A stretch of DNA of 64,000 bases. Origin: a virus. Its lineage: Duplodnaviria; Heunggongvirae; Uroviricota; Caudoviricetes. Under the pieces are notes generated by a model. That model saw only the letters and a list, made by a program, of their open reading frames with translations. It was not told the origin of the DNA and did not search any database. Within the stretch, counting starts at the first letter, position 1. Each line of letters starts with the position of its first letter. Made by a program: the position numbers and the translations under genes. This document shows, in pieces, positions 1 through 64,000 of the stretch. The stretch is taken from IMG/VR virus record IMGVR_UViG_3300034107_000364; one strand, given 5' to 3'.

Positions 1-78
1 ATTAATGTTTCTACTGATTTATGGGGAAACACACCACAAGAACTAGAAAAACTATTAGGTATATTTTCGGATTTCTAA

Positions 79-161
79 TTGTTCGTAACTTTTTTAAAAA
101 TACTTGACATAATGCTTTTTTATGTCAAGTTTTTCACGTATATTTACATTATAATTAAAAC
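79..161 (+). promoter_or_regulatory. intergenic terminator/promoter cassette, copy 1 (TTGTTCGTAACTTTT ... TTATGTCAA ... GTATATTTACATTATAATTAAAA)
   Basis: ~80-nt conserved module found 14x in window, each ending 8-15 nt upstream of a + strand start codon; contains TAnnTT(A/T)G -7-like and TATAATTAAAA elements. Confidence 0.6.
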
Positions 162-170
162 AGTTAAACT

Positions 171-527
171 ATGCAGATCAAAATTAATAAAGACCAAGAA
201 CAAGTTTTAAAGGACGCTATTGAACTTTACATCTTAAACCTAGTGGGTAAAGGTAAAAAGTATAACAATGCAGTTGAAATCTTAAATACGATTAATTCAA
301 CCGGATTAGTTACTGAAGAAACTAGAATTCCTAAGGTATTTATAGAAAAGCAATATATGTTCACATTTACTGAAGGTGGTTGGAATACAGTTTGGGCTAA
401 AACTAAACGTGGAGCCATCCGAGCTGCCATGTCAGAGTATAAGGATTCAACTCTTAATCCTATTCCCACATCATTCCATGTAGCCACAAAAGCAGGTTTG
501 AAGTCAGCATTGAGCTTATTTTACTAA
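171..527 (+). CDS. hypothetical protein (118 aa)
   Basis: ORF immediately downstream of cassette copy 1, ATG start; no recognisable motifs. Confidence 0.55.
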   Translation: MQIKINKDQEQVLKDAIELYILNLVGKGKKYNNAVEILNTINSTGLVTEETRIPKVFIEKQYMFTFTEGGWNTVWAKTKRGAIRAAMSEYKDSTLNPIPTSFHVATKAGLKSALSLFY

Positions 528-600
528 TTGTTCGTAACTTTTAGAAAATAAATTTTTTATTGTCAATTATTATTAGTATATTAGCTTTATAATTAAAAAC
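528..600 (+). promoter_or_regulatory. terminator/promoter cassette, copy 2
   Basis: TTGTTCGTAACTTTTAGAAAATAAATTTTTTATTGTCAA...GTATATTAGCTTTATAATTAAAAAC; begins at stop codon of previous CDS. Confidence 0.6.
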
Positions 601-607
601 AAATAAG

Positions 608-787
608 ATGTCAACAACAGAAATTAGAGCAGAACTTGTAGAATTAATCAATAGTGGTATGTTAAACGTTCCTAAACTTGTTAAATTCTTTAAGACAAAT
701 CGACCAACAGCTAACATAGTTACAGTCACAGAAGAAGCAAAGGAATTGGTCGCTGAAGTAAAAATGGTAATAAAAAGAGGTTATTAA
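608..787 (+). CDS. hypothetical small protein (59 aa, below ORF-track cutoff)
   Basis: ATG 8 nt after cassette copy 2; MSTTEIRAELVELINSGMLNVPKLVKFF...; same spacing as other cassette-driven genes. Confidence 0.45.
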   Translation: MSTTEIRAELVELINSGMLNVPKLVKFFKTNRPTANIVTVTEEAKELVAEVKMVIKRGY

Positions 788-789
788 AA

Positions 790-862
790 TTGTTAATAAC
801 TTTTAGAAAATAAATTTTTTATTGTCAAATATTTGTCGTATATTAGCCTTATAATTAAAAAC
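790..862 (+). promoter_or_regulatory. terminator/promoter cassette, copy 3 (variant TTGTTAATAACTTTT)
   Basis: ...TTTTTTATTGTCAAATATTTGTCGTATATTAGCCTTATAATTAAAAAC upstream of sigma factor gene. Confidence 0.6.
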
Positions 863-879
863 TTAAAAAAAACAATCAT

Positions 880-1494
880 ATGTCAAAACAACCAAAACAA
901 CTTAGTTACAGAGAATTATCAGAAAACTTTATTCGTACTAAATCAGAAAAGGACTACAATGCTCTTTATGCACGAGTAAAACCAGGACTTAAAAACTATA
1001 TTGCAAATGTAGTTAAGGATTCTGAAGCTACTGATGATATTCTTACTAATACTCTAACAAAAATGTGGACTAAGATTGATCAATATGATCCATCATACCA
1101 AATCACAACTTGGTTATATCGCATCGCATTTAATGAGTGTCTTGGATGGATTCGTCAACGTAACTCTAAATATAGTATTGATACTATGAAAGAGTATGGC
1201 ATTGAAATCTCTGAACAGTTTGCTCATACTTCTGCTAAAGACTTATTGATCGAGTCAGAATTCAAGACTGAAGCAGATTGGTTATTAGAAGATCAAGATC
1301 TTACTAATCGCTATGAATTAGCTTTGAATAACATCAATGATTTGAAACCAATGTATAAAGAGATCATCGAAGATCGATTACTTAATGACATGAAATATGA
1401 AGATATTGCTGAAAAGTACAATCTTCCATTACAGACTATTAAGAACCGAATTCGTCGAGGTAAGTCTATCATTGCAGAAAATATGGGATATTAA
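880..1494 (+). CDS. phage-encoded sigma-70 family (ECF-like) RNA polymerase sigma factor
   Basis: region-2-like TWLYRIAFNECLGWIRQR and C-terminal region-4 HTH YEDIAEKYNLPLQTIKNRIRRGK; 204 aa typical ECF size. Confidence 0.65.
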   Translation: MSKQPKQLSYRELSENFIRTKSEKDYNALYARVKPGLKNYIANVVKDSEATDDILTNTLTKMWTKIDQYDPSYQITTWLYRIAFNECLGWIRQRNSKYSIDTMKEYGIEISEQFAHTSAKDLLIESEFKTEADWLLEDQDLTNRYELALNNINDLKPMYKEIIEDRLLNDMKYEDIAEKYNLPLQTIKNRIRRGKSIIAENMGY

Positions 1495-1648
1495 TTCTAT
1501 ATTTTTATCAAAAAACAGATGAAACAAAAAATAAAGGGGATATATAAATCTCATGATGACAACATTTACATATAATTTAGACACTGACAGATTACCAGAA
1601 GGTAATTCAAAGGCTCTCTTTATGTAAAGTTAACACAACGCTATCATG

Positions 1649-1681
1649 AAAAAGAGTCTCCGAAAGAGACTCTTTTTTTTG
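1649..1681 (+). terminator. rho-independent terminator
   Basis: AAGAGTCTC-cgaa-GAGACTCTT hairpin followed by T9. Confidence 0.7.
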
Positions 1682-1759
1682 AAACAAACTCAACGCTATC
1701 GGTATAAAGATAGCAAATAACAAAACGAGTTCATTGACATATTGGTAAGAAAGAAAGTT

Positions 1760-1844
1760 GCTCGGGTGGTGGAATTGGTAGACACGCCAGACTTAAAATC
1801 TTGTGGACCTTGTGTCCGTGCGGGTTCGATTCCCGCCCCGAGTA
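1760..1844 (+). tRNA. tRNA-Leu(TAA)
   Basis: acceptor GCTCGGG/CCCGAGT, D-arm GTGGAATTGGTAGACAC, anticodon loop CTTAAAA, long variable arm, T-loop TTCGATT. Confidence 0.8.
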
Positions 1845-1856
1845 CAACAAAAAAAT

Positions 1857-1930
1857 GATTCGATAGCTCAACTGGATAGAGCAACGCCCTTCTAAGGCGT
1901 AGGTTGAAGGTTCGACTCCTTCTCGAATCA
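1857..1930 (+). tRNA. tRNA-Arg(TCT)
   Basis: acceptor GATTCGA/TCGAATC, anticodon stem ACGCC/GGCGT with loop CTTCTAA, T-loop TTCGACT. Confidence 0.85.
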
Positions 1931-1973
1931 CAATCTAAACATGGTGTTTAGAGGTTAAAACAAAAACAAAAAG

Positions 1974-2147
1974 ATGAAAAAAGTATTTTTCGCAGCAGTT
2001 TTCGCAGTGTTGGCTTTGGCCTCATGCAAGAACACATCAACTTCAGAAGAAGCAACTACAACTGATTCAACAACCGTAGTAGTAGACTCTGCAGCAGTAA
2101 CAGTAGATAGTACATTAGTAGATTCTACTGCAGCTCAAGTAAAGTAA
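1974..2147 (+). CDS. small lipoprotein (57 aa) embedded in tRNA array
   Basis: MKKVFFAAVFAVLALASC lipobox-type signal peptide, Ser/Thr-rich tail; sits between tRNA-Arg and tRNA-Thr. Confidence 0.45.
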   Translation: MKKVFFAAVFAVLALASCKNTSTSEEATTTDSTTVVVDSAAVTVDSTLVDSTAAQVK

Positions 2148-2255
2148 GAAGCTTTAAAAAGCTGATCCTAAACCCTATCGAAAGATAGGTAAAATAGAGA
2201 GAACCAGTAATCTGCGGGTAAACCATAAGATTAGAATACGTCATACTCTATTTAT

Positions 2256-2328
2256 GCCTCCATAGCTCAGTTGGTAGAGCAGCTGATTTGTAATCAGCAG
2301 GTCGTTGGTTCGAGTCCGACTGGAGGCT
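2256..2328 (+). tRNA. tRNA-Thr(TGT)
   Basis: acceptor GCCTCCA/TGGAGGC, D-arm TAGCTCAGTTGGTAGAGC, anticodon loop TTTGTAA. Confidence 0.85.
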
Positions 2329-2343
2329 CATTTAATAAAAATA

Positions 2344-3288
2344 ATGAATAAATTTATGAATGGTTATCACACTTATTATAAATTTGAAAATGAATTTAGA
2401 AAGAGCTATCATGAATATGAAGCAATTGATGTTTTAGCTCAATTAACTTCTATTCTATTTTGGAAAAAGAATTACGGTTCAATCAAACTATATTCTAATA
2501 CTGATCATTTAGATCTTATTAAAAAATATGGAATTGATAAAGAATATGATTTTATAGACACTAATTTACTGGATTCAATGCCATATAAAGATAAAGCATC
2601 AAGATATTGGAGTTTCTCTAAGATTCACGCTGCTAAGGAAATATCTAAATATGATAAAGAATTTTGTATAATTGATACAGATCTATGGATTAAAGAACCT
2701 AATCTACTTAATACAGATTCTGATTTTAGTTTATATCATGAAGAGCATTTCGATATAAATATAGGTTTCAATAATTATCATGATCCTATAAATTGGATGA
2801 ATGATATTAAAGAATTTGATTGGACATGTTGGCCCATGAACTGTGCTATTATGTATTTTAATAATAGAACTAAAGAGTTGATAGATTCTTGGTATAATGA
2901 AGTTACTAAAGTAATTGAATTAGACAAGAACCCTGATAATTTAAAAAATAAACGTAATAGTGCTATTTTTATAGAACAGAGACTATTACCTACTATTGCT
3001 AGAAAACTTGCAATAACTTGTAGTTCAATTAAACCAAATGCATTTTTGGTTAGAACTTTTAAAGAGAATATTGAATGGAATGAAAAATGGAAACCTTTTT
3101 TAAATTCATCAGATGAGAGTCTTAAAATTGAACATTCGATTATTCACATTTGGGGTAAAAGAATGAGATATAATGAAGATTGGACTAGAAAAAATGTATT
3201 GAAACAGATTCTAAGAGATTTACAACAATTTCCTAGAATAGAACAAAAATACGAAAAGTTATTTAATGAATGTTATAAATTAATTTAA
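2344..3288 (+). CDS. hypothetical protein (314 aa), possible GT-A-like nucleotide-sugar transferase
   Basis: ORF track start (TTG at 2305) overlaps tRNA-Thr, so first ATG at 2344 used; CIIDTDLW could be a DxD motif; weak. Confidence 0.5.
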   Translation: MNKFMNGYHTYYKFENEFRKSYHEYEAIDVLAQLTSILFWKKNYGSIKLYSNTDHLDLIKKYGIDKEYDFIDTNLLDSMPYKDKASRYWSFSKIHAAKEISKYDKEFCIIDTDLWIKEPNLLNTDSDFSLYHEEHFDINIGFNNYHDPINWMNDIKEFDWTCWPMNCAIMYFNNRTKELIDSWYNEVTKVIELDKNPDNLKNKRNSAIFIEQRLLPTIARKLAITCSSIKPNAFLVRTFKENIEWNEKWKPFLNSSDESLKIEHSIIHIWGKRMRYNEDWTRKNVLKQILRDLQQFPRIEQKYEKLFNECYKLI

Positions 3289-3471
3289 AAAGTGTAGCTC
3301 AGTGACATTAATGAGAGCAATCTTCAGTACTTCGCAATTTGCAAGGAACATAGACGTGACGGTAGGTTGGATTCCTCCCACTTTTTTTATTTAGATGGTG
3401 TCTCGGTACGCTCTGAAGAAATTCAACGACGAGGTCTCGGTAGGCAAAAGGCCTTTGATCCTACCCATATT

Positions 3472-3543
3472 GGTCCTGTAGTTAAACGGCTATAATGCAG
3501 CCCTGTCACGGCTGAGTTCGGAGTTCGATTCTCCGTGGGACCG
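3472..3543 (+). tRNA. tRNA-Asp(GTC)
   Basis: acceptor GGTCCTG/TGGGACC (two G-U), anticodon stem CAGCC/GGCTG with loop CTGTCAC, T-arm CGGAG-TTCGATT-CTCCG. Confidence 0.7.
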
Positions 3544-3912
3544 CAAGTTGATAATGAAAAAGTATTTTACGAGTATGCTAAATGGGACACTGCCAAAACC
3601 CAATAACCCATAGTTTAGCGAAAGTAAGAGAAAGACAATGGCGCATCAGGAACCTTAGAGGCCGCAATCTCAATTGGTATTTAGAAGACGAAGTGATAGC
3701 TTCATTTATCCTGCTCTGGTAAGAAATTTGGTCAATTTATCAATGATTACGCTTAAAACCAGTTCGCGTTAAGGTAACAAGTGGCGGCGTGCGGCGACTA
3801 TGAAACAGTAGTTGAGTCTTTTTAGAACAAGACATAAAAGAATTCGAAACCTTGGAATTATCAAATATTCCTAAAGCCACCACAGAAGGTGCAGTTGGTG
3901 ACCTTCTATTTT

Positions 3913-3984
3913 GGCCCCATCGTCTATCGGTTAGGACGCCAGGTTTTCATCCTGGAAAGTCGGGTTCGACTCCCGGTGGGGCTA
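3913..3984 (+). tRNA. tRNA-Glu(TTC)
   Basis: acceptor GGCCCCA/TGGGGCT, anticodon stem CCAGG/CCTGG with loop TTTTCAT, T-loop TTCGACT. Confidence 0.75.
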
Positions 3985-4235
3985 CTATTATCTTTTCTTA
4001 CTAATATGTCAATAGAACTATTTTTAAATAATTTATAAAAAAACACATAAATCATGAAACTTTTAAAAAGTTAATGATATATACTATAATAATACAAAAA
4101 ACAACAACGATGAAACGCAACAACTTACATATAAAATATTGTCTACAGATGATCAGCTGGATATTTAATCCGGGGGTTAATCATGGGCGTGTCTTATCTA
4201 TAAGTTGATAGTATAATTATTTCAACATTTAGTTA

Positions 4236-4270
4236 AACCAAGCCCATTAAAAAGCTTGGTTTTTTTTTGT
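4236..4270 (+). terminator. rho-independent terminator
   Basis: ACCAAGC-ccattaaaa-GCTTGGT hairpin + T9. Confidence 0.6.
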
Positions 4271-4285
4271 TTAAAATTTTAAAAC

Positions 4286-4356
4286 GTTTGGTTGGCCGAT
4301 CGGTTAGGCGCAGGATTGCAAACTCTGTAAGGTTGGTTCGATTCCAACACTAAACT
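4286..4356 (+). tRNA. tRNA-Cys(GCA)
   Basis: acceptor GTTTGGT/ACTAAAC, anticodon loop TTGCAAA, T-arm GTTGG-TTCGATT-CCAAC. Confidence 0.65.
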
Positions 4357-4394
4357 CAGAACAAAGAGTTCTTTGACATCTTGGTGAAAACGAT

Positions 4395-4467
4395 GGAGCA
4401 GTGGCAGATGAGGTCATTGCGCTGGACTGAAAATCCAGAGGAGTTGGATCGATACCAACCTGCTCCA
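4395..4467 (+). tRNA. tRNA-Phe(GAA)
   Basis: acceptor GGAGCAG/CTGCTCC, anticodon stem CTGGA/TCCAG with loop CTGAAAA. Confidence 0.8.
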
Positions 4468-4473
4468 CAATAT

Positions 4474-4544
4474 TGTCCTTTGGTCTAATGGCAGGACACG
4501 TGGTTTTGATCCACGCGGTGGAGGTTCGAATCCTTCAGGGACAA
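4474..4544 (+). tRNA. tRNA-Gln(TTG)
   Basis: U1-A72 acceptor TGTCCTT/AGGGACA (as in bacterial tRNA-Gln), anticodon stem CGTGG/CCACG with loop TTTTGAT, T-loop TTCGAAT. Confidence 0.75.
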
Positions 4545-4549
4545 CAATA

Positions 4550-4621
4550 CGGGATATAGTCTTGGGGTGAGACGCTTGCTTTGGGAGCAAGAGGCGGCAG
4601 GTTCGACACCTGCTATCCCGA
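4550..4621 (+). tRNA. tRNA-Pro(TGG)
   Basis: C1-G72 acceptor CGGGATA/TATCCCG, anticodon stem CTTGC/GCAAG with loop TTTGGGA. Confidence 0.8.
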
Positions 4622-4627
4622 CAAAAA

Positions 4628-4708
4628 TGTTCGTAACTTTTGAAAAATAATTACGAAAACGTTTTTTAGATTCAAAAACTTTGTGTATATTTACATATAA
4701 TTAATAAC
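4628..4708 (+). promoter_or_regulatory. terminator/promoter cassette, copy 4, inside tRNA array
   Basis: ATGTTCGTAACTTTTGAAAAATAATTACGAAAACGTTTTTTAGATTCAAAAACTTTGTGTATATTTACATATAATTAATAAC; ~35 nt upstream of tRNA-Gly, implying it drives tRNA transcription. Confidence 0.55.
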
Positions 4709-4742
4709 GAAAGTTCTTTGACATGTTGGAAATAACAAATAA

Positions 4743-4814
4743 GCAGATGTCGTATAATGGTCATTACTCCAGACTTCCAATCTGGAGATGAGAGTTCGAT
4801 TCTCTCCATCTGCT
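4743..4814 (+). tRNA. tRNA-Gly(TCC)
   Basis: acceptor GCAGATG/CATCTGC, anticodon stem CCAGA/TCTGG with loop CTTCCAA, T-arm GAGAG-TTCGATT-CTCTC. Confidence 0.85.
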
Positions 4815-5290
4815 CGAGAGAGACTGTTATTAATTCATAGGGCGTATAGAGTCGCTACATAGAATTAGACCTTAATTTTGAGACGTTTATGATTAGGTTC
4901 GCTACCTAATCAAAGATGCGATCCGAAACCTTAGTAATAAGGCAGCTCAAATTAAAAAGTGTTGGCTTCAGACTCCCAGTAGGGAAGTACACTTAAATAA
5001 AACAACAACGGGGAAAGTGTCGACTCGAGAAACGGCAAGTACCAACGACGGGAAGCGGTATCAATCAAACACCTCTACGTGGTGATACTAGAAATTGGTT
5101 ATGAACCTTGCGCAAGGAAAGCAACCAAAACCAAGTTTGAAAATGCATAGGTAACCGAAAGAATGTGGTTCGAGTCCACACCCGTAATAGCCAAAGGGTT
5201 GAAGCATTGAGGATGATGCATAGGTTATAACAGAGCTGCAGCTCTAGGATAGGTCTGGTTAAAGTAGGCAGTGCCAATACAAAAGGTTCG
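4815..5290 (+). other. tRNA-debris region: orphan T-arm/acceptor-like hairpins without cognate 5' halves
   Basis: GATTAGG-TTCGCTA-CCTAATC; TGTGG-TTCGAGT-CCACA followed by CCCGTAA with no pairing 5' acceptor; 59-nt mini tRNA-like GGATAGG...AAAGG-TTCGAAT-CCTTT-CTATCC. Confidence 0.4.
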
Positions 5291-5400
5291 AATCCTTTCT
5301 ATCCACAATTTAATAATTACCCCAGTATGATTGGTAAGCGTCAGAAAGTAACATCTGAGTGGCAGTGTAATTATTAAGAGGTAAGGAAAAGACTAAAAAT

Positions 5401-5497
5401 GATTATGAGGCCATTGGTTGGCGGCACCTCACAAAGGTTGAGTTGAAATACACTCTTTATTGTAAAGCTGAAATTGGTTCGAATCCAATCATAATTA
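5401..5497 (+). tRNA. atypical tRNA-like (type II, 97 nt), anticodon unresolved
   Basis: acceptor GATTATG/CATAATT, clean T-arm ATTGG-TTCGAAT-CCAAT, but ~29-nt variable region and poor anticodon stem; possible pseudo-tRNA. Confidence 0.3.
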
Positions 5498-5625
5498 CAA
5501 ATTCTAAGAGTAATTAACTTAGAACTGTCAGGTTCGAAACTGACGATTGATATTGGTGTAATGGAGCACGGAGGCCGTAATTGGAGCTCAGGTTTAAGGT
5601 TCGAATCCTTTTATATCAGCAATAT

Positions 5626-5699
5626 TCCTCGGTAGCTCAGTTGGTTAGAGCACCTGACTGTTAATCAGGGGGTCGTAAGTTCGAGTCTTACCCGGGGAG
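5626..5699 (+). tRNA. tRNA-Asn(GTT)
   Basis: acceptor TCCTCGG/CCGGGGA, D-arm TAGCTCAGTTGGTTAGAGC, anticodon stem CCTGA/TCAGG with loop CTGTTAA. Confidence 0.8.
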
Positions 5700-5850
5700 C
5701 AAACAAGGAAACAACCCCTGAGTTGATGTGGCCACATCCGGACTCAAGAGAAGTAAAGTTACCAGATGGGTGCGTAACGCCTTGGGTTATTATGACTTAA
5801 CAATGATACGAGCCTCCCAAAGTTCGCAAAATAACATAATAACCAAATTT

Positions 5851-5931
5851 GGGAGTGTTGAGCAACGGTTGCTTAGCGGACTGTAAATCCGTGGCCTTAC
5901 GGCGTTGGGGGTTCGAATCCCTCCACTCCCA
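5851..5931 (+). tRNA. tRNA-Tyr(GTA)
   Basis: acceptor GGGAGTG/CACTCCC, anticodon stem GCGGA/TCCGT with loop CTGTAAA, long variable arm, T-arm GGGGG-TTCGAAT-CCCTC. Confidence 0.8.
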
Positions 5932-5940
5932 CTATAATAT

Positions 5941-6011
5941 ACATATATGGTGCAATGGTAGCATGACGGTCTCCAAAACCGTTGATGGGAGTTCGAATCT
6001 CTCTATGTGTG
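5941..6011 (+). tRNA. tRNA-Trp(CCA)
   Basis: acceptor ACATATA/TATGTGT, anticodon stem ACGGT/ACCGT with loop CTCCAAA, T-arm GGGAG-TTCGAAT-CTCTC. Confidence 0.75.
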
Positions 6012-6205
6012 CAAATAATAAGTTGATATGCTGTGAACATTAATGTAGGCATACATTGATTAGGTGGGTTCGAATCCTGTTCAATAATTCCTATGTGGTG
6101 GAGCCAAGTAACAGATAACATATCATAGCCGGTATGGGTTGTGCACCTCGTCCGAGAAACCCTAATAGTTCCTAATAGTTCGGTATGGAACAACTTATTA
6201 TTAAT

Positions 6206-6279
6206 GGACTTGTAGCTCAGTTGGTTAGAGCACCGCACTCATAATGCGTAGGTCGTTGGTTCGAACCCATCCTGGTCCA
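6206..6279 (+). tRNA. tRNA with CAT anticodon (Met or Ile2), CCA encoded downstream (6280-6282)
   Basis: D-arm TAGCTCAGTTGGTTAGAGC, anticodon stem CCGCA/TGCGT with loop CTCATAA, T-loop TTCGAAC, 3' CTGGTCCACCA. Confidence 0.7.
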
Positions 6280-6283
6280 CCAT

Positions 6284-6355
6284 AGTCGATTAGTTTAACG
6301 GATAGAACACCCGACTACGGATCGGGAGATAAGGGTTCGAATCCTTTATTGACTA
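6284..6355 (+). tRNA. tRNA-Arg(ACG)
   Basis: acceptor AGTCGAT/ATTGACT, anticodon stem CCCGA/TCGGG with loop CTACGGA, T-arm AAGGG-TTCGAAT-CCTTT. Confidence 0.8.
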
Positions 6356-6365
6356 CAAATATATT

Positions 6366-6438
6366 GCGGGTTAAAGTTCTGGTGAACTTATCGGTCTCAT
6401 AAGCCGAATGAAGGGTAGTTCGATTCTGCCACCCGCTA
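6366..6438 (+). tRNA. tRNA with CAT anticodon (second copy; Met/fMet/Ile2 not distinguishable)
   Basis: anticodon stem TCGGT/GCCGA with loop CTCATAA, T-arm GGTAG-TTCGATT-CTGCC; acceptor has G-U at 1-72 and one mismatch. Confidence 0.55.
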
Positions 6439-6443
6439 CTAAA

Positions 6444-6517
6444 TTGCGAAATGGTAGAGTTGGTTTCTTACGGTGCTCTCATAAGGCATAGACACAGGTT
6501 CGAGTCCTGTTTTCGCA
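6444..6517 (+). tRNA. tRNA with CAT anticodon (third copy, weaker)
   Basis: acceptor TGCGAAA/TTTCGCA, anticodon loop CTCATAA flanked by stem with 2 G-U pairs, T-arm ACAGG-TTCGAGT-CCTGT. Confidence 0.5.
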
Positions 6518-6570
6518 ACAAAAGTTTTTAGGGTGGTTCTGGTTCTTCAAAAACGCTATCACCTCCACCA

Positions 6571-6644
6571 GACTTCGTAGCTCAGTTGGTTAGAGCATCG
6601 CACTTTTAATGCGAGGGTCGATGGTTCGAGTCCATCCGGGGTCA
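6571..6644 (+). tRNA. tRNA-Lys(TTT)
   Basis: acceptor GACTTCG/CGGGGTC, anticodon stem TCGCA/TGCGA with loop CTTTTAA. Confidence 0.85.
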
Positions 6645-6744
6645 CTTGCTTCACTCATAATACTGCGATCTCTCAGTTAAAAGCTGTCGTAGAGTAAAGT
6701 TATAGTCCAATATGGCTATAGGTTATGACAAAGTGAAGCTCCAT

Positions 6745-6819
6745 GCTTTCTTAGCTCAGTTGGTTCAGAGCGCCTCGTTTACACCGAGGAGGTCACAGGT
6801 TCGAACCCTGTAGAAAGCA
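6745..6819 (+). tRNA. tRNA-Val(TAC)
   Basis: acceptor GCTTTCT/AGAAAGC, anticodon stem CCTCG/CGAGG with loop TTTACAC, T-arm ACAGG-TTCGAAC-CCTGT. Confidence 0.85.
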
Positions 6820-6888
6820 CAGTCGGCGCCCAAAGGACGCAGGACCTGGCCAGAGATTTATTCTTGCAAACTCGATGCCGAAAGTCGA

Positions 6889-6915
6889 GCTGCCGATCTA
6901 CGGGATCGGCTTTAT
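6889..6915 (+). terminator. GC-rich hairpin + T-run (terminator-like) inside tRNA array
   Basis: GCCGATC-tacgg-GATCGGC followed by TTTAT; lies in an unusual GC-rich 90-nt island. Confidence 0.4.
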
Positions 6916-6997
6916 GCCCGAGTGGTGGAATTGGTAGACACACTAGATTTAGGATCTAGCGCCGAGAGGTTTGAGGGTTCGAGTCCCTCCTTGGGTA
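6916..6997 (+). tRNA. tRNA-Leu(TAG)
   Basis: acceptor GCCCGAG/CTTGGGT, D-arm GTGGAATTGGTAGACAC, anticodon stem CTAGA/TCTAG with loop TTTAGGA, long variable arm. Confidence 0.8.
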
Positions 6998-7000
6998 CTA

Positions 7001-7058
7001 TGTTCATTATAAATGAATGTTCATTGCCAATGAACACATGAAAATAATGAACACACAT
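7001..7058. repeat. cluster of 4 alternating TGTTCAT / ATGAACA heptamers (inverted repeats)
   Basis: tgttcattataaatgaatgttcattgccaatgaacacatgaaaataatgaacaca directly upstream of tRNA-His. Confidence 0.5.
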
Positions 7059-7132
7059 GGTGGTTATAGTGTTAGCGGTTAGCACGTCAGTTTGTGGTAC
7101 TGATAGCATGGGTTCGAATCCCATTAATCACC
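7059..7132 (+). tRNA. tRNA-His(GTG) with encoded G-1
   Basis: G-1 then GTGGTTA/TAATCAC, discriminator C, anticodon stem TCAGT/ACTGA with loop TTGTGGT. Confidence 0.85.
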
Positions 7133-7139
7133 CAAAATT

Positions 7140-7224
7140 GGAAGATTGTCAGAGCGGTCTATAGTGCAACTTTGCTAAAGTTGTGGATGTCACAGTCCCG
7201 AAGGTTCGAATCCTTCATCTTCCG
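7140..7224 (+). tRNA. tRNA-Ser(GCT)
   Basis: acceptor GGAAGAT/ATCTTCC, anticodon stem CAACT/AGTTG with loop TTGCTAA, long variable arm, T-arm GAAGG-TTCGAAT-CCTTC. Confidence 0.85.
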
Positions 7225-7329
7225 CAAAAAATGAAACTTTTTTAATTGATCAAGTATAATTATCAAATTAACAAAGTTCTTTAAAATATTAAAGGTTTCT
7301 TACAGCAATTAAAAAGCAATCAGAACCGG

Positions 7330-7420
7330 TACATTGTAGGTTCGAGTCCTACCTCTCCAACAACACAACTATGAAAACTTGGAGAGTGGTGAAATTGGTA
7401 AACACACTGGTAAGCAAAAA
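7330..7420 (+). other. tRNA halves in permuted order: 3'-half-like (T-arm + acceptor CTCTCCA) ~25 nt upstream of complementary 5'-half-like (TGGAGAG + Leu-type D-arm)
   Basis: GTAGG-TTCGAGT-CCTAC-CTCTCCA at 7336-7359 has no 5' partner upstream; TGGAGAG-TG-GTGAAATTGGTAAACAC at 7380-7406 has no 3' partner downstream; the two pair perfectly with each other; flanked by repeated ACAGCAA(A)T motifs. Confidence 0.35.
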
Positions 7421-7629
7421 CAGAAACCTGTAAATTCTTGGGATACCTACAGCAAATACACATCTTCAATCTATAAACTGAAAACCAACGTGTATCCCGT
7501 ATTTTTAAAATATAAAGGATGCTTCCAGCAAATTTAAAAACTTTTATTGGAAAAAGCAAATCAGCATCCTGTTATTTTATTCATTTAACCAGCCGGCTTT
7601 ATTAGATACATATATAAATATTACAATAA

Positions 7630-8322
7630 ATGAAAACACATATAATTTATCTAAGAGGCAATGAATTCTCAGAGACTATGGTAAAAGATACCATAAAGTC
7701 TTTAAATAAATTCGGTATCGAGTTTGAATTATTTGATGGAGTTGTAGGCAGAAAAGGCATTGAAGTTTTAAAATCTTATAATGCAAAACCTTCAGCGTAT
7801 GTTAATATGGTAGATTGGACCGATGGTACTATAGGTTGTTTAGCAAGTCATTATTTATTATGGGACGAGTGTTCTAAACAAGATCAGCCTTTTTTAATTC
7901 TTGAACAAGATGCAGTTTTAGTTAGAGATCCTAGAGAAATATTACACTTAATAGAAAATGCATGTCATTTAGATGCATATTTACCATTTAATAATTCAGG
8001 TTTTATTACAGAACATGAACACTTTGAAGCGTATAATGATGCTATTAAACTTTATACTAGCGGAGTTAAAAAACACCCTATTAGTAGATTTTATGGAGAT
8101 AAATCTATAACTGGAAGTACTTTTAGAGGTGCATATGGATATATAATAACTCCTAAAGGTGCCCAAGAAATCTTAGATTTTATAAATAAAAAAGGTATAT
8201 TTCCAGCAGATGCATGTTTATGTGAAAATGCCACAGATATTCAAAGAGCAAATAGTACATATGTTAGATTAAATCCATTTTTCGAAACATTGGACTTACA
8301 AAGAAAATTTTCATCAAGATAA
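7630..8322 (+). CDS. glycosyltransferase family 25 (LOS/LPS glycosyltransferase, Lic2B/LgtB-like)
   Basis: HIIYLRGNEFSE...GTIGCLASHYLLW...PFLILEQDAVL matches the GT25 signature. Confidence 0.6.
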   Translation: MKTHIIYLRGNEFSETMVKDTIKSLNKFGIEFELFDGVVGRKGIEVLKSYNAKPSAYVNMVDWTDGTIGCLASHYLLWDECSKQDQPFLILEQDAVLVRDPREILHLIENACHLDAYLPFNNSGFITEHEHFEAYNDAIKLYTSGVKKHPISRFYGDKSITGSTFRGAYGYIITPKGAQEILDFINKKGIFPADACLCENATDIQRANSTYVRLNPFFETLDLQRKFSSR

Positions 8323-8326
8323 CCAC

Positions 8327-8400
8327 AGTCATTTAGCTCAGTTGGTTAGAGCGCCTCGCTGATACCGAGGAGGTCGTAAGTTCGAGTCTTACATTGACTA
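8327..8400 (+). tRNA. tRNA-Ile(GAT)
   Basis: D-arm TAGCTCAGTTGGTTAGAGC, anticodon stem CCTCG/CGAGG with loop CTGATAC, T-arm GTAAG-TTCGAGT-CTTAC; starts 5 nt after GT25 stop. Confidence 0.8.
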
Positions 8401-8403
8401 CAT

Positions 8404-8430
8404 AAAAAAAGCCGCAATTGCGGCTTTTTT
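8404..8430 (+). terminator. rho-independent terminator
   Basis: AAGCCGCAATTGCGGCTT hairpin + T6. Confidence 0.7.
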
Positions 8431-8483
8431 AGTTTTATATATTTAAAAGAATATATAGATTATACTCAAAAATTAAAAACAAT

Positions 8484-9515
8484 ATGAAGATTAAAAGTTA
8501 CGAAGGATTTGTTGCTAATAAAAGATTAGTAGAATCTAGAAGACAAGTAATAATTAATGTGCTTGAACAATTCGAAGAAATTAAACCAATTATGAATGAA
8601 GCTCTACTTATAGTTGAGTTTGGTATATTTGATGAGGGTTTTGATAATCTTAACGAAGAAAACCTAATTAGCAAAATGAAGGCTAAATTTGATGCTGCTG
8701 TAGAAGTTGCAAAAGAAAAGGGTAAACAAGCATTGACAAAATCACAAGAAGTTATCATTAAATTAGGTGGTAAAATTGCTTCTATTATTAAACTTATTGT
8801 TGAGAAATTAAAAGAATGGGTTGACGCTGCATGGACAGCTGCAAAATCAGCATATGCATCAGGAGCACAAGCTAAGGTTAAAGAAATTACAGCTGCAATC
8901 GAAAAGAAATCAGAAGAAAGTAAAAATCTTTTATTAAAAGAAGTTAAACAAGGTAAACAAGTTGTATCTGCAACAGTTGGATGGATTACTAGTGGATTTG
9001 TTAAAGATACTGCAACCGCAGCTCAACAAGCCGCAAGTGAAGATGTTAAAGAAGCCTTTGAAATTGCAATATTAGATTCTATTAATGAAGCAGTTATCAA
9101 TGGAGATATTGATTTTACTGATCTATTAAAAGAAAGTGATGCAAATGGACCAAGTATTCCATTCGTATCAGCAATTGCACATAAAATGCACCATATTCCA
9201 CCATTTAATTTATTAGATAAAGTTAAACAAGCTGCTGAAAAAGTTGCTAAAGGAACTCTAGGTAAATTATCATATTATGCTACTGAATTAGCAGGAGCAC
9301 CAGGACCATTTGAATTTATTGCACTTGCAGGTATTATTGGAATTATTGCTGAAGTTCAAGTTAAAGGAGTTGCAAAGCACGCTCTATTACATGCAGTACC
9401 AGGTTTAGGTACGGTAGCATCTATTATATCAAACGTTGCAATGTTATTAGCTGTAATTGGTATCATTGAGGCTGTTATGGGTAAAGAAAAGGATGATGAG
9501 GAAACTGCACACTAA
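8484..9515 (+). CDS. hypothetical protein (343 aa) with CTS-like N-terminus and hydrophobic C-terminal segments
   Basis: MKIKSYEGFVANKRLVE resembles the MKHxKLFEEFxNE leader family; C-terminus GIIGIIAEV...AMLLAVIGIIEAV predicted membrane-active. Confidence 0.55.
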   Translation: MKIKSYEGFVANKRLVESRRQVIINVLEQFEEIKPIMNEALLIVEFGIFDEGFDNLNEENLISKMKAKFDAAVEVAKEKGKQALTKSQEVIIKLGGKIASIIKLIVEKLKEWVDAAWTAAKSAYASGAQAKVKEITAAIEKKSEESKNLLLKEVKQGKQVVSATVGWITSGFVKDTATAAQQAASEDVKEAFEIAILDSINEAVINGDIDFTDLLKESDANGPSIPFVSAIAHKMHHIPPFNLLDKVKQAAEKVAKGTLGKLSYYATELAGAPGPFEFIALAGIIGIIAEVQVKGVAKHALLHAVPGLGTVASIISNVAMLLAVIGIIEAVMGKEKDDEETAH

Positions 9516-9537
9516 TTAAAATAAATTTAAGGTACAT

Positions 9538-9610
9538 AGCGGGTTGGTAGAAGTGGTATCTCGCGAGCCTCATAAGCTCGAGGTCGGGGGTTCGAGTCCC
9601 TCACCCGCAA
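9538..9610 (+). tRNA. tRNA-Met(CAT), atypical D-arm
   Basis: anticodon stem CGAGC/GCTCG with loop CTCATAA, T-arm GGGGG-TTCGAGT-CCCTC, acceptor GCGGGT/ACCCGC with unpaired A1xA72. Confidence 0.6.
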
Positions 9611-9694
9611 CTAATTTCATAACTTCTTAAAATGAATCACATTCATGATATATAATAAAGTACTTATGTACTGATAAAAATATTATAACATGTA

Positions 9695-10006
9695 ATGAAA
9701 AATCCTTCTCCAAAAATTTTAACGTGGTTGCATAATTTAGCATCTGACGAAAACGGATCTCCATCTTCAAAAAGAGTAGTCGGAATACTGGCTGGTTTAT
9801 CCTTAATTTTCGTTTTAGTTTACAGCAGTTTACAAAAGAATGATATAGTTTTAAATGATACGATTATCAATGCGGTAGCATTACTTGCATTTGGTTGTCT
9901 TGGATTATCTTCTGTTGATAAATTTACAGCACTTAAAAAACAAGTTAAAGAGGGAACTTCTAATACAACAACTGAAACTCTAGTTGAAAATACAGAAACC
10001 AACTAA
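9695..10006 (+). CDS. holin-like small membrane protein (2 TM)
   Basis: 103 aa, two hydrophobic helices (VVGILAGLSLIFVLVY; AVALLAFGCLGLSSV), charged C-tail, immediately upstream of endolysin. Confidence 0.5.
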   Translation: MKNPSPKILTWLHNLASDENGSPSSKRVVGILAGLSLIFVLVYSSLQKNDIVLNDTIINAVALLAFGCLGLSSVDKFTALKKQVKEGTSNTTTETLVENTETN

Positions 10007-10008
10007 TT

Positions 10009-10467
10009 ATGGCAAAAATTACTAAAATAGGCCAAAAAGGTCTAGACTTAATCAAATCATCTGAGGGACTTTATTTAAAACCTTATTTATGCCCAGCAAA
10101 CGTACCGACAATCGGATACGGTAATACGTTTTATGAGAATAAAGCAAAAGTAACTTTAAAAGATCCTATTATTACAGAAAAACGTGCAGTAGAATTATTA
10201 TCATGGTCTCTTTCTAGCTTTGAACAGTATGTTGATGCATATTGTATAGATACTCTTAATCAAAATCAGTTTGATGCACTTGTAAGTTTTTGTTACAATC
10301 TAGGACCTGCTAATTTAAAATCAAGTACTTTACTTAAAAAGGTTAATGCTAATCCAAGTGATCCTACTATTAGAGCTGAGTTTTTAAAATGGAACAAGGC
10401 TGGTGGTAAAGCACTTGCTGGTTTAACTAAGCGTAGAACCGCTGAAGCAAATTTATATTTTTCATAA
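10009..10467 (+). CDS. endolysin, GH24 (T4/lambda-type lysozyme)
   Basis: SEGLYLKPYLCPANVPTIGYGNT ... FDALVSFCYNLG ... AGLTKRRTAEANLY typical phage lysozyme motifs. Confidence 0.8.
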   Translation: MAKITKIGQKGLDLIKSSEGLYLKPYLCPANVPTIGYGNTFYENKAKVTLKDPIITEKRAVELLSWSLSSFEQYVDAYCIDTLNQNQFDALVSFCYNLGPANLKSSTLLKKVNANPSDPTIRAEFLKWNKAGGKALAGLTKRRTAEANLYFS

Positions 10468-10754
10468 TGGCAGAGAATCAAACACCAACTCAAGGATTTA
10501 TAGACGTATTCGTTAGTAAATTAAAAGAACAATCATTTACTATTGTAATTATGCTAGCCGTAATTTGGTATCAAGGTGTGATGATGGAAGAGCGCGTAGC
10601 ATATTGGCAAAAGCTATATGAAGAACAAAAAACATATATTCAGCAAACTGACAAAGAAGATAAACAAATCTTATTGGATCGAATTAAATATCTTCAGGAT
10701 CAACAGGATAAATATACTCAAGATGCAATAGATGAATTAAAATCAAAAAAATAA
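10467..10754 (+). CDS. lysis-associated membrane protein (spanin/antiholin candidate)
   Basis: 95 aa, one TM (FTIVIMLAVIWYQGVMM) then coiled-coil; start overlaps endolysin stop (TAATGG). Confidence 0.45.
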   Translation: MAENQTPTQGFIDVFVSKLKEQSFTIVIMLAVIWYQGVMMEERVAYWQKLYEEQKTYIQQTDKEDKQILLDRIKYLQDQQDKYTQDAIDELKSKK

Positions 10755-10760
10755 TTAATT

Positions 10761-11366
10761 ATGAATTGTTACACTAAAGAGCAGATTGAAAAAGCTGTAA
10801 AATTAAAAAAATACGTTTGGTTTGAAGGTGCAAAAGACTTTGATGTTAATATCGTTGGCGTTAGAAATAATGCGGCAACAATTGCTGATAAAGTAACTAA
10901 TGTATTTGATGATTGTATGACCCTATCTTTTAAAGAAGGTGGTGTATGGAAATTTTATTGTTGGATGATTACAACCGATCCTGGAACAAAGGCAGTTAAA
11001 GAATTTTCAAATCCAAATGGAGTTGCAAGAGTAGTTCCTGGACAATATAGAGGAATGTGGGCTGTTGGTCTACATCAAGGTAAATACGAGGCAATGCGTC
11101 AAGTTAAACCCGTTAAAGTTTATCGTGATAAAAATAAGGATATGTCCTTTAATGAAACTGTCATACAAGAAGGTATTTTTGGAATTAATGGACATAGATC
11201 TAGTCCAACTAGTGAATCCATGTATGTGGAAAACTGGTCAGAGGGATGTCAAGTATTTAAGAAAATAAAGGATTTTAATGAATTTATGGTACTTATTAAT
11301 AAGGCCAAAGCAATTCACGGAAACGCATTTACATATACTTTACTAGAATCAACTGATATAGCATAA
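10761..11366 (+). CDS. hypothetical protein (201 aa)
   Basis: ORF following lysis cassette; no confident motif. Confidence 0.5.
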   Translation: MNCYTKEQIEKAVKLKKYVWFEGAKDFDVNIVGVRNNAATIADKVTNVFDDCMTLSFKEGGVWKFYCWMITTDPGTKAVKEFSNPNGVARVVPGQYRGMWAVGLHQGKYEAMRQVKPVKVYRDKNKDMSFNETVIQEGIFGINGHRSSPTSESMYVENWSEGCQVFKKIKDFNEFMVLINKAKAIHGNAFTYTLLESTDIA

Positions 11367-11415
11367 GATGAAACTAAATTGTAATTTTTAATACAATACC
11401 TAAACTATAGTATAA

Positions 11416-11619
11416 ATGGCTTTACCCTGCCCAAATTGTCAAACACCACTAGGAATAACATTAGATTTTATTGTTAAAAATCCTATGTCAGTTTGTCCAA
11501 GTTGTCAAACTGTATTTAATTTTGCAGTAAGTGAAGAAATCATAGAATCATTTAAAGAAGCTCTACAAGAAATTGAAGACATCAAAAAACAATATAACGG
11601 TTTAGTAAAATTCGGATAA
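11416..11619 (+). CDS. zinc-ribbon protein
   Basis: two CxxC pairs: CPNCQ ... CPSCQ. Confidence 0.5.
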   Translation: MALPCPNCQTPLGITLDFIVKNPMSVCPSCQTVFNFAVSEEIIESFKEALQEIEDIKKQYNGLVKFG

Positions 11620-11671
11620 GCTCTAGGATATATACTATAATAATATAAAACAAAATAAAAAACACTAAATT

Positions 11672-12277
11672 ATGGCAGCAGATATTTCAGCTCAATTCAC
11701 GGGTCTACCAATTGAAGACCTTATCGTTTCACCAATCGTCGGTATGGCGAAAGGTCAAGCAAAATTAAACGATGTAACATGGAAATACATCAACGAAGTA
11801 GCATTCGTAACAGACAAAGATGGTAATACTACCGCTAGATCTTTAGACGTACAAATGCAAAGAGTTATGACAGATCCTACTGATGGATCTCAGTCAGTTA
11901 AAACTCTTTATTCTAAAGTACCTATGTTACCTTTAGTTCCACTTCCAGCATTAGCAATCACATCTGCTGATATTGCTTTCACAATGGAAGTTAAAACATC
12001 AGAAGTTAACAAAGATTCTTCAGATTCTTCTGCAAGTTTTAGCGCTAGCGCATCTGGTGGATTTTGGGGTATGAAATACTCAGCTACTATGTCAGGAAGC
12101 GTTGCAGCTCACCACGAGAATACAAGAAGCACTGATAATTCAGCTAAGTATGATGTAAAAGTACATGCTGAGCAATTACCACCAACTGAAGGTATGTTAA
12201 AGCTTTCTGATTACCTAACTCAAATGTTAGAGCCATCATTGATCGAGCCTTCTAAGAACGCTAACGGTCCAGCATAA
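11672..12277 (+). CDS. hypothetical protein (201 aa), Ser-rich low-complexity centre
   Basis: followed by strong terminator; possibly paired-DUF (DUF2589/2590-like) with next gene - unverified. Confidence 0.55.
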   Translation: MAADISAQFTGLPIEDLIVSPIVGMAKGQAKLNDVTWKYINEVAFVTDKDGNTTARSLDVQMQRVMTDPTDGSQSVKTLYSKVPMLPLVPLPALAITSADIAFTMEVKTSEVNKDSSDSSASFSASASGGFWGMKYSATMSGSVAAHHENTRSTDNSAKYDVKVHAEQLPPTEGMLKLSDYLTQMLEPSLIEPSKNANGPA

Positions 12278-12303
12278 TATTAAAACAAATATTTTTTAAA
12301 TTT

Positions 12304-12333
12304 AAACCCGATTGGAAACAATCGGGTTTTTTT
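12304..12333 (+). terminator. rho-independent terminator
   Basis: AAACCCGATTG-gaaa-CAATCGGGTTT + T7. Confidence 0.75.
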
Positions 12334-12361
12334 GTGTATAATATTAAATAATAAATGTAAA

Positions 12362-12844
12362 ATGTCTAAATTAAATATTGAAGAGCTTCTCGGTGGTCTT
12401 TTAGAAGCAGCAATGGTTGCACAAGGAATTAGTGAAAAACAACACATAAATTCTTTGGCCAATTATTTTGATAATGGTGTTCCAAAAACAATAGATTTTA
12501 AAGTAGGAGAAAAGACTGTTACTGTTCCTCTTTATATTTTAGCAGATCATTCATCGATTGGACTTAGTGAATTAGATATAGAATTTGAAACAAGATTAGT
12601 TTTTGGAAACACTGATGATCCAGTTTCTAAAGTTAAACAATCAATACTAGGTCTTTTTAGAAAGAAAGGTTATAAACATAATCTTGGTGGAATTGAAGTA
12701 GATTCAGGTGCTACAAACACCAATAATTCTGGTATGGCAAAAATCAAAGTTAAATTTACATCAGACGATAAACCAGAAGCGGTTAGTAGACTAGTGGATC
12801 AATATATTCAAAGAATGATTACAAGTGATAATAAAACGGTCTAA
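12362..12844 (+). CDS. hypothetical protein (160 aa)
   Basis: first ATG (MSKLNIEELL) used rather than track start 12332. Confidence 0.5.
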   Translation: MSKLNIEELLGGLLEAAMVAQGISEKQHINSLANYFDNGVPKTIDFKVGEKTVTVPLYILADHSSIGLSELDIEFETRLVFGNTDDPVSKVKQSILGLFRKKGYKHNLGGIEVDSGATNTNNSGMAKIKVKFTSDDKPEAVSRLVDQYIQRMITSDNKTV

Positions 12845-12927
12845 TTGTTCGTAACTTTTTTAAAAATAATTAGCCAAACATTTTTTTGTTTGGCTTTTTT
12901 TGTGTATATTTACTCTATAATTAAAAA
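12845..12927 (+). promoter_or_regulatory. terminator/promoter cassette, copy 5 (hairpin variant)
   Basis: TTGTTCGTAACTTTTTTAAAAATAATT-AGCCAAACAtttttttGTTTGGCT-TTTTTTGTGTATATTTACTCTATAATTAAAAAC. Confidence 0.6.
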
Positions 12928-12937
12928 CAAACAAAAT

Positions 12938-13117
12938 ATGAGCACTAAAAAAGATTATTCAGACAAAATTAGTTACTATCGTTACAAAGTTAATCAAGCA
13001 ATTGAAAACTTAGATATCGAAGATTTGAATTACTATACTGCCAAGTTAAGTTATTTCATGGAACGCGAAAAAGCGGCTAGACGTGAAACTCTTATTTTTG
13101 GTCTTTATCCAGCTTAA
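12938..13117 (+). CDS. hypothetical small protein (59 aa)
   Basis: ATG 10 nt after cassette copy 5; track ORF 12845 start lies inside cassette so trimmed. Confidence 0.45.
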   Translation: MSTKKDYSDKISYYRYKVNQAIENLDIEDLNYYTAKLSYFMEREKAARRETLIFGLYPA

Positions 13118-13137
13118 TTAAATAATTCACATATAAT

Positions 13138-13293
13138 ATGAAAGTAATTTACATGGAGCCTACAATTCAGATGTTGGCATTTTTAAACAAAGAAAATCCT
13201 AATTATGTTAAAACACTTATTGAAAGTGGTACAGTTAAAGAATTAGAAGGTGGTCAAAAATATTTAGTAATCGAAGATAAAACAGAAGAATAA
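13138..13293 (+). CDS. hypothetical small protein (51 aa)
   Basis: MKVIYMEPTIQMLAF...; stop overlaps ligase start (TAATG). Confidence 0.35.
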   Translation: MKVIYMEPTIQMLAFLNKENPNYVKTLIESGTVKELEGGQKYLVIEDKTEE

Positions 13294-14585
13294 TGCAAGA
13301 TTTAAAACAAATACAAGAGTTCGTAGATGCTCAAAATTCTACAAATAGTAATACTGACAAATTGAACGTATTAAAGGCATATGCTGACAATCTGGCAATT
13401 CGCAAAGTATTGGAGTATACATATAATACTTTTAAACAATATTATGTTACTTCAGAAACTTGTAAAAAACGCAGCGACTTGGTTGCTCCAGAAAACATGT
13501 ATAGCAATCTTTTTAGTTTGCTCGACGACCTTAATGATCGTAATATTACTGGCCACTCCGCTATTCAAGCAGTCAATGCGTTTGTTGGCGCATATCCTGA
13601 ATCCGAGGAGCTAATCTTTAATGTCATTGATCGTAATCTTAAAACGAGAGCTACAGCATCCATGATCAATACTGCAATCCCAGGTCTTATTCCTACATTT
13701 GACGTTGCATTAGCAAAAGCTTATGACGAAAAAACTCAAAAGAAAGTTAAATGGTCAGATGGTTGGTTTGTTAGTCGTAAATTAGATGGATGTCGATGTG
13801 TATGCATTATAGATGGTCAAGGTGAACCTAGATTTTATTCTCGTGTAGGAAATGAATTCTTAACACTTGATAATCTTAAGCCTTCTATTAGACAACTTGG
13901 TCTTATTAATACTGTATTAGATGGTGAGATTTGTATTGTAGATGCAAATGGAAACGAAGATTTCACAAGTATTATGAAAGAGATCAAACGTAAAGATTAC
14001 ACAATCAAACAACCACATTATTATATTTTTGACCACTTAACAATCAAAGAGTTTGAATCTAAAGTTTCAACTACTAAATTTGGTCAACGTATCGCAAACA
14101 TTGAAAGCATTGTTCCAGAAGGTTTAACAGGTGTTTCAGTCTTAGATCAATTCATGTGTGCAGACGATATGTTTGCTAGTTTATTAGAGCATTCTAAAAA
14201 CGAAGGTTGGGAAGGACTTATGTTACGTAAGAATACAACTTACAAAGGTAAAAGATCTGACGAAGTACTTAAAGTAAAATCATTCCATGATGCAGAGTAT
14301 ATTGTGGTAGATGTTGAGCATGATATACAGCGAGTTATTGTTGATGGTTCAGAAGTTTCTGAATTGATGTTAAAAAATATTATCATTGAACATAAAGGAT
14401 ACCGAGTTCAAGTTGGTAGTGGTTTTAATCACGAACAACGACGTCATTATTTTAACAATCCTAGCGATATTATTGGTAAACAAGTTACGGTTCAATATTT
14501 TGAAGAAACACATAATCAAAATGGTGGAACTAGTTTAAGATTTCCAACTATAAAAGCTATTTATGAAACTGAAAGAGATTTTTAA
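13293..14585 (+). CDS. ATP-dependent DNA ligase (nucleotidyltransferase superfamily)
   Basis: motif I KLDGCR (KxDGxR), motif IV-like EGLMLRK, motif V LKVK; N-terminal helical domain. Confidence 0.7.
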   Translation: MQDLKQIQEFVDAQNSTNSNTDKLNVLKAYADNLAIRKVLEYTYNTFKQYYVTSETCKKRSDLVAPENMYSNLFSLLDDLNDRNITGHSAIQAVNAFVGAYPESEELIFNVIDRNLKTRATASMINTAIPGLIPTFDVALAKAYDEKTQKKVKWSDGWFVSRKLDGCRCVCIIDGQGEPRFYSRVGNEFLTLDNLKPSIRQLGLINTVLDGEICIVDANGNEDFTSIMKEIKRKDYTIKQPHYYIFDHLTIKEFESKVSTTKFGQRIANIESIVPEGLTGVSVLDQFMCADDMFASLLEHSKNEGWEGLMLRKNTTYKGKRSDEVLKVKSFHDAEYIVVDVEHDIQRVIVDGSEVSELMLKNIIIEHKGYRVQVGSGFNHEQRRHYFNNPSDIIGKQVTVQYFEETHNQNGGTSLRFPTIKAIYETERDF

Positions 14586-14596
14586 ATATAACTAAT

Positions 14597-14833
14597 ATGG
14601 AAGAGCAAGGACTAATTTTAGAAGAGGCAACTTTTAGATTCTCACAAGATTCACATTGTCTAGATGGTAATAATGATTATGAATTCTTAGAAGTTAAAGC
14701 ACAATCAAGTCTTGGTATTGACCGAGATAGTGGATGCTTCTTTACACTAAGTACTGAACAATGGTCATTTGATTCTGAAGAAGATTTAAAGAAAATATTT
14801 GACAGAATTAGACAAGTTATCATAAAAAAATAA
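14597..14833 (+). CDS. hypothetical acidic protein (78 aa)
   Basis: ORF in operon-like string. Confidence 0.45.
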   Translation: MEEQGLILEEATFRFSQDSHCLDGNNDYEFLEVKAQSSLGIDRDSGCFFTLSTEQWSFDSEEDLKKIFDRIRQVIIKK

Positions 14834-14838
14834 AAGGT

Positions 14839-15426
14839 TTGAAAGTATTCGTTGCACCGCCGAAAGGTGAAATAGAAGGAAGAGCATATATTGATTGGAT
14901 TATATCAAAGGGTTTTGAACCTATTATGATAGATCTTAGGTATAAAAAGATAGATGCTCCATTAATGTTATGTGGAGGTGCAGATATTGGTAAAAATCCT
15001 GAAAGAGATCGACGTGAACTTGGTTGGATAAAAATGGCATTAGATGCACAACAACCAATTATAGGAGTTTGTCGTGGCATGCAAATATTGAATCACTATT
15101 TTGGTGGTAAGGTTGAAGATCTAAAAGACAGAATAGCAGAATATCATCAAAGTGATGAATTCTCAGATGATGAGGATCATAGTGAAAGAGAATCACAATT
15201 TCATTACATCAAAAATCTAGACGATGTAATGTTTGAAGTTAATTCTAGGCATCATCAATGGTGCTCAATTATTGCAGATAATTTTAACGTGACTCATATG
15301 TCTTTTGATGGTGGTTGGATTCCAGAAGCCATAGAAGATGAAGAACTTAAAATCATTGCAGTTCAATGGCACCCAGAAAGATTTGAGTGCCCAGAGGTAT
15401 TAAATCTATTTAAATATATAAAATAA
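14839..15426 (+). CDS. class I glutamine amidotransferase-like / peptidase C26 (gamma-glutamyl hydrolase-like)
   Basis: LCGGADI, GVCRGMQ (nucleophile Cys), QWHPE (His); TTG start per track. Confidence 0.6.
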   Translation: MKVFVAPPKGEIEGRAYIDWIISKGFEPIMIDLRYKKIDAPLMLCGGADIGKNPERDRRELGWIKMALDAQQPIIGVCRGMQILNHYFGGKVEDLKDRIAEYHQSDEFSDDEDHSERESQFHYIKNLDDVMFEVNSRHHQWCSIIADNFNVTHMSFDGGWIPEAIEDEELKIIAVQWHPERFECPEVLNLFKYIK

Positions 15427-15428
15427 TT

Positions 15429-15644
15429 ATGAGCGGATATTACGTAAGTGACGAGTTTAGAACAAACAATTTAAGTCTAACTCCAGGCGGTTCAACAGTA
15501 GTTGTAGAATTGTCTAATGGTGAAACCAAGGCATATGATAAGGTTAAAAATCCAACAGCATATATTAATGCAATTCTAAACAAGAATCCTAATGTCATAA
15601 ATGTACATGTGGATGCAAAATTAGTTTGGTCTAAAAATAAATAA
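15429..15644 (+). CDS. hypothetical protein (71 aa)
   Basis: ORF. Confidence 0.45.
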   Translation: MSGYYVSDEFRTNNLSLTPGGSTVVVELSNGETKAYDKVKNPTAYINAILNKNPNVINVHVDAKLVWSKNK

Positions 15645-15649
15645 ATTCT

Positions 15650-16294
15650 ATGGCAGGAAATAAAATACCAAAGAAACTGCATCAAGTTTGGATTGGCTAT
15701 AAAGAAGTACCGGACTGGTGTAAAAGATTTGGTGAAGAGATGCAAGCAATGCATCCAGATTGGGAATATAAGCTGTGGAGTCATGATGATATTTTCAATG
15801 ATCTTTACAAAGATGATCCATTTTTACAAAATTATGTAAAGGAACCAGAAGTTTATAAATGGGCATTTATTGCTGACAGAGTTAGACTTCTTTTACTTAG
15901 AGATTTTGGTGGTGTTTATTGTGATATTGATGCAAAACCTATTAGACCATTTGATATAATATTGGAACAACTTTCAGAGGAACATACATTTTTTGCTGGA
16001 ATGAAACCCACTCAAGAACACAATACTCTTATTGATTGTACTGTATATGGATCTACGCCTCAAAGTAGAATTATCAATGAATGTCTTGGTGTCTATGATA
16101 GAATAACATGGGCACATGGTTGTAAAACATTTAACAATAAGATTATTGAAAAAATGGATTTGGATGTTGCACTATTTAATTATGAATATTTTTATAATGA
16201 TAAGGTAACTGATAAGACTATTATCTTACATGATGTTGAAGAGACTCGTTTATTCTCATGGGTTGATGATGTGAATTACAAGAAAAATTGGTAA
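15650..16294 (+). CDS. glycosyltransferase, GT32-like (DXD sugar-binding motif family)
   Basis: IPKKLHQVWIG ... LLLLRDFGGVYCDIDA (DxD) matches Gly_transf_sug/Och1-type signature. Confidence 0.6.
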   Translation: MAGNKIPKKLHQVWIGYKEVPDWCKRFGEEMQAMHPDWEYKLWSHDDIFNDLYKDDPFLQNYVKEPEVYKWAFIADRVRLLLLRDFGGVYCDIDAKPIRPFDIILEQLSEEHTFFAGMKPTQEHNTLIDCTVYGSTPQSRIINECLGVYDRITWAHGCKTFNNKIIEKMDLDVALFNYEYFYNDKVTDKTIILHDVEETRLFSWVDDVNYKKNW

Positions 16295-16297
16295 AGC

Positions 16298-16558
16298 ATG
16301 AGAAACCGAGGTAAAGCTATTGAAAACAGTTATGAAATCATAAGTGGCAATGTAACACTTATGCAAATATTAACATGTATATGTTTTATTACTGTACATC
16401 AAGGCGGTGATTTTCCAGAAGATTTAATTCCTGAATTTTTTGTAGAAACTGATCAAGAACCAACAGAACATCAAATAGATGAAATGATCAAATACTTTGA
16501 AAAGCAAGAAGAGTACGAAAAATGTCAATATTTAAAGGAATTTAAACTTAGAATGTAA
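16298..16558 (+). CDS. hypothetical protein (86 aa)
   Basis: ORF ends at cassette copy 6. Confidence 0.45.
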   Translation: MRNRGKAIENSYEIISGNVTLMQILTCICFITVHQGGDFPEDLIPEFFVETDQEPTEHQIDEMIKYFEKQEEYEKCQYLKEFKLRM

Positions 16559-16559
16559 A

Positions 16560-16641
16560 TTGTTCGTAACTTTTTTAAAAATAGTTGAGCCCAAATTTTT
16601 TAGTTTGGGCTTTTTTTTGTATATTAGCTTAGTAATTAAAA
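16560..16641 (+). promoter_or_regulatory. terminator/promoter cassette, copy 6 (hairpin variant)
   Basis: TTGTTCGTAACTTTTTTAAAAATAGTT-GAGCCCAAAttttttagTTTGGGCTT-TTTTTTGTATATTAGCTTAGTAATTAAAAG. Confidence 0.6.
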
Positions 16642-16651
16642 GATAAACAAA

Positions 16652-16876
16652 ATGATCAGAGAAAAACAAGAGAAAAACGGACCAATTATTATTGATTTAA
16701 CAGGACCTGATGGTAATGCATTTGCTCTTATGGCTTATGCTAAACGATTTGCAACTCAATTGGGTTGGAAGGACAGAGGTGCTTCACTTATTACCGATAT
16801 GATGTCAAGTGACTATGAACATCTTTTAGAGGTTTTTGATAATGCATTTGGTGAATTTGTAATCCTAGAACGATAA
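16652..16876 (+). CDS. hypothetical protein (74 aa)
   Basis: ORF after cassette 6. Confidence 0.5.
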   Translation: MIREKQEKNGPIIIDLTGPDGNAFALMAYAKRFATQLGWKDRGASLITDMMSSDYEHLLEVFDNAFGEFVILER

Positions 16877-16878
16877 TC

Positions 16879-17223
16879 ATGAAAATTTATACATTTCCTC
16901 GCAGTACTTTTTATGGTGATGTTTTTGCCATAGTTAAGACTCTATCAGGTACATATGTATGTCCAGGCTGGCATCCTGTGCCAGATGGTACTACTAGAGA
17001 GCAAATTAAGTTTGAGGCAGCAGTTAATGTACCTAAAAAAGAAACTCGACCAGAGTCACCTAAAAAAGAATGGCAGGTAAATGGTTCTAAAGCTGGTGTA
17101 ACTTATACAGTTTCAGATACTAATGGATCTTGGAATTGTACATGTCCATCAAAAAGCTTCCACCGAGGTGATTGTAAACACATTAAAGCAAAAAAAGATG
17201 AATTGTTAATAACTTTATCTTAA
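16879..17223 (+). CDS. SWIM-type zinc-finger protein
   Basis: WNCTCPSKSFHRGDCKHI fits CxCxnCxH SWIM pattern. Confidence 0.45.
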   Translation: MKIYTFPRSTFYGDVFAIVKTLSGTYVCPGWHPVPDGTTREQIKFEAAVNVPKKETRPESPKKEWQVNGSKAGVTYTVSDTNGSWNCTCPSKSFHRGDCKHIKAKKDELLITLS

Positions 17224-17225
17224 TA

Positions 17226-17275
17226 TATTTTTTTATATCAAATATTAGTTGTATATTAGCCTTATAATTAAAAAC
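17226..17275 (+). promoter_or_regulatory. promoter element (cassette 3' half only), copy 7
   Basis: GTATATTAGCCTTATAATTAAAAAC 8 nt upstream of ATG 17283. Confidence 0.5.
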
Positions 17276-17282
17276 AAACAAC

Positions 17283-17510
17283 ATGACAGAAGAACTTTAT
17301 TTAACAGAACAAGAGTACAAACAGTATCAAGAGATCATGAATACCAAAGAGTATTTGACTCAAGAAGAGTATGATTTTTGTTTCAATTGGGACCACGAAG
17401 AAACTCGTACCTCAACTAGTAAACTTTCAGAAGGACGATACTTGAATCTTAATGTATATTCTGAGGCTGAAAAAGAAGATTACGATTTTAGAAGAGAAAC
17501 TGGACTTTAA
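17283..17510 (+). CDS. hypothetical protein (75 aa)
   Basis: ORF. Confidence 0.5.
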   Translation: MTEELYLTEQEYKQYQEIMNTKEYLTQEEYDFCFNWDHEETRTSTSKLSEGRYLNLNVYSEAEKEDYDFRRETGL

Positions 17511-17531
17511 TATAAATTTAAAAATAAAAAA

Positions 17532-17888
17532 ATGAGCAAGAAATTAGAAATACTTAGATGTGTTGAAGTAACAAGTCAACGTCAAGCCGATAATGGTACA
17601 GTATGTTATCATGATCCGATTACAAATTGTGATTATATTAGTTATGAAAGTGGTTATGTCCGTCGTAAATATTCTGTTAGGAATTGGAGAGGTCACAAAA
17701 TCACGACCATTTATCAATTAAATAAAACTCAAATGGTGCCAATCGAGTACACCGATTATTATGGTAATGAATACACATCTGAAGCTAAACATAGAATTTT
17801 AGAAATGGATCCAAATAAACGTCTAGAGCTTCTTGCCCGTGCCGTAGTAAATTACAGAAACACTGTAAAATCTTATCAACTTTCTTAA
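17532..17888 (+). CDS. hypothetical protein (118 aa)
   Basis: ORF. Confidence 0.5.
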   Translation: MSKKLEILRCVEVTSQRQADNGTVCYHDPITNCDYISYESGYVRRKYSVRNWRGHKITTIYQLNKTQMVPIEYTDYYGNEYTSEAKHRILEMDPNKRLELLARAVVNYRNTVKSYQLS

Positions 17889-17898
17889 ACCAACAATC

Positions 17899-18141
17899 AT
17901 GTCAAACAACGAAAAAAATCTAACACCGAACGAACGCGAACTTCTAAAAAGTTTAAACGTTAAAGCTAATCTTATTCTTGAATTTGAAACTTTAATGCAA
18001 GGACTTAAATTACCATACGATAAGAATTATATCTATAGTCTTGACGAACAAGTTTTGAGAGATTTTATAATTTCATGGACTCCTGAAAATCAAGAAGAGA
18101 TGAAGAAAAAATTCTATGTTGAAACTAAAAAGCAAAAGTAG
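17899..18141 (+). CDS. hypothetical protein (80 aa)
   Basis: ORF. Confidence 0.45.
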   Translation: MSNNEKNLTPNERELLKSLNVKANLILEFETLMQGLKLPYDKNYIYSLDEQVLRDFIISWTPENQEEMKKKFYVETKKQK

Positions 18142-18177
18142 CATATAAAAAATGTCTCAAACCAAAGGTAAGATAAG

Positions 18178-18453
18178 ATGAAAAAGCCAATAACAGTTTA
18201 CTATTTACATTACTATGATGAGGATCACAAAAATCCTGCATTTAGCAAATATAAAGACTTCGTTACATGTGTAATGGCTGAAGATACCCAAGAGGCAATT
18301 GAAAAAACAAAGATTATCGCCGGAAATCAAAATATCAAAATCATGGGTATTGCTTCTGGTAGAGAAGAAGACGTTAATGAAAAACATCCGTTAGGAACTC
18401 ACGAAGAAATAATGCCACTTGGTGGTTGGAAAAACAAAAACAAAACAATATGA
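18178..18453 (+). CDS. hypothetical protein (91 aa)
   Basis: ORF. Confidence 0.45.
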   Translation: MKKPITVYYLHYYDEDHKNPAFSKYKDFVTCVMAEDTQEAIEKTKIIAGNQNIKIMGIASGREEDVNEKHPLGTHEEIMPLGGWKNKNKTI

Positions 18454-18692
18454 CAGAATTAGAAACATGGCAACTAGTTAATCAAGCCGAAACACAGGAA
18501 CAACTTGCAGTTATTATTAATAAACTTGCAGATGTAGAAGGAATGATCCAAGGTCGCGTAAAGAAACACAATGCTAGCCAAATGATTATTGGTTTAAATC
18601 TTTTTATGAAAGATCAAATAGCGTCTAATATTCTTACAAGAGAATTTGGTATCAGACAGCAAGCGATTTATCTAAAACACTTTATTAACTAA
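18449..18692 (+). CDS. hypothetical protein (81 aa)
   Basis: first ATG (MTELETWQ) rather than TTG 18426. Confidence 0.45.
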
Positions 18693-18696
18693 GATT

Positions 18697-19089
18697 ATGC
18701 AAAAACATTATTTTGAACTAGACAAAGTAGACTCAATTACTTTAACACCCGAAAAGGAAAGCACCAGTTACAAATGGTGGTCTTCTATTCCACCAAGTCC
18801 TAAAACATTCTTAGGAATTAAGTATGGTATGAAACTTGGAATTATTGCAGGTTGGTCAGATTATGATAGCGGCCAGAATCGGAAACCAACTTCATATTTT
18901 GATGATTACACATGGTATAGGGTAGATGATGTAAATAAAAAAGTTTATAGTAGAGCACATGTTGAAATCCGTTTAGGATATAAACAATCTTTCGGTGTTA
19001 ACTTTGAATCTACTGAAGCAGCTCAAGCTTACGTTGATGATTTAATCTTAGGATCAGACAAAAAATTCACAGTAATCATTAACAAATAG
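18697..19089 (+). CDS. hypothetical protein (130 aa)
   Basis: ORF. Confidence 0.5.
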   Translation: MQKHYFELDKVDSITLTPEKESTSYKWWSSIPPSPKTFLGIKYGMKLGIIAGWSDYDSGQNRKPTSYFDDYTWYRVDDVNKKVYSRAHVEIRLGYKQSFGVNFESTEAAQAYVDDLILGSDKKFTVIINK

Positions 19090-19093
19090 GGTC

Positions 19094-19528
19094 ATGGAAA
19101 CTAAAAGTCTAGTAGAAAGATTAAAGGAACATATGGAAAGTCCAGAAGGCCAAAAGGCAATGGAAGAATATTTCCGTAAATTATATGAAAAGGAGAAGAT
19201 TCAATTAGAAAGAGCAAATAAACTATTGCAACGATATGGTGTTTGTGATGATTCGACATTTGATTATTTAATGTTAGATATTCTAGAGAAACAAGAAAAG
19301 TATGATGAGAGACATTACTCAACATACACTGATCGATCTCTTCATATTATGAATTTAATGTGGGAATTGGCATCTATTCATGGAACAGAAATCGAGCCAT
19401 TGGATGGTTTAACAGAGAATTTCTCATCAATGATCTATGATTATTATGGTTATCAATTTGCAATTACACACGGACAAGGATCTGTGTTAAGTGTTTATCG
19501 TCAAAATGAATTAAGATACAGAAGCTAA
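19094..19528 (+). CDS. hypothetical protein (144 aa)
   Basis: ORF. Confidence 0.5.
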   Translation: METKSLVERLKEHMESPEGQKAMEEYFRKLYEKEKIQLERANKLLQRYGVCDDSTFDYLMLDILEKQEKYDERHYSTYTDRSLHIMNLMWELASIHGTEIEPLDGLTENFSSMIYDYYGYQFAITHGQGSVLSVYRQNELRYRS

Positions 19529-19932
19529 TGAAAAGATTTAACGAATGGTGCGATCGAATGGATCAGAACCTAAAGAATTTTGATTGGAAAGAAATATTAT
19601 ATTTTCTTTGGCCAATTTCAATGTTCTTTAAAAGAGAGCGTAAAAATGAAACTGGAAAGGCATTTGTTTACGATACTAAAATAGGAAATCCTATACAAAT
19701 TAGAAGCACTAGAAACATGTCTAATATGGAAATGATGTATGGTACTGATTTTTCTACCAGTGGATCCGGTAATGCATCTACCAGTGGAAATTTTGCAATG
19801 GACATGTATAAGGCTGGAATTGCTAGAGAAATATGTGAACAAATTATGAAAGGTGATCTTATAGATTGGGCCACGGAAGACACTCAAAATGGCACCCAGA
19901 TTACCGGACGTATAATTGTTAACAAGTTTTGA
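19528..19932 (+). CDS. hypothetical protein (134 aa)
   Basis: ORF; start overlaps previous stop. Confidence 0.5.
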   Translation: MKRFNEWCDRMDQNLKNFDWKEILYFLWPISMFFKRERKNETGKAFVYDTKIGNPIQIRSTRNMSNMEMMYGTDFSTSGSGNASTSGNFAMDMYKAGIAREICEQIMKGDLIDWATEDTQNGTQITGRIIVNKF

Positions 19933-19951
19933 TAAAATAGTTGCTCAAATA

Positions 19952-19996
19952 TTGTTTTATGTCAAAACTTTTGTGTATATTTACATATAATTAAAA
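19952..19996 (+). promoter_or_regulatory. promoter cassette (TTATGTCAA variant), copy 8
   Basis: TTTTATGTCAAAACTTTTGTGTATATTTACATATAATTAAAAAG upstream of PRPP-synthetase-like gene. Confidence 0.55.
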
Positions 19997-20007
19997 AGAA
20001 ACAAATC

Positions 20008-20883
20008 ATGGTACAGAAATTAAACTTAGTAGACCTAGAAAATTCAGACATTAAATACAAAATCTCTCGATTTCCTGATGGTCAGCAATCAATCACATTA
20101 GATATGGTTGATGCAGATTTACCAAACAAAATCACAGTAAGTATTACAAGTCGATTTAATTCATTTAAGGATTTAGAAATCATTATTGCTGCTAATCAAG
20201 CACTTCGTGAATTTTCATATGTCGAGAATGTTAAGTTAAATGTACCTTATTTTTTAGGAGCTCGTTCAGATCGTAAATTCGAGGCTGGTACCAGTAACTA
20301 CCTTAAAACAGTTATTTGTCCAATCATCAATGCACAAAACTTCTCAAGAGTGACAGTATTAGATCCTCACTCAGATGTTTTAGAAGCTTGTTTGAATAAC
20401 TATCACAAACACAATAACCATCGTTTGGTTAAAGATGCATTAACAAAGATTGATAATAAAGATGGTGCACAAAGCAGAATCTGTTTAGTAAGTCCAGATG
20501 CTGGCGCTTATAAAAAGATCTTTGATGTTGCAAAAGAATTTAACATTGATAATATTGTTACAGCATCTAAAGTGCGAGATATTAAAACTGGAAAGATTCT
20601 TAGAACTGAGATTCCCACTTTAGATCAACATGCAGATTTAAAGTACGTTATCATTGATGACATTTGTGATGGTGGTAGAACTTTCATTGAATTGGCTAAA
20701 GCTATTAAAGGAAGCCGACCAAGTGCTAAAGTTTATTTAGTAGTAACACATGGTATTTTTAGTGCTGGATTTAAAGAATTATCACAATATTTTGAAGGCA
20801 TCTATACAACAAATAGCTACCGAGAAGTTGCAGATAATGAGTATGGTGAGAACACTAAAACAATTGCATTTAACATATTCTAA
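20008..20883 (+). CDS. ribose-phosphate pyrophosphokinase homolog (PRPP synthetase-like; candidate ADP-ribose pyrophosphate synthetase of NAD+ reconstitution pathway)
   Basis: RFPDGQ..., VPYFLGARSDRK (Prs catalytic flexible loop region), VSPDAGAYKK and IIDDICDGGRTF PRTase type I motif. Confidence 0.7.
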   Translation: MVQKLNLVDLENSDIKYKISRFPDGQQSITLDMVDADLPNKITVSITSRFNSFKDLEIIIAANQALREFSYVENVKLNVPYFLGARSDRKFEAGTSNYLKTVICPIINAQNFSRVTVLDPHSDVLEACLNNYHKHNNHRLVKDALTKIDNKDGAQSRICLVSPDAGAYKKIFDVAKEFNIDNIVTASKVRDIKTGKILRTEIPTLDQHADLKYVIIDDICDGGRTFIELAKAIKGSRPSAKVYLVVTHGIFSAGFKELSQYFEGIYTTNSYREVADNEYGENTKTIAFNIF

Positions 20884-21098
20884 TGTATACAGTTGATTCA
20901 TTATTCACACAACACGGATACGTTATAGAAATAGAAGTGGACCGTACAAGTGCTCCAAAGTTTGCATTCGACATATACAAATATGAACACTTTGGTAACT
21001 ATGAAAAAATTGAAGTAAGAGATTGGTATTTATACCGAACATGGCAAGAAGCATTTGATGCAGCCATTGAAGAACTAACACAATTAAATTTAATATGA
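20883..21098 (+). CDS. hypothetical protein (71 aa)
   Basis: ORF. Confidence 0.45.
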   Translation: MYTVDSLFTQHGYVIEIEVDRTSAPKFAFDIYKYEHFGNYEKIEVRDWYLYRTWQEAFDAAIEELTQLNLI

Positions 21099-21228
21099 GA
21101 AAAAAAGAAGTAGAAGTAGCAAAAGAAGTACAAGAAGTTATTGTACTGGTTCATGATCCAATCTTGGGTTCAAGATATGAATTAAGAGAAGTTGAAGTAG
21201 AAGAATCTGAAAACGAGGAAGCAGAGTA

Positions 21229-21726
21229 ATGGAATCTATTTACAATAGAGAATATCGAATGTATGGATTGGTGCCTTATAATTTAAGCCCAATCCAACAA
21301 GGTATCCAATTTGGACATGCTGTTGTAGAATATGGGCTTGATTTCTTTAATACTCCAGAATACCAAGAATGGGCGAAAATAGACAAAACATTTATTATTT
21401 TAAATGGTGGAACTACTAATGACAGTAGCATGAGATTAGGAACTCTTCAGCAAAACTATTTTGAATTAACAGATCGAGGTATTAAAGTTGGAGAATTTCA
21501 TGAGCCAGATTTGGGAGATCAAATGACTGCTGTGGTTTTCTTAGTTGATGACAGAGTTTTTGACAAAACCCACTGGCCTGATTATGTTGGTCCATATTAT
21601 ATAGATGGTACAACACCAATCGAAATGGATTATTATGAATGGAAGATGAAATTTGCTGAAAGTGAAAAGGAAGCAGATCAGATCATTTTCTTAAGAGAAT
21701 TTTTAAAACGATTTAGACTAGCATAA
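21229..21726 (+). CDS. possible PTH2-family peptidyl-tRNA hydrolase-like protein
   Basis: IQQGIQFGHAVVEYG and EPDLGDQMTAVVFLVD align loosely with PTH2 GKIAAQCSHAA and DAGRTQIAPGSQTVLGIGP; low confidence. Confidence 0.35.
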   Translation: MESIYNREYRMYGLVPYNLSPIQQGIQFGHAVVEYGLDFFNTPEYQEWAKIDKTFIILNGGTTNDSSMRLGTLQQNYFELTDRGIKVGEFHEPDLGDQMTAVVFLVDDRVFDKTHWPDYVGPYYIDGTTPIEMDYYEWKMKFAESEKEADQIIFLREFLKRFRLA

Positions 21727-22247
21727 TGGGACAATTAAATGATTTTATAAAATCAGAGATAGAGGTTGATACAAATTATCAAGAAATTAATGGTGATCTA
21801 ATCAAATTAGCCAACGAAGGTACATTTGATGTTATTACACATGGTTGTAATTGCATGAGCACAATGGGTGCTGGAATAGCACCTCAAATGGCAAAAGCAT
21901 TTGGAGTTGATCAATATCCTCTTGAATCTTTTACTCGTAAAGGTGATATTAACAAATTAGGACAAATTGAATGGCTAGTTGAAAGAGATGGTGCAATACC
22001 ATATGTTGTTAATTCATATACTCAATATAATTATGGTGCAAATCATAAAGATGGAACTGCTAAACCAATTGATTACGAAGCACTAACAATGTGTATGCGC
22101 AAGATAAATCACACGTTCAAAGGCAAACATATTGGATTGCCAAAGATTGGTGCAGGATTAGCAGGCGGAGACTGGAACAGAATTAAAACCATTATCCAAA
22201 CAGAACTAAAAGATATGAAAGTGTCAGTGGTAATTTACAAACTATAA
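21726..22247 (+). CDS. macro domain protein, OARD1/TARG1-Poa1p subfamily
   Basis: FDVITHGCNCMSTMGAGIAPQMAKAFG matches LAHCISxDCRMGAGIA signature; GLPKIGAGLAGGDW second Gly-rich loop. Confidence 0.55.
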   Translation: MGQLNDFIKSEIEVDTNYQEINGDLIKLANEGTFDVITHGCNCMSTMGAGIAPQMAKAFGVDQYPLESFTRKGDINKLGQIEWLVERDGAIPYVVNSYTQYNYGANHKDGTAKPIDYEALTMCMRKINHTFKGKHIGLPKIGAGLAGGDWNRIKTIIQTELKDMKVSVVIYKL

Positions 22248-22248
22248 A

Positions 22249-22320
22249 TGTTCGTAACTTTTTAATAATAAATTTTACCAGATCAATTATTATTAGTATA
22301 TTTACTTTATAATTAAAAAC
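22249..22320 (+). promoter_or_regulatory. terminator/promoter cassette, copy 9
   Basis: ATGTTCGTAACTTTTTAATAATAAATTTTACCAGATCAATTATTATTAGTATATTTACTTTATAATTAAAAAC. Confidence 0.6.
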
Positions 22321-22329
22321 AATCAATAT

Positions 22330-23814
22330 ATGAACCCATTATTTTTAACAGACGGTTACAAAACAGGACATCACCAACAATATCCAAAAGGAACTACGTT
22401 GGTTTATTCTAACTTTACTCCTCGTAGTAACAAGTACGCACCACAAGGTTGCGATCAATTAGTATCATTTGGACAACAAATGGTAGTTAAACAAATTCAC
22501 GAAGCTTTTGAAAAAGATTTCTTTAGTCGTCCTAAAGATGAAGTTTGTGGAGAAATGAAAAGAGAATTGTCAATGTACTTAAATACTGACTATGATGTTA
22601 GTCACTTTGAAGCTTTACATGATTTAGGTTATTTGCCTATTATTGTTAAAACAATCGAAGAAGGTAGTTTAGTACCAATGAGAGTTCCAGTATTGACAAT
22701 CTACAATACACATCCAGATTTTTATTGGATTACAAACTACCTAGAAACAATTATTTCTAACTTGTTATGGAAACCAATGACTTCTGCAACTATTGCACAT
22801 GCATATCGTAAAGTGTTGACTGGATGGCAAGAAAAAACCGATGCTGAAAGATCTTGGTTTATTGATTGGCAAGGACATGATTTCTCAATGAGAGGTCTAG
22901 ATTCTATTGATGCTACTATTAGTTCAGGTCTTGGTCACTTAACAAGTTTCTCAGGTTCAGACAGTTTACCAGCAATCTTCGGAGCTCGTAAGTTTTATGG
23001 AGAAACTGGATTTGTTGCTGGATCTGTGAATGCAACTGAGCACTCAGTTATGTGTGCTGGTAGTAAAGAAGATGAGGTTGGAACATTTAGAAACCTAATG
23101 GAAACATATCCAACAGGAATTCTTTCAATCGTATCAGATACTTGGGACTTATGGAAAGTTTGTACTGAACATATCGTTACATTGAAAGAAGAGATTTTAG
23201 CTCGTGATGGTAAGGTAGTTATTAGACCTGACTCTGGTGATCCAGTTGAAATTATTTGTGGTAAAAAATGGGATGACGAACAAAATCCATATGATGAAAA
23301 TGTAGATGCTATTGAGAAAGGTGTTGTTGAATTATTATGGGATGTATTCGGTGGAGAAATCAATGAACAAGGTTACAAAGTTCTTGACTCTCACATTGGA
23401 GCAATCTACGGAGATTCAATCACAATCGAAAGAGCAAATGAAATCTGTAAGCGTTTAGAGGCAAAAGGATTTGCAAGTACAAATATCGTTTTAGGTGTAG
23501 GTTCATTCACATATCAATTTAATACAAGAGATACATTTGGTTTTGCAATGAAAGCCACTTATGTTGAAGTAAATGGTGAAGGTCGTGAAATCTTTAAAGA
23601 TCCAATCACTGACGATGGTATTAAGAAATCTGCAAAAGGTTTATTGCATGTTGCTAAAATTTTTAATAAAAGTATTAACGATGGTTATATGCTAGTCGAT
23701 CAATGCTCATGGGAAGATGAGAGTAAAGGAATGTTAAAAACTATCTATAAAGATGGAGAGTTTTTAAACCAAACTACCCTTACTGAAATCAGAGAACGTT
23801 TAAGAAATTCATAA
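22330..23814 (+). CDS. nicotinamide phosphoribosyltransferase family (NAMPT/NadV-like; candidate Namat)
   Basis: N-terminal NPLFLTDGYKTGHHQQYP, full-length (494 aa) NAPRTase-fold similarity to NAMPT. Confidence 0.75.
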   Translation: MNPLFLTDGYKTGHHQQYPKGTTLVYSNFTPRSNKYAPQGCDQLVSFGQQMVVKQIHEAFEKDFFSRPKDEVCGEMKRELSMYLNTDYDVSHFEALHDLGYLPIIVKTIEEGSLVPMRVPVLTIYNTHPDFYWITNYLETIISNLLWKPMTSATIAHAYRKVLTGWQEKTDAERSWFIDWQGHDFSMRGLDSIDATISSGLGHLTSFSGSDSLPAIFGARKFYGETGFVAGSVNATEHSVMCAGSKEDEVGTFRNLMETYPTGILSIVSDTWDLWKVCTEHIVTLKEEILARDGKVVIRPDSGDPVEIICGKKWDDEQNPYDENVDAIEKGVVELLWDVFGGEINEQGYKVLDSHIGAIYGDSITIERANEICKRLEAKGFASTNIVLGVGSFTYQFNTRDTFGFAMKATYVEVNGEGREIFKDPITDDGIKKSAKGLLHVAKIFNKSINDGYMLVDQCSWEDESKGMLKTIYKDGEFLNQTTLTEIRERLRNS

Positions 23815-24086
23815 TGAATAGAAAAAACGCAACATTATTAATATTAATCTTTGCAGCGCTTGTAGCCTTTGTGGTTACAGGCTGCGAAGGTAATGTACAT
23901 GTTTCAACTAAATCAAATCCACATAAAATGGAACTTGATAGTAATTCACAATACTCTGATCAAAATTATAGAGTCTACACTCTTGAAGGTTGTGAATATA
24001 TTGTAGTCGGAATGGGTAATAACCAATGGGGATCCCATAAAGGAAATTGTAAAAATCCAATACACAAACAAAATGAAAGTAATTAA
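23814..24086 (+). CDS. small lipoprotein
   Basis: signal peptide LLILIFAALVAFVVTGC lipobox. Confidence 0.5.
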   Translation: MNRKNATLLILIFAALVAFVVTGCEGNVHVSTKSNPHKMELDSNSQYSDQNYRVYTLEGCEYIVVGMGNNQWGSHKGNCKNPIHKQNESN

Positions 24087-24543
24087 ACCACCACAAAAAG
24101 AATCATGGAAACATGATAATGCTATATTCTTAGCAGGTTCTATAGAAATGGGCAAAGCCGAAGATTGGCAAGCTACAATTCCAGCAATATTTAAAGATCG
24201 TAAAGATTTAATATTCTTAAATCCTAGACGTAATGATTGGGATTCTAGTTGGGAACAAACAGAATCTAGTCCACAATTTAGCGAACAAGTTAATTGGGAA
24301 TTAGATATGCTAGATAAATGTAACCTTATTTTCATGTACTTTTCACCAGAAACAAAGAGTCCAATTAGTTTATTAGAACTTGGATTGTATGCTACTTCAT
24401 GTAAAATGATAGTTTGTTGTCCAGATGGATTTTATCGTAAAGGTAATGTAGATATAGTTTGCAGCAGATATAATATCCCGCTTTACAACACAATGGAAGC
24501 TGCGATTGGTAGATTAAGAACAGAATTAAAAGACGTAGAATAA
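24073..24543 (+). CDS. nucleoside 2-deoxyribosyltransferase-like protein
   Basis: IFLAGSIEMG... and ELGLYATSCKMIV match Nuc_deoxyrib_tr fold motifs. Confidence 0.5.
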   Translation: MKVIKPPQKESWKHDNAIFLAGSIEMGKAEDWQATIPAIFKDRKDLIFLNPRRNDWDSSWEQTESSPQFSEQVNWELDMLDKCNLIFMYFSPETKSPISLLELGLYATSCKMIVCCPDGFYRKGNVDIVCSRYNIPLYNTMEAAIGRLRTELKDVE

Positions 24544-24544
24544 T

Positions 24545-24823
24545 ATGAAAAATTCAATAGGACTTATAAATTACGAAGGAGATTGTCTTAAATTAGTTAA
24601 AGACAATGATGCACTTCATGTTAAAGATCAATATGGTCAAACTGTAATGCAGAATATTACAGTAGAAAGGGTATATGAATTCATATCGGGTACTATAAGT
24701 ATCACTGATAGTGAAGGTAAAGGTTGGTGGTTTACATTAGAACACGAGAACGCAAAACCATCACTTTTTAAAATACATGAATTCCTTAAAGATATTAACA
24801 TCAAAATCTGCAAATGTTCGTAA
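24545..24823 (+). CDS. hypothetical protein (92 aa)
   Basis: ORF; stop codon lies inside TTGTTCGTAA of cassette 10. Confidence 0.45.
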   Translation: MKNSIGLINYEGDCLKLVKDNDALHVKDQYGQTVMQNITVERVYEFISGTISITDSEGKGWWFTLEHENAKPSLFKIHEFLKDINIKICKCS

Positions 24824-24895
24824 CTTTTTAAAAAATAATCAGCCAAACATTTTTTTGTTTGGCTTTTTTTTAGTATATTAGCCTTATAATTAAAA
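24815..24895 (+). promoter_or_regulatory. terminator/promoter cassette, copy 10 (hairpin variant)
   Basis: TGTTCGTAACTTTTTAAAAAATAATC-AGCCAAACAtttttttGTTTGGCT-TTTTTTTAGTATATTAGCCTTATAATTAAAAC. Confidence 0.6.
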
Positions 24896-24906
24896 CACTA
24901 ATCAAT

Positions 24907-25230
24907 ATGACAAATTTTAAAAAACTTTCAAGATCAGAAGCTGATGCTTCAGGAACATCATTAAGTGGTTATTTAGACAATGTAACTTACGGTAATTTAT
25001 GTGAAGCCTTCGGAGAGCCTACATGTACACCTGAAGATTCTGGTGACGGTAAAGTTAATTTTGAATGGATCTTTGAATTTAATGGAGAAATCTATACGGT
25101 TTATGATTGGAAAACATATGACCAAGAATATACCATGAATCAATTAACTAGATGGAACGTTGGTAGTAAGTCTCGTGCTACAGAATTCATATCACATGTT
25201 GAATCTACATTAAAATCTAAAGTATCATAA
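24907..25230 (+). CDS. hypothetical protein (107 aa)
   Basis: ORF after cassette 10. Confidence 0.5.
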   Translation: MTNFKKLSRSEADASGTSLSGYLDNVTYGNLCEAFGEPTCTPEDSGDGKVNFEWIFEFNGEIYTVYDWKTYDQEYTMNQLTRWNVGSKSRATEFISHVESTLKSKVS

Positions 25231-25399
25231 TATGAACTACAAGAACTATCTTATCGAAGAAAACGAAAACTATTGGCCATCACACCCTGAATCTAAGTAT
25301 GTGTTTAATAATACTGAAGATTGCGATGAAACAATGGGATGTGGTAGTAGTATAGAGGATTGTATAGAACAAATCAAAGAAAGATTAGAACAATAACAT

Positions 25400-26107
25400 A
25401 TGAGAATAACATTAATTTCAGATACTCACACAAAGCATGATGAGTTATCTTACGATCCTAAAGATCTCCCAGGTGGAGACTTATTAATCCACGCAGGAGA
25501 CATTATGAATTCTGGTAGAAATCCAGTGGATATTAACCAATTTTGTAAATGGTTTGAAGGATTAGAGCAATATAGCAATAAAGTTTTTATTGCAGGAAAC
25601 CACGATAGAATCTTTGAAACTGACCCAGAAATGGCAAGTGAGATTTATACTTCTTATAAGAACATTGATTATCTTCAAGATAATCGATTAGATCTATGGG
25701 ATGAAAATGACCAACAAATTGTTATTTATGGTACGCCTTGGCAACCTGAATTTTATAGTTGGGCATTTAATTTACCAAGATGCGGTCCAGGTTTGATGTC
25801 AAAATGGGAAGCAATTCCAAAAGACACAGATATTCTTATCACACATGGACCACCACAAGATCATTTAGATATGAGTGGACCTCCATATAATGAGCCTCAT
25901 TTAGGATGTGAATTGCTTAGAGAAAAAGTAGACGAGCAACCACCTAAGATTCATGTATTTGGACACATTCATGGTGGATATGGTTACAAATTCCATAATG
26001 GTACTCACTTCTTTAACGCATCAATCTTAAACGAAAGATATGAATATGTAAACAAGCCAGTAACGTTTGATTGGGATCCTGAAACTAATGAAATAACTTT
26101 TATATAA
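25400..26107 (+). CDS. calcineurin-like metallophosphoesterase
   Basis: ISDTHT, GDLLIHAGDI, IAGNHD, ILITHGPP, VFGHIHGG motifs. Confidence 0.7.
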   Translation: MRITLISDTHTKHDELSYDPKDLPGGDLLIHAGDIMNSGRNPVDINQFCKWFEGLEQYSNKVFIAGNHDRIFETDPEMASEIYTSYKNIDYLQDNRLDLWDENDQQIVIYGTPWQPEFYSWAFNLPRCGPGLMSKWEAIPKDTDILITHGPPQDHLDMSGPPYNEPHLGCELLREKVDEQPPKIHVFGHIHGGYGYKFHNGTHFFNASILNERYEYVNKPVTFDWDPETNEITFI

Positions 26108-26112
26108 TTAAC

Positions 26113-26745
26113 ATGAAACAGAAAAGCAAATTTGAATTTAAAGACAATAGACCATTTAGCAAAAAAGCAAAAGACTTTGCTACAATGTTATTGTATTGCG
26201 TGATATTTTGGAAAGGTCGTTCTAAAGGAATGATTGGCACAATGAACATTAGATTCAAAGATGTTTGGGCTGTTTTCTTTCCAAAGAATTTCGGTGAGAA
26301 ATATCGATACTTAGGAACTAGTGTTTGGCGAGAAGATAGTGTATATTATAAAGCATTATTTCCATTAGTACTTGCATTAGATTATGAAGCCAAACCAAAA
26401 TGGTGTCCAAGATGGTTCTTAAGATTCTTGCACTTATTTGGTAGTGATAATTCAATTGTTAGAGTTAGAAATCGCAGACTACACAATCTATCAAAGAAAC
26501 TTACAGGTGGTATTATGTTTGTTGATTGGAAAACCAAATGGTCTAATTATGATTTAAGAATTAGTATTTGGGCACCAGATCATTTACAAGAATTGGCATC
26601 TGCAATCGAAGAAAGATTTTATAGTCGAGGTAGACAAACTGAATTGAGAGATCAAATCATAGCAATAGATCCAACTGCAAATCCAATTTGGGGTAGCATT
26701 TCAAGATTAGAGAAAGAATTAGAGAAATTACAAGATAAACAATAA
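26113..26745 (+). CDS. hypothetical protein (210 aa)
   Basis: ORF. Confidence 0.5.
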   Translation: MKQKSKFEFKDNRPFSKKAKDFATMLLYCVIFWKGRSKGMIGTMNIRFKDVWAVFFPKNFGEKYRYLGTSVWREDSVYYKALFPLVLALDYEAKPKWCPRWFLRFLHLFGSDNSIVRVRNRRLHNLSKKLTGGIMFVDWKTKWSNYDLRISIWAPDHLQELASAIEERFYSRGRQTELRDQIIAIDPTANPIWGSISRLEKELEKLQDKQ

Positions 26746-26774
26746 TTAATTTAACAGTATAACTAAAAAATAAG

Positions 26775-27035
26775 ATGGCTAAACAAGCAAAAATTACAAC
26801 AAGGGCATACATCGAGATGATTTCAAAGGATTATCAATTCGATAAGAACCATGAAAATTATTTAGGATTTATTAATATAGATCCACAAGATGCAATTGAA
26901 CTTGGTACTGATCATTCAGATGCTGCTATTCAAATAGCAATGAATCCTAGTCAGTTTGAAGCCATCTTTAATGAATATGGTTTAAGTATACAAAGTGCTC
27001 ACGAAAGTGAACTTATTATTGAGGAACTAAACTAA
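26775..27035 (+). CDS. hypothetical protein (86 aa)
   Basis: ORF. Confidence 0.45.
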   Translation: MAKQAKITTRAYIEMISKDYQFDKNHENYLGFINIDPQDAIELGTDHSDAAIQIAMNPSQFEAIFNEYGLSIQSAHESELIIEELN

Positions 27036-27041
27036 GAAAAA

Positions 27042-27470
27042 ATGAAACGTATACTCCATTATTTCAAAAGAGCTTTTGTAAAAGCAAAAATCAAAGTTAA
27101 GAAAACTTTTGATCCTGTTGCATATTCTAGTAGAAAATTAGATCCTACTCAACAAAAGGCAAGAACAATTTGTATGAGACTCTTAAATGATCCGGATTCA
27201 GAATTATTATATTCAGGTCCATATTTAGACAGAAGATATGTTAAAAACGGTGATTACTTTATAATTATAGACGAATCAAGTCTTAAAATTGTAAATCATG
27301 TTTATAGTTACGATATATCATTTTATGGCTCACACAATATTAAATTAAAAAACTTTTTCGATTTAAAATTAAATGGAATAAGGTTAGAAATGGAAGATGA
27401 GATCATGGAAAACGTTACACATTCACTAGATAATATTATTGCAAACATTAATTTAAAAACAAAAAAATGA
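27042..27470 (+). CDS. hypothetical protein (142 aa)
   Basis: ORF. Confidence 0.45.
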   Translation: MKRILHYFKRAFVKAKIKVKKTFDPVAYSSRKLDPTQQKARTICMRLLNDPDSELLYSGPYLDRRYVKNGDYFIIIDESSLKIVNHVYSYDISFYGSHNIKLKNFFDLKLNGIRLEMEDEIMENVTHSLDNIIANINLKTKK

Positions 27471-27667
27471 CAAATTTAATAGAATTCGCAAATTTGGTTA
27501 TGACCAAATATCCTCAACTTAAAGAAGAGGTAAAATCATTAGTTCAGTTATGTATTGATGAAATCGAAGAAGGCAGTCCAGAATCACATGAAATTCAATT
27601 ATGTTGGAGTGATATTGAGGAACTAGTAAAAGAGGAAGAGGTTAGTATTTTGTCTAGAAATATATAA
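27467..27667 (+). CDS. hypothetical protein (66 aa)
   Basis: ORF. Confidence 0.4.
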   Translation: MTNLIEFANLVMTKYPQLKEEVKSLVQLCIDEIEEGSPESHEIQLCWSDIEELVKEEEVSILSRNI

Positions 27668-27670
27668 TTA

Positions 27671-27886
27671 ATGAGTACCAAACCTAAATTAGATAAGTTT
27701 CATTATCACGAAATGTTAGACAGATTACATGTTATAATGTGTATGGCTGACGATCATTTACAGCAACATCCAGTCGCAAAAATAGAATCTGAGATTGGCA
27801 AACATATAGATGATGCAGTATCTAGTTTATGGCAAGCATATCAATTAACTGGTAAAATTGACCATGAAAAATTTGACAACAAATGA
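27671..27886 (+). CDS. hypothetical protein (71 aa)
   Basis: ORF. Confidence 0.4.
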   Translation: MSTKPKLDKFHYHEMLDRLHVIMCMADDHLQQHPVAKIESEIGKHIDDAVSSLWQAYQLTGKIDHEKFDNK

Positions 27887-28257
27887 CATACGAAAGATTT
27901 TTAAAAGTAATTCTAAGCCTTCAAAAAGAAGACAGAACCATTAACGCATTATATACGAATGGTGTAGATCTAATTAATTTTGTTGATCCATATCATGAGA
28001 TTATTTCAGAATTGATCAAAGAAATATATGGCGAAGAGGGTTACGATTGGTTTAGTTGGTTTTGTCATGACAGTGAATATGGTCAAAAAGATTGGTCAAC
28101 ATCTGATTCATATAAAATAAACGAAGAGGGTAACATGGAACTTGAACACAAAAGCGGTGAAGTTAGATTCGGAGCACACGACAAAGAAGGTAATCCAATA
28201 TGTTATTCATTTGAATCATTATATGAATATTTAGAAGAAAATCATAAAACAAAATAA
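27883..28257 (+). CDS. hypothetical protein (124 aa)
   Basis: ORF. Confidence 0.45.
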   Translation: MTYERFLKVILSLQKEDRTINALYTNGVDLINFVDPYHEIISELIKEIYGEEGYDWFSWFCHDSEYGQKDWSTSDSYKINEEGNMELEHKSGEVRFGAHDKEGNPICYSFESLYEYLEENHKTK

Positions 28258-28262
28258 TCAAT

Positions 28263-28994
28263 ATGAAACTGGTAGTTATAGGAGATTCAACATCTGGTGC
28301 CAGACTAAAAGATTGCAGTGATGATACGATAGGTTGGGCAGAATATGTCAATGAATATCTAGATACCACTAAATGTATTAGTGAAAATAAATGTATGATT
28401 GGTTGGGGTATTCGTGATTTCTTTAATCGCAAGGCTAAGATCTTAGATTTGATAGTATCTAATCTTAAAGAAAACGATATATTGTTAGCATCTTTTGGTA
28501 CATTAGAAAGATCACCATTATCAAGAACAGATTTTGGTGGATTTGGTGCAAGAGGATCATTACCCGGAAAAGATGATAGATTTGAAATAGTCTATGATGA
28601 ACATTATAAAGTTGAGTATACGGTATATACATTTGGCGAATATCTAAGAAGACTAGCTCAAATGGTAAAAGACAAAGGCGCAAAACTATATTTTTTAAGT
28701 CAAATACCAAGAAATACATGGGAAGATGGTCACCATAAAAGAACTTATTCAATAGAATATGCTAGAATTATGGAAGACATTGCAAATGAAACTAAAGTTG
28801 GTTTTCTAGATACAAATGAAATACTGTCAGTGTTTTTAGAAGAGATTGGACAAGATAAAGCAAAAGACTTTTATTCACCAACTGATAAGTCACATACTAC
28901 ACCAGAAGGTGCTAAAATATATACTCAGATAATCTTGAATGAACTTAAAAAGAAATATTCAAAAGACTTTGATTTTATCATAAACATTAATTAA
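28263..28994 (+). CDS. SGNH/GDSL-type hydrolase
   Basis: block I VVIGDSTS (GDS), C-terminal DKSHTTPEGA (DxxH). Confidence 0.55.
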   Translation: MKLVVIGDSTSGARLKDCSDDTIGWAEYVNEYLDTTKCISENKCMIGWGIRDFFNRKAKILDLIVSNLKENDILLASFGTLERSPLSRTDFGGFGARGSLPGKDDRFEIVYDEHYKVEYTVYTFGEYLRRLAQMVKDKGAKLYFLSQIPRNTWEDGHHKRTYSIEYARIMEDIANETKVGFLDTNEILSVFLEEIGQDKAKDFYSPTDKSHTTPEGAKIYTQIILNELKKKYSKDFDFIININ

Positions 28995-29012
28995 AATTTA
29001 AATATAAATAAG

Positions 29013-29648
29013 ATGGAACCAGAATTAGACGTATTCGACCAATGGGAAGAAGAGAGATCCAAAAAACCATGGATAGTGAGAAAGCTTAGGTTTATACCAC
29101 TTTGGTGGGATCATGAAGGTAAGTATTACCCTAAGATGTTCAAAACCGGAGTTAAGAATATAATTTATTGGTTTCCTATCATTTGGAAAGATCGTAATTG
29201 GGATTCTCACTATATCTTTGAAATCATGATGCACAAAATCAAAGCTCAATCAAAATATATTGGAGCCCGCGATATTCACACAAGAGCTCAAAGAGATGCT
29301 GAAATTATGATGACATGCGTTCGATTAATGAAACTAATTGATGATGATTTTTACAGCTCAGAATACTCTGATTATCATAAAACAAAACATTGGTTTGAAG
29401 ACGTGCCAGGAAAAGAAGGTTATAGCTCATGGGAATCTCGTTTATTAGAAGAGAATTTTGATGATTTCTTTAAGAAATATCCATTGATCTATAAAAGAGT
29501 TTTAGCAGGTGAAGGTCCATTTGGTCGTGATGGTCGTGAAGATGACAAACAAGTTATTGCAATGAATATTGGGCACATCAACCATAATAGAGCAAGCAAA
29601 TTGTTATTTAAGTTAATGGAAGAAAATATTCAAAGATGGTGGGATTAA
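29013..29648 (+). CDS. hypothetical protein (211 aa)
   Basis: ORF. Confidence 0.5.
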   Translation: MEPELDVFDQWEEERSKKPWIVRKLRFIPLWWDHEGKYYPKMFKTGVKNIIYWFPIIWKDRNWDSHYIFEIMMHKIKAQSKYIGARDIHTRAQRDAEIMMTCVRLMKLIDDDFYSSEYSDYHKTKHWFEDVPGKEGYSSWESRLLEENFDDFFKKYPLIYKRVLAGEGPFGRDGREDDKQVIAMNIGHINHNRASKLLFKLMEENIQRWWD

Positions 29649-29771
29649 TACAAAACAATACAGTAGAAGTAATCATTGGTTACTTATTGATAACAGGATG
29701 CTTTATTGCATATCATATGTATAAGGCACCAGAAGTGGACGAAAACGGTAACATAATAAAAAAAGATAAAA

Positions 29772-29933
29772 TTGAGAAGAAGTAAAACAAACAGTTACCT
29801 TGGAGGTGTCTGCGGTGGTATTGCTAAAGCGACCGGAACATCAGCTATAGCATGGCGATTAATATTCCTACTTATACCATATACCTTCTGGATATATGTT
29901 GCATTGTGGATAGGACTATTAGAAGAAGATTAA
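29772..29933 (+). CDS. PspC-domain small membrane protein (53 aa, TTG start assumed)
   Basis: YLGGVCGGIAKATGTSAIAWRLIFLLIPYTFWIYVALWI matches PspC domain; below track cutoff. Confidence 0.5.
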   Translation: MRRSKTNSYLGGVCGGIAKATGTSAIAWRLIFLLIPYTFWIYVALWIGLLEED

Positions 29934-30003
29934 TTCATACACTATTGAAACAAACCAGAACAGCCCAGTATAACATATATAATAAATAAAACAAATATAA
30001 AAC

Positions 30004-30177
30004 ATGGAAACATTAGCACAAATTCAAGAAGTATTAAACGCAGTTCAAGCTGACGCAACAAAATTCTTTGAAAACGGAAACAAAGCAGCTGGAACAAGAG
30101 TTCGTAAAGCTATGCAAGAGATCAAAAACTTAGCGCAAGTTGTTAGAACAGAAGTATCTGAGAAAAACAACGCCTAA
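30004..30177 (+). CDS. Bacteroidetes-type histone H1-like small DNA-binding protein (57 aa)
   Basis: METLAQIQEVLNAVQADATKFFENGNKAAGTRVRKAMQEIKNLAQVVR; KAAGTRxRK core typical of the family. Confidence 0.5.
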   Translation: METLAQIQEVLNAVQADATKFFENGNKAAGTRVRKAMQEIKNLAQVVRTEVSEKNNA

Positions 30178-30400
30178 TTAAACCTTAAAAAACTGTTCGA
30201 GTAGGCATTAAGACTTATTCACTCTGATGCTAAAGTGGTGGACACCATATATACGATAAAGGTTACTAATCAACACATACCAGAATGGTTCTGATACTGA
30301 ACTTGAGATTAGAGCGGTTAGATCCCGAAGTGATATGAGTTTTAAATGGAATAGGCTAGTTTCTCACATCGCTAAAATTAATACGATATATAAGTATCGC

Positions 30401-30474
30401 GGGGGTGTAGCTCAGTTGGCTAGAGCATCTGCCTTGCACGCAGAGGGTCGCAGGTTCGATTCCTGTCACCTCCA
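30401..30474 (+). tRNA. tRNA-Ala(TGC)
   Basis: acceptor GGGGGTG/CACCTCC with G3-U70 identity pair, D-arm TAGCTCAGTTGGCTAGAGC, anticodon stem TCTGC/GCAGA with loop CTTGCAC. Confidence 0.85.
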
Positions 30475-30481
30475 CTAAAGA

Positions 30482-30510
30482 AGACTCATCATTCGATGGG
30501 TCTTTTTGGT
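30482..30510 (+). terminator. rho-independent terminator after tRNA-Ala
   Basis: AGACTCAT-cattcg-ATGGGTCT hairpin + T5. Confidence 0.55.
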
Positions 30511-30521
30511 TTAATATGCAA

Positions 30522-30604
30522 TTGTTCGTAACTTTTTTAAAAATAGTTAAGCCCAGATTTTTTAGTTTGGGCTTTTTTTAGTATATTAGCCTTATAATTA
30601 AAAC
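30522..30604 (+). promoter_or_regulatory. terminator/promoter cassette, copy 11 (hairpin variant)
   Basis: TTGTTCGTAACTTTTTTAAAAATAGTT-AAGCCCAgattttttagTTTGGGCTT-TTTTTAGTATATTAGCCTTATAATTAAAAC. Confidence 0.6.
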
Positions 30605-30612
30605 AGTAGATC

Positions 30613-30756
30613 ATGAAAGAGACTAAAAAAATCAAATTAGAAAAAATTAACATAACATTACAGGAATGGTTTGATGCTCTTAAAGTGCCTGCGCCTTATC
30701 GTAATAAAAAGAAGTATTTTCGTAAAGACAAACATAAAAAGAAAGATTGTTCGTAA
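30613..30756 (+). CDS. hypothetical small basic protein (47 aa)
   Basis: ATG 9 nt after cassette 11; ends in the TTGTTCGTAA of cassette 12. Confidence 0.4.
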   Translation: MKETKKIKLEKINITLQEWFDALKVPAPYRNKKKYFRKDKHKKKDCS

Positions 30757-30822
30757 CTTTATTAAAATATATTTTTTTATGTCGAAAATTATATGTATAT
30801 TTACCCTATAACAATTAAAAAC
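30747..30822 (+). promoter_or_regulatory. terminator/promoter cassette, copy 12
   Basis: TTGTTCGTAACTTTATTAAAATATATTTTTTTATGTCGAAAATTATATGTATATTTACCCTATAACAATTAAAAAC. Confidence 0.55.
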
Positions 30823-30830
30823 AATTAAAA

Positions 30831-31091
30831 ATGAAAAAATTATTCATTATAGCTATCGCAGCTATTTCACTAGCATCTTGTACAGAAAATCAAAGAGCTA
30901 GATCATTTGGTGGAACTGAGGTTATTAACCTAGAAGCTGGAACACGAGTAGTAAATGTTACCTGGAAAGGTAAAGATGCAAGTCTTTGGATCTTGACTAA
31001 AAAAGATACCACTGAAGCATCTACTTATTACTTTACTGAGAAATCTGGTTTTGGAGTAATGGAAGGACAAGTAATCATTAACGAAAAATAA
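30831..31091 (+). CDS. lipoprotein
   Basis: MKKLFIIAIAAISLASC lipobox. Confidence 0.55.
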   Translation: MKKLFIIAIAAISLASCTENQRARSFGGTEVINLEAGTRVVNVTWKGKDASLWILTKKDTTEASTYYFTEKSGFGVMEGQVIINEK

Positions 31092-31297
31092 TGAGATACT
31101 TACTTATACTTTTAATGACGATCCTCTCGTTTTCATGTAAACCCGCAGAGGAAAGAATCAAAGCGTATAGTTATACCAAAGAATGGTATTTTAAAGATGG
31201 TCAAAGGTATCAATTGTATAAAACTAAATATGACAAAAAGTACATTTTAGTTATAAACAAGAAGGAAACCAAAATCATTAGAAAATACGTTAAATAA
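31091..31297 (+). CDS. lipoprotein
   Basis: MRYLLILLMTILSFSC lipobox. Confidence 0.5.
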   Translation: MRYLLILLMTILSFSCKPAEERIKAYSYTKEWYFKDGQRYQLYKTKYDKKYILVINKKETKIIRKYVK

Positions 31298-31326
31298 ACT
31301 TTTTACAATTAACAAGTACAATACAC

Positions 31327-31599
31327 ATGAACTACAAAAATCTATTTAGGGACATTTTAATTATCTTGACAATCACTATTGCGTTATTGCCAGTGGGAGA
31401 TCAGATTTTTAATCTTATGAGTGCAAAATCAGATTTTGCATATTTAGGTCCAATCTTATTATTCAGCGTAGGATTTGCTGCTGGATTATTAATCTATGAG
31501 AGATGCAAATCAATTATTCACAATTATAAACAATCTGAAGAATGTCAGAAAAAAGCTACTGGGAAATCCAGCAAGAACAAAGAGAACAAGAAAAATTAA
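31327..31599 (+). CDS. small membrane protein (2 TM)
   Basis: ILIILTITIALLPV and GPILLFSVGFAAGLLIY helices. Confidence 0.45.
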   Translation: MNYKNLFRDILIILTITIALLPVGDQIFNLMSAKSDFAYLGPILLFSVGFAAGLLIYERCKSIIHNYKQSEECQKKATGKSSKNKENKKN

Positions 31600-31622
31600 A
31601 CAAACAATTAAAAATTAAAAAA

Positions 31623-32465
31623 ATGGTAAAGAAAATTTTAATCGGAGTAGTAGCGTTTATCGCTTTAGTAGTAGTATTTCAATCATGTGAGCGTATTGAC
31701 GCAGGACACGTAGGAGTAAAAGTTAATTTATATGGAAGTGGTAAAGGTGTAGATGATGTAACAGAATGTACAGGTATGGTATTCTATAATCCTATTACTA
31801 CAAAGATTTATGAATTCCCTACTTATATCCAACACAAAGAGTACAAGAAAACCGAAGATATTGATAATTCGTTTATTGTAAACTCTAAAGATGGTTCAGA
31901 GTTTCAAGTTTCACCAATCATGAACTATTCAGTTCAACGTGAAAAAGTACCAGCTATCTTTGCAAAGTATCGTAGATCATTACCAGAAATCGAAGAAGGT
32001 TTCTTAAAGACCGCGGTTTATGATGCATTCCGATTGGCAACTAATAAATATACAGCAGACGAGTTAATTTCAAATCGTGCAGTTTTTGAAGTAGAAGTAC
32101 GAAGACTATTAGAAGGACAATTATTACAAGAAGGATTTATTATTAATCAATTCACATCTAACTTAATCTATCCTGAAACATTTAAGAGATCAATTGAAGC
32201 TAAGAATAATGCAGTACAATCAGCGTTAAGAGCAGAAAATGAAGTTAAAACAGCAGAAGCACAAGCTAAAATTAAAGTTGCAACTGCAAATGGTAATGCC
32301 TCTGCAATGTTAGCATCTGCAAAAGCTGAAGCTGAAGCAAATAGATTAAAACAACAAACTATTACACCAATGTTACTTCAATTAGAATGGATTAACAAAT
32401 GGAATGGTAAATTACCAGAAACTATGCTAGGTGACAAAACCAATGCTATGATCGGTATTAAATAA
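31623..32465 (+). CDS. SPFH/Band-7 domain protein (prohibitin/HflC-like) with N-terminal TM anchor
   Basis: MVKKILIGVVAFIALVVVF anchor; central SPFH core and C-terminal Ala/Glu-rich coiled coil (AEAQAKIKVATANG...AEAEANRLKQ). Confidence 0.55.
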   Translation: MVKKILIGVVAFIALVVVFQSCERIDAGHVGVKVNLYGSGKGVDDVTECTGMVFYNPITTKIYEFPTYIQHKEYKKTEDIDNSFIVNSKDGSEFQVSPIMNYSVQREKVPAIFAKYRRSLPEIEEGFLKTAVYDAFRLATNKYTADELISNRAVFEVEVRRLLEGQLLQEGFIINQFTSNLIYPETFKRSIEAKNNAVQSALRAENEVKTAEAQAKIKVATANGNASAMLASAKAEAEANRLKQQTITPMLLQLEWINKWNGKLPETMLGDKTNAMIGIK

Positions 32466-32484
32466 ACCAAACAAACAATAAACT

Positions 32485-32512
32485 TAAGGGCACTAATTTA
32501 GTGCCCTTTTTT
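32485..32512 (+). terminator. rho-independent terminator
   Basis: AAGGGCACTAatttAGTGCCCTT + T6. Confidence 0.75.
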
Positions 32513-32543
32513 AGTTAGATAAATATTTAAAATAATCTTAAAC

Positions 32544-33245
32544 ATGGCATTCGATCTAACTTCACAATCTGGTCAAAAGTTTTTTTATCAAGTAGGTTCT
32601 GTTACTACAACAATTCCATGGAGTAGACCATCTTTTGAAAAGATAGCAAGATTTTTTCAAGATGAATCAATTTCTCATTTACTTGAAAAATATAATGTAC
32701 ACCTTACTGGAGGATGTTTATGGGATTTTAATACATGGGATATTGATTTAATCTTAATTCATAACTGGAATGAATTTACAAATTGGAATACAATTGAACA
32801 AGATTTGAATACTTTACATGATGCTGCTTTAAACAAACACCACATATTAGTAGATCTTACTATGTTTGATAAAATTGATCATTCATTTCAATTTCCATCT
32901 AAAAGTGAACTAAGAGAATATAATAAAGGAAAAGATGAATCAGAATATGAATGTCAAAGAGGTCCAATAGAAAGTTCAGTATTTGTAAAAATAGGTTACA
33001 TTAAAAAACAAGTCGGTGAAATATCACAAGAAACTGATTTAACATATAATGAAAGAAAACAACCTCTTACAGAAAATTATCTTTATAGAATTAATGTCAA
33101 AGACACTCCTCATAATAATAAAATAGCACAAAAGATATTGAAGTTTGATGAATCAAGTAAATTTATTCATCATTTACACTATAAAGAATTTTTATCTATG
33201 GATGATGACACTTTTTACAAAATACAGAATAAACGAATATTTTGA
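32544..33245 (+). CDS. hypothetical protein (233 aa)
   Basis: ORF. Confidence 0.5.
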   Translation: MAFDLTSQSGQKFFYQVGSVTTTIPWSRPSFEKIARFFQDESISHLLEKYNVHLTGGCLWDFNTWDIDLILIHNWNEFTNWNTIEQDLNTLHDAALNKHHILVDLTMFDKIDHSFQFPSKSELREYNKGKDESEYECQRGPIESSVFVKIGYIKKQVGEISQETDLTYNERKQPLTENYLYRINVKDTPHNNKIAQKILKFDESSKFIHHLHYKEFLSMDDDTFYKIQNKRIF

Positions 33246-33285
33246 AACATTTCAATATTACCTCATATAAAACTAAACATTAGTT

Positions 33286-33504
33286 ATGAATATACAAATT
33301 TGGATACAAGAAGAAGCTATTGAGAACCTTATTAAAATTAGCTCTGAAAAATATCAAGGTGATGCTGAGCAAGCTTTTGAAGATTCAGTAGAATATACTA
33401 AGGTATTAACAATGGAAGGTCAGGTTGCTATTAATATGTCATTGGACACGTTTATTAGATTAACAGACAATGAATTATTAACAGAATGGACATTACAATA
33501 TTAG
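33286..33504 (+). CDS. hypothetical protein (72 aa)
   Basis: ORF. Confidence 0.45.
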   Translation: MNIQIWIQEEAIENLIKISSEKYQGDAEQAFEDSVEYTKVLTMEGQVAINMSLDTFIRLTDNELLTEWTLQY

Positions 33505-33507
33505 AAC

Positions 33508-33792
33508 ATGGAAATTAAAGAACAAATTAAAACAGGAAGAGTACTTGTAGATTTTTACGCAGATTGGTGTGGACCATGCAGAGTCTTAGGTAAAACTCTA
33601 GAGAAATATGAAACTGAAATTACTGATGTAAAAGTAGTTAAAGTAAACGTTGATGAACACCAAGATTTATCAGCAGAATATGGTGTTAGATCAATACCAG
33701 CATTATTGTACATGGAAGATGGTCAATTAATTGACAGAACTACAGGTACAAAAAGCATGGACCAATTAAAAGAATTTACTAAAATTAATTAA
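33508..33792 (+). CDS. thioredoxin
   Basis: FYADWCGPCR active-site WCGPC motif, 94 aa. Confidence 0.8.
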   Translation: MEIKEQIKTGRVLVDFYADWCGPCRVLGKTLEKYETEITDVKVVKVNVDEHQDLSAEYGVRSIPALLYMEDGQLIDRTTGTKSMDQLKEFTKIN

Positions 33793-33793
33793 T

Positions 33794-34282
33794 ATGTGGA
33801 AATCATTTTTAAGTACATTTAGTTTTTGGCGAGAACTCTCCAAAGATGTCAGAATATGGTGGATCTTTCGTAGAACTGCAAATCAATATAAAGATCAATT
33901 GAATAAAGATTTTCAATTGAGAGTTGACTGGTTAGGAAGAATTTATGGTGTAGTTAATTTACCAGAAGAAGTACAAACAGCTTCAGGTGAAATTCAACAA
34001 GCGTATGTTCTTAATAAGATCTCAACTTATGGTAACTATATGTTACAAATTGGTTTAGCAGATATGGTATATCCACAAATTCAAAAGCTACCACAATCAG
34101 CATCATACTTGGTTATATTATGGCCAGTTTTTGACGAACTTGCAATATTGCCTATTCTTGGTAATATTTTAAAATCAGCAATTGTTGGAACTTTATTATT
34201 CTTCATTTATAAATTTATCTTTGTTAATCTAGATCTTTGGGTTGCATTATGGGATAAATTTACACACGTAATCTTAAACTAA
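33794..34282 (+). CDS. membrane protein (162 aa)
   Basis: C-terminal TM helices. Confidence 0.45.
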   Translation: MWKSFLSTFSFWRELSKDVRIWWIFRRTANQYKDQLNKDFQLRVDWLGRIYGVVNLPEEVQTASGEIQQAYVLNKISTYGNYMLQIGLADMVYPQIQKLPQSASYLVILWPVFDELAILPILGNILKSAIVGTLLFFIYKFIFVNLDLWVALWDKFTHVILN

Positions 34283-35044
34283 TTGGATCAGTATAAAATA
34301 GTACGAGTTCATGAAGATGGTCTTAGATTTTATCAAGTTACCGAAGGCGATACAGTAATAGCTAAATTACCATCTGTTACCACAGTTTTAGGTCAAACTA
34401 AAGATCAATCTGGATTGGACAAATGGCGTCAAAAAGTCGGTGAAGCAGAAGCTGATCGAATTTCAACGCTATCTATGAATAGAGGTACTATTATGCACAG
34501 ACTTATAGAACTATATAAGGGCACTTCTGGCGAAGCTAACGAAAGGCTTATTATTCTTAAAGATTTGGCAAAAGAAGATGATGAGTGCAACCAATTCAGT
34601 GATGATGAGAACGGAGCTTTGTACTTAGCAGAAGCTTGGAAATTCTTTTACAAATTCTACTTTAATAGTTCAGATTATTTTGACAGAATTAAAAAAGTAT
34701 TAGAAGCTGAAACATTCTTATGGACTACAAAAGCTGGAGGTTGGGCAGGTACAGTAGATAACATATCTGAAATGACAGATAATTTGATTAAGATCATTGA
34801 CTACAAAAATTCACGTAAACCAAAACAAGAACATTGGATTCAAGATTATTTCATTCAAACAGGTGCTTATTTTATAGCATATTGGGATAGAACTGGTATT
34901 AAGGCAGATGGAGCAGAAATTTGGATCGCAAACGAAGAAGATAATTTACCACAATGTTTCTCATTAACACAACAAGATTTAGAATTCTATTCAAAAGAAT
35001 TCATGAGAAGAAGAAAAATGTTTAAAGAAAAATTTAATATATAA
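34283..35044 (+). CDS. PD-(D/E)xK superfamily nuclease (phage exonuclease/Cas4-like fold)
   Basis: GTVDNISE...IIDYKNS (D...(D/E)xK) arrangement; TTG start. Confidence 0.45.
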   Translation: MDQYKIVRVHEDGLRFYQVTEGDTVIAKLPSVTTVLGQTKDQSGLDKWRQKVGEAEADRISTLSMNRGTIMHRLIELYKGTSGEANERLIILKDLAKEDDECNQFSDDENGALYLAEAWKFFYKFYFNSSDYFDRIKKVLEAETFLWTTKAGGWAGTVDNISEMTDNLIKIIDYKNSRKPKQEHWIQDYFIQTGAYFIAYWDRTGIKADGAEIWIANEEDNLPQCFSLTQQDLEFYSKEFMRRRKMFKEKFNI

Positions 35045-35059
35045 ATAAAACACAAAGTC

Positions 35060-35344
35060 ATGAACAAATTTAATCAATTCCTGGAAAATCACGGTACAAA
35101 GATTGTATTAGTATTACTATTGTTAACTTACATGAAATCATGTAGCATTGATTCTGAAGTCAGCAAATTAAAAAAAGAAGCTAAGGCAAATCAAGAAATT
35201 ATCAATACTTTACCAACCTCGAAGCAATTACAAATCGAAGGTTTAAAGGTTGAAAAAAGAATGATTCAAGCAACTGATCGTAAAATGTTAGATGTTCAAC
35301 GTCAAAATGTAATCGAAAAAGAAATAGAAAAACTTAGCAAATAA
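35060..35344 (+). CDS. hypothetical protein with N-terminal TM (94 aa)
   Basis: ORF. Confidence 0.45.
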   Translation: MNKFNQFLENHGTKIVLVLLLLTYMKSCSIDSEVSKLKKEAKANQEIINTLPTSKQLQIEGLKVEKRMIQATDRKMLDVQRQNVIEKEIEKLSK

Positions 35345-35349
35345 TAATC

Positions 35350-35712
35350 ATGGCATCCGAAGATAAAACACAGAATTTTAACGAAGATCTTAATAAGATA
35401 AACAATACTCCACCACCATCTAGTATTGAGACACCACAAGAGGAAACATCTCAAATTAGTCAAATCCTTTCTGGATGGGGCAATAGGTTTAAAGATGTGT
35501 TTGGTTTACTAGATGCAGAGACTAAAGAGATTAGTCGCTTGCGTTTAATACACTGTAATTCATGTTATATGAGAACTGGTAATTCATGTGATCCAAGGAA
35601 GCAAATGAAAAATAATGTAACTGGCGAAATAGTAAAAGGATGCGGATGTAATATATCTGCAAAATCTATGTCACCACATTCTATATGTCCATTAGGTAAA
35701 TGGGATAAATAA
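35350..35712 (+). CDS. Cys-rich protein (putative metal-binding)
   Basis: CNSCYMRTGNSCD ... GCGCNISAKSMSPHSICP. Confidence 0.45.
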   Translation: MASEDKTQNFNEDLNKINNTPPPSSIETPQEETSQISQILSGWGNRFKDVFGLLDAETKEISRLRLIHCNSCYMRTGNSCDPRKQMKNNVTGEIVKGCGCNISAKSMSPHSICPLGKWDK

Positions 35713-35723
35713 AAACAAAAATT

Positions 35724-36773
35724 ATGAAAGATAAATTAGTAAGAAATTTTGTAGTAGGAACCTTTGTATCTTTATACTTATTGGTTTCTGTGATTTCAAC
35801 AATTCACGTTATTGACTTCTTTGAATTGTCAAATCCATATTGGTTAGCAGTGACTTTAGCAGTCGGATTTGAGGTGGGTGCAGCAGCATCATTAGCATCA
35901 TTAGTTATATTAAAGAAAATGAATAAAACTCTAGTGTGGGCATTATTCATTACAATTACTTTAATGCAGATGCAAGGTAACATGTATTATGCGTTTGTTA
36001 ATTTAAAAGATTACACAAATTGGTCACAATTATTTAATTTAATAGAAGAAGATCCACTTTACCAAAAAAGAATTTTAGCATTTGTTTCTGGAGCTATTTT
36101 ACCATTAATTGCATTAGGATTTATTAAATCACTAGTCGATTATATTAAACCAGAAGAAGATGAACAAGAAGCATTAACAGATGGTATATTAGGTGAAAAT
36201 ATGGAAATGCCCCATGGATTTGATAAAGCACCATCAGAAGAATATTTTGAAGATATTGAGCAATTTGTAAAAGAACCTACTAAAGAAGAAAGAGCAGAAA
36301 TTCTTGCTGAGATGATGAAAAATGATCAAGAGCTTGGATTATATGATGAAATATGGGATCAGACTTTAATGGATGGATTAGAAGATGAAGATTACGATGA
36401 AAAATTAATTGAAGATCTTATTAATGAAACTGTACCAGAACCATTTGCAACTCCAGAAGAATTACAAGAAAAACCATGGTGGGAAGGACCAATAGGTATT
36501 AAAGGTACAGAAGGCCCAGATGATTCAACATTAGAAGAAGTTGAAGTACGTGAAAACGATATGTTAGACATACTTGAATTGGAAATTGATGATGAGAATA
36601 CAAATGTAAATCCAACATCAGTGGGTTCAATAGTACAAAAAATATCTACACCGCATTTACCAACAAATGAAGATCAACCTAAAAGCGAAGACCAACTTTG
36701 GAATGAAGCCATGGCTAAAAAAGCCAAAGAAGAAATGGAAGCTTTTATAAACAATAAAAATGCTAACAAATAG
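35724..36773 (+). CDS. membrane protein with acidic C-terminal region (349 aa)
   Basis: 4 predicted TM helices in N-terminal 140 aa; Glu/Asp-rich tail. Confidence 0.5.
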   Translation: MKDKLVRNFVVGTFVSLYLLVSVISTIHVIDFFELSNPYWLAVTLAVGFEVGAAASLASLVILKKMNKTLVWALFITITLMQMQGNMYYAFVNLKDYTNWSQLFNLIEEDPLYQKRILAFVSGAILPLIALGFIKSLVDYIKPEEDEQEALTDGILGENMEMPHGFDKAPSEEYFEDIEQFVKEPTKEERAEILAEMMKNDQELGLYDEIWDQTLMDGLEDEDYDEKLIEDLINETVPEPFATPEELQEKPWWEGPIGIKGTEGPDDSTLEEVEVRENDMLDILELEIDDENTNVNPTSVGSIVQKISTPHLPTNEDQPKSEDQLWNEAMAKKAKEEMEAFINNKNANK

Positions 36774-37194
36774 ACTTAAGATCAATATTGAAGATCTTTA
36801 TATTTCAAAGCCATTAGAAAAAGAAACTTTCCTCAAAGTTATTAATGAGCATCCTAACACAATTCATTCGTTATATTTAATAACGAATGAATTGAAGGCT
36901 ATGCACTATTTCATTTCATTAGAAGATCATCCGCTATATGACGTAAGTGCATATATTAGTGTCCAACATGGATATTGCGGTAAAGCAAAACAACAAATAG
37001 GTGTTGTTAAATCAATGATCGATAAGTACAAACAAAGACCACTATTTTCAATTTCTTATAAGATAATATTAAAAGAGAATGTCAGGGAAGTCTTTTCTTT
37101 TAGACATGTGTGTTCAAGTAAAAAGGAAATATATATGTTAATAGATAAATTTCACAAAAAAACAGAACAATTATGCAAAGCAAATACATTTTAA
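36760..37194 (+). CDS. hypothetical protein (144 aa)
   Basis: ORF. Confidence 0.45.
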   Translation: MLTNRLKINIEDLYISKPLEKETFLKVINEHPNTIHSLYLITNELKAMHYFISLEDHPLYDVSAYISVQHGYCGKAKQQIGVVKSMIDKYKQRPLFSISYKIILKENVREVFSFRHVCSSKKEIYMLIDKFHKKTEQLCKANTF

Positions 37195-38138
37195 AATTAG
37201 GCCAAACTGGTGATCTAGTAAGAGTTCTTCAAGAACTATTAGATCTTAAAGTAGATGGAGAATTTGGTAACGATACGCATGCTGCTGTAATTAAATTTCA
37301 AAAAGCTAATGGTTTAAAAGCAGATGGTACAGTAGGACCATTAACTTGGAAAACTCTTAAATATAATCCACTTGAATTAGATGCTGATACTGATGTTGCC
37401 ACTGGTGCAACATGGATTCAACAACATCTTTTACCAGAAGGTGAATACCTTAAAGAGACAACTCACAAAGAATGGATATTTTTACATCATACCGCAGGTA
37501 GACATAATCCAAAAGATACAATTGACCAATGGGCTAAGGATCAACGTGGTAGAATAGGAACACATTATGTTATTGGTGGAATTCCATCAACTGTAGATAT
37601 GAATAAACTAACAGAAAAAGAATCTGAATGGGATGGTAAAATTTTACAAGCCATTAAAGATGAATATTGGGGTTATCATTTAGGTGCTGTCAAATCTTCA
37701 AAAATGCATAAGGGTTCTATTAGTATAGAAATCTGTTCTGCAGGATGTTTAACAGAAAAAGATGGTAAATATTACACATGGTATGGTGCTCAAGTTCATG
37801 AATCACAAGTCGCAAGATTAGATTCTGAATATAGAGGTTTTAAATATTATCATAAATATTCACCAGAACAAATTAAAGCTACTAAAGCATTATTGTTATT
37901 AATAGCAGATAAACATGGTATTAATTTAAAATCAGGTATAGTTGAAAAATTAACTAGTTCAACAAAACCAGGTATTTCTCAATATTATCCAATTCCTGGT
38001 AATGCTAATGCTTTTGACTATAGCGAAGATGCAAATCTAGGAAAGATCAAAGGTGTATTAACACATGGTCAAGTTAGAAAAGATAAATCAGATGTATTTC
38101 CACAACAAGAATTAATTACAATGCTATTGGGTTTATAA
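37173..38138 (+). CDS. peptidoglycan-binding domain + N-acetylmuramoyl-L-alanine amidase (Amidase_2/PGRP-like)
   Basis: N-terminal PG_binding_1-like LGQTGDLVRVLQELL...GNDTHAAVIKFQKANGL; catalytic region WIFLHHTAG...THYVIGG. Confidence 0.6.
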   Translation: MQSKYILKLGQTGDLVRVLQELLDLKVDGEFGNDTHAAVIKFQKANGLKADGTVGPLTWKTLKYNPLELDADTDVATGATWIQQHLLPEGEYLKETTHKEWIFLHHTAGRHNPKDTIDQWAKDQRGRIGTHYVIGGIPSTVDMNKLTEKESEWDGKILQAIKDEYWGYHLGAVKSSKMHKGSISIEICSAGCLTEKDGKYYTWYGAQVHESQVARLDSEYRGFKYYHKYSPEQIKATKALLLLIADKHGINLKSGIVEKLTSSTKPGISQYYPIPGNANAFDYSEDANLGKIKGVLTHGQVRKDKSDVFPQQELITMLLGL

Positions 38139-38196
38139 TTAATCCCCAATATAAACTATTAGTATAAATTTGGTATAAGTATTAAACTATTTAAAA

Positions 38197-38403
38197 ATGT
38201 CAGAACAAACAACACAAGAAAAACCACAGGTTTCACCTTTCGAAGAAGTGAAAACTATGACCGATGTACAAGCTCTTAATATTTTAATTCAAGCAGCTAA
38301 TGCAGCTCAAGGAGCAGGAGTATTAAGTGTACGAGATTCAGTATTTGTTGCAGCTGCAGCAGAATTGTTAACAAAACCTTTCACAGATAAAAAAGCTAAA
38401 TAA
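38197..38403 (+). CDS. hypothetical protein (68 aa)
   Basis: ORF. Confidence 0.45.
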   Translation: MSEQTTQEKPQVSPFEEVKTMTDVQALNILIQAANAAQGAGVLSVRDSVFVAAAAELLTKPFTDKKAK

Positions 38404-38792
38404 TGAAAATCGAGGTATCAAACGGAGAGATTATTGATAAATTTACTATTTTAGAAATCAAACTTAAAGAGATTTCTGATCCTGAAAAATTAGCAAACAT
38501 TCAAAAAGAGTATGATTCACTTAAATCTGTCGTAGATCACATCTACAATGAAGCTGATGACTATCGCGAATTAGATGTATTACATAAAGATTTATTTAAT
38601 GTAAATAAAACCCTTTGGAATATTGAAGATATGATTCGTGAATGCGAACGTCGAGAATCATTTGGTGAAGACTTCGTTGAATTGGCAAGATCAGTGTATT
38701 ACACAAATGATGACAGATCTGATGTCAAGAAAAAAATCAATTTGTTAACGGGATCTTTATTTGTAGAAGAGAAATCCTATGAATCATACTAA
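38403..38792 (+). CDS. hypothetical protein (129 aa)
   Basis: ORF. Confidence 0.45.
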   Translation: MKIEVSNGEIIDKFTILEIKLKEISDPEKLANIQKEYDSLKSVVDHIYNEADDYRELDVLHKDLFNVNKTLWNIEDMIRECERRESFGEDFVELARSVYYTNDDRSDVKKKINLLTGSLFVEEKSYESY

Positions 38793-38795
38793 TAC

Positions 38796-41700
38796 ATGTC
38801 AAAACAAGTTGCGATATGTATAGATACACCTGCATTAGGTGACACGATAGCAGCAATTCCTACACTTAGGAAGTTAGCTAAAGCGTGTGAGTCACAACTT
38901 ATAGTATTTTCTAGTAAACCTTTCTTATTTGAGGGTCATCCACTTGTGTCAAAAGCATTAAAGTTGGATGACCCTCTTAGATATGACTCCGACATAAAGG
39001 TTTATCGTACATTTATGCCAATCGTTGGCAAAGCATATGATCTAAGAGGTGAACAAGTAGAATTCAGATCTTCTAATATGGATATTAGACAATTTCATGC
39101 AGTTTCATTAGGGTTTAGTTTAACTCAAGATGAAATGGAAATGGATTTGTATATTGAACGTGAAAGAAATCTTGGATTTGAAAACTATGTTATAATACAC
39201 CCAACTTATACCTGGGCAACTAGAACATGGGATCAAGATAAATGGCAAGAACTTGTTGATAAATTAAATGATAGAGGTATTCCAGTGGTTGCGGTTGGCC
39301 GAGATTCTCATGAATTCGGTACATTCTCAATAGACAAACCCGTAATGGATTTGAATATAAAGCTTGGAGTTAACTTACTTAATGATGCAACAAATGATCC
39401 AGCTGAATTAAGATGGATGATGAATCATAAAGCTAGAGCTATAGTAACTATGGATTCTGGTTTATTGCACATTGCAGGAACTACTGACGTAAATATTATT
39501 CAATTAGGTAGTTCAATAGATCCAAAATTAAGAGCACCTTATAGAAAGGGTTCACAAGATTATAAATACAAATATATTGGTGGAAGTTGCGATATTTTCT
39601 GTTCCAGTAATATGAAATACAATATTATTGAACATGGAACTATTCAAGCTGTTCCGCCACAATTATATTGTTTAGAATATAAACCAACATTCGAGTGTCA
39701 TCCTACAGTAGATAAAACATTCGATGCAGTTATAGATTTGTATAATGACTTATTAGTAGACAATGTCTATATGAAACCTAATACCAAAGAAATGACAAAC
39801 AAAACTAAATTACTATTCTTAGCACCACATTTAAGTACAGGAGGCATGCCTCAATTTGTCTTAAAGAGAGTCGAAGCTATGTTAGATGTAAAAGAATATG
39901 AAATTCACTTAGTAGAGTATACACAATATAGTGATATTTACAATGTGCAACGAGATCAACTTATAGAAAAATTAGGTGCTAGATTTCATTCATTAGGATT
40001 CTTAAATTCAATAGACATTACCGAACGAGGTGAAAGATTAAAGGCAAAGATTTTAGAAATAAACCCAGATATTATTCATATTGATGAATGTCCAGAATCA
40101 TTTGATGGATTTAATAAAATTGATCAAAGTGCAATGGAATGGCTTTACAATAAGCAATGGAAAATTGTAGAAACATCTCACAATATTTGGTTTGATCCAA
40201 ACGATAAGATTAATGATCCAGATATGTACATGATGTGTACTCCATATCATTTAGAAACTTTCGGAAATAGAGATGGTTTAAAACCAGTTGTAGAATATCC
40301 TATATTAAATCAAAAACCTTCAGCGTTTGATAAAGCAAAATCAAGAGCTAAATTAGGTTTAGCCATTGATAAGACACATATATTAAATGTAGGTCTTTGG
40401 ACACAAGGTAAGAATCAAGCAGAAGGTGTTGATATTGCCAGAATAGTTGAAGCTAGATTTCCTGGAAAGTATCAATTTCATTTCGTAGGTAATCAAGCAG
40501 AAAACTTCGAACAATATTGGGGACCAATTATGAAGAAGTTGCCAAGTAATGTTACTGTATGGGGTGAGAGAAACGATGTTGACGTCTTTATGAGTGCATG
40601 TGACGCATTTATGTTTAACTCAACATGGGAGTGTAGTCCACTCGCACTACGTGAAGCAATCGGTCATGGTCTAATCACATTCTCTAGGGACTTAGAGCAA
40701 TATAAAGACATGTTTACACCTTACATTGTCCCATTCACAAACGATCTCCATGAAAATGTTGACCAATTAATCAAAACACTCAAATCATCCGAGGCACAAG
40801 GAAAAAATATCCCAGCTGATGATCTAAAACGTTTCACTGATCAGCATATCCAATGGTACCAACAATGTTTAACTACCCCACGAGGCCCTCAAAAAGCTCC
40901 GATATACAAACAACCTGAATGGACATTAGAATATCAAGATGGTCCGAAATTAACGATCAAGGAAACTGGAGGCACTCAATTACGGGCCGAGTTCTACGAT
41001 CATGAAGATCTAGTATGGAACGCAACAGACTTACAGGCAGGAAACTGGTACAAGCCCGCAAGAAATTGGTGGACTCAGTGGACTGTTAAGGTTTACAGTA
41101 ATGACCAACTAGTTCATTCAGAACGTCTGAGCCTTGAAGGCCAGGAACTTACAGTGGAAATGGCAAGTTCATCACTTGGAGACACATTGAGCTTCATGGG
41201 ACAGCTGCACACAGTGATAGACACACATAAGCTATCACGATTATATGTGAAGACACACAAACCCTGGCTGTTTGACAAAGCATGGTATAGCTCAAAGGGC
41301 ATAGACATCATTGACTGGTCAGTGCCTAACAAGGGTGCGCTAATCACTATCGGAGTCTTTTACACCATGGAAGAACCATGGAAACGTTCAGAACATAAAT
41401 ACGACTGGAGGACTATACCTCTGGGGAAAATCGCCTCAGATCGCTTAGGTACTGAGTACGTAGAACAAAGACCTCAACTAGCGCGCGAATTCTTGATCAA
41501 GTCTACTGCAAAAAAACGCTCTATTGTAATCGCTACCCAAAGTACAGCGCAAGCTAAGTACTGGAATAATCCTACTGGATGGCAAGAAACAATTGACTGG
41601 TGTAATAGTAAAGAGATTAGTGTGTACCATGCTAGTAAAGAAGGTAGTCAATTAAAAGGAGTTAAACAATTGCCAGAAGAGTTGGCATTAGTAGCAGGAG

Positions 41701-42002
41701 CTATTAATGAAGCCGAACTGTTTATTGGAATTTCCTCTGGCTTATCTTGGTTCGCATGGGCACTTGGAGCCAAAGTAATTGTTATTAGTGGCTTTACAGA
41801 TCCTTATGTGGAATTTGAATCAGCTATCTATATTAACAATCATAAAGTATGTCATGGTTGTTGGGGTTGGGATACATTTGACAAAGGTGACTGGAATTGG
41901 TGCCCTTTATGGAAAGGAACACATCGTCAATTTGAGTGTACTAAAACCATTGGATCAGACAGAGTTATTGCTGTCATAAATAAAGAATTATATGGAGAAT
42001 AG
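38796..42002 (+). CDS. giant multidomain glycosyltransferase: GT9(heptosyltransferase-like)-GT4-GT9
   Basis: N-term ICIDTPALGDTIAAIPTLRKL (GT9), middle LFLAPHLSTGGMPQFV ... FMFNSTWECSPLALREAIGHGL (GT4 E-x7-E region), C-term MASSSLGDTLSFMGQL ... GISSGLSWFAWALGAKVIV (second GT9). Confidence 0.6.
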   Translation: MSKQVAICIDTPALGDTIAAIPTLRKLAKACESQLIVFSSKPFLFEGHPLVSKALKLDDPLRYDSDIKVYRTFMPIVGKAYDLRGEQVEFRSSNMDIRQFHAVSLGFSLTQDEMEMDLYIERERNLGFENYVIIHPTYTWATRTWDQDKWQELVDKLNDRGIPVVAVGRDSHEFGTFSIDKPVMDLNIKLGVNLLNDATNDPAELRWMMNHKARAIVTMDSGLLHIAGTTDVNIIQLGSSIDPKLRAPYRKGSQDYKYKYIGGSCDIFCSSNMKYNIIEHGTIQAVPPQLYCLEYKPTFECHPTVDKTFDAVIDLYNDLLVDNVYMKPNTKEMTNKTKLLFLAPHLSTGGMPQFVLKRVEAMLDVKEYEIHLVEYTQYSDIYNVQRDQLIEKLGARFHSLGFLNSIDITERGERLKAKILEINPDIIHIDECPESFDGFNKIDQSAMEWLYNKQWKIVETSHNIWFDPNDKINDPDMYMMCTPYHLETFGNRDGLKPVVEYPILNQKPSAFDKAKSRAKLGLAIDKTHILNVGLWTQGKNQAEGVDIARIVEARFPGKYQFHFVGNQAENFEQYWGPIMKKLPSNVTVWGERNDVDVFMSACDAFMFNSTWECSPLALREAIGHGLITFSRDLEQYKDMFTPYIVPFTNDLHENVDQLIKTLKSSEAQGKNIPADDLKRFTDQHIQWYQQCLTTPRGPQKAPIYKQPEWTLEYQDGPKLTIKETGGTQLRAEFYDHEDLVWNATDLQAGNWYKPARNWWTQWTVKVYSNDQLVHSERLSLEGQELTVEMASSSLGDTLSFMGQLHTVIDTHKLSRLYVKTHKPWLFDKAWYSSKGIDIIDWSVPNKGALITIGVFYTMEEPWKRSEHKYDWRTIPLGKIASDRLGTEYVEQRPQLAREFLIKSTAKKRSIVIATQSTAQAKYWNNPTGWQETIDWCNSKEISVYHASKEGSQLKGVKQLPEELALVAGAINEAELFIGISSGLSWFAWALGAKVIVISGFTDPYVEFESAIYINNHKVCHGCWGWDTFDKGDWNWCPLWKGTHRQFECTKTIGSDRVIAVINKELYGE

Positions 42003-42879
42003 AAAAGCTGTAGTTACAGGTGGAGCTGGTTTTATTGGTTCATATCTGGTTAAAGAATTACTAAACAATGGATGGTCAGTAATTGTACTTGATAATTTTA
42101 GTACTGGTGACATGGACAATTTAGAACCACATCCAAATTTAATTATTGAAGCTACTGATATTATTAGTAGTAAATTGCCAACTTATAAATTTGATACTCT
42201 ATTTCATTTAGCTGCACCGATTAGTGTACCTGAAAGCATAGAACAACCAATGAAATATTGGAATGGCATATGTGTTGCAAGTAGAAGAGTTATGAGTTGG
42301 GCTTATGAAATGGGAGCTACTTCAATGGTAGCTGCATCCACTGCTGCGGTCTATGGTGATTCAGAACAAGTGCCATTAAAAGAGAGTGATACACCTAATC
42401 CGATGAGTCCTTATGCCGAATTTAAATTGGAAATGGAACACATGATGATGAGTTATAATAAACCTCAGTTTAAGTGTACAGCTCTAAGATTTTTTAATGT
42501 CTTTGGTGAAGGTCAAAGGGCTACTGGTGGATACCGAAGTGCAGTGCCCATATTCTTACAACAATATGAATCTTATCAACCTATTACCGTAACTGGTGAT
42601 GGCACACAAACTAGAGATTGGATTTATGTTAAAGATGTGGTAAATGCTATTATAATGAGTAGTCAGGCCGAATTTAAGACCACTATGCCAATTTATAATG
42701 TTGGATCTGGTACAGAAACTCAAGTTATTGAAGTGGCTGAGGCATTTGGTGGTGAAATCAAACATGTAGAAAAAAGAGAGGAACCTATGCGTTCCGCTGC
42801 AGATATTACAAAAATCACTAGGCAATTAGGTTGGAAACCAGAAACAAACCTATTATCCTGGATAAAATCAATTAAATGA
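41992..42879 (+). CDS. NAD-dependent sugar epimerase/dehydratase (SDR family, UDP-sugar 4-epimerase-like)
   Basis: VTGGAGFIGS Rossmann motif, YAEFK (YxxxK). Confidence 0.7.
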   Translation: MENRKAVVTGGAGFIGSYLVKELLNNGWSVIVLDNFSTGDMDNLEPHPNLIIEATDIISSKLPTYKFDTLFHLAAPISVPESIEQPMKYWNGICVASRRVMSWAYEMGATSMVAASTAAVYGDSEQVPLKESDTPNPMSPYAEFKLEMEHMMMSYNKPQFKCTALRFFNVFGEGQRATGGYRSAVPIFLQQYESYQPITVTGDGTQTRDWIYVKDVVNAIIMSSQAEFKTTMPIYNVGSGTETQVIEVAEAFGGEIKHVEKREEPMRSAADITKITRQLGWKPETNLLSWIKSIK

Positions 42880-43481
42880 AACAAATAAAAAACATAATTG
42901 CAATAACGTTCCTAACATTATTGTTAATTACAAGTGCAAATGCACAAACAGGTCTTGCAAATGTTAAAATCAAAACGAGTATATTTGAAATTGAATATTC
43001 TCAAAGATTTCAACAACCTTTGGTTATTAAATATAAAGTTCAATGCCCAACTGGTGATGAAGAAAGAGATGGTATGTCATTTAAGAAATGGACAGGTGTT
43101 GTAACAAGTGACGATGATGACTATGTTGATAATATATGGGACAAAGGTCATATGGCACCTGCTGGTGCATTTACATGTAATATAACTAATTTACGAAATA
43201 CATTCTCTTATTTAAATTGTGCATTACAACATGAATCATTAAATAGAGGACCATGGAAAGAACTAGAACATTTTGAAAAGGATTTATCAAAAGTATTTTC
43301 AAATGTAACTATAGAAATTAGAGTACATTTTCTAGATAAACCTCAAAATTGGTTAAGTACTGGAGCATTAGTACCAATAGGATTTACAAAAATAATTAGA
43401 GTTAATAATAATAAATTTGAATTTTATTTTCCAAACATTAACTCAACTGGACATGACTGGATTGAATATAAAATCAATTAG
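42876..43481 (+). CDS. secreted DNA/RNA non-specific endonuclease (Serratia/EndoG family)
   Basis: signal peptide IIAITFLTLLLITSANA; DKGHMAPAG (DRGH motif) and NCALQHESLNRGPW (Mg-binding Asn region). Confidence 0.6.
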   Translation: MKQIKNIIAITFLTLLLITSANAQTGLANVKIKTSIFEIEYSQRFQQPLVIKYKVQCPTGDEERDGMSFKKWTGVVTSDDDDYVDNIWDKGHMAPAGAFTCNITNLRNTFSYLNCALQHESLNRGPWKELEHFEKDLSKVFSNVTIEIRVHFLDKPQNWLSTGALVPIGFTKIIRVNNNKFEFYFPNINSTGHDWIEYKIN

Positions 43482-43554
43482 TGATAGAGTTAAAGAAAAA
43501 TATAAACTCGATATATAAGTTATAAGTGTTTAAATTAAAAACATAAAAAACATC

Positions 43555-43845
43555 ATGAGCACTACAGAAAAATTTCTAATGCTATTTTCAGACTTCGAGA
43601 TGATCGTTGTTGAAAAAACGAATGAGGTAAAAATAGACAAGAGTAATACTCAACATTCGATTGGCGCTAATCAAACAAAGAGTGAACTAAAGAAAGTACT
43701 TAAGCGATTGACTGAAGAATACAGCAGAGCTAAAAAGTCATTTAAACAAAATAAATTAAGTCGTCAAGAATTATTTGATTTCGAATGGAGATTATTTGAA
43801 ATACAAGAAGAGATTAAAAGATTAGATGACGAAACTGCGGCATAA
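43555..43845 (+). CDS. hypothetical coiled-coil protein (96 aa)
   Basis: ORF. Confidence 0.45.
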   Translation: MSTTEKFLMLFSDFEMIVVEKTNEVKIDKSNTQHSIGANQTKSELKKVLKRLTEEYSRAKKSFKQNKLSRQELFDFEWRLFEIQEEIKRLDDETAA

Positions 43846-44333
43846 TGAAACACCTAAAAAAATATGATCAATTTATCAACGAGAAATATCTAGACACTAG
43901 ATATTCAGCTGGTCTTGCGATTGTGTTTGATGGTAAAATTTTGTTAGGTCAATCTAGAGGTAGAAAAGAAGGAACTGGTTATGGTATATCTAAAGGTGGC
44001 ATCGAAGAAGGTGAATCACATTTAGATGCTGCTATCAGAGAAACTTATGAAGAGTTCGGTATTAAAGTTCCTAAATCTTTAATAAGTAAAATTGAACGTA
44101 CATTTGTTTTAACTTCTAGAAAGTATAAGTATAATAAAGTTATTTATTATTTTATAGTTGAAATAGATGACCTGTCTAAAATAGGACTTAAAGATCTAGT
44201 GGTACCTAAAGGGCAATTACAGCGTGAAGAAATTGATAATGCCAAATTTATGGACAAAATAGAAGCTTCACAAGTTATAATGTTAAGTCAACAAGTGGTT
44301 CTACAAAATTTAAGTGCAATGGGACTAATATGA
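43845..44333 (+). CDS. Nudix hydrolase with CTS-like N-terminal leader
   Basis: Nudix box GGIEEGESHLDAAIRETYEEFGI; N-terminus MKHLKKYDQFINE. Confidence 0.65.
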   Translation: MKHLKKYDQFINEKYLDTRYSAGLAIVFDGKILLGQSRGRKEGTGYGISKGGIEEGESHLDAAIRETYEEFGIKVPKSLISKIERTFVLTSRKYKYNKVIYYFIVEIDDLSKIGLKDLVVPKGQLQREEIDNAKFMDKIEASQVIMLSQQVVLQNLSAMGLI

Positions 44334-44653
44334 AAGAGTTAATAGGACAATACATATCAGAATGGGGTTGGGTGACAGCAGTAGCTATAATTTCATTTAC
44401 ATTCAAAGACATGATTGCTAATCTTGTTATTGGTATGCAGTTTTTATGGGGCAATGATTTTAATGTAGATGATATAGTTTATATTAAAGGCGCAAAGAAA
44501 GCTAGAATAGTTAGACAAAATATATACAAAACAACTTTTTATGTTTTTGGACATGAAAGAAAATTCGTAGTACCTAATAATAGACTATGGACTCTAGAAA
44601 TAGAAAAAGAAATACCAAAAGATGAAACACCTGAAAACTTTCCAATTATTTGA
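44330..44653 (+). CDS. hypothetical protein (107 aa)
   Basis: ORF; 3' end overlaps next gene by 30 nt in another frame. Confidence 0.4.
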   Translation: MKELIGQYISEWGWVTAVAIISFTFKDMIANLVIGMQFLWGNDFNVDDIVYIKGAKKARIVRQNIYKTTFYVFGHERKFVVPNNRLWTLEIEKEIPKDETPENFPII

Positions 44654-44885
44654 GGATGCTCAAAAAGTAGCTGACCTAAATCTTAAAGTTAGAGAATTAG
44701 ATTCTAAAAGAAACGAGATTAAAACTAAAGCTGCTGAAACTGCAAAAGCAATGAGAAACGAAGAGGATCCATTAAAATCTGAAATGTTAGCATTAACTGC
44801 ACAGAAACTTTCCATGCAAGCAGAAATATCAAAAATTGATATAAAACTTACTGCATTGAAAATAAAAATAGAATCTAATAAATAA
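44622..44885 (+). CDS. hypothetical coiled-coil protein with CTS-like leader
   Basis: MKHLKTFQLFEDAQK. Confidence 0.45.
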   Translation: MKHLKTFQLFEDAQKVADLNLKVRELDSKRNEIKTKAAETAKAMRNEEDPLKSEMLALTAQKLSMQAEISKIDIKLTALKIKIESNK

Positions 44886-44915
44886 ACATTATTAGATTTT
44901 TAAGTATAAGCTAAG

Positions 44916-45515
44916 ATGAAACACGTTAAAAATTACACAGAATACCTAAATGAGGTAAACAGAGCTGGAAAACCATATCATGGTTCCAAGATTCTTGTGT
45001 TTGATCTTGACGATACTTTAGTAATTTCATCAGCAAAAATAAAGGTTTGCAATAAGAAAACAGGAGAATGTTATTCACTGACTCCAGAAGAATTTAATAG
45101 TTATGAAAAACATGCAGATCATGAATTAAACTTTGATGAATTTAAATCATTAGAGATTATGAAAGCTGGTCAAATGATTGAACATTACTTAGACATATTT
45201 AAAGAAGCTTATAAATCACGCATCGCAGTTGGAATTGTTACAGCAAGAGATGATAGAGAAATGATTTATAGATGGTTAAGAGAACATGTTGGATTTAGAA
45301 TCGACAAAGATCTTATTTTTGCAGTGAATGATTCAGTACATAAATTCAAAGGTAGTATATCGGATCGTAAAAAACAAGCGTTTAGAGAATTGATCGATAT
45401 GGGTTACAGTGACCTACAATTTTACGATGATGATGAGGCTAATTTAGTATTAGTAAAATCATTAGAACAAGAACATGAAGGAATACAAATATCAACAATT
45501 AGAGCATACAAATAA
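44916..45515 (+). CDS. HAD-superfamily phosphatase with CTS-like leader
   Basis: leader MKHVKNYTEYLNE; HAD motif I FDLDDTL, motif II VTAR, motif IV YDDDEAN. Confidence 0.6.
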   Translation: MKHVKNYTEYLNEVNRAGKPYHGSKILVFDLDDTLVISSAKIKVCNKKTGECYSLTPEEFNSYEKHADHELNFDEFKSLEIMKAGQMIEHYLDIFKEAYKSRIAVGIVTARDDREMIYRWLREHVGFRIDKDLIFAVNDSVHKFKGSISDRKKQAFRELIDMGYSDLQFYDDDEANLVLVKSLEQEHEGIQISTIRAYK

Positions 45516-45517
45516 AT

Positions 45518-47059
45518 ATGAGTACATTTAAAGACATTAGAAATAATTTTCAAATAGCAATGGATAAAGCTATTCATGAATCAAAACAACCAACTAAAAA
45601 AGCAATTGAAGAGTTTTGGCTAGAAGGTTTTAAAAAGTTTATGAATTCTAAAGATTTTGCTGGTGTTTCCAGTAGAATAAGTGGAACAGGTGAAGTGTTA
45701 AGAGCAAATTTCGGCGCAAATGACGGAACGGCAGAAACTAAAATTATAGAATTTCTTAAAGAAGTAGGTGGTATTGATCCATCGTCTTATAGTATAGAAT
45801 TTAAACAACAAGGAATTGTTTCTAGTGATTTCGCAGGATATACAATAATTTTCAATACTAAAGTATCAGATGCTTTAGGTAAAGATTATAAAAAAGGAGA
45901 CTTTATAACAATTACCAATAGATTTAAAGTTAATAAAAAAGGAGAGCAGGGTGTTGTTGGTAGAAAAGATCTTACACCTGATAATCTAGGTATAACAAAA
46001 AACATATATCAATCAGCTGAAAGTTTATTTGCAGTTGTCTCTCCGGCTATATCTAATAGCAGTTTACCAGAAAACTATAAAAAATGTTTTATTACAGTAA
46101 CTGAATCTATTATGAATAATTCATCAAATAAAAATAAATTTAAAGATTTTGATGCTTATTTAGCAGCTGGAGTACATGACATATCTTATAGTGTTGACAA
46201 TAATATATTTGAGGGTATTGATCCTATTTCAATCCAACATTTCCAAAATGATTACGGAGAAATATTAGGAGGCTTTATGTTTTTTAATATACTTCAATCA
46301 TATGGTGTGGGATTATCTTATCCAAAATCATCTAATGAAAAATTAGTAGATTTTTATTTTAGCGGATATTCTATTTCTTCAAAAGGCGGAAAAGGAGGAA
46401 CACCGAGTGGAGATACTATAATTCAAAAAATATACCAAGCCAAACAAGATTCTTTAATACAAGCAGAAACTGCACTAGAATCAGATTTCCTTACTAATGT
46501 TGTAGAGCAGTGGGTTAATCCTCCTAAATTAGCTAGAAGTGGTACTTATGACAATATAATGAATTTGTGTAATGTTAATATAAAAGATCATTCAAATTCA
46601 GGATATTGGCTTCTTTGTTCAGAATCTAAATTAGATCCCTCGATGCTAACTCAAGATGCTGTTGTTAGTTTTCTAGATATATTATACGATTCTAATGTAG
46701 ATGAATTTAGCAATTTCATATCTAAATTATGGGATTTGAGTAAAATGCAATGGAATAAAGCTAAATTAAATGAGATGATAAAGTCATATCCTACAATGGG
46801 TAAAAACAAAATTGGAATAGTATTTTATGCTTTAATGGTTGAAATAGCTACATTATTAACTAATACGTATTCTAATGAATTATCTAAATTTGGAAGAATG
46901 GTAACAGATGTAAAACAATTATATTTAGATGTTTCTGTAAACAAAGGAACTCTTATATTTAAAACAATACCATTTAAATCAGCTAACTTTCAATTTGAAC
47001 AAAAAGGAAGTATGCCTAACCCATTTAATGCTAATATGGGAATAAAAGTAATTAAGTAA
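45518..47059 (+). CDS. hypothetical protein (513 aa)
   Basis: ORF. Confidence 0.5.
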   Translation: MSTFKDIRNNFQIAMDKAIHESKQPTKKAIEEFWLEGFKKFMNSKDFAGVSSRISGTGEVLRANFGANDGTAETKIIEFLKEVGGIDPSSYSIEFKQQGIVSSDFAGYTIIFNTKVSDALGKDYKKGDFITITNRFKVNKKGEQGVVGRKDLTPDNLGITKNIYQSAESLFAVVSPAISNSSLPENYKKCFITVTESIMNNSSNKNKFKDFDAYLAAGVHDISYSVDNNIFEGIDPISIQHFQNDYGEILGGFMFFNILQSYGVGLSYPKSSNEKLVDFYFSGYSISSKGGKGGTPSGDTIIQKIYQAKQDSLIQAETALESDFLTNVVEQWVNPPKLARSGTYDNIMNLCNVNIKDHSNSGYWLLCSESKLDPSMLTQDAVVSFLDILYDSNVDEFSNFISKLWDLSKMQWNKAKLNEMIKSYPTMGKNKIGIVFYALMVEIATLLTNTYSNELSKFGRMVTDVKQLYLDVSVNKGTLIFKTIPFKSANFQFEQKGSMPNPFNANMGIKVIK

Positions 47060-47261
47060 TTGATGAATCCTCAAGAGTGGCAACATTATGTAGACAAAGG
47101 TGAGGTTCCAATGCATTTTTTCAAATCAATGGTAGAATCTCTTAAGAAAGGTGAAAGGCTAAATGGTCAACATTTAGCGGTTTACCAATCTCATGGACCA
47201 ATCATTGAAATGATGTTACGCAAAAAATAAACTATTTCTACCATTTTCATATAAATTATAA

Positions 47262-48008
47262 ATGGAAAATTACACATATATTTTAGGTCCTTGTAGCATT
47301 GAAAGCGAGGACAACTTCACAGAAGTAGCAAATGCACTATATCCTATAATGCAAGGAAAAGATTGGTATCTTAAAGGTAGCTTTGATAAAGCCAATCGAA
47401 CTTCAATTCATTCTAATCGAGGTCCGGGTTTAGACGAAGGTATCGAGATTATGCGAAATGTCAAAGCTAAATTTCCAGGTCTTAAAATCGTTACAGATAT
47501 TCACACAGCAGATCAAGCATTACCATTATCAGATGTAGTAGATGTGATTCAAATTCCAGCATTCTTATGTAGACAAACAGATCTTCTTATAGAATGTGCA
47601 AAACACTTTAATATTATCAACGTTAAGAAGGGTCAGTGGTTATCTGCTGATGCAATGAAACATGCTGTTACCAAGATTAAAGAAGTAAATCCAACATGTC
47701 AAGTATGGATTACTGAACGTGGTACTCAATTTGGTTTTGATAGGTTAATTGTAGATTTCAGAGGAGTTGATGTAATGAAACAATTTGCAGATAAAGTTAT
47801 CTTTGATTGTACGCACTCAACTCAAATGTCAGGTGATGGTATTACAGGTGGAAGTAGAAAACTTGCAAAGCAATATTCTTTAGCTGCACGTATTTTTGAG
47901 TATGATGGAGTATTTATTGAAACACATCCAGATCCTGATAATGCCATCTCAGATGCAGCTAGTCAAGTAGAATTGGATTGGATGGTAGAAAATCTAAAAA
48001 ACATTTAA
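47262..48008 (+). CDS. kdsA: 3-deoxy-D-manno-octulosonate 8-phosphate synthase-like (KdsA/DAHP synthase family)
   Basis: LGPCSIESE, KGSFDKANRTS, IQIPAFLCRQTDLL, NVKKGQ, FDCTHSTQ conserved blocks. Confidence 0.7.
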   Translation: MENYTYILGPCSIESEDNFTEVANALYPIMQGKDWYLKGSFDKANRTSIHSNRGPGLDEGIEIMRNVKAKFPGLKIVTDIHTADQALPLSDVVDVIQIPAFLCRQTDLLIECAKHFNIINVKKGQWLSADAMKHAVTKIKEVNPTCQVWITERGTQFGFDRLIVDFRGVDVMKQFADKVIFDCTHSTQMSGDGITGGSRKLAKQYSLAARIFEYDGVFIETHPDPDNAISDAASQVELDWMVENLKNI

Positions 48009-48078
48009 ACTATTTTTTAAAAAAGGTGTTTTTTTAAAAAACTAAATGAATTGCCCAGATATATAATCAGAGCGCAAT

Positions 48079-48282
48079 ATGCCTTACCCTTTAAAAATAT
48101 CTAGTTTTACAATGGCAGAATTTATCCCAGAAGTTGTTCCTGCTTCTGAGCATGATTCAAAGACCGTAGAAGTTACAAGTGTTAAAAACGATTACATGTT
48201 CCAAATCACATTGGACGATCTTTATGACATAGCAGATGATTACGCTAATTGGGTCTATTTCGGAGTCGGTGGTCCAGCTTAA
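48079..48282 (+). CDS. hypothetical protein (67 aa)
   Basis: ORF followed by terminator. Confidence 0.45.
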   Translation: MPYPLKISSFTMAEFIPEVVPASEHDSKTVEVTSVKNDYMFQITLDDLYDIADDYANWVYFGVGGPA

Positions 48283-48291
48283 ACAGAACAA

Positions 48292-48320
48292 AGAGCAGCT
48301 TTTTTAGCTGCTTTTTTCTT
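48292..48320 (+). terminator. rho-independent terminator
   Basis: AGAGCAGCTtttttAGCTGCTTT + T-run. Confidence 0.65.
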
Positions 48321-48383
48321 TTATGAAACAAAATGAAGATAAATAATATAAATATATAATCTAAAATAATAAAAAACAAAATT

Positions 48384-48815
48384 ATGAGTACAACAATCAT
48401 CGCAGTAGCATTAGTCTCTTTAGTAGTTATTATAACTATTTTTAAAGCAATTGCAAAAAAAGAGAAAGAAGATTCTAAAAGAGGTTCAGTACTTGATCCT
48501 ATTGTAGAACCTACAGTAAAAAAACCTACTAAAATTAAAGCTGCTAAACCAGCAAAAGAAGTAGCACCAATTGCTAAAGAAGCAAAAGCTAAAAAACTTA
48601 CACCTAAAAAACCAAAAACAGGTAAAAATGCTACCAGTGGTTCAGGCTCTGGATCAGGATCAGGCTCTGGAAGTGGATCAAATGTAGGTGGAACAGGATA
48701 TGCTTATGGTACAGGTTCTGGCCGTTCAAGTGGTAAAGGTTCAGGTTCTGGAAGTGGAAGTGGTTCAGGTTCTGGAAGCGGAAGCGGTAAAGGTTCCGGT
48801 GCTGGTAAAAAATAA
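48384..48815 (+). CDS. membrane-anchored Lys-rich protein with (GS)n low-complexity tail
   Basis: N-terminal TM IIAVALVSLVVIITIF, Lys/Pro-rich linker, two (SG)6-9 runs. Confidence 0.5.
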   Translation: MSTTIIAVALVSLVVIITIFKAIAKKEKEDSKRGSVLDPIVEPTVKKPTKIKAAKPAKEVAPIAKEAKAKKLTPKKPKTGKNATSGSGSGSGSGSGSGSNVGGTGYAYGTGSGRSSGKGSGSGSGSGSGSGSGSGKGSGAGKK

Positions 48816-48847
48816 GAATATATAAAGTAAAATATACAAACAAACAT

Positions 48848-51800
48848 ATGTCATCATTTATTAATTTCAATAATAAAGAAGTTACGACTGGAGCAAGCTA
48901 TACTGCTGAAGCGGTTAAAATAGCTTTATTAAAGTCAGAGACTAAAAGCTCTATAAAAGCTGAAACGCTTACAAAAAATATCAAAGAACCTTTGTCTTTA
49001 AATGAGGCTTTAGTATTTTTTACTGATAAATTATCAGCCATGAAATCATTATCTCTTGCAAATGCAGAGATCAATGAAGGAAAGATCAAGCAATTCGAAA
49101 CGGATTACAAGGATATGGAAACCAGTATCAAGAGAGGTATTGGTTGGATTGATCCAGAATATGTAGCAGATACTTGGGAAAATTCATCAGACTCTATTGA
49201 TTTTGAATTAGTTAAAACCGAGCTTTATAAGAGATTAATTGCTGCAGGTTTATTAGCATTTTCAAATCCAGAAGATGGTGAAACAAAAGGTGTACCTGTT
49301 AGAAGTTTAAAAGACTTAAGTATTAAAGAGTCTTTAGAAGCAAATAAGGTTAACGAAACTTTATTCTTTGCATTCTTTAATAACAAGAAAATCGAAGTAG
49401 AAGGTAAAGATCTTTGGGATGCTAAACAAAAAGCAATCATCGAATTAAAGGTACCTAAATCTAAAGTTGGTTTATTAGCTGTAGTAAGTGCTGAATCACA
49501 AAAGAATCAAGATTTTAAATTTGAATCTTTTGTAGGTGAAAGTGAAGTCATCACTGTTGAGGTTGATATGGCATGGGATGATTTAGACAAAGAAGAAGAC
49601 AAAGCAGCTAAAGCAGCTTTCAAGAAATATAAGATCAAAGTTGAACCAATGAGTCTGGGTCGCGGTAGTCAGGACATTCGTCAAGAAGGAACTTTCGAAG
49701 TAACTGGTAAGAAAAAAGACATTCTTGCATATCTTAAAAGTGATTTCTATGAAATGGATCAAGAAACTATTGAAGAATACTATCCTGAACTTTTAGAATC
49801 TTCTAAAAAACCAGCAGGTCTTACATTAGACGATACAAAAAAGGTTGCAGAATTATATGCTAGCGCTCTTTCTAAAGCAGATGGTGTTAAAGCTACTGTT
49901 AATAAAAAATCACTAGAAGAAGATTCATTTGATTTAGATGTAGATGGCGAAGAATATGCAGGTGGATCTTACAATATTTATCATAACGGAGAAGTAGTTA
50001 ATCATGCAGTTCCAGGATCACCGGTATATGGTTATTTTGATGATAAGCTTGATACTATTGTAAAAAACATAAAAAATCCAAAATTACACGAGAGTGCAAT
50101 GTCAGATATTGATATTATGGCTCAAGAAGCAAAAGATTTTAAATCATTTGTAAAAGAGTTTAAAAAAGAACATCATGACTTATCTAGTGCTGGTGAACCA
50201 GGTCAATTTGAAGCATGGTTACAAACAATTTACGATACTGCTAAAGAAAACATGGACGAGTCAGTAGTTAACGAAGGTCAATTCTCATGGATGGCTCAAG
50301 ATACTGGAAATCAAATTGGTTCTGAAAAACAAAATACCATTACTATTACAATGTTTGATGACAAAGGTAATAAATGGGAAGAAAAGAAATATGACGGTTA
50401 CGGTGAATTCGGTGGTAAAGATTACTACGAATTATTAGCTCAAATGAATGGAATTGAAAATCCTAATAGACAAGATGGTATTGATATTGCATTTGATAAA
50501 AAGAAAGTTAGTGGAAAAGTTCTTTTCCCAGCTTTAGTTGAAGATCCAAAACGTTTCAACTTCAAAAAGCACGATTTTACACAAGAAGCAGAACATGATC
50601 CAAATCAATCATGGTACCAAGAAGAAGAGTACGATGATGATTATGAAGAGTATGATGAATCTAAAGTTACTGAAGCAGCAAGAGTACCTTCTAATGTTTT
50701 AGATTTTGCTAAAAGAAAAGGAAGTTATGCAACTTCATTGGTTAAGAAAGCTGCTACATGGGCTGAAAAAGCTGGTAAGTATATTAGCGGTGGTACTGCA
50801 ATTGGTAAAGATTATATGACTATAATTTTAGACATGAAACATCAAGGTTCTGAAATTTATATTAATCTAAATGACGAAACAATTGAATTATTTGGCGAAG
50901 AAGTTACTGATGCTAAATCATTCCAAAAAGTATTAGATGCAAATATGTCAGAATCTAAAGTTAATGAATCTGCGGCTGATCTAATAAAATATGTTGAAAC
51001 CGCATCTGAAAAAACTTTCAAAGGTGGTGGTAATGGTCAAAATCTATTAGATAATGCAATGGAACTTGCTTCACACATTGGAGACTATGAAATGGGCAGA
51101 CCTACTAGAGGATATGAAGAAGATGGTTTTTATGGTCCAGCTACAATAACTTTATTTAAAAGATTAGTTGATCAAATGTCAGCAGATGATATTAAAAATA
51201 ATCAAGCTGATAAATATGAATCTAAAGTTACTGAATCACATTTTAAAGTTGGCGACAAAGTAAAAATGTCACATGGTGGAACTGGTGTAATTGTTTCTTT
51301 AGATAAAGAAGATGGCGCAGAGGATGAAAAATACTATAATGTAGAATTACCAAACGGAGAAATGCACAAGCACGCACCTAATGAATTGACTAAAGAATCA
51401 GTAGTTATTGAAGGTATATCTGTTACAGACGAGAGAGTTTATGGTAAAAAAGGTATTATCATTATGATTGATGATAATGGTAAACAAGTATCTGCGATAT
51501 TCAAAGATAAAAAGAATGCTGACAAATACAATAGAAATAAGGCAGAAGATATTAAAGCTCTTTTAGATTTAGCTAAAGATACTAAATATCCAAATGCTAT
51601 TGATGAATCTGTTGTTAATGAAGGTAGATCAATCAATAAAATCCAAAAAGAATGGAGTGAAACTACTACTAAAATGCAACAAAAAGCAGGTGAGTGGAAA
51701 GTAGCTGAAGGCGATAGAAAATCTGAATTGTTGGATGAAATGAAAGCATTGACAGCTAAGAAAAGAGAATTAGAAGCAGAATTAGACGCAGCTGTTGCTG

Positions 51801-52426
51801 GTAAAGATAAAGATCTTGAATTAGTAGTATCTGAAGGAAATGCATTCGGTGCCGCAAGAGCTAAAGCAATTGCAGATGGTGCTAAAGAATTTGAATTTGA
51901 AGGTGAAACTTATAAAGTTGAAGATGTTGGAGCAGACGATAAAGAAAATGCAAAAGAATTCGTAGAAGAAGGAAATGCATTCTTGGCTGCAAGAGCTAAA
52001 GCAATCGAAGAAGATGCTGAAGAATTTGAATTTAATGGTAAAACCTTTCCAGTTATTGAAGAAGGAAATGCATTCGGTGCAGCAAGAGCAAAAGCTATTG
52101 CAGATGGTGCAAAAGAATTTGAATTTGAAGGCGAAACTTATAAAGTAGAAGACGCTGGACCAGACGATAAAAAAAATGCTAAGGAATTCGTAGAAGAATC
52201 TAAATTAACGTTAGATGCTTTAGTAGAAATGTTTGAGGTAAAGGTTAACGAAGATTTAAGATCTGATGTTAAGAAATTTATCAAAGACAATGCAAATGAA
52301 TTAAACACTTTAGCTGATAAAGACGAATGGGACTTAATGTATACAAAACTATACAATGAGTTCAATGTTGAAGCAAATTCAACAAAAGGAAAAGACTTAT
52401 TAAAGACATTCCAGTTCGTATTCTAA
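48848..52426 (+). CDS. large acidic protein (1192 aa) with 3x ~33-aa internal repeats and recurrent ES(V/K)V(N/T)E motifs
   Basis: repeats EGNAFGAARAKAIADGAKEFEFEGETYKVED x3 near C-terminus; motifs DESVVNEG (x2), ESKVTE (x2), ESKVNE. Confidence 0.55.
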   Translation: MSSFINFNNKEVTTGASYTAEAVKIALLKSETKSSIKAETLTKNIKEPLSLNEALVFFTDKLSAMKSLSLANAEINEGKIKQFETDYKDMETSIKRGIGWIDPEYVADTWENSSDSIDFELVKTELYKRLIAAGLLAFSNPEDGETKGVPVRSLKDLSIKESLEANKVNETLFFAFFNNKKIEVEGKDLWDAKQKAIIELKVPKSKVGLLAVVSAESQKNQDFKFESFVGESEVITVEVDMAWDDLDKEEDKAAKAAFKKYKIKVEPMSLGRGSQDIRQEGTFEVTGKKKDILAYLKSDFYEMDQETIEEYYPELLESSKKPAGLTLDDTKKVAELYASALSKADGVKATVNKKSLEEDSFDLDVDGEEYAGGSYNIYHNGEVVNHAVPGSPVYGYFDDKLDTIVKNIKNPKLHESAMSDIDIMAQEAKDFKSFVKEFKKEHHDLSSAGEPGQFEAWLQTIYDTAKENMDESVVNEGQFSWMAQDTGNQIGSEKQNTITITMFDDKGNKWEEKKYDGYGEFGGKDYYELLAQMNGIENPNRQDGIDIAFDKKKVSGKVLFPALVEDPKRFNFKKHDFTQEAEHDPNQSWYQEEEYDDDYEEYDESKVTEAARVPSNVLDFAKRKGSYATSLVKKAATWAEKAGKYISGGTAIGKDYMTIILDMKHQGSEIYINLNDETIELFGEEVTDAKSFQKVLDANMSESKVNESAADLIKYVETASEKTFKGGGNGQNLLDNAMELASHIGDYEMGRPTRGYEEDGFYGPATITLFKRLVDQMSADDIKNNQADKYESKVTESHFKVGDKVKMSHGGTGVIVSLDKEDGAEDEKYYNVELPNGEMHKHAPNELTKESVVIEGISVTDERVYGKKGIIIMIDDNGKQVSAIFKDKKNADKYNRNKAEDIKALLDLAKDTKYPNAIDESVVNEGRSINKIQKEWSETTTKMQQKAGEWKVAEGDRKSELLDEMKALTAKKRELEAELDAAVAGKDKDLELVVSEGNAFGAARAKAIADGAKEFEFEGETYKVEDVGADDKENAKEFVEEGNAFLAARAKAIEEDAEEFEFNGKTFPVIEEGNAFGAARAKAIADGAKEFEFEGETYKVEDAGPDDKKNAKEFVEESKLTLDALVEMFEVKVNEDLRSDVKKFIKDNANELNTLADKDEWDLMYTKLYNEFNVEANSTKGKDLLKTFQFVF
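51820..52200 (+). repeat. in-frame tandem coding repeat (3 copies, ~100 nt unit)
   Basis: gaaggaaatgcattcggtgc(c/a)gcaagagc(t/a)aaagc... repeated. Confidence 0.6.
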
Positions 52427-52427
52427 A

Positions 52428-52510
52428 TTGTTCGCAACTTTTATGAAAATAATTAAGCCCAAATTTTTTAGTTTGGGCTTTTTTTTGTATATTAGCTCTA
52501 TAATTAAAAC
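52428..52510 (+). promoter_or_regulatory. terminator/promoter cassette, copy 13 (hairpin variant, TTGTTCGCAAC)
   Basis: TTGTTCGCAACTTTTATGAAAATAATT-AAGCCCAAAttttttagTTTGGGCTT-TTTTTTGTATATTAGCTCTATAATTAAAAC. Confidence 0.6.
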
Positions 52511-52568
52511 AAAATTAGAAGCTTTCATATAAATAGTATGAATAAATTGAAAATAAACGATAAATAGT

Positions 52569-52622
52569 TTTTTATGTCGTTTTTTTCGTGTACATTAACA
52601 ATATTAACCAATTAAATTTAAA
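52569..52622 (+). promoter_or_regulatory. promoter cassette variant, copy 14
   Basis: TTTTTATGTCGTTTTTTTCGTGTACATTAACAATATTAACCAATTAAATTTAAAAC upstream of ATG 52626. Confidence 0.45.
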
Positions 52623-52625
52623 ACT

Positions 52626-53213
52626 ATGTTATACACTTATTGTAAAGACTCGTTAACTTTTAAACGAATTAATCCCCGAAAAATGCTTAAAGCCATAGGA
52701 GCATCTTTGCTCTTCTTAGGCATTACTTATTATACCACATACAATGTGGCCACACAGAAAGCTTCCGCTAAATCCATGACTAACATGTCATATGAACAAA
52801 AAGTCTTAATAGTTAATGAAATATCCAAGAATGAGTTTTCAAAAGAAGCTGTGGTAGAAGAACTTAAGCGACTTAATGTAAAATACCCACATATTGTATT
52901 AGCTCAAGCTCTTATAGAAAGCGGCCATTTTCAAAGTAATATCTTTAGATCTAATAATAATTTGTTTGGTATGAAAGAAGCTAAACAAAGAACTACTACT
53001 GCACGTGGAACTAATTTAGGTCATGCTTATTACGATAATTGGAAAGAATCAATCTTAGATTATGCAATATTTCAATCAGCTTATCTTAGAGACCTTAATA
53101 CAGAAGAACAATATTTAAGTTATTTGGGTGCAAATTATGCAGAGGCTAGTAATTATGAATTAGCTGTAACAAATATGATAAAAAACGAAAAACTAAAAGA
53201 GCTTTTTAATTAA
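52626..53213 (+). CDS. membrane-anchored mannosyl-glycoprotein endo-beta-N-acetylglucosaminidase-domain protein (FlgJ/LytD-like glucosaminidase)
   Basis: TM LKAIGASLLFLGITYY; LAQALIESGHFQSNIFRSNNNLFGMK matches Glucosaminidase domain core. Confidence 0.6.
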   Translation: MLYTYCKDSLTFKRINPRKMLKAIGASLLFLGITYYTTYNVATQKASAKSMTNMSYEQKVLIVNEISKNEFSKEAVVEELKRLNVKYPHIVLAQALIESGHFQSNIFRSNNNLFGMKEAKQRTTTARGTNLGHAYYDNWKESILDYAIFQSAYLRDLNTEEQYLSYLGANYAEASNYELAVTNMIKNEKLKELFN

Positions 53214-53246
53214 GATATATAATATAATTAAAAAAATATTTATAGT

Positions 53247-53516
53247 ATGAAATACGCAAAACCTTTCGAAGCTTTCGCAAATAAAATTGAATTACCTAAG
53301 ACGATTACTGAAAAGAAATCTGATGGTACTATTTCAGATGACGAAGAAGCAAGAGAAGAAGATTTAATGGCTAACGTTGAAGTTGCTATCGATGACTTAA
53401 TCACTTTAATTAAAAAAGAAGCTAACGAAATAGGTGGTTCTTTTAGATCTCCTGGAATTGAATCTAGAGTTGGTAAACTTTTAAAAGCAAAATTAGCAAA
53501 AGCAAAATTAATTTAA
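53247..53516 (+). CDS. hypothetical protein with weak CTS-like N-terminus (89 aa)
   Basis: MKYAKPFEAFANKIE. Confidence 0.45.
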   Translation: MKYAKPFEAFANKIELPKTITEKKSDGTISDDEEAREEDLMANVEVAIDDLITLIKKEANEIGGSFRSPGIESRVGKLLKAKLAKAKLI

Positions 53517-53521
53517 TAATT

Positions 53522-53851
53522 ATGAAACACATTAAACTATTTGAACAATTTATCAACGAAGGTAAATTCATTGACTTTAAATTTAATTCTAACAAGGATC
53601 ATAATCCTTGTTGTGATATTTTAGAAGGTCACTTAGACGGTGATACATTTATCACATATGGTATTTATGTTAAAGCTGATGGTGATAAAAAAGTTGGAGA
53701 TGAATTCATGGAACAATACACTGGTTCAAACTATAAAGTAGGATCAAGCAAAAGATCAAATTCAAGAATTTATGAACCTTCTAAAATTCCTGCTAAATAC
53801 AAAGCAGCTTGGGAAGAATTAAAAGCTAAATACGAAAAAGAATATAAATAA
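53522..53851 (+). CDS. hypothetical protein with CTS-like leader (109 aa)
   Basis: MKHIKLFEQFINE|GK. Confidence 0.55.
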   Translation: MKHIKLFEQFINEGKFIDFKFNSNKDHNPCCDILEGHLDGDTFITYGIYVKADGDKKVGDEFMEQYTGSNYKVGSSKRSNSRIYEPSKIPAKYKAAWEELKAKYEKEYK

Positions 53852-53857
53852 GATATT

Positions 53858-54196
53858 ATGAAACACACTAAATTATTCGAAGAATTCTTAAATGAAGCTA
53901 AATCACCTAAACCAGAGATTTTAGTAAAATTATTTAAAGAACTTGCTAAAGCCAAAAATGTAGAAAAACTTATTTGGGGACATGACGATCAAGAAGAATT
54001 TCCACATATTGTACACTTTGCAAATGGATTAGAATCTGAAGCTCCAAGACACGAAGGTGACATGGAAGAATTTTCATTCTATTTAAATGACGATGGTCAA
54101 ACTATCTTAGGTATTTATGACTTAAGTGGATATGATGAAGAGTTAAAAACTCCAAAAGATGCAGTAGTTTGGTGCAGAGCTAACGAAAAACAATAA
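53858..54196 (+). CDS. hypothetical protein with CTS-like leader (112 aa)
   Basis: MKHTKLFEEFLNE|AK. Confidence 0.55.
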   Translation: MKHTKLFEEFLNEAKSPKPEILVKLFKELAKAKNVEKLIWGHDDQEEFPHIVHFANGLESEAPRHEGDMEEFSFYLNDDGQTILGIYDLSGYDEELKTPKDAVVWCRANEKQ

Positions 54197-54209
54197 AACA
54201 ATACACACG

Positions 54210-54401
54210 GTGGCACTCTTTAAATTGGTTAAATTTTTTGAATCCGAACTAGAAAACTTAGAAGCAAATAAATCTAAATGTTTTATAGTTAGAAAATGGC
54301 ATAATTATAGAATTATGATTATCAAAGATAGGATCAAAGAATTAAGAGACGAAATTAATTTAAGAAAGAGACAACCTCGTGAAAAACAAGATTACAAATG
54401 A
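54210..54401 (+). CDS. hypothetical small protein (63 aa, GTG start)
   Basis: ORF with non-ATG start; weak. Confidence 0.3.
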   Translation: MALFKLVKFFESELENLEANKSKCFIVRKWHNYRIMIIKDRIKELRDEINLRKRQPREKQDYK

Positions 54402-54736
54402 AACACACTAAATTATTTGAAGAATTCGTAAACGAAGGTAATGAAATGCCAATCGGTTTAGAAGCTTTTACTAAAGACGAAAAATCAGAAGGTAAACCTG
54501 CAGAAATTTATTTAGCAACCTTTAGTGGTAAAACTTTCAAAGCACAATCTACTGATAAAACATGGGACGACGGAGTTCCTGTAACAAAGAACTTTACAAG
54601 AGGTGGTTACAAAGACGTAACTATTAAAGGACAACACTATATCATTGACACACCAACATTCTGGTATTTCAGAGTAGGTCGAGTTTGGTATGCTGTTAAA
54701 CGTGCTGATTATGGTACACCACCATTTGAATATTAA
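54398..54736 (+). CDS. hypothetical protein with CTS-like leader (112 aa)
   Basis: MKHTKLFEEFVNE|GN. Confidence 0.55.
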   Translation: MKHTKLFEEFVNEGNEMPIGLEAFTKDEKSEGKPAEIYLATFSGKTFKAQSTDKTWDDGVPVTKNFTRGGYKDVTIKGQHYIIDTPTFWYFRVGRVWYAVKRADYGTPPFEY

Positions 54737-54750
54737 ATAAAATACAAATC

Positions 54751-55716
54751 ATGAAAATAGTTAAATTATTCGACGATTATCTAAATATTGCTGCTTCTCA
54801 GCAGAATATGTCAAGAGAACAGTATGCTGCATTTTATATGTCAGAAAAATCAATTACTGAAGAAGGTGATACTCTTACTGAATTAAATAATATGACTTTA
54901 GGTCAATTAGAAAGAATTGAAGATTATGCTGAAATGATCGGAGATCGCATGAAAGGCGGTCAAAAATTAGAATCTTGGATGTTTTCTCAAATCACTGGAG
55001 CGGTGGACAATCTAAACGCAGTTCATGATGCAATGGATGGTGTTGATGGTATTAAAGAAAAGAAAATCACAGTTGATTGGGAAGATGATGAAAATGCATT
55101 TATATTCTCAGATGATGGTATGGTTAAAGTTGATTATGATGGAGATTTTCAATACAGAGGTAAATGGTTTTCAACAGCAGAACACACTGGACCAGAAGAT
55201 TTACTTAAAGATTTAAATAAAGCATTCAAAGGCGATAAATTCGTTTATATTAGTGAATCTAAAAATTCTGATGCATTAGCAAAAGGAATTGATTCAGCAA
55301 TTATTAAAATTGATGACTCTTTGTCATACACTGATTTTGCATTAGCAGTTGCTAAGGTATTGATCGATGAATACGGTACACATAATTTTGGACCATTCAT
55401 GTCAGTATTACACAAAGAATTAGGTTTAAAAGAAAGCGTAGTTAATGAGAAGAAAGATGACTATCCAGTTTATCACAATCTCTATTCCTCAGCTATTAAT
55501 GCAGTTGAAATATATGCTAATTCTCAAGGATATACATTAGATCCTAAAGAATACGGTGATGCTTATATAGATGCATTCTTTAAACCAAATGATGGTAAAA
55601 CCAAAAAAGATACCTTAACACTTTTTAAAAACGATAAGGAACAAAAGAAATCTTTACATGTTCAAATTTATAATAGAGGAAACGATAAATTTGAATTGAA
55701 TATGTATATTAACTAA
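54751..55716 (+). CDS. hypothetical protein with CTS-like leader (321 aa)
   Basis: MKIVKLFDDYLNIA; internal ESVVNE motif. Confidence 0.55.
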   Translation: MKIVKLFDDYLNIAASQQNMSREQYAAFYMSEKSITEEGDTLTELNNMTLGQLERIEDYAEMIGDRMKGGQKLESWMFSQITGAVDNLNAVHDAMDGVDGIKEKKITVDWEDDENAFIFSDDGMVKVDYDGDFQYRGKWFSTAEHTGPEDLLKDLNKAFKGDKFVYISESKNSDALAKGIDSAIIKIDDSLSYTDFALAVAKVLIDEYGTHNFGPFMSVLHKELGLKESVVNEKKDDYPVYHNLYSSAINAVEIYANSQGYTLDPKEYGDAYIDAFFKPNDGKTKKDTLTLFKNDKEQKKSLHVQIYNRGNDKFELNMYIN

Positions 55717-55733
55717 TATGGAAGCAGACAGTC

Positions 55734-55973
55734 GTGAGTATAACGAAAAAACTAAAAAGCCGTCTATCAACATGGAGCATGATGGTAGCCCTATTTTTCA
55801 ATCCGCTTGGGTTCGACGTAATTCAGTACTGGTTGATCCAGACGACTGGAAGTCTTTGGCGCGCCAATTTCGTTATGTATTTTATTGCGGCGTCGTTCTT
55901 TGGGCTATCCATATTATTTCGCTGGCAATTAAAGCGTAAAGAGAATGAAACACATGATAGTTTAGATGTATAA
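55734..55973 (+). CDS. small membrane protein (2 TM) in GC-rich island
   Basis: MMVALFFNPLGFDVIQYWLI and FVMYFIAASFFGLSILF helices; preferred over overlapping 55718-55939 ORF, but frame choice uncertain. Confidence 0.35.
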   Translation: MSITKKLKSRLSTWSMMVALFFNPLGFDVIQYWLIQTTGSLWRANFVMYFIAASFFGLSILFRWQLKRKENETHDSLDV

Positions 55974-55986
55974 CTAATAAACGTTT

Positions 55987-56790
55987 ATGTTATTAATATC
56001 GAACAAAGGTAATATTACAGGACCTAACGTATTATTAGAAAATACACCAGATTATATAGATTTCGCAATTCAACAAGGATACAATGTCAAAATAGATTTT
56101 TGGTATCAAGACAATAAATTCTTTTTAGGTGCAAATGGACCAAAAACCCAAATAGATTGGGATTGGCTTACAAATATAAAACGTTTAGAATATCTATGGA
56201 TTAATTGCATGGATACTCAAACGTTTTCTTTTTTATTAGAGAATGCTCCATCTCTTAATTTCTTCTATAACAAAAGTGATAATATTACAATAACTTCTAA
56301 GGGTATTCCTTGGTCTAATATCACAAATCAATACACTTCTAATACTATTTCATGTAATGACACGAACATCGATAAGGTTGTGGGTGTGTGTTCTGATTGG
56401 GTTTCTAAATGGTCTAAACAGATAGCCATTTGTTTTTATGGAAACGCTGGTCTGCCTAGTAAGCGTATCATTAAGAATCATAAGTTAAATTTAATTAAGC
56501 CTTTAGAAGAGCTGGGATTTCATTTGGAGTACTATGGTTCCAAGATAATGAATTACAAAGAGACTGATCTTAAATACAACGAGATATATAACTTCAGAGG
56601 ATTAATATCCCATTTAAAAGATTCTGATAAAGATCAAGAAGAATTTGAATTAATACAACTCAAATCAATGTATGACATGATGGGAGATAATGTATATGAA
56701 ACCATATTCTTTATAAAATGGGATCAAGAATTAAAAGAAGAAGAAATAAAGAATCATATAAAAACATTTAAAACAAATGAAGAAAGTTAA
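55987..56790 (+). CDS. hypothetical protein (267 aa)
   Basis: ORF. Confidence 0.5.
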   Translation: MLLISNKGNITGPNVLLENTPDYIDFAIQQGYNVKIDFWYQDNKFFLGANGPKTQIDWDWLTNIKRLEYLWINCMDTQTFSFLLENAPSLNFFYNKSDNITITSKGIPWSNITNQYTSNTISCNDTNIDKVVGVCSDWVSKWSKQIAICFYGNAGLPSKRIIKNHKLNLIKPLEELGFHLEYYGSKIMNYKETDLKYNEIYNFRGLISHLKDSDKDQEEFELIQLKSMYDMMGDNVYETIFFIKWDQELKEEEIKNHIKTFKTNEES

Positions 56791-59212
56791 ATTATTTGAA
56801 GAATTCATAAGCGAAGTTTCAAAGCAAATGATTTCTGGAACAAGCGGTAGAACTATCACCACTTTAGATAATCGTAAATACGAATTAAAGAAGGATGTCA
56901 AAGATGCTAAGATTGGTAATTATATTAATGTAGTTTTACCAAAGGGTACTATTATCACTAATTTACCAGGTGGTGTTTTTGCAAATCATAAAGATCTTAA
57001 AGACAAATATTGTACAGGATATAAATCTGAAAGATGGGATGAAAAATTCGGAGTGGGAATTAGAACAATGCCAGATACATTAGAAGCTATTGAAGATAAT
57101 TCTAAAGTATTGGAATCAATTAGCCTTGAAGAAACTTTAAATGAATTACATTTAAGTTCTGCTGGTGTTAAAGATTTTTTAAGAGCTATTTATAATAGCA
57201 ATACTAATATAATACAGAAGTTAAACTTTAAAAATTTTAGAGGTTTAACAGATTATATCAAAGGAAGTGATATAGAAGAATTTGATGAATTACGAGATGA
57301 AGCAAAGGCAGCTGGATTAATATTGTTAGAATCAACCCTTAATGAAGCTAAAAAACAAAAATTTGTTTTATATACAAATCCTGGAAATTCAACCAGTGCG
57401 GGTTATATTGCAATTGGAGCAGCAGATGTAAGAGAAGTTCTAAGTGACGCAAAAAACTATTCTGATAGTTGTAAAATATTATATCAAGGAACGGGTACAC
57501 AAGATGATCTTGTAAAAGCTAAAAACATGTTTAGTGGTTATAGATTCGGTGATGAATCAATCGATGAAGCAGTTGAGTTAGTACATGTTTATGATACTAA
57601 AGGTGAATTACAAGGAACTGGTGAGTTAGTAAAAACTAGAGCTAATAAATCTCTAATTAGATGGGATGGTTCTAGTGAAGAATGGATCGATTCGAAATTG
57701 GTGAAATTAGTTGAAGGAATGATTAGTCCTAAAATGGCAAATGGTTTTAAAATTGGAAACAAAATTAAAACTCAAAAAGGAACTTACACAATAACTGGAT
57801 TTGGTTCAAAAACTGGAGCAACTAGAGATTTTGAAGCTGAAAATGAAAATGGAGATAAATTCAATTTAAGAGTTTCATTAAGAGGTGCTACGGGTATTCA
57901 AGTTGCAGCTGGTAAAAGTTTAAACTTTCCAGAGCAAGAAGAAATGTTAGAATCTACAATTAATGAAGATGCTGCAACCACATTTTTAATACTAATGCAA
58001 TCTGCCATGGTTATGGGACAATTAGCATTATTAGGTAATAAAATAAGTGCAGGTGGTGGTACTACTCCAATTGAAGATTTAAAAAATTGGTGGCAAAAAA
58101 GAAAATCTGATAAAGCTGTAAAATCAATCATTGATAAAATTAAAGATGACAAAGATATTGTTGAATTTATGAAGCTTACGCCTTCTCAACAACGTGGTAA
58201 ATTTAGATCATTAGTTGCAACTAAATTAAATGACGAAGAATTAAATTATTTGAATAAGATTAATAGAAATCATTTTCAAACTGAATCTTTAGATGAAAAC
58301 TTTCCAGGTCCTGGCGAAACAGTAGATGCTAAAGATCTTGATTACGATATGTTAGATTATTTTAGCAGAACTAATAAAGTATTATCAATCGATACAAAGT
58401 CCAAAAAAGGAATTAAAGGTTCTGTTGGTAAAATGTATAATGATTTAGTTTTTAACGGAGATAGTATTGCCAAAAAAGACATCGTACGTGTAAAGATCTT
58501 AGAAGGTACTTATAATAACGATAGAGAAATTGCAATCTACGACGGTGAAGATGGATTAACTTACATTGAAAAACGTGGTAAAGGATACTATGGTTACAAT
58601 GATGAGTTTGATTTTGAAGCAGAAGATAAAGCTGAATTAGAAAAGAAACTAAAATCATGGAAATATAAATTAATGTCAGGTTCTATTGACGAGGCATTTG
58701 TAGGACCATTTTTCTTTAGTAATTCAACATCTGATGAAGATCTAAAGAAAATGTATGATGACGCATTAAGTGGATATGCTAATTGGTTAAAAGGATTTGA
58801 ATATCCAAAAGCAGATTATAAGAAAGCATATCAAGAAATTGAAAAACTTCTTAAGAAAAGAGGAATTAAGGTTGATGAGTCTATTGTTAACGAGCATTCT
58901 TTACAGGAATCTAAGTACTTGAATGAAGCTAAGATTTTATCAAGAGTAGAAATGAAAAACGTAATGGTTACTAAATATGGTCTTAGTTTCGTAAAAAATT
59001 CGGAAGAGTTTGACGGTGAAGAAGGTGGTATTTGGTTAGGTGGTAACGACGGTTTATTAATGCCAAATGCGAAAGATGAAATGTTTAACTATTACCATGG
59101 AGGATCTAAATTTCCACAAGGTATTCACAAAGATCTTGCTAAATTTTTAGATAAGTGTGGATGGTATGGTCAATTTGCAGATCCAGGAACAGTAATGCTT
59201 TGGCCAAGATAA
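56777..59212 (+). CDS. large protein (811 aa) with CTS-like leader and internal (L/I/V)xE motifs
   Basis: MKKVKLFEEFISE|VS; internal DESIVNEH and SKYLNE|AK. Confidence 0.55.
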   Translation: MKKVKLFEEFISEVSKQMISGTSGRTITTLDNRKYELKKDVKDAKIGNYINVVLPKGTIITNLPGGVFANHKDLKDKYCTGYKSERWDEKFGVGIRTMPDTLEAIEDNSKVLESISLEETLNELHLSSAGVKDFLRAIYNSNTNIIQKLNFKNFRGLTDYIKGSDIEEFDELRDEAKAAGLILLESTLNEAKKQKFVLYTNPGNSTSAGYIAIGAADVREVLSDAKNYSDSCKILYQGTGTQDDLVKAKNMFSGYRFGDESIDEAVELVHVYDTKGELQGTGELVKTRANKSLIRWDGSSEEWIDSKLVKLVEGMISPKMANGFKIGNKIKTQKGTYTITGFGSKTGATRDFEAENENGDKFNLRVSLRGATGIQVAAGKSLNFPEQEEMLESTINEDAATTFLILMQSAMVMGQLALLGNKISAGGGTTPIEDLKNWWQKRKSDKAVKSIIDKIKDDKDIVEFMKLTPSQQRGKFRSLVATKLNDEELNYLNKINRNHFQTESLDENFPGPGETVDAKDLDYDMLDYFSRTNKVLSIDTKSKKGIKGSVGKMYNDLVFNGDSIAKKDIVRVKILEGTYNNDREIAIYDGEDGLTYIEKRGKGYYGYNDEFDFEAEDKAELEKKLKSWKYKLMSGSIDEAFVGPFFFSNSTSDEDLKKMYDDALSGYANWLKGFEYPKADYKKAYQEIEKLLKKRGIKVDESIVNEHSLQESKYLNEAKILSRVEMKNVMVTKYGLSFVKNSEEFDGEEGGIWLGGNDGLLMPNAKDEMFNYYHGGSKFPQGIHKDLAKFLDKCGWYGQFADPGTVMLWPR

Positions 59213-59232
59213 TAACAAAAGTACATTAGATT

Positions 59233-59610
59233 ATGAGACACGTTAAAACATATGAAGACTACAACAATTTAAATGAATATAATGATTTAAAGGGATCAGA
59301 AGTATGGAGACATATTAAAGATATTACACCTGAAAAAGAAAATATTCCAAATGGATTTAAAAAAGATATTGTTGGTAGAACATTTGCAAACGTAGATGAT
59401 TTTGATATGAAGTCTTTATTAAAAACCGATCCTGATTTTAAAGAATATTATGATTCAGGAGAAGAACGTTACACTGATGACGATGTAAGTCCAAGAGATC
59501 TTTCATTAGAAATAGTTGTCGTTGATGGTGTTTTATTAGATGGATATTCTAGAGTTGCTAATCTTTTAAGAAATGGTGAAAAAACAACTTCGGCTTTTAT
59601 AGCAAAATAG
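59233..59610 (+). CDS. hypothetical protein with CTS-like leader (125 aa)
   Basis: MRHVKTYEDYNNLNE|YN. Confidence 0.5.
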   Translation: MRHVKTYEDYNNLNEYNDLKGSEVWRHIKDITPEKENIPNGFKKDIVGRTFANVDDFDMKSLLKTDPDFKEYYDSGEERYTDDDVSPRDLSLEIVVVDGVLLDGYSRVANLLRNGEKTTSAFIAK

Positions 59611-59634
59611 TTAGATATATTAAATAATATTTCA

Positions 59635-59668
59635 AAGGAGGTACTTTTAAAGTTACCTCCTTTTTTAT
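59635..59668 (+). terminator. rho-independent terminator
   Basis: AAGGAGGTACttttaaaGTTACCTCCTT + T6. Confidence 0.7.
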
Positions 59669-59701
59669 TTTGATATATAGTATATAAATAAATTTATAAT
59701 C

Positions 59702-60430
59702 ATGAAATATATCAAATTATTTGAAGAATTTGTAAGCGAGGGCGTATATGATCCAGGAATCCTTAAGGCATTCTTTATGGCAGGTGGACCAGGAAGTGGT
59801 AAATCTTATGTTGCAACAGAACTTTTTGATTTTCCAAAAGGAAAAGTAGGTTCAGTGTCTTATGCAACTGGACTTAAATTAGTTAATAACGATAATGCAT
59901 TCGAAAAAGGCTTAAAAGATGCTGGATATAATGCAGGAGATCTTGCAGATTTAGCAAAAGATCCTGAAAAATGGGCTGAAGTTATGGTTATTAGAGATAA
60001 AGCTAAAAACTTGACCAGAGGACTTCAAAATAACTATTTAAATTCTAGATTAGGTCAAGTAATTGATGGAACTGGTAAAGATTTTGATAAGATTAGTAAA
60101 ACTAGAGATATTTATCAAAACTTAGGTTATGATACATATATGGTTTTCGTTAATACATCATTAGAAGTTGCATTAGAGCGAAATCAAATGAGAGAAAGAA
60201 AGTTAGAAGATAAAATGGTTGAAAAAATGTGGAAAGAAGTTCAAAATAACTTAGGTCACTTTCAAAAACTATTTGGATCTGATAAAATGTTAATTGTTGA
60301 TAATTCAGCATATGGTGAAGATCTATTAGATCAAGCCGAAAAGCAAATTAACAGAAACTTGGGTACACCAGTTCAAAATCCATTAGGTAAACGTTGGATT
60401 CAAGAACAACTAGCAGCAAAAAAACAATAA
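59702..60430 (+). CDS. P-loop NTPase (kinase-like) with CTS-like leader
   Basis: MKYIKLFEEFVSE|GV then Walker A GGPGSGKS; adenylate/polynucleotide-kinase-like size (242 aa). Confidence 0.55.
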   Translation: MKYIKLFEEFVSEGVYDPGILKAFFMAGGPGSGKSYVATELFDFPKGKVGSVSYATGLKLVNNDNAFEKGLKDAGYNAGDLADLAKDPEKWAEVMVIRDKAKNLTRGLQNNYLNSRLGQVIDGTGKDFDKISKTRDIYQNLGYDTYMVFVNTSLEVALERNQMRERKLEDKMVEKMWKEVQNNLGHFQKLFGSDKMLIVDNSAYGEDLLDQAEKQINRNLGTPVQNPLGKRWIQEQLAAKKQ

Positions 60431-60437
60431 TATAGCA

Positions 60438-60824
60438 ATGTCAGACAACAGATCAAATAGCGAATTAGTTAGAGAATTACTCGAAGCATTCTCTGCACTT
60501 AAACATAAAATGGAAGATCCAAATTATGTTCAATTAGAAGGATCCATTAAACAACTTATCGATAATCAAAATAGCATGAAAGATGATATTGGTGATCTTA
60601 AACAAAGATTACTAAATCCTTATGATGGTGTTATTGTTGAGATCAGAAAGAATACTGAGTTTAGACATGAATGGGAAAGAAAACAAAAAGAACTAGAAAA
60701 ACTTCAAGAAGAGCATAGAGATCTTTTGAAGTGGAAAACTGGCTTTGTTAAAATCTTTTGGACAATATTTACAACAACTGTAGGTGTAATAGCTTATATG
60801 ATAACTAATACATTTAAAAAATGA
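60438..60824 (+). CDS. coiled-coil protein with C-terminal TM (128 aa)
   Basis: IFWTIFTTTVGVIAYMITN helix. Confidence 0.45.
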   Translation: MSDNRSNSELVRELLEAFSALKHKMEDPNYVQLEGSIKQLIDNQNSMKDDIGDLKQRLLNPYDGVIVEIRKNTEFRHEWERKQKELEKLQEEHRDLLKWKTGFVKIFWTIFTTTVGVIAYMITNTFKK

Positions 60825-61375
60825 TATTTGATAGAATCTCTTTAGTATCTGCTTACAAAGCTCTTAAATATGTAAATGACAATGACGGTAGAGTCACTGA
60901 AATTTTATTTAATAGACAAGCTTTCTATGGTACAAAAACCAGTTTAAGATTTAAAGACATAGCTGAGTTAAAAGCATATATCACAAATGAATTTCCTTAT
61001 CAATATTTCGATCCTGATTGTGATTGCGGTACTGGAGTAGAAAGTATACAACGTTTACTATCATTTAATGTGTATTTAAAAGATTTAAAAACTCAAAAAG
61101 AATCCAAACATGCAATTTTTGTTAATAATCTAAGAAGAGATTTTGAATCAATTAAAGAATTACAATTAAATAATTTAAGTGTTAAAAAGGTACAAGAGGT
61201 TTTTGAAGGTAACTTAAGATTAGATTTTCTTAAAGAGAATTATATCTGTGAAAGTTATATTCAACGACAAGGTAACTATGTAAATCCATGTGACTATATA
61301 GAGATAGTTTCCAATGATTTTTATAAAGAACTAATAGCTAATCATTATTATCTAACACAAAACTATGATATTTGA
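60821..61375 (+). CDS. hypothetical protein (184 aa)
   Basis: ORF. Confidence 0.5.
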   Translation: MIFDRISLVSAYKALKYVNDNDGRVTEILFNRQAFYGTKTSLRFKDIAELKAYITNEFPYQYFDPDCDCGTGVESIQRLLSFNVYLKDLKTQKESKHAIFVNNLRRDFESIKELQLNNLSVKKVQEVFEGNLRLDFLKENYICESYIQRQGNYVNPCDYIEIVSNDFYKELIANHYYLTQNYDI

Positions 61376-61421
61376 TACTAAGTAATAAAAATTGAATATA
61401 TAAAAAAAAGAAAAGTATCAA

Positions 61422-63101
61422 ATGGATATCGGTAACATCGAAAATTATAGTTTTATACACGGACTTCATAGAAACATGGTTAATGGAAAATGGTTTCCAT
61501 TACATCCGCATACTTTAGGAAGACCACTAACCCATTCTGAAATGGACTATAATTTGTTGTATTCTCAACAAACTATGGCAGGTTGGAGAATATTTGGTCA
61601 GAATACTAATTTAACTCTTTCTGATAATGAATTAGAAAAATCATTAATATTTTGGAAAATTAGTGCATTAGATACTGATTACGACAGATATGTAGCCGCT
61701 GGTTATACTTCAGGTCAATATATTTGGATTACGCCTCAATATGATTGTAATGATTTTTATGTTAATTTTGCATCTAAAACAGATGCAATCGATAATTGTG
61801 GAGGATTTATTATTACGTTAGCATCAACTACAAATGCAACGCAAATTCCAGATCCAACACCAATACCAACTACTGTATATAGCAGTGGAAGTGGAAGTGG
61901 TGGAGGTTCAGGTATAACACCGACTGCAACACCAATTCCACCAACTGCAACACCAATTCCACCAACTGCAACTGCAATTAGTTCAGGTGGAGGTTCAGGT
62001 GATGGAGGTGCTGGTATAACACCAACATCTACACCAGATAGTGGTAGTGGAGGAGGAAGTGGAGGAAGTGGTTTACCAGATCCTACTGCAACATTAGATG
62101 AATCTATTAGACCTACACCGACTGCAACATTAGATGAATCTATTAGACCTACACCAACACCAACAGATGTTGAAGTTTTACCAGATCCAACTGCAACTGA
62201 AGTGATCCCAACTGCAACGCCAGTTCCAGATCCTACTGCAACAGAAGCAATAAGACCTACCGCAACACCAATTATAGATGGTCGATTAAATTATGAATTT
62301 ATAGTTTGCTTTAATCCTGAAGGAAAAGCACAACCTAATTATATATGTACAGCTGAAACATTAACTGAAGCTGGATTTACTATTATACCACCAACTCTTG
62401 ACGATACAATTACAATAGAAGGTGAATTAAATACAGGTGCTGTTTACATTTTTAGAAGTGTAACACCGAGTACTGATTTAAGTCTTGAGAGAATATTAAC
62501 ACATAATATATTTGGATGCGAAGGTGTTAGAACACCAGATCCAGATCCAATTGAGGGAAGACCAACTGCAACACCAGTTCCTGCACCGACTGCAACGCCA
62601 GTTCCTGCACCGACTGCAACAGCTATTCCTGCACCGACTGCAACACCAGTTATTCCAACTGCAACACCAGTTCCTGCACCAACTGCAACGCTAATTCCTG
62701 CACCAATTGCAACTGAGATACCAATAGAACCAACATCTACACCAGATAGTGGTAGTGGAGGAGAAGCTATAAGACCTACTCCAACACCTGAAGATTTAGG
62801 TAAAACAGGTTTTTGTCATTTCATATTCGTACCAGAAACTGAACAAACAGAAGGTTTCGGTTTAAATTATAATCTTAATGGAATACAAAATACACTATTC
62901 AGTGAACTTATGTCTGCACCAGCTGAAATAAATGGAACACGAGGTATTGTATATAATATATGTAGCACATTGCAACCTAATTATTGGGATAGCATAAATA
63001 ACTTTATAATGGCATATCCAGAAGGCGTATATGCATTACCGATGGGCGGAGAATGTGCATCAAACTTTGAATGTCGATATGAAGGCGAACCTTTTAGATA
63101 A
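61422..63101 (+). CDS. Pro/Thr-rich repeat protein (559 aa), putative fibre/adhesin
   Basis: PTATP(I/V)P(A/P/D) octapeptide tandem repeats and GSG runs between globular segments. Confidence 0.55.
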   Translation: MDIGNIENYSFIHGLHRNMVNGKWFPLHPHTLGRPLTHSEMDYNLLYSQQTMAGWRIFGQNTNLTLSDNELEKSLIFWKISALDTDYDRYVAAGYTSGQYIWITPQYDCNDFYVNFASKTDAIDNCGGFIITLASTTNATQIPDPTPIPTTVYSSGSGSGGGSGITPTATPIPPTATPIPPTATAISSGGGSGDGGAGITPTSTPDSGSGGGSGGSGLPDPTATLDESIRPTPTATLDESIRPTPTPTDVEVLPDPTATEVIPTATPVPDPTATEAIRPTATPIIDGRLNYEFIVCFNPEGKAQPNYICTAETLTEAGFTIIPPTLDDTITIEGELNTGAVYIFRSVTPSTDLSLERILTHNIFGCEGVRTPDPDPIEGRPTATPVPAPTATPVPAPTATAIPAPTATPVIPTATPVPAPTATLIPAPIATEIPIEPTSTPDSGSGGEAIRPTPTPEDLGKTGFCHFIFVPETEQTEGFGLNYNLNGIQNTLFSELMSAPAEINGTRGIVYNICSTLQPNYWDSINNFIMAYPEGVYALPMGGECASNFECRYEGEPFR

Positions 63102-63126
63102 AAAATTAAAATAAAAATATAAACAA

Positions 63127-64000
63127 ATGGCAAACATTAATAATGGAACAGTTACAGTACAAGTAGTTGGAGGAGTCGGACCTTACCAATATACTTTACT
63201 GAACGCAGGTACAAATCAACCGATACCTAACAATGCATATCCGACATTTCAAAATCCTGTCAATAACATTGTATCCAATACGTTTACATTTGGTAATGCA
63301 ACCGATAATACGGGTAATAGTGGTTTAGCACCGGGTCAATATAAAGTTAAAATAATTGACTCTAATTTATGTGAAACCGTTTCAAATACTTTATTTGTTA
63401 CTGATATTACACCTATACCACCTACTGCAACACCAGTTCCTGTTCCTACGGCAACAATTTTGCCAACTGCGACTGCGATTATTCCGACTGCAACACCAGT
63501 TCCAGATCCTACAGCAACTGAAGTGATCCCGACTGCAACGCCAGTTCCTGCACCTACAGCAACAGCTATACCAGATCCAACTGCAACGCCAGTTCCAGAT
63601 CCTACAGCAACTGAAGTGATCCCGACTGCAACGCCAGTTCCAGATCCTACAGCGACTGAAGTTCCTGTACCTACAGCAACTGAAGTGATCCCGACTGCAA
63701 CGCCAGTTCCAGATCCTACAGCGACTGAAGTGATCCCAACTGCAACGCCAGTTCCAGATCCTACAGCGACTGAAGTTCCTGCGCCTACAGCGACAGCAAT
63801 TCCAGATCCGACTGCAACGCCAGTTCCTGCACCTACAGCGACAGCTATTCCTGCACCGACTGCAACGCCAGTTCCTGCACCGACTGCAACTTCAATTCCA
63901 GAACCGACTGCAACGCCAGTTCCTGCACCGACTGCAACTTCAATTCCAGAACCGACTGCAACGCCAGTTCCTGCACCGACTGCAACTTCAATTCCAGAAC
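63127..64000 (+). CDS. SprB-repeat-like domain + long PTATPVP(A/D) tandem-repeat protein (3' partial, runs off window)
   Basis: NGTVTVQVVGGVGPYQYTLL resembles SprB/gliding-adhesin repeat (G.GPYxY); then >20 copies of PTATxxPx; no stop before window end. Confidence 0.5.
   Translation, partial: MANINNGTVTVQVVGGVGPYQYTLLNAGTNQPIPNNAYPTFQNPVNNIVSNTFTFGNATDNTGNSGLAPGQYKVKIIDSNLCETVSNTLFVTDITPIPPTATPVPVPTATILPTATAIIPTATPVPDPTATEVIPTATPVPAPTATAIPDPTATPVPDPTATEVIPTATPVPDPTATEVPVPTATEVIPTATPVPDPTATEVIPTATPVPDPTATEVPAPTATAIPDPTATPVPAPTATAIPAPTATPVPAPTATSIPEPTATPVPAPTATSIPEPTATPVPAPTATSIPE
63410..64000 (+). repeat. 24-nt periodic in-frame tandem repeat (actgcaacgccagttcctgcaccg variants)
   Basis: direct reading of sequence; encodes PTATPVPA/PTATEVIP units. 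Confidence 0.8.

Follow-up and report, generated by a model that had tools for sequence, protein, structure and literature searches.

The window, the whole stretch of 64,000 nucleotides that was analysed, derives from a phage with a genome of about 261 kb, whose host probably belongs to the marine Flavobacteria. The phage encodes six sugar-transferase domains together with sugar-precursor enzymes (Table 1). All genes named in an earlier note on this DNA lie on the + strand at the coordinates given there, and its identifications agree with Pfam, NCBIfam and structure searches, the SGNH esterase being a weak call; the genes are genuine and look intact. They are scattered over 45 kb, and the sole tight overlapping operon (38403-43481) consists of four overlapping or abutting genes, encoding a DUF6165 protein, a GT9-GT4-BAHT fusion protein, an SDR epimerase and a non-specific endonuclease.

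Table 1. Sugar-related genes, fusion domains and candidate glycan acceptors in the window
Feature	Size or residues	Position	Strand	Basis
GT-A-fold putative glycosyltransferase, GT8/GT24-like	314 aa	2344..3288	+	structure prediction
GT25-family glycosyltransferase	230 aa	7630..8322	+	Pfam PF01755 Glyco_transf_25
GT32-like (Gly_transf_sug) DXD glycosyltransferase	214 aa	15650..16294	+	Pfam PF04488
Possible SGNH/GDSL esterase	243 aa	28263..28994	+	Pfam Lipase_GDSL_2, weak
DUF6165 protein, helical	129 aa	38403..38792	+	Pfam DUF6165 via identical gene on related contigs
Fusion gene	1068 aa	38796..42002	+	Pfam: two GT9 stretches, GT4 at residues 513-671
Fusion domain 1, LPS-heptosyltransferase-like GT9	aa 1-~320	38796..39755	+	Pfam GT9
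Fusion domain 2, GT4 (GT-B)	aa ~336-695	39801..40880	+	Pfam Glycos_transf_1, Glyco_trans_1_4
Fusion domain 3, TibC/Aah-type (BAHT) protein O-glycosyltransferase domain	aa ~700-1068	40896..42002	+	TIGR04414
Extended-SDR nucleotide-sugar 4-epimerase-like enzyme	295 aa	41992..42879	+	Pfam Epimerase
KdsA, 3-deoxy-8-phosphooctulonate (Kdo-8-P) synthase, metal-dependent class	248 aa	47262..48008	+	NF003543
PT-rich (PTATPVPAPTAT) protein with Ser/Gly-rich linkers, candidate acceptor	559 aa	61422..63101	+	sequence
SprB-repeat domain, then long PT-rich linker, candidate acceptor		63127..64000	+	sequence

The GT25 protein matches PF01755 with 78.9 bits (cutoff 24), and no equivalog was found in NCBIfam. 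Its E92-Q-D94 motif (E92-x-D94) is invariant among 75 homologs, as are H74, H113, D115 and D194, and its gene lies within a tRNA gene array, with tRNA genes on its flanks. The proposed GT32 enzyme is better described as GT32-like, with 45.7 bits to PF04488 (cutoff 23), a D92-I-D94 sequence, a weak match to TcdA/TcdB and no family in PHROGs. The start of ORF 2344 was set at this position because the longest ORF (from 2305) overlaps a tRNA-Thr gene. It had been listed only as a possible transferase, and searches of Pfam, PHROGs and NCBIfam gave zero matches. Its AlphaFold2 model (pLDDT 94.9, pTM 0.93), compared with the PDB by Foldseek, matched solely GT-A enzymes (probability 1.0, TM 0.45–0.54), including UGGT, XXYLT1, glycogenin, LgtC and PBCV-1 A64R, and 48 homologs all keep residues D111 and D113 (a D111-x-D113 motif), H132, E134 and H268. 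A GT fold is thereby supported for the predicted structure. The fold match 2P6W is the GT domain of PBCV-1 A064R. The SGNH assignment of the gene at 28263 is weak: an N-terminal GDS and a C-terminal D-K-S-H (DxxH) sequence speak for it, but the Lipase_GDSL_2 score of 24.4 bits is below the gathering score of 32.9.

The KdsA protein passes NCBIfam model NF003543 (288 bits, cutoff 242) and aligns end-to-end with the Aquifex (A. aeolicus) KDO8PS, with the Cys/His/Glu/Asp metal ligands conserved. The genome relatives found for it are all from Flavobacteriaceae (40–46% identity). KdsA has no obvious role in protein glycosylation. It would boost the supply of Kdo-8-P, for fibre glycans or for host LPS, and LPS remodelling is a possible role. 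Neither KdsB nor a Kdo transferase is present in the window. The earlier note regarded such a toolkit as unusual; KdsA is indeed rare among phage isolates (13 records), but LPS-type gene sets and KdsA are on record in large marine phages (PMC12801897, PMC5332604, PMC12619734, PMC7029224).

Within the operon, the DUF6165 gene ends 4 nt upstream of the fusion gene; its product has 40 invariant residues, and a structure search found no solved relative. The SDR gene, correctly recognized before as encoding an NAD-dependent sugar epimerase, overlaps the end of the fusion gene by 11 nt. Its product scores 173 bits with Pfam Epimerase and belongs to phrog_540 ('nucleotide-sugar epimerase'). Among NCBIfam models it comes nearest to GalE (174.8 bits, under the cutoff of 262), and the top PDB matches are UDP-HexNAc/UDP-Glc 4-epimerases and UXS1; the enzyme is GalE-like rather than HldD-like.

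Domains and active sites of the fusion protein

The fusion gene, described in the earlier note as a GT9-GT4-GT9 tri-domain gene, is not an assembly artefact, as the identical protein is encoded on 9 independent contigs and numerous full-length homologs exist with 48–96% identity. Canonical catalytic motifs are kept in all three domains and are conserved across homologs. In domain 1, which shows about 70% identity across distant relatives, alignment with WaaC and WaaF identifies G15-D16, R143 and D220-S-G-x-x-H; its scores with the RfaC, RfaQ and WaaF models are 28–46 bits, with cutoffs far higher. The GT4 domain resembles BshA and WaaG by Foldseek and carries an E612-x7-E620 motif, in which E612 is invariant and E620 is present in at least 90% of sequences.

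Domain 3 is characterized by an N-terminal beta-barrel and a Cys4 iron finger. It reaches 208 bits with TIGR04414, the NCBIfam model for TibC/Aah autotransporter O-heptosyltransferases (cutoff 200), versus 28–50 bits with LPS heptosyltransferase models (cutoffs 135–467). The match to TibC (4rap) has an E-value of 3e-31 in phmmer, covering TibC residues 15–385, and a TM of 0.8 in Foldseek. D796, T917, K921, W985, C1019, C1022, C1036 and C1048 are invariant across 117 aligned sequences, among them TibC and the window protein. Its sequence-model match, fold and active-site residues all place the C-terminal domain in the BAHT family. The adenine-contacting Arg-286 of TibC is replaced by Val (mostly Val, sometimes Thr or Ile, in homologs), and the dodecamer-forming hairpin of TibC is shortened by about 11 residues, most of it being missing, so that the donor and the oligomeric state of the fusion are uncertain. 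The earlier description of GT9, GT25 and KdsA as hallmarks of LPS/LOS core synthesis fails for the fusion, which resembles protein-glycosylating bacterial enzymes rather than LPS enzymes.

Fusion relatives and the fibre cluster

Uncultured large phages very commonly encode members of the fusion family, which is modular: at least 591 IMG/VR viral contigs carry a relative and more than 1295 protein clusters match. Some relatives have extra FkbM, GT8 or GT34 domains, others consist of GT4-BAHT only, and this modularity fits a diversifying surface glycan. The steadiest neighbours are DUF6165 (adjoining the fusion gene in 22 of 85 loci and 11 of 31 lineages), FkbM methyltransferases and SDRs; PF11397 cytoplasmic protein GlcNAc-transferases, sulfotransferases and APS kinases also occur nearby. 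The cassette of a T4-like relative (L005) is located between head genes and the tail sheath, and its SDR is HldD-like (heptose epimerase model 177 bits, GalE 44 bits).

A collagen-like ORF lies within 10 kb of the fusion gene in 38 of the 85 loci (14 of 31 lineages), and within 1.5 kb in 17 loci. At 0–1.5 kb, 33% of loci have a collagen-like or PT-rich ORF; at 7.5–10.5 kb the share has dropped to 9%. Such a neighbour is found in fewer than half of the lineages; the chance of at least 9 of 31 lineages was estimated at P 1e-5 to 9e-3 for assumed base rates of 5–12%, with lineages that are not fully independent. The triplets of these neighbouring collagens (12,386) have Thr (75%) or Ser (18%) at X, Ser (59%) or Asn (30%) at Y, and only about 0.3% Pro. 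In several loci a PT-linker protein is encoded 20–30 bp upstream of the fusion gene, and in 11 loci the adjoining gene encodes a LamG protein that matches a 'virion structural protein' PHROG.

In the phage itself, the PT-rich proteins reported at 61–64 kb are present. The first, which has a length of 552 aa on a different contig from this phage, has no family in Pfam or PHROGs. The second, with a weak Pfam SprB match for the full gene, extends beyond the window end (450 aa in this variant) and is the first of a fibre cluster, which goes on just outside the window with a 1294-aa proline-free collagen-like protein (Pfam Collagen, 384 bits) and a protein with a vWA-like motif, recognized by eye. 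Directly after this cluster follows a seventh transferase, of the PF11397 GlcNAc type.

The repetitive adhesins known as BAHT substrates are secreted proteins that receive their sugars in the cytoplasm (PMC4358343), and SprB-repeat and CHU_C (type 9 secretion sorting) proteins are found in the phage and its relatives. As TibC does with TibA, the enzyme might modify host or phage surface proteins, such as SprB-like type 9 secretion cargo, before export, and thereby alter the surface, gliding or receptor exposure of the infected cell. We consider this improbable: by inspection, none of the PT-rich, SprB-like and collagen-like proteins of the phage begins with a signal peptide, the scan of window proteins revealed no autotransporter domain, the C-terminal domains of the neighbour collagens match phage-only PHROG families, and the collagen stretches match tail-fibre families weakly.

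Proposed function of the fusion and associated genes

The best reading of homology and gene neighbourhood, although its chances appear evenly balanced, is cytoplasmic O-glycosylation of virion fibre proteins. This was one of three explanations put forward in the earlier note, and the PT-rich fibres it named as substrates are favoured. In the scheme proposed here, the fusion assembles a short O-linked glycan on proteins of the phage. The TibC/Aah-type domain would prime Ser (or Thr) residues of low-complexity structural proteins, probably with a heptose or with another sugar from a nucleotide donor; BAHTs are cytoplasmic and target Ser of repetitive adhesins (PMC4358343). The GT4 and N-terminal GT9 domains would then lengthen the glycan, recalling the action of WaaF and then WaaG in the LPS inner core, and the adjoining SDR could provide an epimerised nucleotide sugar. 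Likely acceptors are the Ser/Thr-rich proteins from 61.4 kb onward, i.e. the PT/SG-linker, SprB-plus-PT-linker and collagen-like proteins, whose absence of a signal peptide points to glycosylation in the cytoplasm before virion assembly. The collagen-like protein BclA and the glycosylated Thr of invertebrate collagen suggest by analogy that the glycan may stabilise or hydrate the proline-free triple helix and may shield or diversify exposed fibres. Against this reading, the fusion gene is 19–22 kb from the candidate acceptors and not adjacent to them. In T4-like marine phages, transferase and tail-fibre genes occur together in hypervariable regions (PMC7029224), so that their linkage may reflect genome plasticity rather than function.

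The scattered GT25, GT32-like, GT-A (2344) and PF11397 enzymes would plausibly add sugars to the same or other targets. It is nevertheless possible, if rather less probable than not, that there is no single system, that the genes at 2344, 7630 and 15650, the esterase and KdsA have unrelated purposes, and that the functional unit is only the DUF6165-fusion-SDR operon. The dispersed genes are interspersed with tRNA, ligase, NAD-salvage and lysis genes, KdsA is variable among relatives and missing from the L016 stretch examined, and among 80 other viral loci GT25 co-occurs with the fusion in none and GT32 in one. This possibility is compatible with fibre glycosylation, narrowing its scope but not its mechanism, and the seventh transferase beside the fibre cluster suggests that several transferases converge on like targets.

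The GT9, GT4, GT25 and KdsA enzymes could also act on the lipid A-Kdo core or an envelope glycolipid, remodelling or maintaining the host envelope during a long jumbo-phage infection by blocking superinfection, by upkeep of the outer membrane, or by altering grazing or recognition. Such genes are usually interpreted in this way in cyanophages, pelagimyophages and huge phages (PMC12801897, PMC7029224, PMC10747093). KdsA is genuine, with flavobacterial relatives, the N-terminal GT9 domain is nearest to RfaC, RfaQ and WaaF, the GT4 fold is WaaG-like, and GT25 enzymes are best known as LOS galactosyltransferases (Pfam description). We nevertheless regard it as unlikely for this phage, since LPS heptosyltransferase equivalogs are far below cutoff (e.g. 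45.7 bits versus 437) where the BAHT model is passed, the window lacks KdsB, a Kdo transferase and lipid-linked machinery, and the genes most steadily found beside the fusion encode methyltransferases, SDRs, fibre-like proteins and cytoplasmic protein transferases instead of LPS enzymes.

Glycosylation of modified DNA bases for restriction evasion, the third explanation of the earlier note, is very improbable and without support in the window. Phage transferases frequently glycosylate DNA (10.1101/2023.12.21.572611), and a nucleoside 2-deoxyribosyltransferase-like gene is located at 24073-24543; among the window proteins scanned, however, no hydroxymethylase, TET/5mYOX or T4-type alpha/beta-glucosyltransferase was found. 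The BAHT, GT9, GT25 and GT32 families are not known to act on DNA.

Comparison with known systems

A close likeness is with TibC and Aah (BAHT, GT9; PDB 4RAP/4RB4; PMC4358343). The C-terminal domain shares with TibC the family model, the beta-barrel and GT-B fold, the catalytic Asp, the Thr/Lys phosphate ligands, the sugar-contacting Trp and the Cys4 iron finger, and with Aah a Ser at the position of TibC Pro-300; the predicted target of the fusion, as for TibC, is Ser in repetitive proteins, modified in the cytoplasm. The fusion differs in being phage-encoded and joined to two more transferase domains, in the Arg-286 and hairpin changes, and in having no autotransporter substrate. In its domain families and in the succession of reactions (heptose, heptose, hexose) the fusion also matches E. 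coli WaaC/WaaF (GT9) and WaaG (GT4), including the GD, DSGxxH and ExxxxxxxE motifs; those enzymes, however, are separate proteins acting on Kdo2-lipid A at the membrane, and the fusion domains are far below every equivalog cutoff.

The chlorovirus PBCV-1 protein A064R reportedly combines two transferase domains with a methyltransferase and builds the capsid glycan. The fusion would resemble it as a virus-encoded, cytoplasmic multi-domain assembly of a glycan on the virus's own structural protein, with methyltransferase modules fused or adjacent (FkbM in the phage relatives). A064R is unrelated in sequence, belongs to a eukaryotic virus, and has GT-A domains and N-linked glycans on the major capsid protein.

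Mycobacteriophage virions are likewise glycosylated by phage-encoded transferases, with O-glycans that shield the particle (Freeman et al. 2023, cited in PMC12619734). There, glycosylation was shown experimentally, whereas in the present phage it is predicted; the transferase families differ, the host is actinobacterial, and the sugars are carried by C-terminal tails of capsid and tail-tube proteins. BclA of the Bacillus anthracis/cereus exosporium is, similarly, a Thr-rich prokaryotic Gly-X-Y protein with O-linked sugars, which are thought to help hydration and stability of the triple helix (PMC8968730), but it has GPT-type proline repeats, is found on the spore surface and depends on unrelated rhamnose/anthrose enzymes.

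Large aquatic phages such as S-SCSM2R (KdsA and KdsB, 13 transferases; PMC12801897), pelagimyophages (hypervariable region; PMC7029224) and moraphages (PMC12619734) also carry many transferases and nucleotide-sugar enzymes, sometimes with KdsA, and with transferases beside tail-fibre genes; their predicted hosts include Flavobacteriia, and the genes are read in these papers as modifying host LPS or DNA. S-SCSM2R differs from the window in having KdsB. The text searched by terms, PMC7029224 and a wider paper collection, makes no mention of a BAHT-type domain or a collagen-like link.

The BAHT domain of the tri-domain transferase

As judged from sequence, the C-terminal part of the 1068-residue GT9-GT4-GT9 fusion protein is a catalytic domain of the BAHT family, to which the autotransporter heptosyltransferases TibC and Aah belong; such enzymes use ADP-heptose to add heptose to Ser in repetitive secreted adhesins. 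Residues 730–1063 pass the NCBIfam model TIGR04414 ('autotransporter strand-loop-strand O-heptosyltransferase', the Aah/TibC family) by a narrow margin (208 bits, cutoff 200), and homologues of the fusion carry the same name in the JGI annotation. With phmmer, residues 701–1063 align with residues 15–385 of TibC (E 3e-31). In the AlphaFold2 model of the full-length fusion (pLDDT 76, pTM 0.43), strands at 708–777 precede a GT-B domain, and the C-terminal part is thereby predicted to share the TibC arrangement of an N-terminal flattened beta-barrel and a GT-B catalytic domain. The top structural match of this model in Foldseek is TibC itself (PDB 4rap; TM 0.8 on the target, E 5e-23), followed by GT4 enzymes such as BshA and WaaG.

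Residues with a role in TibC, as described in its structure paper (PMC4358343), were compared across 117 aligned sequences, TibC and the window protein among them. The catalytic base Asp-110 (D796 in the fusion), the beta-phosphate ligands Thr-226 and Lys-230 (T917, K921) and Trp-305, which contacts heptose O4 (W985), are all invariant. The same holds for Cys-339, 342, 358 and 370 of the Cys4 iron-finger (C1019, C1022, C1036 and C1048; 117/117), predicting an iron site. The position of Pro-300, involved in stereoselectivity, is occupied by Ser in 113 of the 117 sequences, as in Aah. Two features are not kept. Arg-286, which contacts adenine N1 and confers ADP-sugar specificity, is replaced by Val (99), Thr (15) or Ile (2), the sole Arg being that of TibC, in a column that borders an indel and is therefore slightly uncertain in position; the beta-hairpin thumb that builds the TibC dodecamer (Phe-265/Val-266) is shorter by about 11 residues in all phage homologues. 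Because of these two differences, the donor nucleotide and the oligomeric state may differ from those of TibC. The BAHT domain has a G+C content of 0.415 and a GC3 of 0.35, compared with 0.34 and 0.20–0.23 in the remainder of the gene and a G+C of 0.326 in the window; such a compositional outlier inside one ORF possibly reflects later acquisition of the domain.

The earlier note had regarded the GT9 domains as a hallmark of LPS core synthesis. By the available tests the fusion is not an LPS-core enzyme, since it passes no core heptosyltransferase equivalog of NCBIfam (28–50 bits, cutoffs 135–467): RfaC gives 45.7 bits (cutoff 437), RfaQ 35.6 (467), and heptosyltransferases I, II and III 49.8 (185), 28.2 (135) and 29.8 (170), respectively. 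Among GT9 models outside TIGR04414, the general Pfam GT9 family alone is passed. The N-terminal GT9 domain retains G15-D16, R143 and the D220-S-G-x-x-H motif when aligned with WaaC and WaaF, and the GT4 domain has an E612-x7-E620 motif whose first Glu is invariant and whose second is kept in at least 90% of the sequences.

Gene neighbourhood and candidate acceptors

Matches to the fusion come from more than 1295 protein clusters, and a relative is encoded on at least 591 viral contigs in IMG/VR. The family is modular: the N-terminal GT9 domain, about 70% conserved, is followed either by nothing or by an inserted FkbM methyltransferase, GT8, GT34 or unknown domain, then by GT4 and BAHT, and in some cases by a C-terminal FkbM domain; forms consisting of GT4-BAHT only also exist. 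In this phage and its relatives a fixed gene order is found, i.e. endolysin, a 68-residue ORF, DUF6165, fusion, FkbM, SDR epimerase and non-specific endonuclease. The FkbM gene, present between fusion and SDR in most relatives (e.g. L001:13205-13975), is missing in the window, where fusion and SDR overlap by 11 nt (41992-42002) and a tblastn search of the window with FkbM gave nothing. Relatives carry extra genes between the endonuclease and Nudix genes, encoding cytidylyltransferase-like and 4HBT proteins.

The T4-like relative L005, with a fusion of 53% identity, carries the cassette between its head genes and its tail sheath. The SDR encoded there resembles HldD (heptose epimerase model 177 bits, GalE 44 bits), which gives some support to heptose as the sugar in at least this lineage. 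The occurrence of rfaE in pelagimyophages has been reported (PMC7029224). The cytidylyltransferase-like genes near the fusion were considered as a possible ADP-heptose synthase domain and dropped as evidence for heptose: the L001 gene is ambiguous (rfaE domain II 49 bits, TagD 48 bits), and a cluster of these genes from 12 loci resembles NMN adenylyltransferase. A tblastn search of the window with this cytidylyltransferase gave nothing.

For a neighbourhood census, ORFs were called and clustered in 85 loci, which group into 31 lineages when the GT4-BAHT part is compared at 70% identity. Frequent neighbours are FkbM (23 loci), DUF6165 (22), small SprB/Ig-like proteins with PT linkers (21, several just 20–30 bp upstream), PF11397 'GlcNAc' transferases (16), SDR (14), APS kinase (12), LamG proteins matching a 'virion structural protein' PHROG (11) and sulfotransferase (10), with collagen-like proteins also among the most frequent; the Pfam families of the 149 ORFs closest to the gene (within 1.6 kb) gave the same picture. 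PF11397 is a cytoplasmic protein-glycosylating family, that of the Skp1 hydroxyproline GlcNAc-transferase. The pairs of sulfotransferase and APS kinase suggest that some of these glycans may be sulfated. DUF6165 (11/31 lineages) and DUF4254 (6/31) recur as small helical partners of GT9-type genes in the viral loci L037-L116; a profile search of the PDB with DUF6165 yielded a coiled-coil artefact only. 2OG-Fe(II) oxygenases adjoin GT4-BAHT genes in two lineages, and collagen-like proteins of up to about 3000 residues do so in other viral contigs.

A collagen-like ORF lies within 1.5 kb in 17 of the 85 loci (6/31 lineages), within 3 kb in 9/31 lineages and within 10 kb in 38 loci (14/31 lineages). 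Collagen-like or PT-rich ORFs become rarer with distance, being present in 33% of loci at 0–1.5 kb and in 9% at 7.5–10.5 kb. At assumed base rates of 5–12%, finding at least 9 of 31 lineages has a P of 1e-5 to 9e-3, a rough estimate because the lineages are related and because transferases are known to share hypervariable regions with tail-fibre genes (PMC7029224). These neighbouring collagens are unusually uniform (12,386 triplets), with X being Thr (75%) or Ser (18%), Y being Ser (59%) or Asn (30%), and proline at about 0.3%.

The candidate acceptors of this phage are encoded in a cluster near and beyond the end of the window (see table), the genes beyond it being known from contigs of the same phage. 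The 1294-residue collagen-like protein (Pfam Collagen, 384 bits) has about 900 residues of Gly-X-Y, nearly all GTS, GTN or GSS and essentially without proline; it also carries a dense array of N-G-S/T sequons. The PT-repeat proteins vary in length between near-identical assemblies (559 and 552 residues; 450 and 364 residues). By inspection, none of the cluster proteins, from the gene at 61422 through the PF11397 transferase, has a signal peptide.

These data are best read as O-glycosylation, in the cytoplasm, of Ser/Thr-rich fibre proteins that the phage itself encodes. We propose that the BAHT-type domain would prime the fibre proteins and that further sugars would be added by the other fused domains and by the scattered transferases. 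The reading draws on homology, motif conservation and gene neighbourhood, from which we infer acceptors, sugars and purpose. Against it stand the 19–22 kb that separate the fusion from the fibre cluster of this phage, the altered Arg-286 position and thumb, and a KdsA that stands alone in the window. The PF11397 gene directly after the fibre cluster, together with oxygenases elsewhere, hints that PT linkers may be glycosylated on hydroxyproline. The general O-glycosylation system of Bacteroidetes is periplasmic and recognizes D-(S/T)-(A/I/L/V/M/T); it was rejected for the PT linkers, which read D-P-T, and also on account of its location. DNA glycosylation, offered in the earlier note as a further explanation, finds no support, as no DNA hypermodification genes were found among the annotated genes of the window.

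Fibre glycosylation could be extended to a broader scheme, which we consider unlikely when taken as a whole. The tail fibres of many large aquatic phages would be collagen-like and free of proline, with the repeat (Gly-Thr-Ser/Asn)n and a length of up to about 3000 residues; they would fold and persist only through a coat on Ser/Thr added by a phage-encoded, modular, TibC-derived cytoplasmic enzyme. The oligosaccharide of this coat would resemble the LPS inner core (heptose-heptose-hexose), with various methyl or sulfate groups and perhaps Kdo; the glycan-stabilised virion fibre would mimic the host surface, and most 'LPS biosynthesis' auxiliary genes of marine phages would be virion-glycosylation genes.

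Coordinates of features in the window and in its continuation (window-equivalent positions beyond 64,000)
Feature	Coordinates	Strand	Remarks
ECF-type sigma-70 factor, phage-encoded	880-1494	+	
25 tRNA genes	1760-9611 and 30401-30475		
GT25	7630-8322		inside tRNA array, between tRNA-Ser and tRNA-Ile
Phage lysozyme	10009-10467	+	
Class I glutamine amidotransferase-like protein	14839-15426	+	adjoins GT32-like gene
Ribose-phosphate diphosphokinase-like protein	20008-20883	+	
Nicotinamide phosphoribosyltransferase	22330-23814	+	
Hc1 histone-like protein, phage-encoded	30004-30177		57 aa
PG_binding_1 + Amidase_2 protein	37173-38138	+	
GT9-GT4-GT9 fusion	38796-42002	+	1068 aa
BAHT domain of fusion	40896-42002	+	
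Nudix hydrolase	43845-44333	+	
Protein without family match	48848-52426	+	1192 aa; three tandem copies of ~38 aa near C-terminus (EGNAFGAARAKAIADGAKEFEFEGETYKVED...)
Glucosaminidase	52626-53213	+	
Protein with PT-rich and Ser/Gly-rich linkers	61422-63101	+	559 aa; from sequence
SprB-like domain + long PT linker	63127-64000+	+	from sequence
Collagen-like protein	~64500-68384		1294 aa; L120:9082-12966, L014:17445-21329
Protein after collagen-like gene			906 aa; vWA-like motif, by eye
PF11397 transferase	~71222-72469		415 aa; L120:15804-17051

KdsA, the epimerase and the scattered transferases

All genes named in the earlier note are indeed present, and Pfam thresholds are passed by GT25, the GT32-like protein, the fusion, SDR and KdsA. 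KdsA passes NF003543 (288 bits, cutoff 242) and remains under the cutoff of TIGR01362 (272 bits, cutoff 314). Its alignment with the metal-dependent KDO8PS of Aquifex aeolicus starts at residue 1 and shows that the Cys, His, Glu and Asp ligands are kept. No KdsB was found in the window by tblastn with a phage KdsB, and no Pfam family of KdsD, KdsC, KdsB or Kdo transferase occurs among the annotated genes of the window region (64 kb of about 261 kb). A lone KdsA fits the supply of host LPS at least as well as it fits fibre glycans. KdsA is rare in isolate phages: 13 records match, most of them DAHP-synthase-like in records of Gram-positive phages, and the clear case is Synechococcus phage S-SCSM2R, with both KdsA and KdsB (PMC12801897).

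The SDR protein belongs to the extended-SDR nucleotide-sugar enzymes and is most similar to GalE and UDP-HexNAc 4-epimerases, with a visible GGAGFIG Rossmann motif and Y-A-E-F-K; it does not pass the GalE equivalog (174.8 bits, cutoff 262.3). The SGNH/GDSL match (24.4 bits) is below the gathering score of 32.9, and the GDS and DxxH motifs are present. GT25 (PF01755, 78.9 bits, cutoff 24) has an acidic E-Q-D motif instead of D-D; since E92 and D94 are invariant in 75 homologues, the enzyme is probably active. The GT25 protein also matches positions 55–131 of phrog_61, annotated as '2OG-Fe(II) oxygenase', and, in Synechococcus phage S-CAM9, DNA beside the gene of a 2OG oxygenase. In cyanophages, a GT25-like domain thus seems to be fused to or located beside oxygenases, a pairing that recalls the collagen lysyl-hydroxylase/glycosyltransferase pairs. 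Collagen galactosylation is carried out by vertebrate GT25 enzymes; by analogy, a similar role for the window GT25 is a lead only, because the phage collagen has almost no Lys.

The GT32-like protein (PF04488, 45.7 bits, cutoff 23) contains D92-I-D94. The amidotransferase-like product of the adjoining gene is matched best in NCBIfam, and weakly (53 bits, cutoff 250), by gamma-glutamyl-CDP-amidate hydrolase, which acts in capsule phosphoramidate synthesis in Campylobacter. ORF 2344, tentatively listed earlier as a transferase, matches no family in Pfam, PHROGs or NCBIfam. Of its 64 collected homologues 47 were aligned with the window protein, and D111-x-D113, H132, E134 and H268 are invariant in these 48 sequences. 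Its AlphaFold2 model (pLDDT 94.9) matches GT-A transferases only in the PDB (UGGT, XXYLT1, glycogenin, LgtC and PBCV-1 A64R), so that the tentative listing is borne out by a predicted GT-A fold and a putative sixth transferase domain. The longest ORF of this gene overlaps tRNA-Thr. No PHROG family was found for the BAHT domain, the N-terminal GT9 domain, KdsA, the GT32-like protein, DUF6165 or ORF 2344.

The phage, its host and related systems

Every sizeable ORF of the window is on the + strand, and G+C is about 32.6%. The window sequence recurs on a 260,917-bp metagenome contig, both ends of which map into the window; the genome therefore measures about 261 kb and has either circular permutation or terminal redundancy. 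No isolate phage is alike at the DNA level (megablast of 38–48.5 kb against 50,697 phage records), and a tblastn search of the phage records with the fusion gave partial matches only (Microcystis phage Mel-JY01 and uncultured huge phages). DNA ligase is encoded in the window, as is an NAD salvage set of three genes (the diphosphokinase-like, nicotinamide phosphoribosyltransferase and Nudix proteins); NMN adenylyltransferase-like genes occur near the fusion in other phages. Three unlike peptidoglycan hydrolases are encoded in a 45-kb part of the window. A correspondence of the 1192-residue and a 513-residue window protein to the large neighbour and sheath of L005 was rejected, as there is no similarity. 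We infer a host among the Flavobacteriia/Bacteroidota from the SprB-repeat, CHU_C and Hc1 domains encoded, and from 18 KdsA relatives in reference genomes, all 18 from Flavobacteriaceae or Flavobacteriales (Maribacter, Croceitalea, Lutibacter; 40–46% identical), in a scan that is biased by its use of shared peptide words.

Transferases of environmental phages are routinely labelled auxiliary, for alteration of host LPS or protection of DNA. 'LPS' gene sets have been described in cyanophages (PMC12801897), in environmental viral genomes (PMC5332604), in pelagimyophages (PMC7029224), in wastewater huge phages, where a 'heptosyltransferase I' has been annotated (PMC10747093), and in moraphages of Flavobacteriia, with four core transferase groups (PMC12619734). 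Where examined closely, this literature takes such genes for host LPS modification and, in some cases, for DNA glycosylation; for the moraphages, virion glycosylation was also raised as a possibility. The glycan toolkit as a category is therefore already known. A full-text literature search found no paper linking TibC-type enzymes with phages, and there appears to be no earlier description of the BAHT-type tri-domain enzyme, of its modular family or of the tie to PT-linker proteins and proline-free collagen-like proteins.

If a family of this size glycosylates the fibres of the phages that encode it, the habit of annotating such genes as LPS or DNA functions would need revision, and the stability of proline-free collagen-like fibres would be explained. 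The enzyme would then be a compact, soluble and modular protein-O-glycosylation enzyme of possible use in glycoengineering. Virion glycosylation, for which mycobacteriophages and chloroviruses have to our knowledge so far provided most of the demonstrated cases, would also become a trait of abundant aquatic phages that infect Gram-negative hosts.

Follow-up and report, generated by a model that had tools for sequence, protein, structure and literature searches.

A probable NARP1-AP counter-defence cluster in an uncultured phage, with a PF15891 gene as candidate partner

Introduction

The NARP1 loci of Bacillus phage SPbetaL1, Escherichia phage Bas63 and phage FADO are compact two-gene operons that encode an Adps and Namat core and carry no macro, PTH2-like or PF15891 gene (Osterman et al. 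2024, 10.1101/2024.02.11.579819). NARP1-AP, which adds an associated ADPR-1''-phosphate phosphatase (Adpp) to NARP1, is known from Vibrio phage Gary through a preprint of January 2026, and Adpp dephosphorylates ADPR-1''-phosphate to ADP-ribose (ADPR) (Osterman et al., bioRxiv 10.64898/2026.01.28.702374). The NARP1 locus of mycobacteriophage DyoEdafos includes RyDEP, an accessory enzyme that turns a defence-made ADPR derivative into ADPR for the pathway (10.64898/2026.05.28.727677). NARP2 of Vibrio phage KVP40 (NadV/Nampt and a NadM-type NMNAT-Nudix protein) likewise restores NAD+ with a NAMPT-fold enzyme, but requires an NMNAT and functions without Adps.

Here we describe a cluster at positions 20008–23814 of the window, the whole 64-kb stretch of DNA analysed, which belongs to an uncultured phage of about 261 kb. 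Scores, identities and motifs, on which the Adps/Prs and Namat/Nampt clade assignments are based, support reading the cluster as Adps, Adpp and Namat, not as a Prs/NadV salvage pair. Since its genes correspond by sequence to Adps, Adpp and Namat, the cluster very probably constitutes a NARP1-AP counter-defence pathway. This three-enzyme NAD+ rebuilding pathway has already been described; what is new is the neighbouring PF15891 gene, a candidate partner.

The same three families occur in the same order as in Gary, with 38% identity for Adpp, 35% for Adps relative to Pontus (identical to Gary over the first 54 residues of Adps) and a shared Namat clamp motif. The window cluster, known from sequence alone, differs in having 71-, 44- and 165-aa ORFs between Adps and Adpp, a separate promoter-like cassette for Namat and a PF15891 gene in the Namat unit. 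Its Namat shares 51–52% identity with the SPbetaL1 and FADO counterparts, within a range of identities to tested proteins that is moderate throughout (29–52%), and the Adps catalytic Lys and the Namat catalytic and clamp residues of the two-gene systems are kept. Unlike KVP40, the window combines Adps with a Namat-type NAMPT fold, and a crude motif scan of the window gave no NMNAT signature.

The predicted outcome is the same as for Gary, namely NAD+ made from nicotinamide and either ADPR or ADPR-1''-phosphate. As judged from characterised homologues, host SIR2, TIR and SEFIR domains would cleave NAD+ to ADPR and nicotinamide, and the RES-domain aRES would yield ADPR-1''-phosphate and nicotinamide. 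Adpp would remove the 1''-phosphate to give ADPR, Adps would transfer the pyrophosphate of ATP to ADPR, yielding ADPR-PP, and Namat would swap nicotinamide in for the pyrophosphate of ADPR-PP, thereby regenerating NAD+.

Organization of the cluster

The four ORFs reported in an earlier note on this DNA were all found at their coordinates on the + strand, where the gene order is Prs-like, two tiny ORFs, 165-aa protein, macro-domain protein and NAMPT-like (Table 1). That note correctly placed the 165-aa and macro genes between Adps and Namat and omitted the small ORFs at 20883–21098 and 21095–21229. The Prs-like and NAMPT-like genes, said to lie about 1.4 kb apart, are separated by 1,446 bp from the Adps stop to the Namat start. 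Their proposed NARP1-type pairing was borne out by each sequence test run, and Adps occurs together with Namat in 27 of 28 related clusters after de-replication.

Table 1. Features of the cluster and its right-hand flank
Feature	Coordinates	Strand	Basis or remark
Promoter-like cassette P1 (GTATATTTACATATAATTAAAA)	19975..19996	+	Ends 12 nt before the Adps ATG
Adps homologue (ADP-ribose pyrophosphate synthetase, PRPP-synthetase fold), 291 aa	20008..20883	+	PHROG 619, sub-cutoff Prs scores, motifs
71-aa ORF, function unassigned	20883..21098	+	Overlaps Adps stop by 1 nt
44-aa acidic ORF, function unassigned	21095..21229	+	4-nt overlap with 71-aa ORF
165-aa protein, weak PTH2-like (peptidyl-tRNA hydrolase 2) fold	21229..21726	+	PHROG 3668 'hydrolase'
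Adpp homologue (Poa1p-like macro domain, ADPR-1''-phosphate phosphatase), 173 aa	21726..22247	+	Identity to tested Adpp, PDB, PHROG
Promoter-like cassette P2 (GTATATTTACTTTATAATTAAAA)	22296..22318	+	Ends 12 nt before the Namat ATG
Namat homologue (nicotinamide ADP-ribose transferase, NAMPT fold), 494 aa	22330..23814	+	Structure matches, clamp motif
90-aa lipoprotein-like ORF (signal peptide, then Cys)	23814..24086	+	N-terminus ...LVAFVVTGCEG reads as lipobox
PF15891 nucleoside-2-deoxyribosyltransferase-like (DrHyd-class) protein, 156 aa	24073..24543	+	Candidate additional NARP1 partner
92-aa ORF, function unassigned	24545..24823	+	Last gene before terminator
Hairpin terminator, 9-bp stem then T-run	24841..24864	+	Closes Namat unit
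Third promoter-like cassette	24873-24895	+	Directly after hairpin terminator

Both core genes had also been credited with promoter cassettes of their own, and repeats do precede them (P1 and P2). The window contains 10 copies of the motif GTATATT-N4-7-TATAATTAAAA, all of them on the + strand, against 0 copies expected from 100 shuffles, and the cassettes would act as promoters. The cassette repeats, the overlapping genes and the terminator lead us to read the cluster as two putative back-to-back transcription units, both headed by a copy of this promoter-like phage cassette. Unit 1 comprises Adps, the 71- and 44-aa ORFs, the 165-aa protein and Adpp, with overlaps of 1–4 nt throughout, and unit 2 comprises Namat, the 90-aa lipoprotein-like ORF, the PF15891 protein and the 92-aa ORF, followed by the hairpin. 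The right-hand boundary previously set at 23814 is too early, as unit 2 continues through these three genes to the terminator.

Searches of Pfam, NCBIfam and PHROG returned no match for the 71- and 44-aa ORFs. The former is kept only in the closest relatives, each time with the 165-aa gene, and near relatives keep the latter between Adps and the 165-aa gene. The 92-aa ORF, for which a family search gave no match, is kept in the nearest relatives only. The 90-aa lipoprotein-like ORF, found in only 2 of the 28 de-replicated Namat clusters, is probably unrelated to the pathway.

A PF15891 gene as candidate NARP1 partner

The PF15891 gene, missed by the earlier note, is the accessory gene most consistently tied to NARP1 in this phage group. 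It is present in 16 of the 28 de-replicated Namat clusters, and of 80 phage loci centred on it, 66 have Adps or Namat beside it. This adjacency survives at least six gene orders, down to a Namat identity of about 46–55%. Among bacteria, the gene adjoins NARP1 genes (Adps or Namat) in 21 of 80 species genomes, usually 10–40 nt upstream of Namat, and the genes otherwise next to it in bacteria are those for NADAR, Tpt1/KptA, NrtR, Macro, ADP-ribosylglycohydrolase and PARG. The link between PF15891 and NARP1 is absent from the searchable literature.

Most likely, the PF15891 protein is a real functional partner of NARP1. Our reading of its role is modelled on RyDEP in the DyoEdafos NARP1 locus (10.64898/2026.05.28.727677): the protein would use a Glu nucleophile to act as an N-ribosyl hydrolase or transferase, and would provide one of the two pathway inputs. 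Its product could be nicotinamide, cleaved from a pyridine riboside or nucleotide (NMN, for example), or ADPR, cleaved from an N-linked conjugate of ADPR. RyDEP differs in being a RyR-domain O-glycosidase that acts on 2'/3'cADPR, and the window proteins gave no RyR-domain match. PF15891 has another fold, with known relatives that act on N-glycosidic bonds.

A possible, if rather unlikely, alternative is that the protein has nothing to do with NAD+ and is a nucleotide-pool or DNA-modification enzyme (such as a DNPH1-like or MilB-like dNMP/NMP hydrolase) that adjoins Namat only through inherited gene order. Its closest characterised structural relatives indeed use (deoxy)nucleosides and nucleotides, and long members of the PF15891 family display no recurrent NAD-related fusion partner, although one phage encodes a PF15891 protein fused to an ADP-ribosyltransferase domain. 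Inherited order is at odds with the persistence of the adjacency across gene orders and divergence described above, and with the rapid fading of the flanking genes up134, lip90, d92 and d107, each of which is found in at most 2 of the 28 clusters. The bacterial associations, in which the remaining neighbours are also NAD or ADP-ribose genes, argue in the same direction. Shared ancestry, not function, may nevertheless lie behind part of the phage signal. Homologues with 40–47% identity are also encoded away from NARP1 in the cultured jumbo phages CcrColossus, Xanthomonas X1, Alishewanella Slickus01 and Erythrobacter L02, and the link therefore holds for a PF15891 subfamily and not for the whole family.

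The 165-aa PTH2-like gene

The earlier note had placed both the macro and the PTH2-like genes outside the described pathway. This probably holds for the 165-aa gene, which within NARP1 clusters is restricted to near relatives of the window phage and is most likely a lineage-specific insertion. Pfam and PDB sequence searches with the protein gave no match. In other phages, its homologue adjoins RNA ligase, PARP-domain, RlaP or CCA-adding genes, the last in Certrevirus phages, and its own role is probably RNA- or tRNA-directed; these RNA-gene neighbourhoods and the 25 tRNA genes of the 64-kb window fit such a role.

We consider it doubtful that the 165-aa protein instead functions within the pathway, as an esterase or hydrolase making the Adpp or Adps substrate from a ribose-linked ADPR derivative such as O-acyl-ADPR or ADPR-1'',2''-cyclic phosphate (from ADPR-PP decay). 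Its gene lies within the Adps-Adpp unit and is translationally coupled to Adpp, whose start overlaps its stop by 1 nt. It occurs in NARP1 clusters of at least three gene orders (the window, L118/L122 and L143), and outside NARP1 its homologue is often directly 3' of a PARP-domain gene, another NAD+-using enzyme. A general link to the pathway is nonetheless not supported by the counts: once clusters are de-replicated, the gene and NARP1 are close together in only 3 of the 28 for Namat and 8 of the 32 for the gene's own family. The activity known for PTH2-fold enzymes is also that of carboxylic-ester hydrolases, not of phosphodiesterases, which counts further against a pathway role.

The macro-domain protein as a probable Adpp

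The macro protein is 38% identical to the biochemically tested Adpp of Vibrio phage Gary and 39% identical to the phiAbaA1 homologue, and their alignment has 13 invariant columns, including H39, N42 and G142/G147/W150 of the G..LAGGDW stretch. It matches PHROG 335 'phosphatase' with 161.6 bits and, in the PDB, BT1257 (4e-12) and yeast Poa1p (6lfu/6lfq, 1.5e-4 and 1e-3). Adpp homologues dephosphorylate ADPR-1''-phosphate, and the macro gene therefore no longer stands outside the described pathway; with the cluster read as NARP1-AP, this "extra" gene would already be explained. The suggestion that the macro enzyme supplies or cleans up ADPR-type substrates agrees with the activity shown for these homologues (bioRxiv 10.64898/2026.01.28.702374).

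Macro domains are versatile, and the protein might conceivably be a DarG/TARG1-like enzyme that removes ADP-ribose from macromolecules to counter host ADP-ribosyltransferase toxins, its NARP1 position being incidental. We regard this as very improbable. The Macro PF01661 score is slightly below the cutoff (19.7 versus 22 bits), and PDB matches include OARD1/TARG1 (about 2e-3) and the bacterial macrodomain 5e3b (1.9e-7), but the NCBIfam DarG antitoxin match is weak (35 bits, far under the cutoff of 250) and the protein resembles the tested Adpp family (whose invariant residues it keeps), Poa1p and BT1257 more closely than DarG. Its place between Adps and Namat, as in Gary, is the defining NARP1-AP arrangement, and a macro homologue adjoins NARP1 in 11 of the 28 related clusters.

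The Adps and Namat homologues

Comparison of the 20008 protein with bona fide Prs and Adps places it with the latter. All NCBIfam Prs models score it under their cutoffs (best TIGR01251, 83.7 versus 113), and it is 41% identical to the Bas60 NARP1 protein, 35% to Pontus/Gary-type Adps and 29% to SPbetaL1 Adps, as against 22% to E. coli Prs. It matches PHROG 619 'ribose-phosphate pyrophosphokinase' (233 bits) and Pfam Pribosyltran (29.4 bits). With Adps proteins it shares the PP-loop DDICDGGRTF (DDICD), the motif DPHSDV, the catalytic Lys (K188, mapping to SPbetaL1 K162) and a short C-terminus (compare the ICP1 structure paper, PMC13586617).

The 22330 protein likewise sides with Namat: the SPbetaL1 Namat structures 9W5X/9W5W match it with 544 bits, compared with 227 bits for Xanthomonas Nampt and about 195 bits for human or rodent NAMPT. 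Profile matches are to NAPRTase (134.8 bits), NAMPT_N (32.5 bits) and NCBIfam PRK09198 (550 bits). Its selectivity-clamp helix, GSFTYQFNTRD, agrees with the Namat-only consensus (PMC12774641). Mapping from SPbetaL1 (R40 to K35, followed by Y36; F189 to F185; D215 to D211; H245 to H238; R306 to R299; F392 to F393; Y396 to F397) reveals a Lys-Tyr selectivity loop and conservation of all mapped catalytic residues.

Classical nicotinamide salvage, in which the Prs-like enzyme would make PRPP, the NAMPT-like enzyme NMN, and a phage or host NMNAT would adenylylate NMN (NARP2-like or KVP40-like), is extremely unlikely: the Pfam and NCBIfam labels are Prs-like and nicotinate/nicotinamide phosphoribosyltransferase, Namat enzymes still convert PRPP to NMN in vitro and the NMNAT inspection covered the 64-kb window of a roughly 261-kb genome, but this reading is countered by the Namat-only clamp, a Namat score 2.4–2.8 times the Nampt score, the sub-cutoff Prs scores and Adps-specific motifs, a crude six-frame motif scan that found no HxGH/ISSTxxR adenylyltransferase signature in the window, a sole window Nudix that is a standalone protein without an adenylyltransferase part, and the placement of Namat homologues without an Adps partner in a separate clade by the reference study. 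This Nudix gene, reported earlier at 43845, is indeed present (PF00293, 48.6 bits) and encodes 162 aa.

Organization of the predicted NARP1-AP cluster

Homology and gene context, on which all functional claims for this cluster are based, suggest that the cluster as a whole is a variant of NARP1-AP, that is, of the NARP1 pathway (Adps and Namat, which rebuild NAD+ from ADPR and nicotinamide) extended with the phosphatase Adpp. The variant would be distinguished by an arrangement in two units, a PTH2-like insertion and a PF15891 extension. Every gene between 19.9 and 24.9 kb lies on the + strand and the region is tightly packed, with overlaps of 1-4 nt joining the first five genes (20008 through 22247). 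Because the positions of the open reading frames and the family searches agree, the coordinates and gene descriptions of the Prs/macro/NAMPT cluster that the earlier note placed at 20008-23814 are correct; the part that it missed is the PF15891 gene.

Genes and other features of the cluster and of the remainder of the window
Feature	Position	Strand	Family match
Prs-like (predicted Adps), 291 aa	20008-20883	+	Pribosyltran; PHROG 619 'ribose-phosphate pyrophosphokinase', 233 bits
71-aa ORF, no assigned function	20883-21098	+	
44-aa ORF, no assigned function	21095-21229	+	
165-aa protein, candidate PTH2-like fold	21229-21726	+	
Macro domain (predicted Adpp), 173 aa	21726-22247	+	Macro; PHROG 335 'phosphatase'
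NAMPT-like (predicted Namat), 494 aa	22330-23814	+	NAPRTase and NAMPT_N; PRK09198, 550 bits
Lipoprotein-like, 90 aa	23814-24086	+	
PF15891 protein, 156 aa	24073-24543	+	Pfam 'nucleoside 2-deoxyribosyltransferase like'
92-aa ORF, no assigned function	24545-24823	+	
Hairpin (9 bp) with T-run	24841-24864		
Metallophos protein, 235 aa	25400-26107		Calcineurin-like phosphoesterase
DNA ligase, 430 aa	13293-14585		PF01068 and PF14743
Nudix protein, standalone, 162 aa	43845-44333		PF00293
25 tRNA genes	1760-9611 and 30401-30475		
Cassette GTATATT-N4-7-TATAATTAAAA	138-160, 576-598, 838-860, 12904-12926, 17251-17273, 19975-19996, 22296-22318, 24873-24895, 30581-30603, 52487-52509	+	

A generic sigma-70 promoter scan was uninformative, with 29 matches against 33.9 expected. 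A phage-specific cassette was spotted by eye and evaluated statistically afterwards: the window holds 10 copies, exclusively on the + strand, where 0 are expected by chance. The cassette is common to the intergenic DNA ahead of Adps, of Namat and of the gene at 24907. The copies at 19975 and 22296 end 12 nt upstream of the ATG and the one at 24873 about 12 nt upstream, and reading these three in context revealed no obvious Shine-Dalgarno sequence. We interpret the cassette as probably representing a phage-specific promoter class and the hairpin as a putative terminator. The cluster would then comprise two adjacent units, the first running from Adps to the macro gene and the second from Namat to the 92-aa ORF.

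None of the cultured phages is close to the window at the DNA level: when the 5.1-kb region was compared at the nucleotide level with 50,697 phage records, the only match spanned 38 bp. The G+C content is 30-34% across most of the window. It rises to 0.42 at 62001-64000, where the GC skew turns negative, with smaller rises to 0.39 at 40001-42000 and to 0.39-0.40 at 4001-8000 over the tRNA array. This array lies near the left end and accounts for 24 of the 25 tRNA genes, which cover most amino acids.

The Prs-like and NAMPT-like genes resemble Adps and Namat

Phage gene pairs annotated as Prs and Nampt actually encode another pair of enzymes: Adps, which makes ADPR-PP from ADPR and ATP, and Namat, which converts ADPR-PP and nicotinamide into NAD+; Nampt proteins with no Adps partner form a separate clade and work with NMNAT, a pathway named NARP2 (Osterman et al., 10.1101/2024.02.11.579819).

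None of the 11 NCBIfam Prs models scores the 291-aa protein above its cutoff. Identity to the NARP1 proteins of phages Bas60, Pontus (Gary-type) and SPbetaL1 is 41%, 35% and 29%, respectively, compared with 22% to E. coli Prs. Shared with the NARP1 Adps proteins are a DPHSDV motif, the PP loop DDI(C/S)DGG (DDICDGGRTF in the window) and a short C-terminus, and the catalytic lysine, K162 in SPbetaL1 and K185 in phage ICP1, is found at K188. Residues R86, F91, H121, D164 and D217-D218-I219-C220-D221 match ICP1 R87, F92, H121, D161 and D212-D216, the ICP1 residues having been taken from the list for the ICP1 Adps structure in PMC13586617 and placed by motif position, not by alignment. Scores, identities and motifs predict that this protein belongs to an Adps clade distinct from housekeeping Prs.

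Against the crystal structures of SPbetaL1 Namat (9W5X/9W5W), the NAMPT-like protein reaches 544 bits; its scores for Xanthomonas Nampt (227 bits) and mammalian NAMPT (about 195 bits) are far lower. Its identity to the proteins of phages SPbetaL1 and FADO, which have been validated by experiment, is 51-52%. Only Namat, and not Nampt, has a selectivity-clamp helix, GS-X-phi-X-phi-X-phi-TRD, in which the X residues at positions 3 and 7 are aromatic, and the third residue of the clamp loop is Arg, Lys or Tyr, the residue that follows a Lys or Tyr stacking on the adenine (PMC12774641). The window protein carries the helix GSFTYQFNTRD at residues 391-401, in which F393 and F397 are the counterparts of SPbetaL1 F392 and Y396; in the loop, SPbetaL1 R40 is replaced by K35, followed by Y36; and the catalytic-core residues F189, D215, H245 and R306 (SPbetaL1 numbering) are all kept. 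This helix is thus of the Namat type, and the Nampt-clade version, with Gly/Lys for the aromatics, was not found in the protein.

The two genes are separated by 4 ORFs and 1,446 bp, less than the 10 genes allowed for a NARP1 pair, and Adps lies near Namat in 27 of the 28 clusters that remained when loci with related Namat genes were de-replicated. A crude scan for motifs in all six frames of the 64-kb window, part of a genome of about 261 kb, detected no HxGH/ISSTxxR signature of NMNAT, and the Nudix protein at 43845 contains no adenylyltransferase domain. By scores, identities, motifs and gene pairing, the NARP1-type reading that the earlier note preferred to a Prs/NadV salvage pathway is essentially right: the Prs model scores and the Namat-type features held up in the comparison that it had proposed, and grouping with Prs or NadV was not seen. 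Classical salvage is very unlikely on this evidence. We therefore describe the pair as a predicted NARP1 core, not an ordinary salvage route.

The macro-domain protein fits the Adpp family

The RES-domain enzyme aRES cleaves NAD+ into nicotinamide and ADPR-1''-phosphate, which Adps cannot use; the Poa1p-like macro phosphatase Adpp, encoded in the operon of about 15% of NARP1 phages, restores ADPR, and NARP1 extended in this way is NARP1-AP (10.64898/2026.01.28.702374, a preprint that the laboratory of Osterman et al. posted in January 2026). The macro gene had been considered to lie outside the described pathway, a view that this preprint supersedes by explaining it as Adpp. The window protein is 38% identical to the tested Adpp of phage Gary and 39% identical to the phiAbaA1 homologue listed in Table S1 of that paper. 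A residue check made at family-invariant positions gave 13 invariant columns, yeast Poa1p structures were matched at 1.5e-4 to 1e-3, and the gene sits between Adps and Namat. The protein fits the Adpp family; that it is instead a de-ADP-ribosylase is a minor alternative, to which a weak match to DarG would point (35 bits, where the cutoff is 250).

With a predicted Adpp beside Adps and Namat, the core is, judged by its sequence, a new divergent member of the known NARP1-AP. It provides a distant example from an uncultured jumbo phage, 29-52% identical to tested proteins. It also suggests that the pathway can span two promoter-driven units and be interrupted by other genes, which matters for the automated detection of anti-defence loci.

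A PF15891 gene is a candidate partner of Namat

Among phage loci centred on the PF15891 gene, Adps and/or Namat occur within 8 kb in 66/80. At least six gene orders were seen (NDT denoting the PF15891 gene): Adps-NDT-Namat, Adps-Macro-NDT-Namat, Namat-NDT, NDT-Namat-Adps, Adps-NDT-Macro...Namat and Adps-Namat-NDT. The association still holds where Namat identity has fallen to about 46-55%. Counted from the Namat side after de-replication, 16 of the 28 clusters contain PF15891 and 11 contain Macro, so that in this phage group PF15891 is a more frequent companion of NARP1 than the published macro phosphatase. Each of the window's other flanking genes recurs in at most 2/28 clusters, which provides an internal control for gene order that is simply inherited.

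The association extends to bacteria. A scan of one genome per species yielded 80 loci, mostly from Bacteroidota, and PF15891 is found with Adps and/or Namat in 21 of them; 12 of these 21 show the order Adps-NDT-Namat, usually with a gap of 10-40 nt between NDT and Namat, and the Namat genes next to PF15891 encode the Namat clamp motif. Other recurring neighbours are NADAR, Tpt1/KptA, an NrtR-type regulator, Macro, ADP-ribosylglycohydrolase and microbial PARG, a pattern suggestive of a chromosomally encoded system that recycles ADPR/NAD+ with NARP1 enzymes. DUF4291 and a 2OG-Fe(II) oxygenase also occur in these NAD/ADP-ribose islands (bacterial loci L251-L330, e.g. L269, L290, L310 and L325).

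The 156-aa protein scores above the Pfam gathering threshold for PF15891, a family of 2,995 clusters at 50% identity, and its confident structural model (pLDDT 86) has the fold of the NDT/DNPH1 superfamily. Residue E102, in the motif SPISLLELG, is invariant among 41 homologues. In a weak alignment (E 0.073) with the GYELG motif of human DNPH1, E102 sits where NDT/DNPH1-type enzymes have their nucleophile. Enzymes with this fold break N-ribosidic bonds or exchange the base by way of a glycosyl-enzyme intermediate, as established for NDT and DNPH1.

In general terms, viral enzymes of the TIR-DrHyd-SLOG class have been predicted to act on N-glycosidic bonds of ADPR derivatives (Aravind survey 2022, PMC9503650). 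NARP1 loci are also known to collect enzymes that make inputs for the pathway, Adpp doing so for ADPR-1''-phosphate (10.64898/2026.01.28.702374) and the RyR-domain glycosidase RyDEP for 2'/3'cADPR (10.64898/2026.05.28.727677). No searchable paper links the PF15891 family to NARP1, and the YtoQ literature gives no function.

The comparative evidence makes the PF15891 gene a credible candidate addition to the pathway. We give slightly less than an even chance to its product being a functional NARP1 partner that acts on an NAD-derived N-riboside. With the same reserve, it could constitute a further, undescribed NARP1 arm beside Adpp and RyDEP, namely an N-ribosyl hydrolase or transferase with a Glu nucleophile that is chiefly a partner of Namat. 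Two roles are favoured because of the chemistry of the fold, the tendency of NARP1 loci to collect input enzymes and the fact that the nearest neighbour is Namat and not Adps: (i) the enzyme would supply nicotinamide, for instance by hydrolysing NMN or NR, including NMN that arises in a PRPP side reaction of Namat or through defences that cut NAD+ into AMP and NMN; or (ii) it would cleave, or exchange the base of, N-linked ADPR conjugates (for instance His-ADPR, N-linked cADPR isomers or NaAD), releasing ADPR to feed the pathway.

If PF15891 is a working partner, phages would handle another type of NAD+-derived molecule or an additional nicotinamide-supply step. A widespread orphan family would receive its first function, and there would be a handle on why bacteria keep NARP1 genes. 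The Bacteroidota pairing near NrtR, NADAR, KptA, Macro, ARH and PARG would then mark a cellular route of ADP-ribose/NAD+ recycling.

We dropped the broader proposal that the whole PF15891 family is NARP1-linked, as four cultured jumbo phages carry homologues (40-47% identity) elsewhere, not near NARP1. Across 34 long PF15891 members, no recurring NAD-related fusion was found, the single cases being Zeta_toxin/AAA_33, RelA_SpoT and DUF5661. An anecdotal fusion occurs in the Tunturiibacter phage Tunturi_5 (L249 3953-7741), where the 1,262-aa gp225 has PF15891 at its N-terminus and also contains an ADP-ribosyltransferase domain of the ART-PolyVal type. This polyvalent protein, annotated only as a MutT/NUDIX hydrolase, is encoded beside the portal gene and is probably injected.

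In the window, 0.9 kb separates the PF15891 gene from the Metallophos gene downstream. A Metallophos gene also adjoins PF15891 in 10-11 bacterial loci. We rejected the window protein as a partner: it matches the bacterial version only weakly, at the N-terminus, and is kept only in near relatives (13/76 loci).

The 165-aa protein appears to be a lineage-specific insertion

The 165-aa protein matched nothing in Pfam or NCBIfam, nor in the PDB either alone or as a 41-sequence profile, and an hhalign comparison with human PTRH2 returned a probability of 0.2%. With these sequence searches null, the lead came from structure comparison alone: a Foldseek search with its AlphaFold2 model (pLDDT 78) retrieved several phage proteins annotated as peptidyl-tRNA hydrolases. 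A PTH2-like fold is plausible but weakly indicated by the model. The sequence comparisons revealed neither membership of the PTH2 family nor its catalytic residues.

NARP1 genes lie within 8 kb in 28 of the 80 phage loci centred on this family, mostly in near relatives of this phage. After de-replication they lie within 4 kb in 8 of the 32 clusters, and from the Namat side the gene is present in only 3/28. These counts run against treating it as a member of the pathway, and we conclude that the gene is an insertion, specific to this lineage, within the Adps-Adpp unit.

Elsewhere, homologues follow a gene with a PARP catalytic domain and have nearby an RNA ligase, the RNA-repair nucleotidyltransferase RlaP and a protein of 173 aa that contains two HxS motifs, all of which are absent from the window; in Certrevirus phages, the homologue is 1 or 2 genes downstream of the CCA-adding enzyme. 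We consider it probable that the 165-aa protein acts on RNA or tRNA, and unlikely that it acts directly on an ADPR derivative.

In three IMG/VR contigs (L123 6469-9038, L137 3331-9487 and L156 4877-9005), the homologue belongs to a block that looks like an RNA-repair or ADP-ribosylation module. The block contains an RNA ligase (PF09414) and the 173-aa protein, which has no Pfam match and is possibly a 2H phosphoesterase; a PF00644 PARP-catalytic protein is encoded directly upstream, except in L156, and RlaP (PF10127) is present in L123.

Other observations

In Vibrio phage Pontus (L247 1513-3472) and Escherichia phage PaulScherrer (Bas60; L248 1-602), an RNA ligase and a phosphoesterase gene lie within a few kb of NARP1, so that unrelated phages have NARP1 and RNA-repair genes in a common part of the genome. 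The DNA ligase of the window is ATP-dependent, and the phage's own ligase therefore consumes no NAD+. The Nudix gene is located 20 kb from the NARP1 cluster. The N-terminus of its product, MKHLKKYDQFINE, resembles the capsid-targeting sequence of T4, MKTYQEFIAE, and the protein may be packaged and injected.
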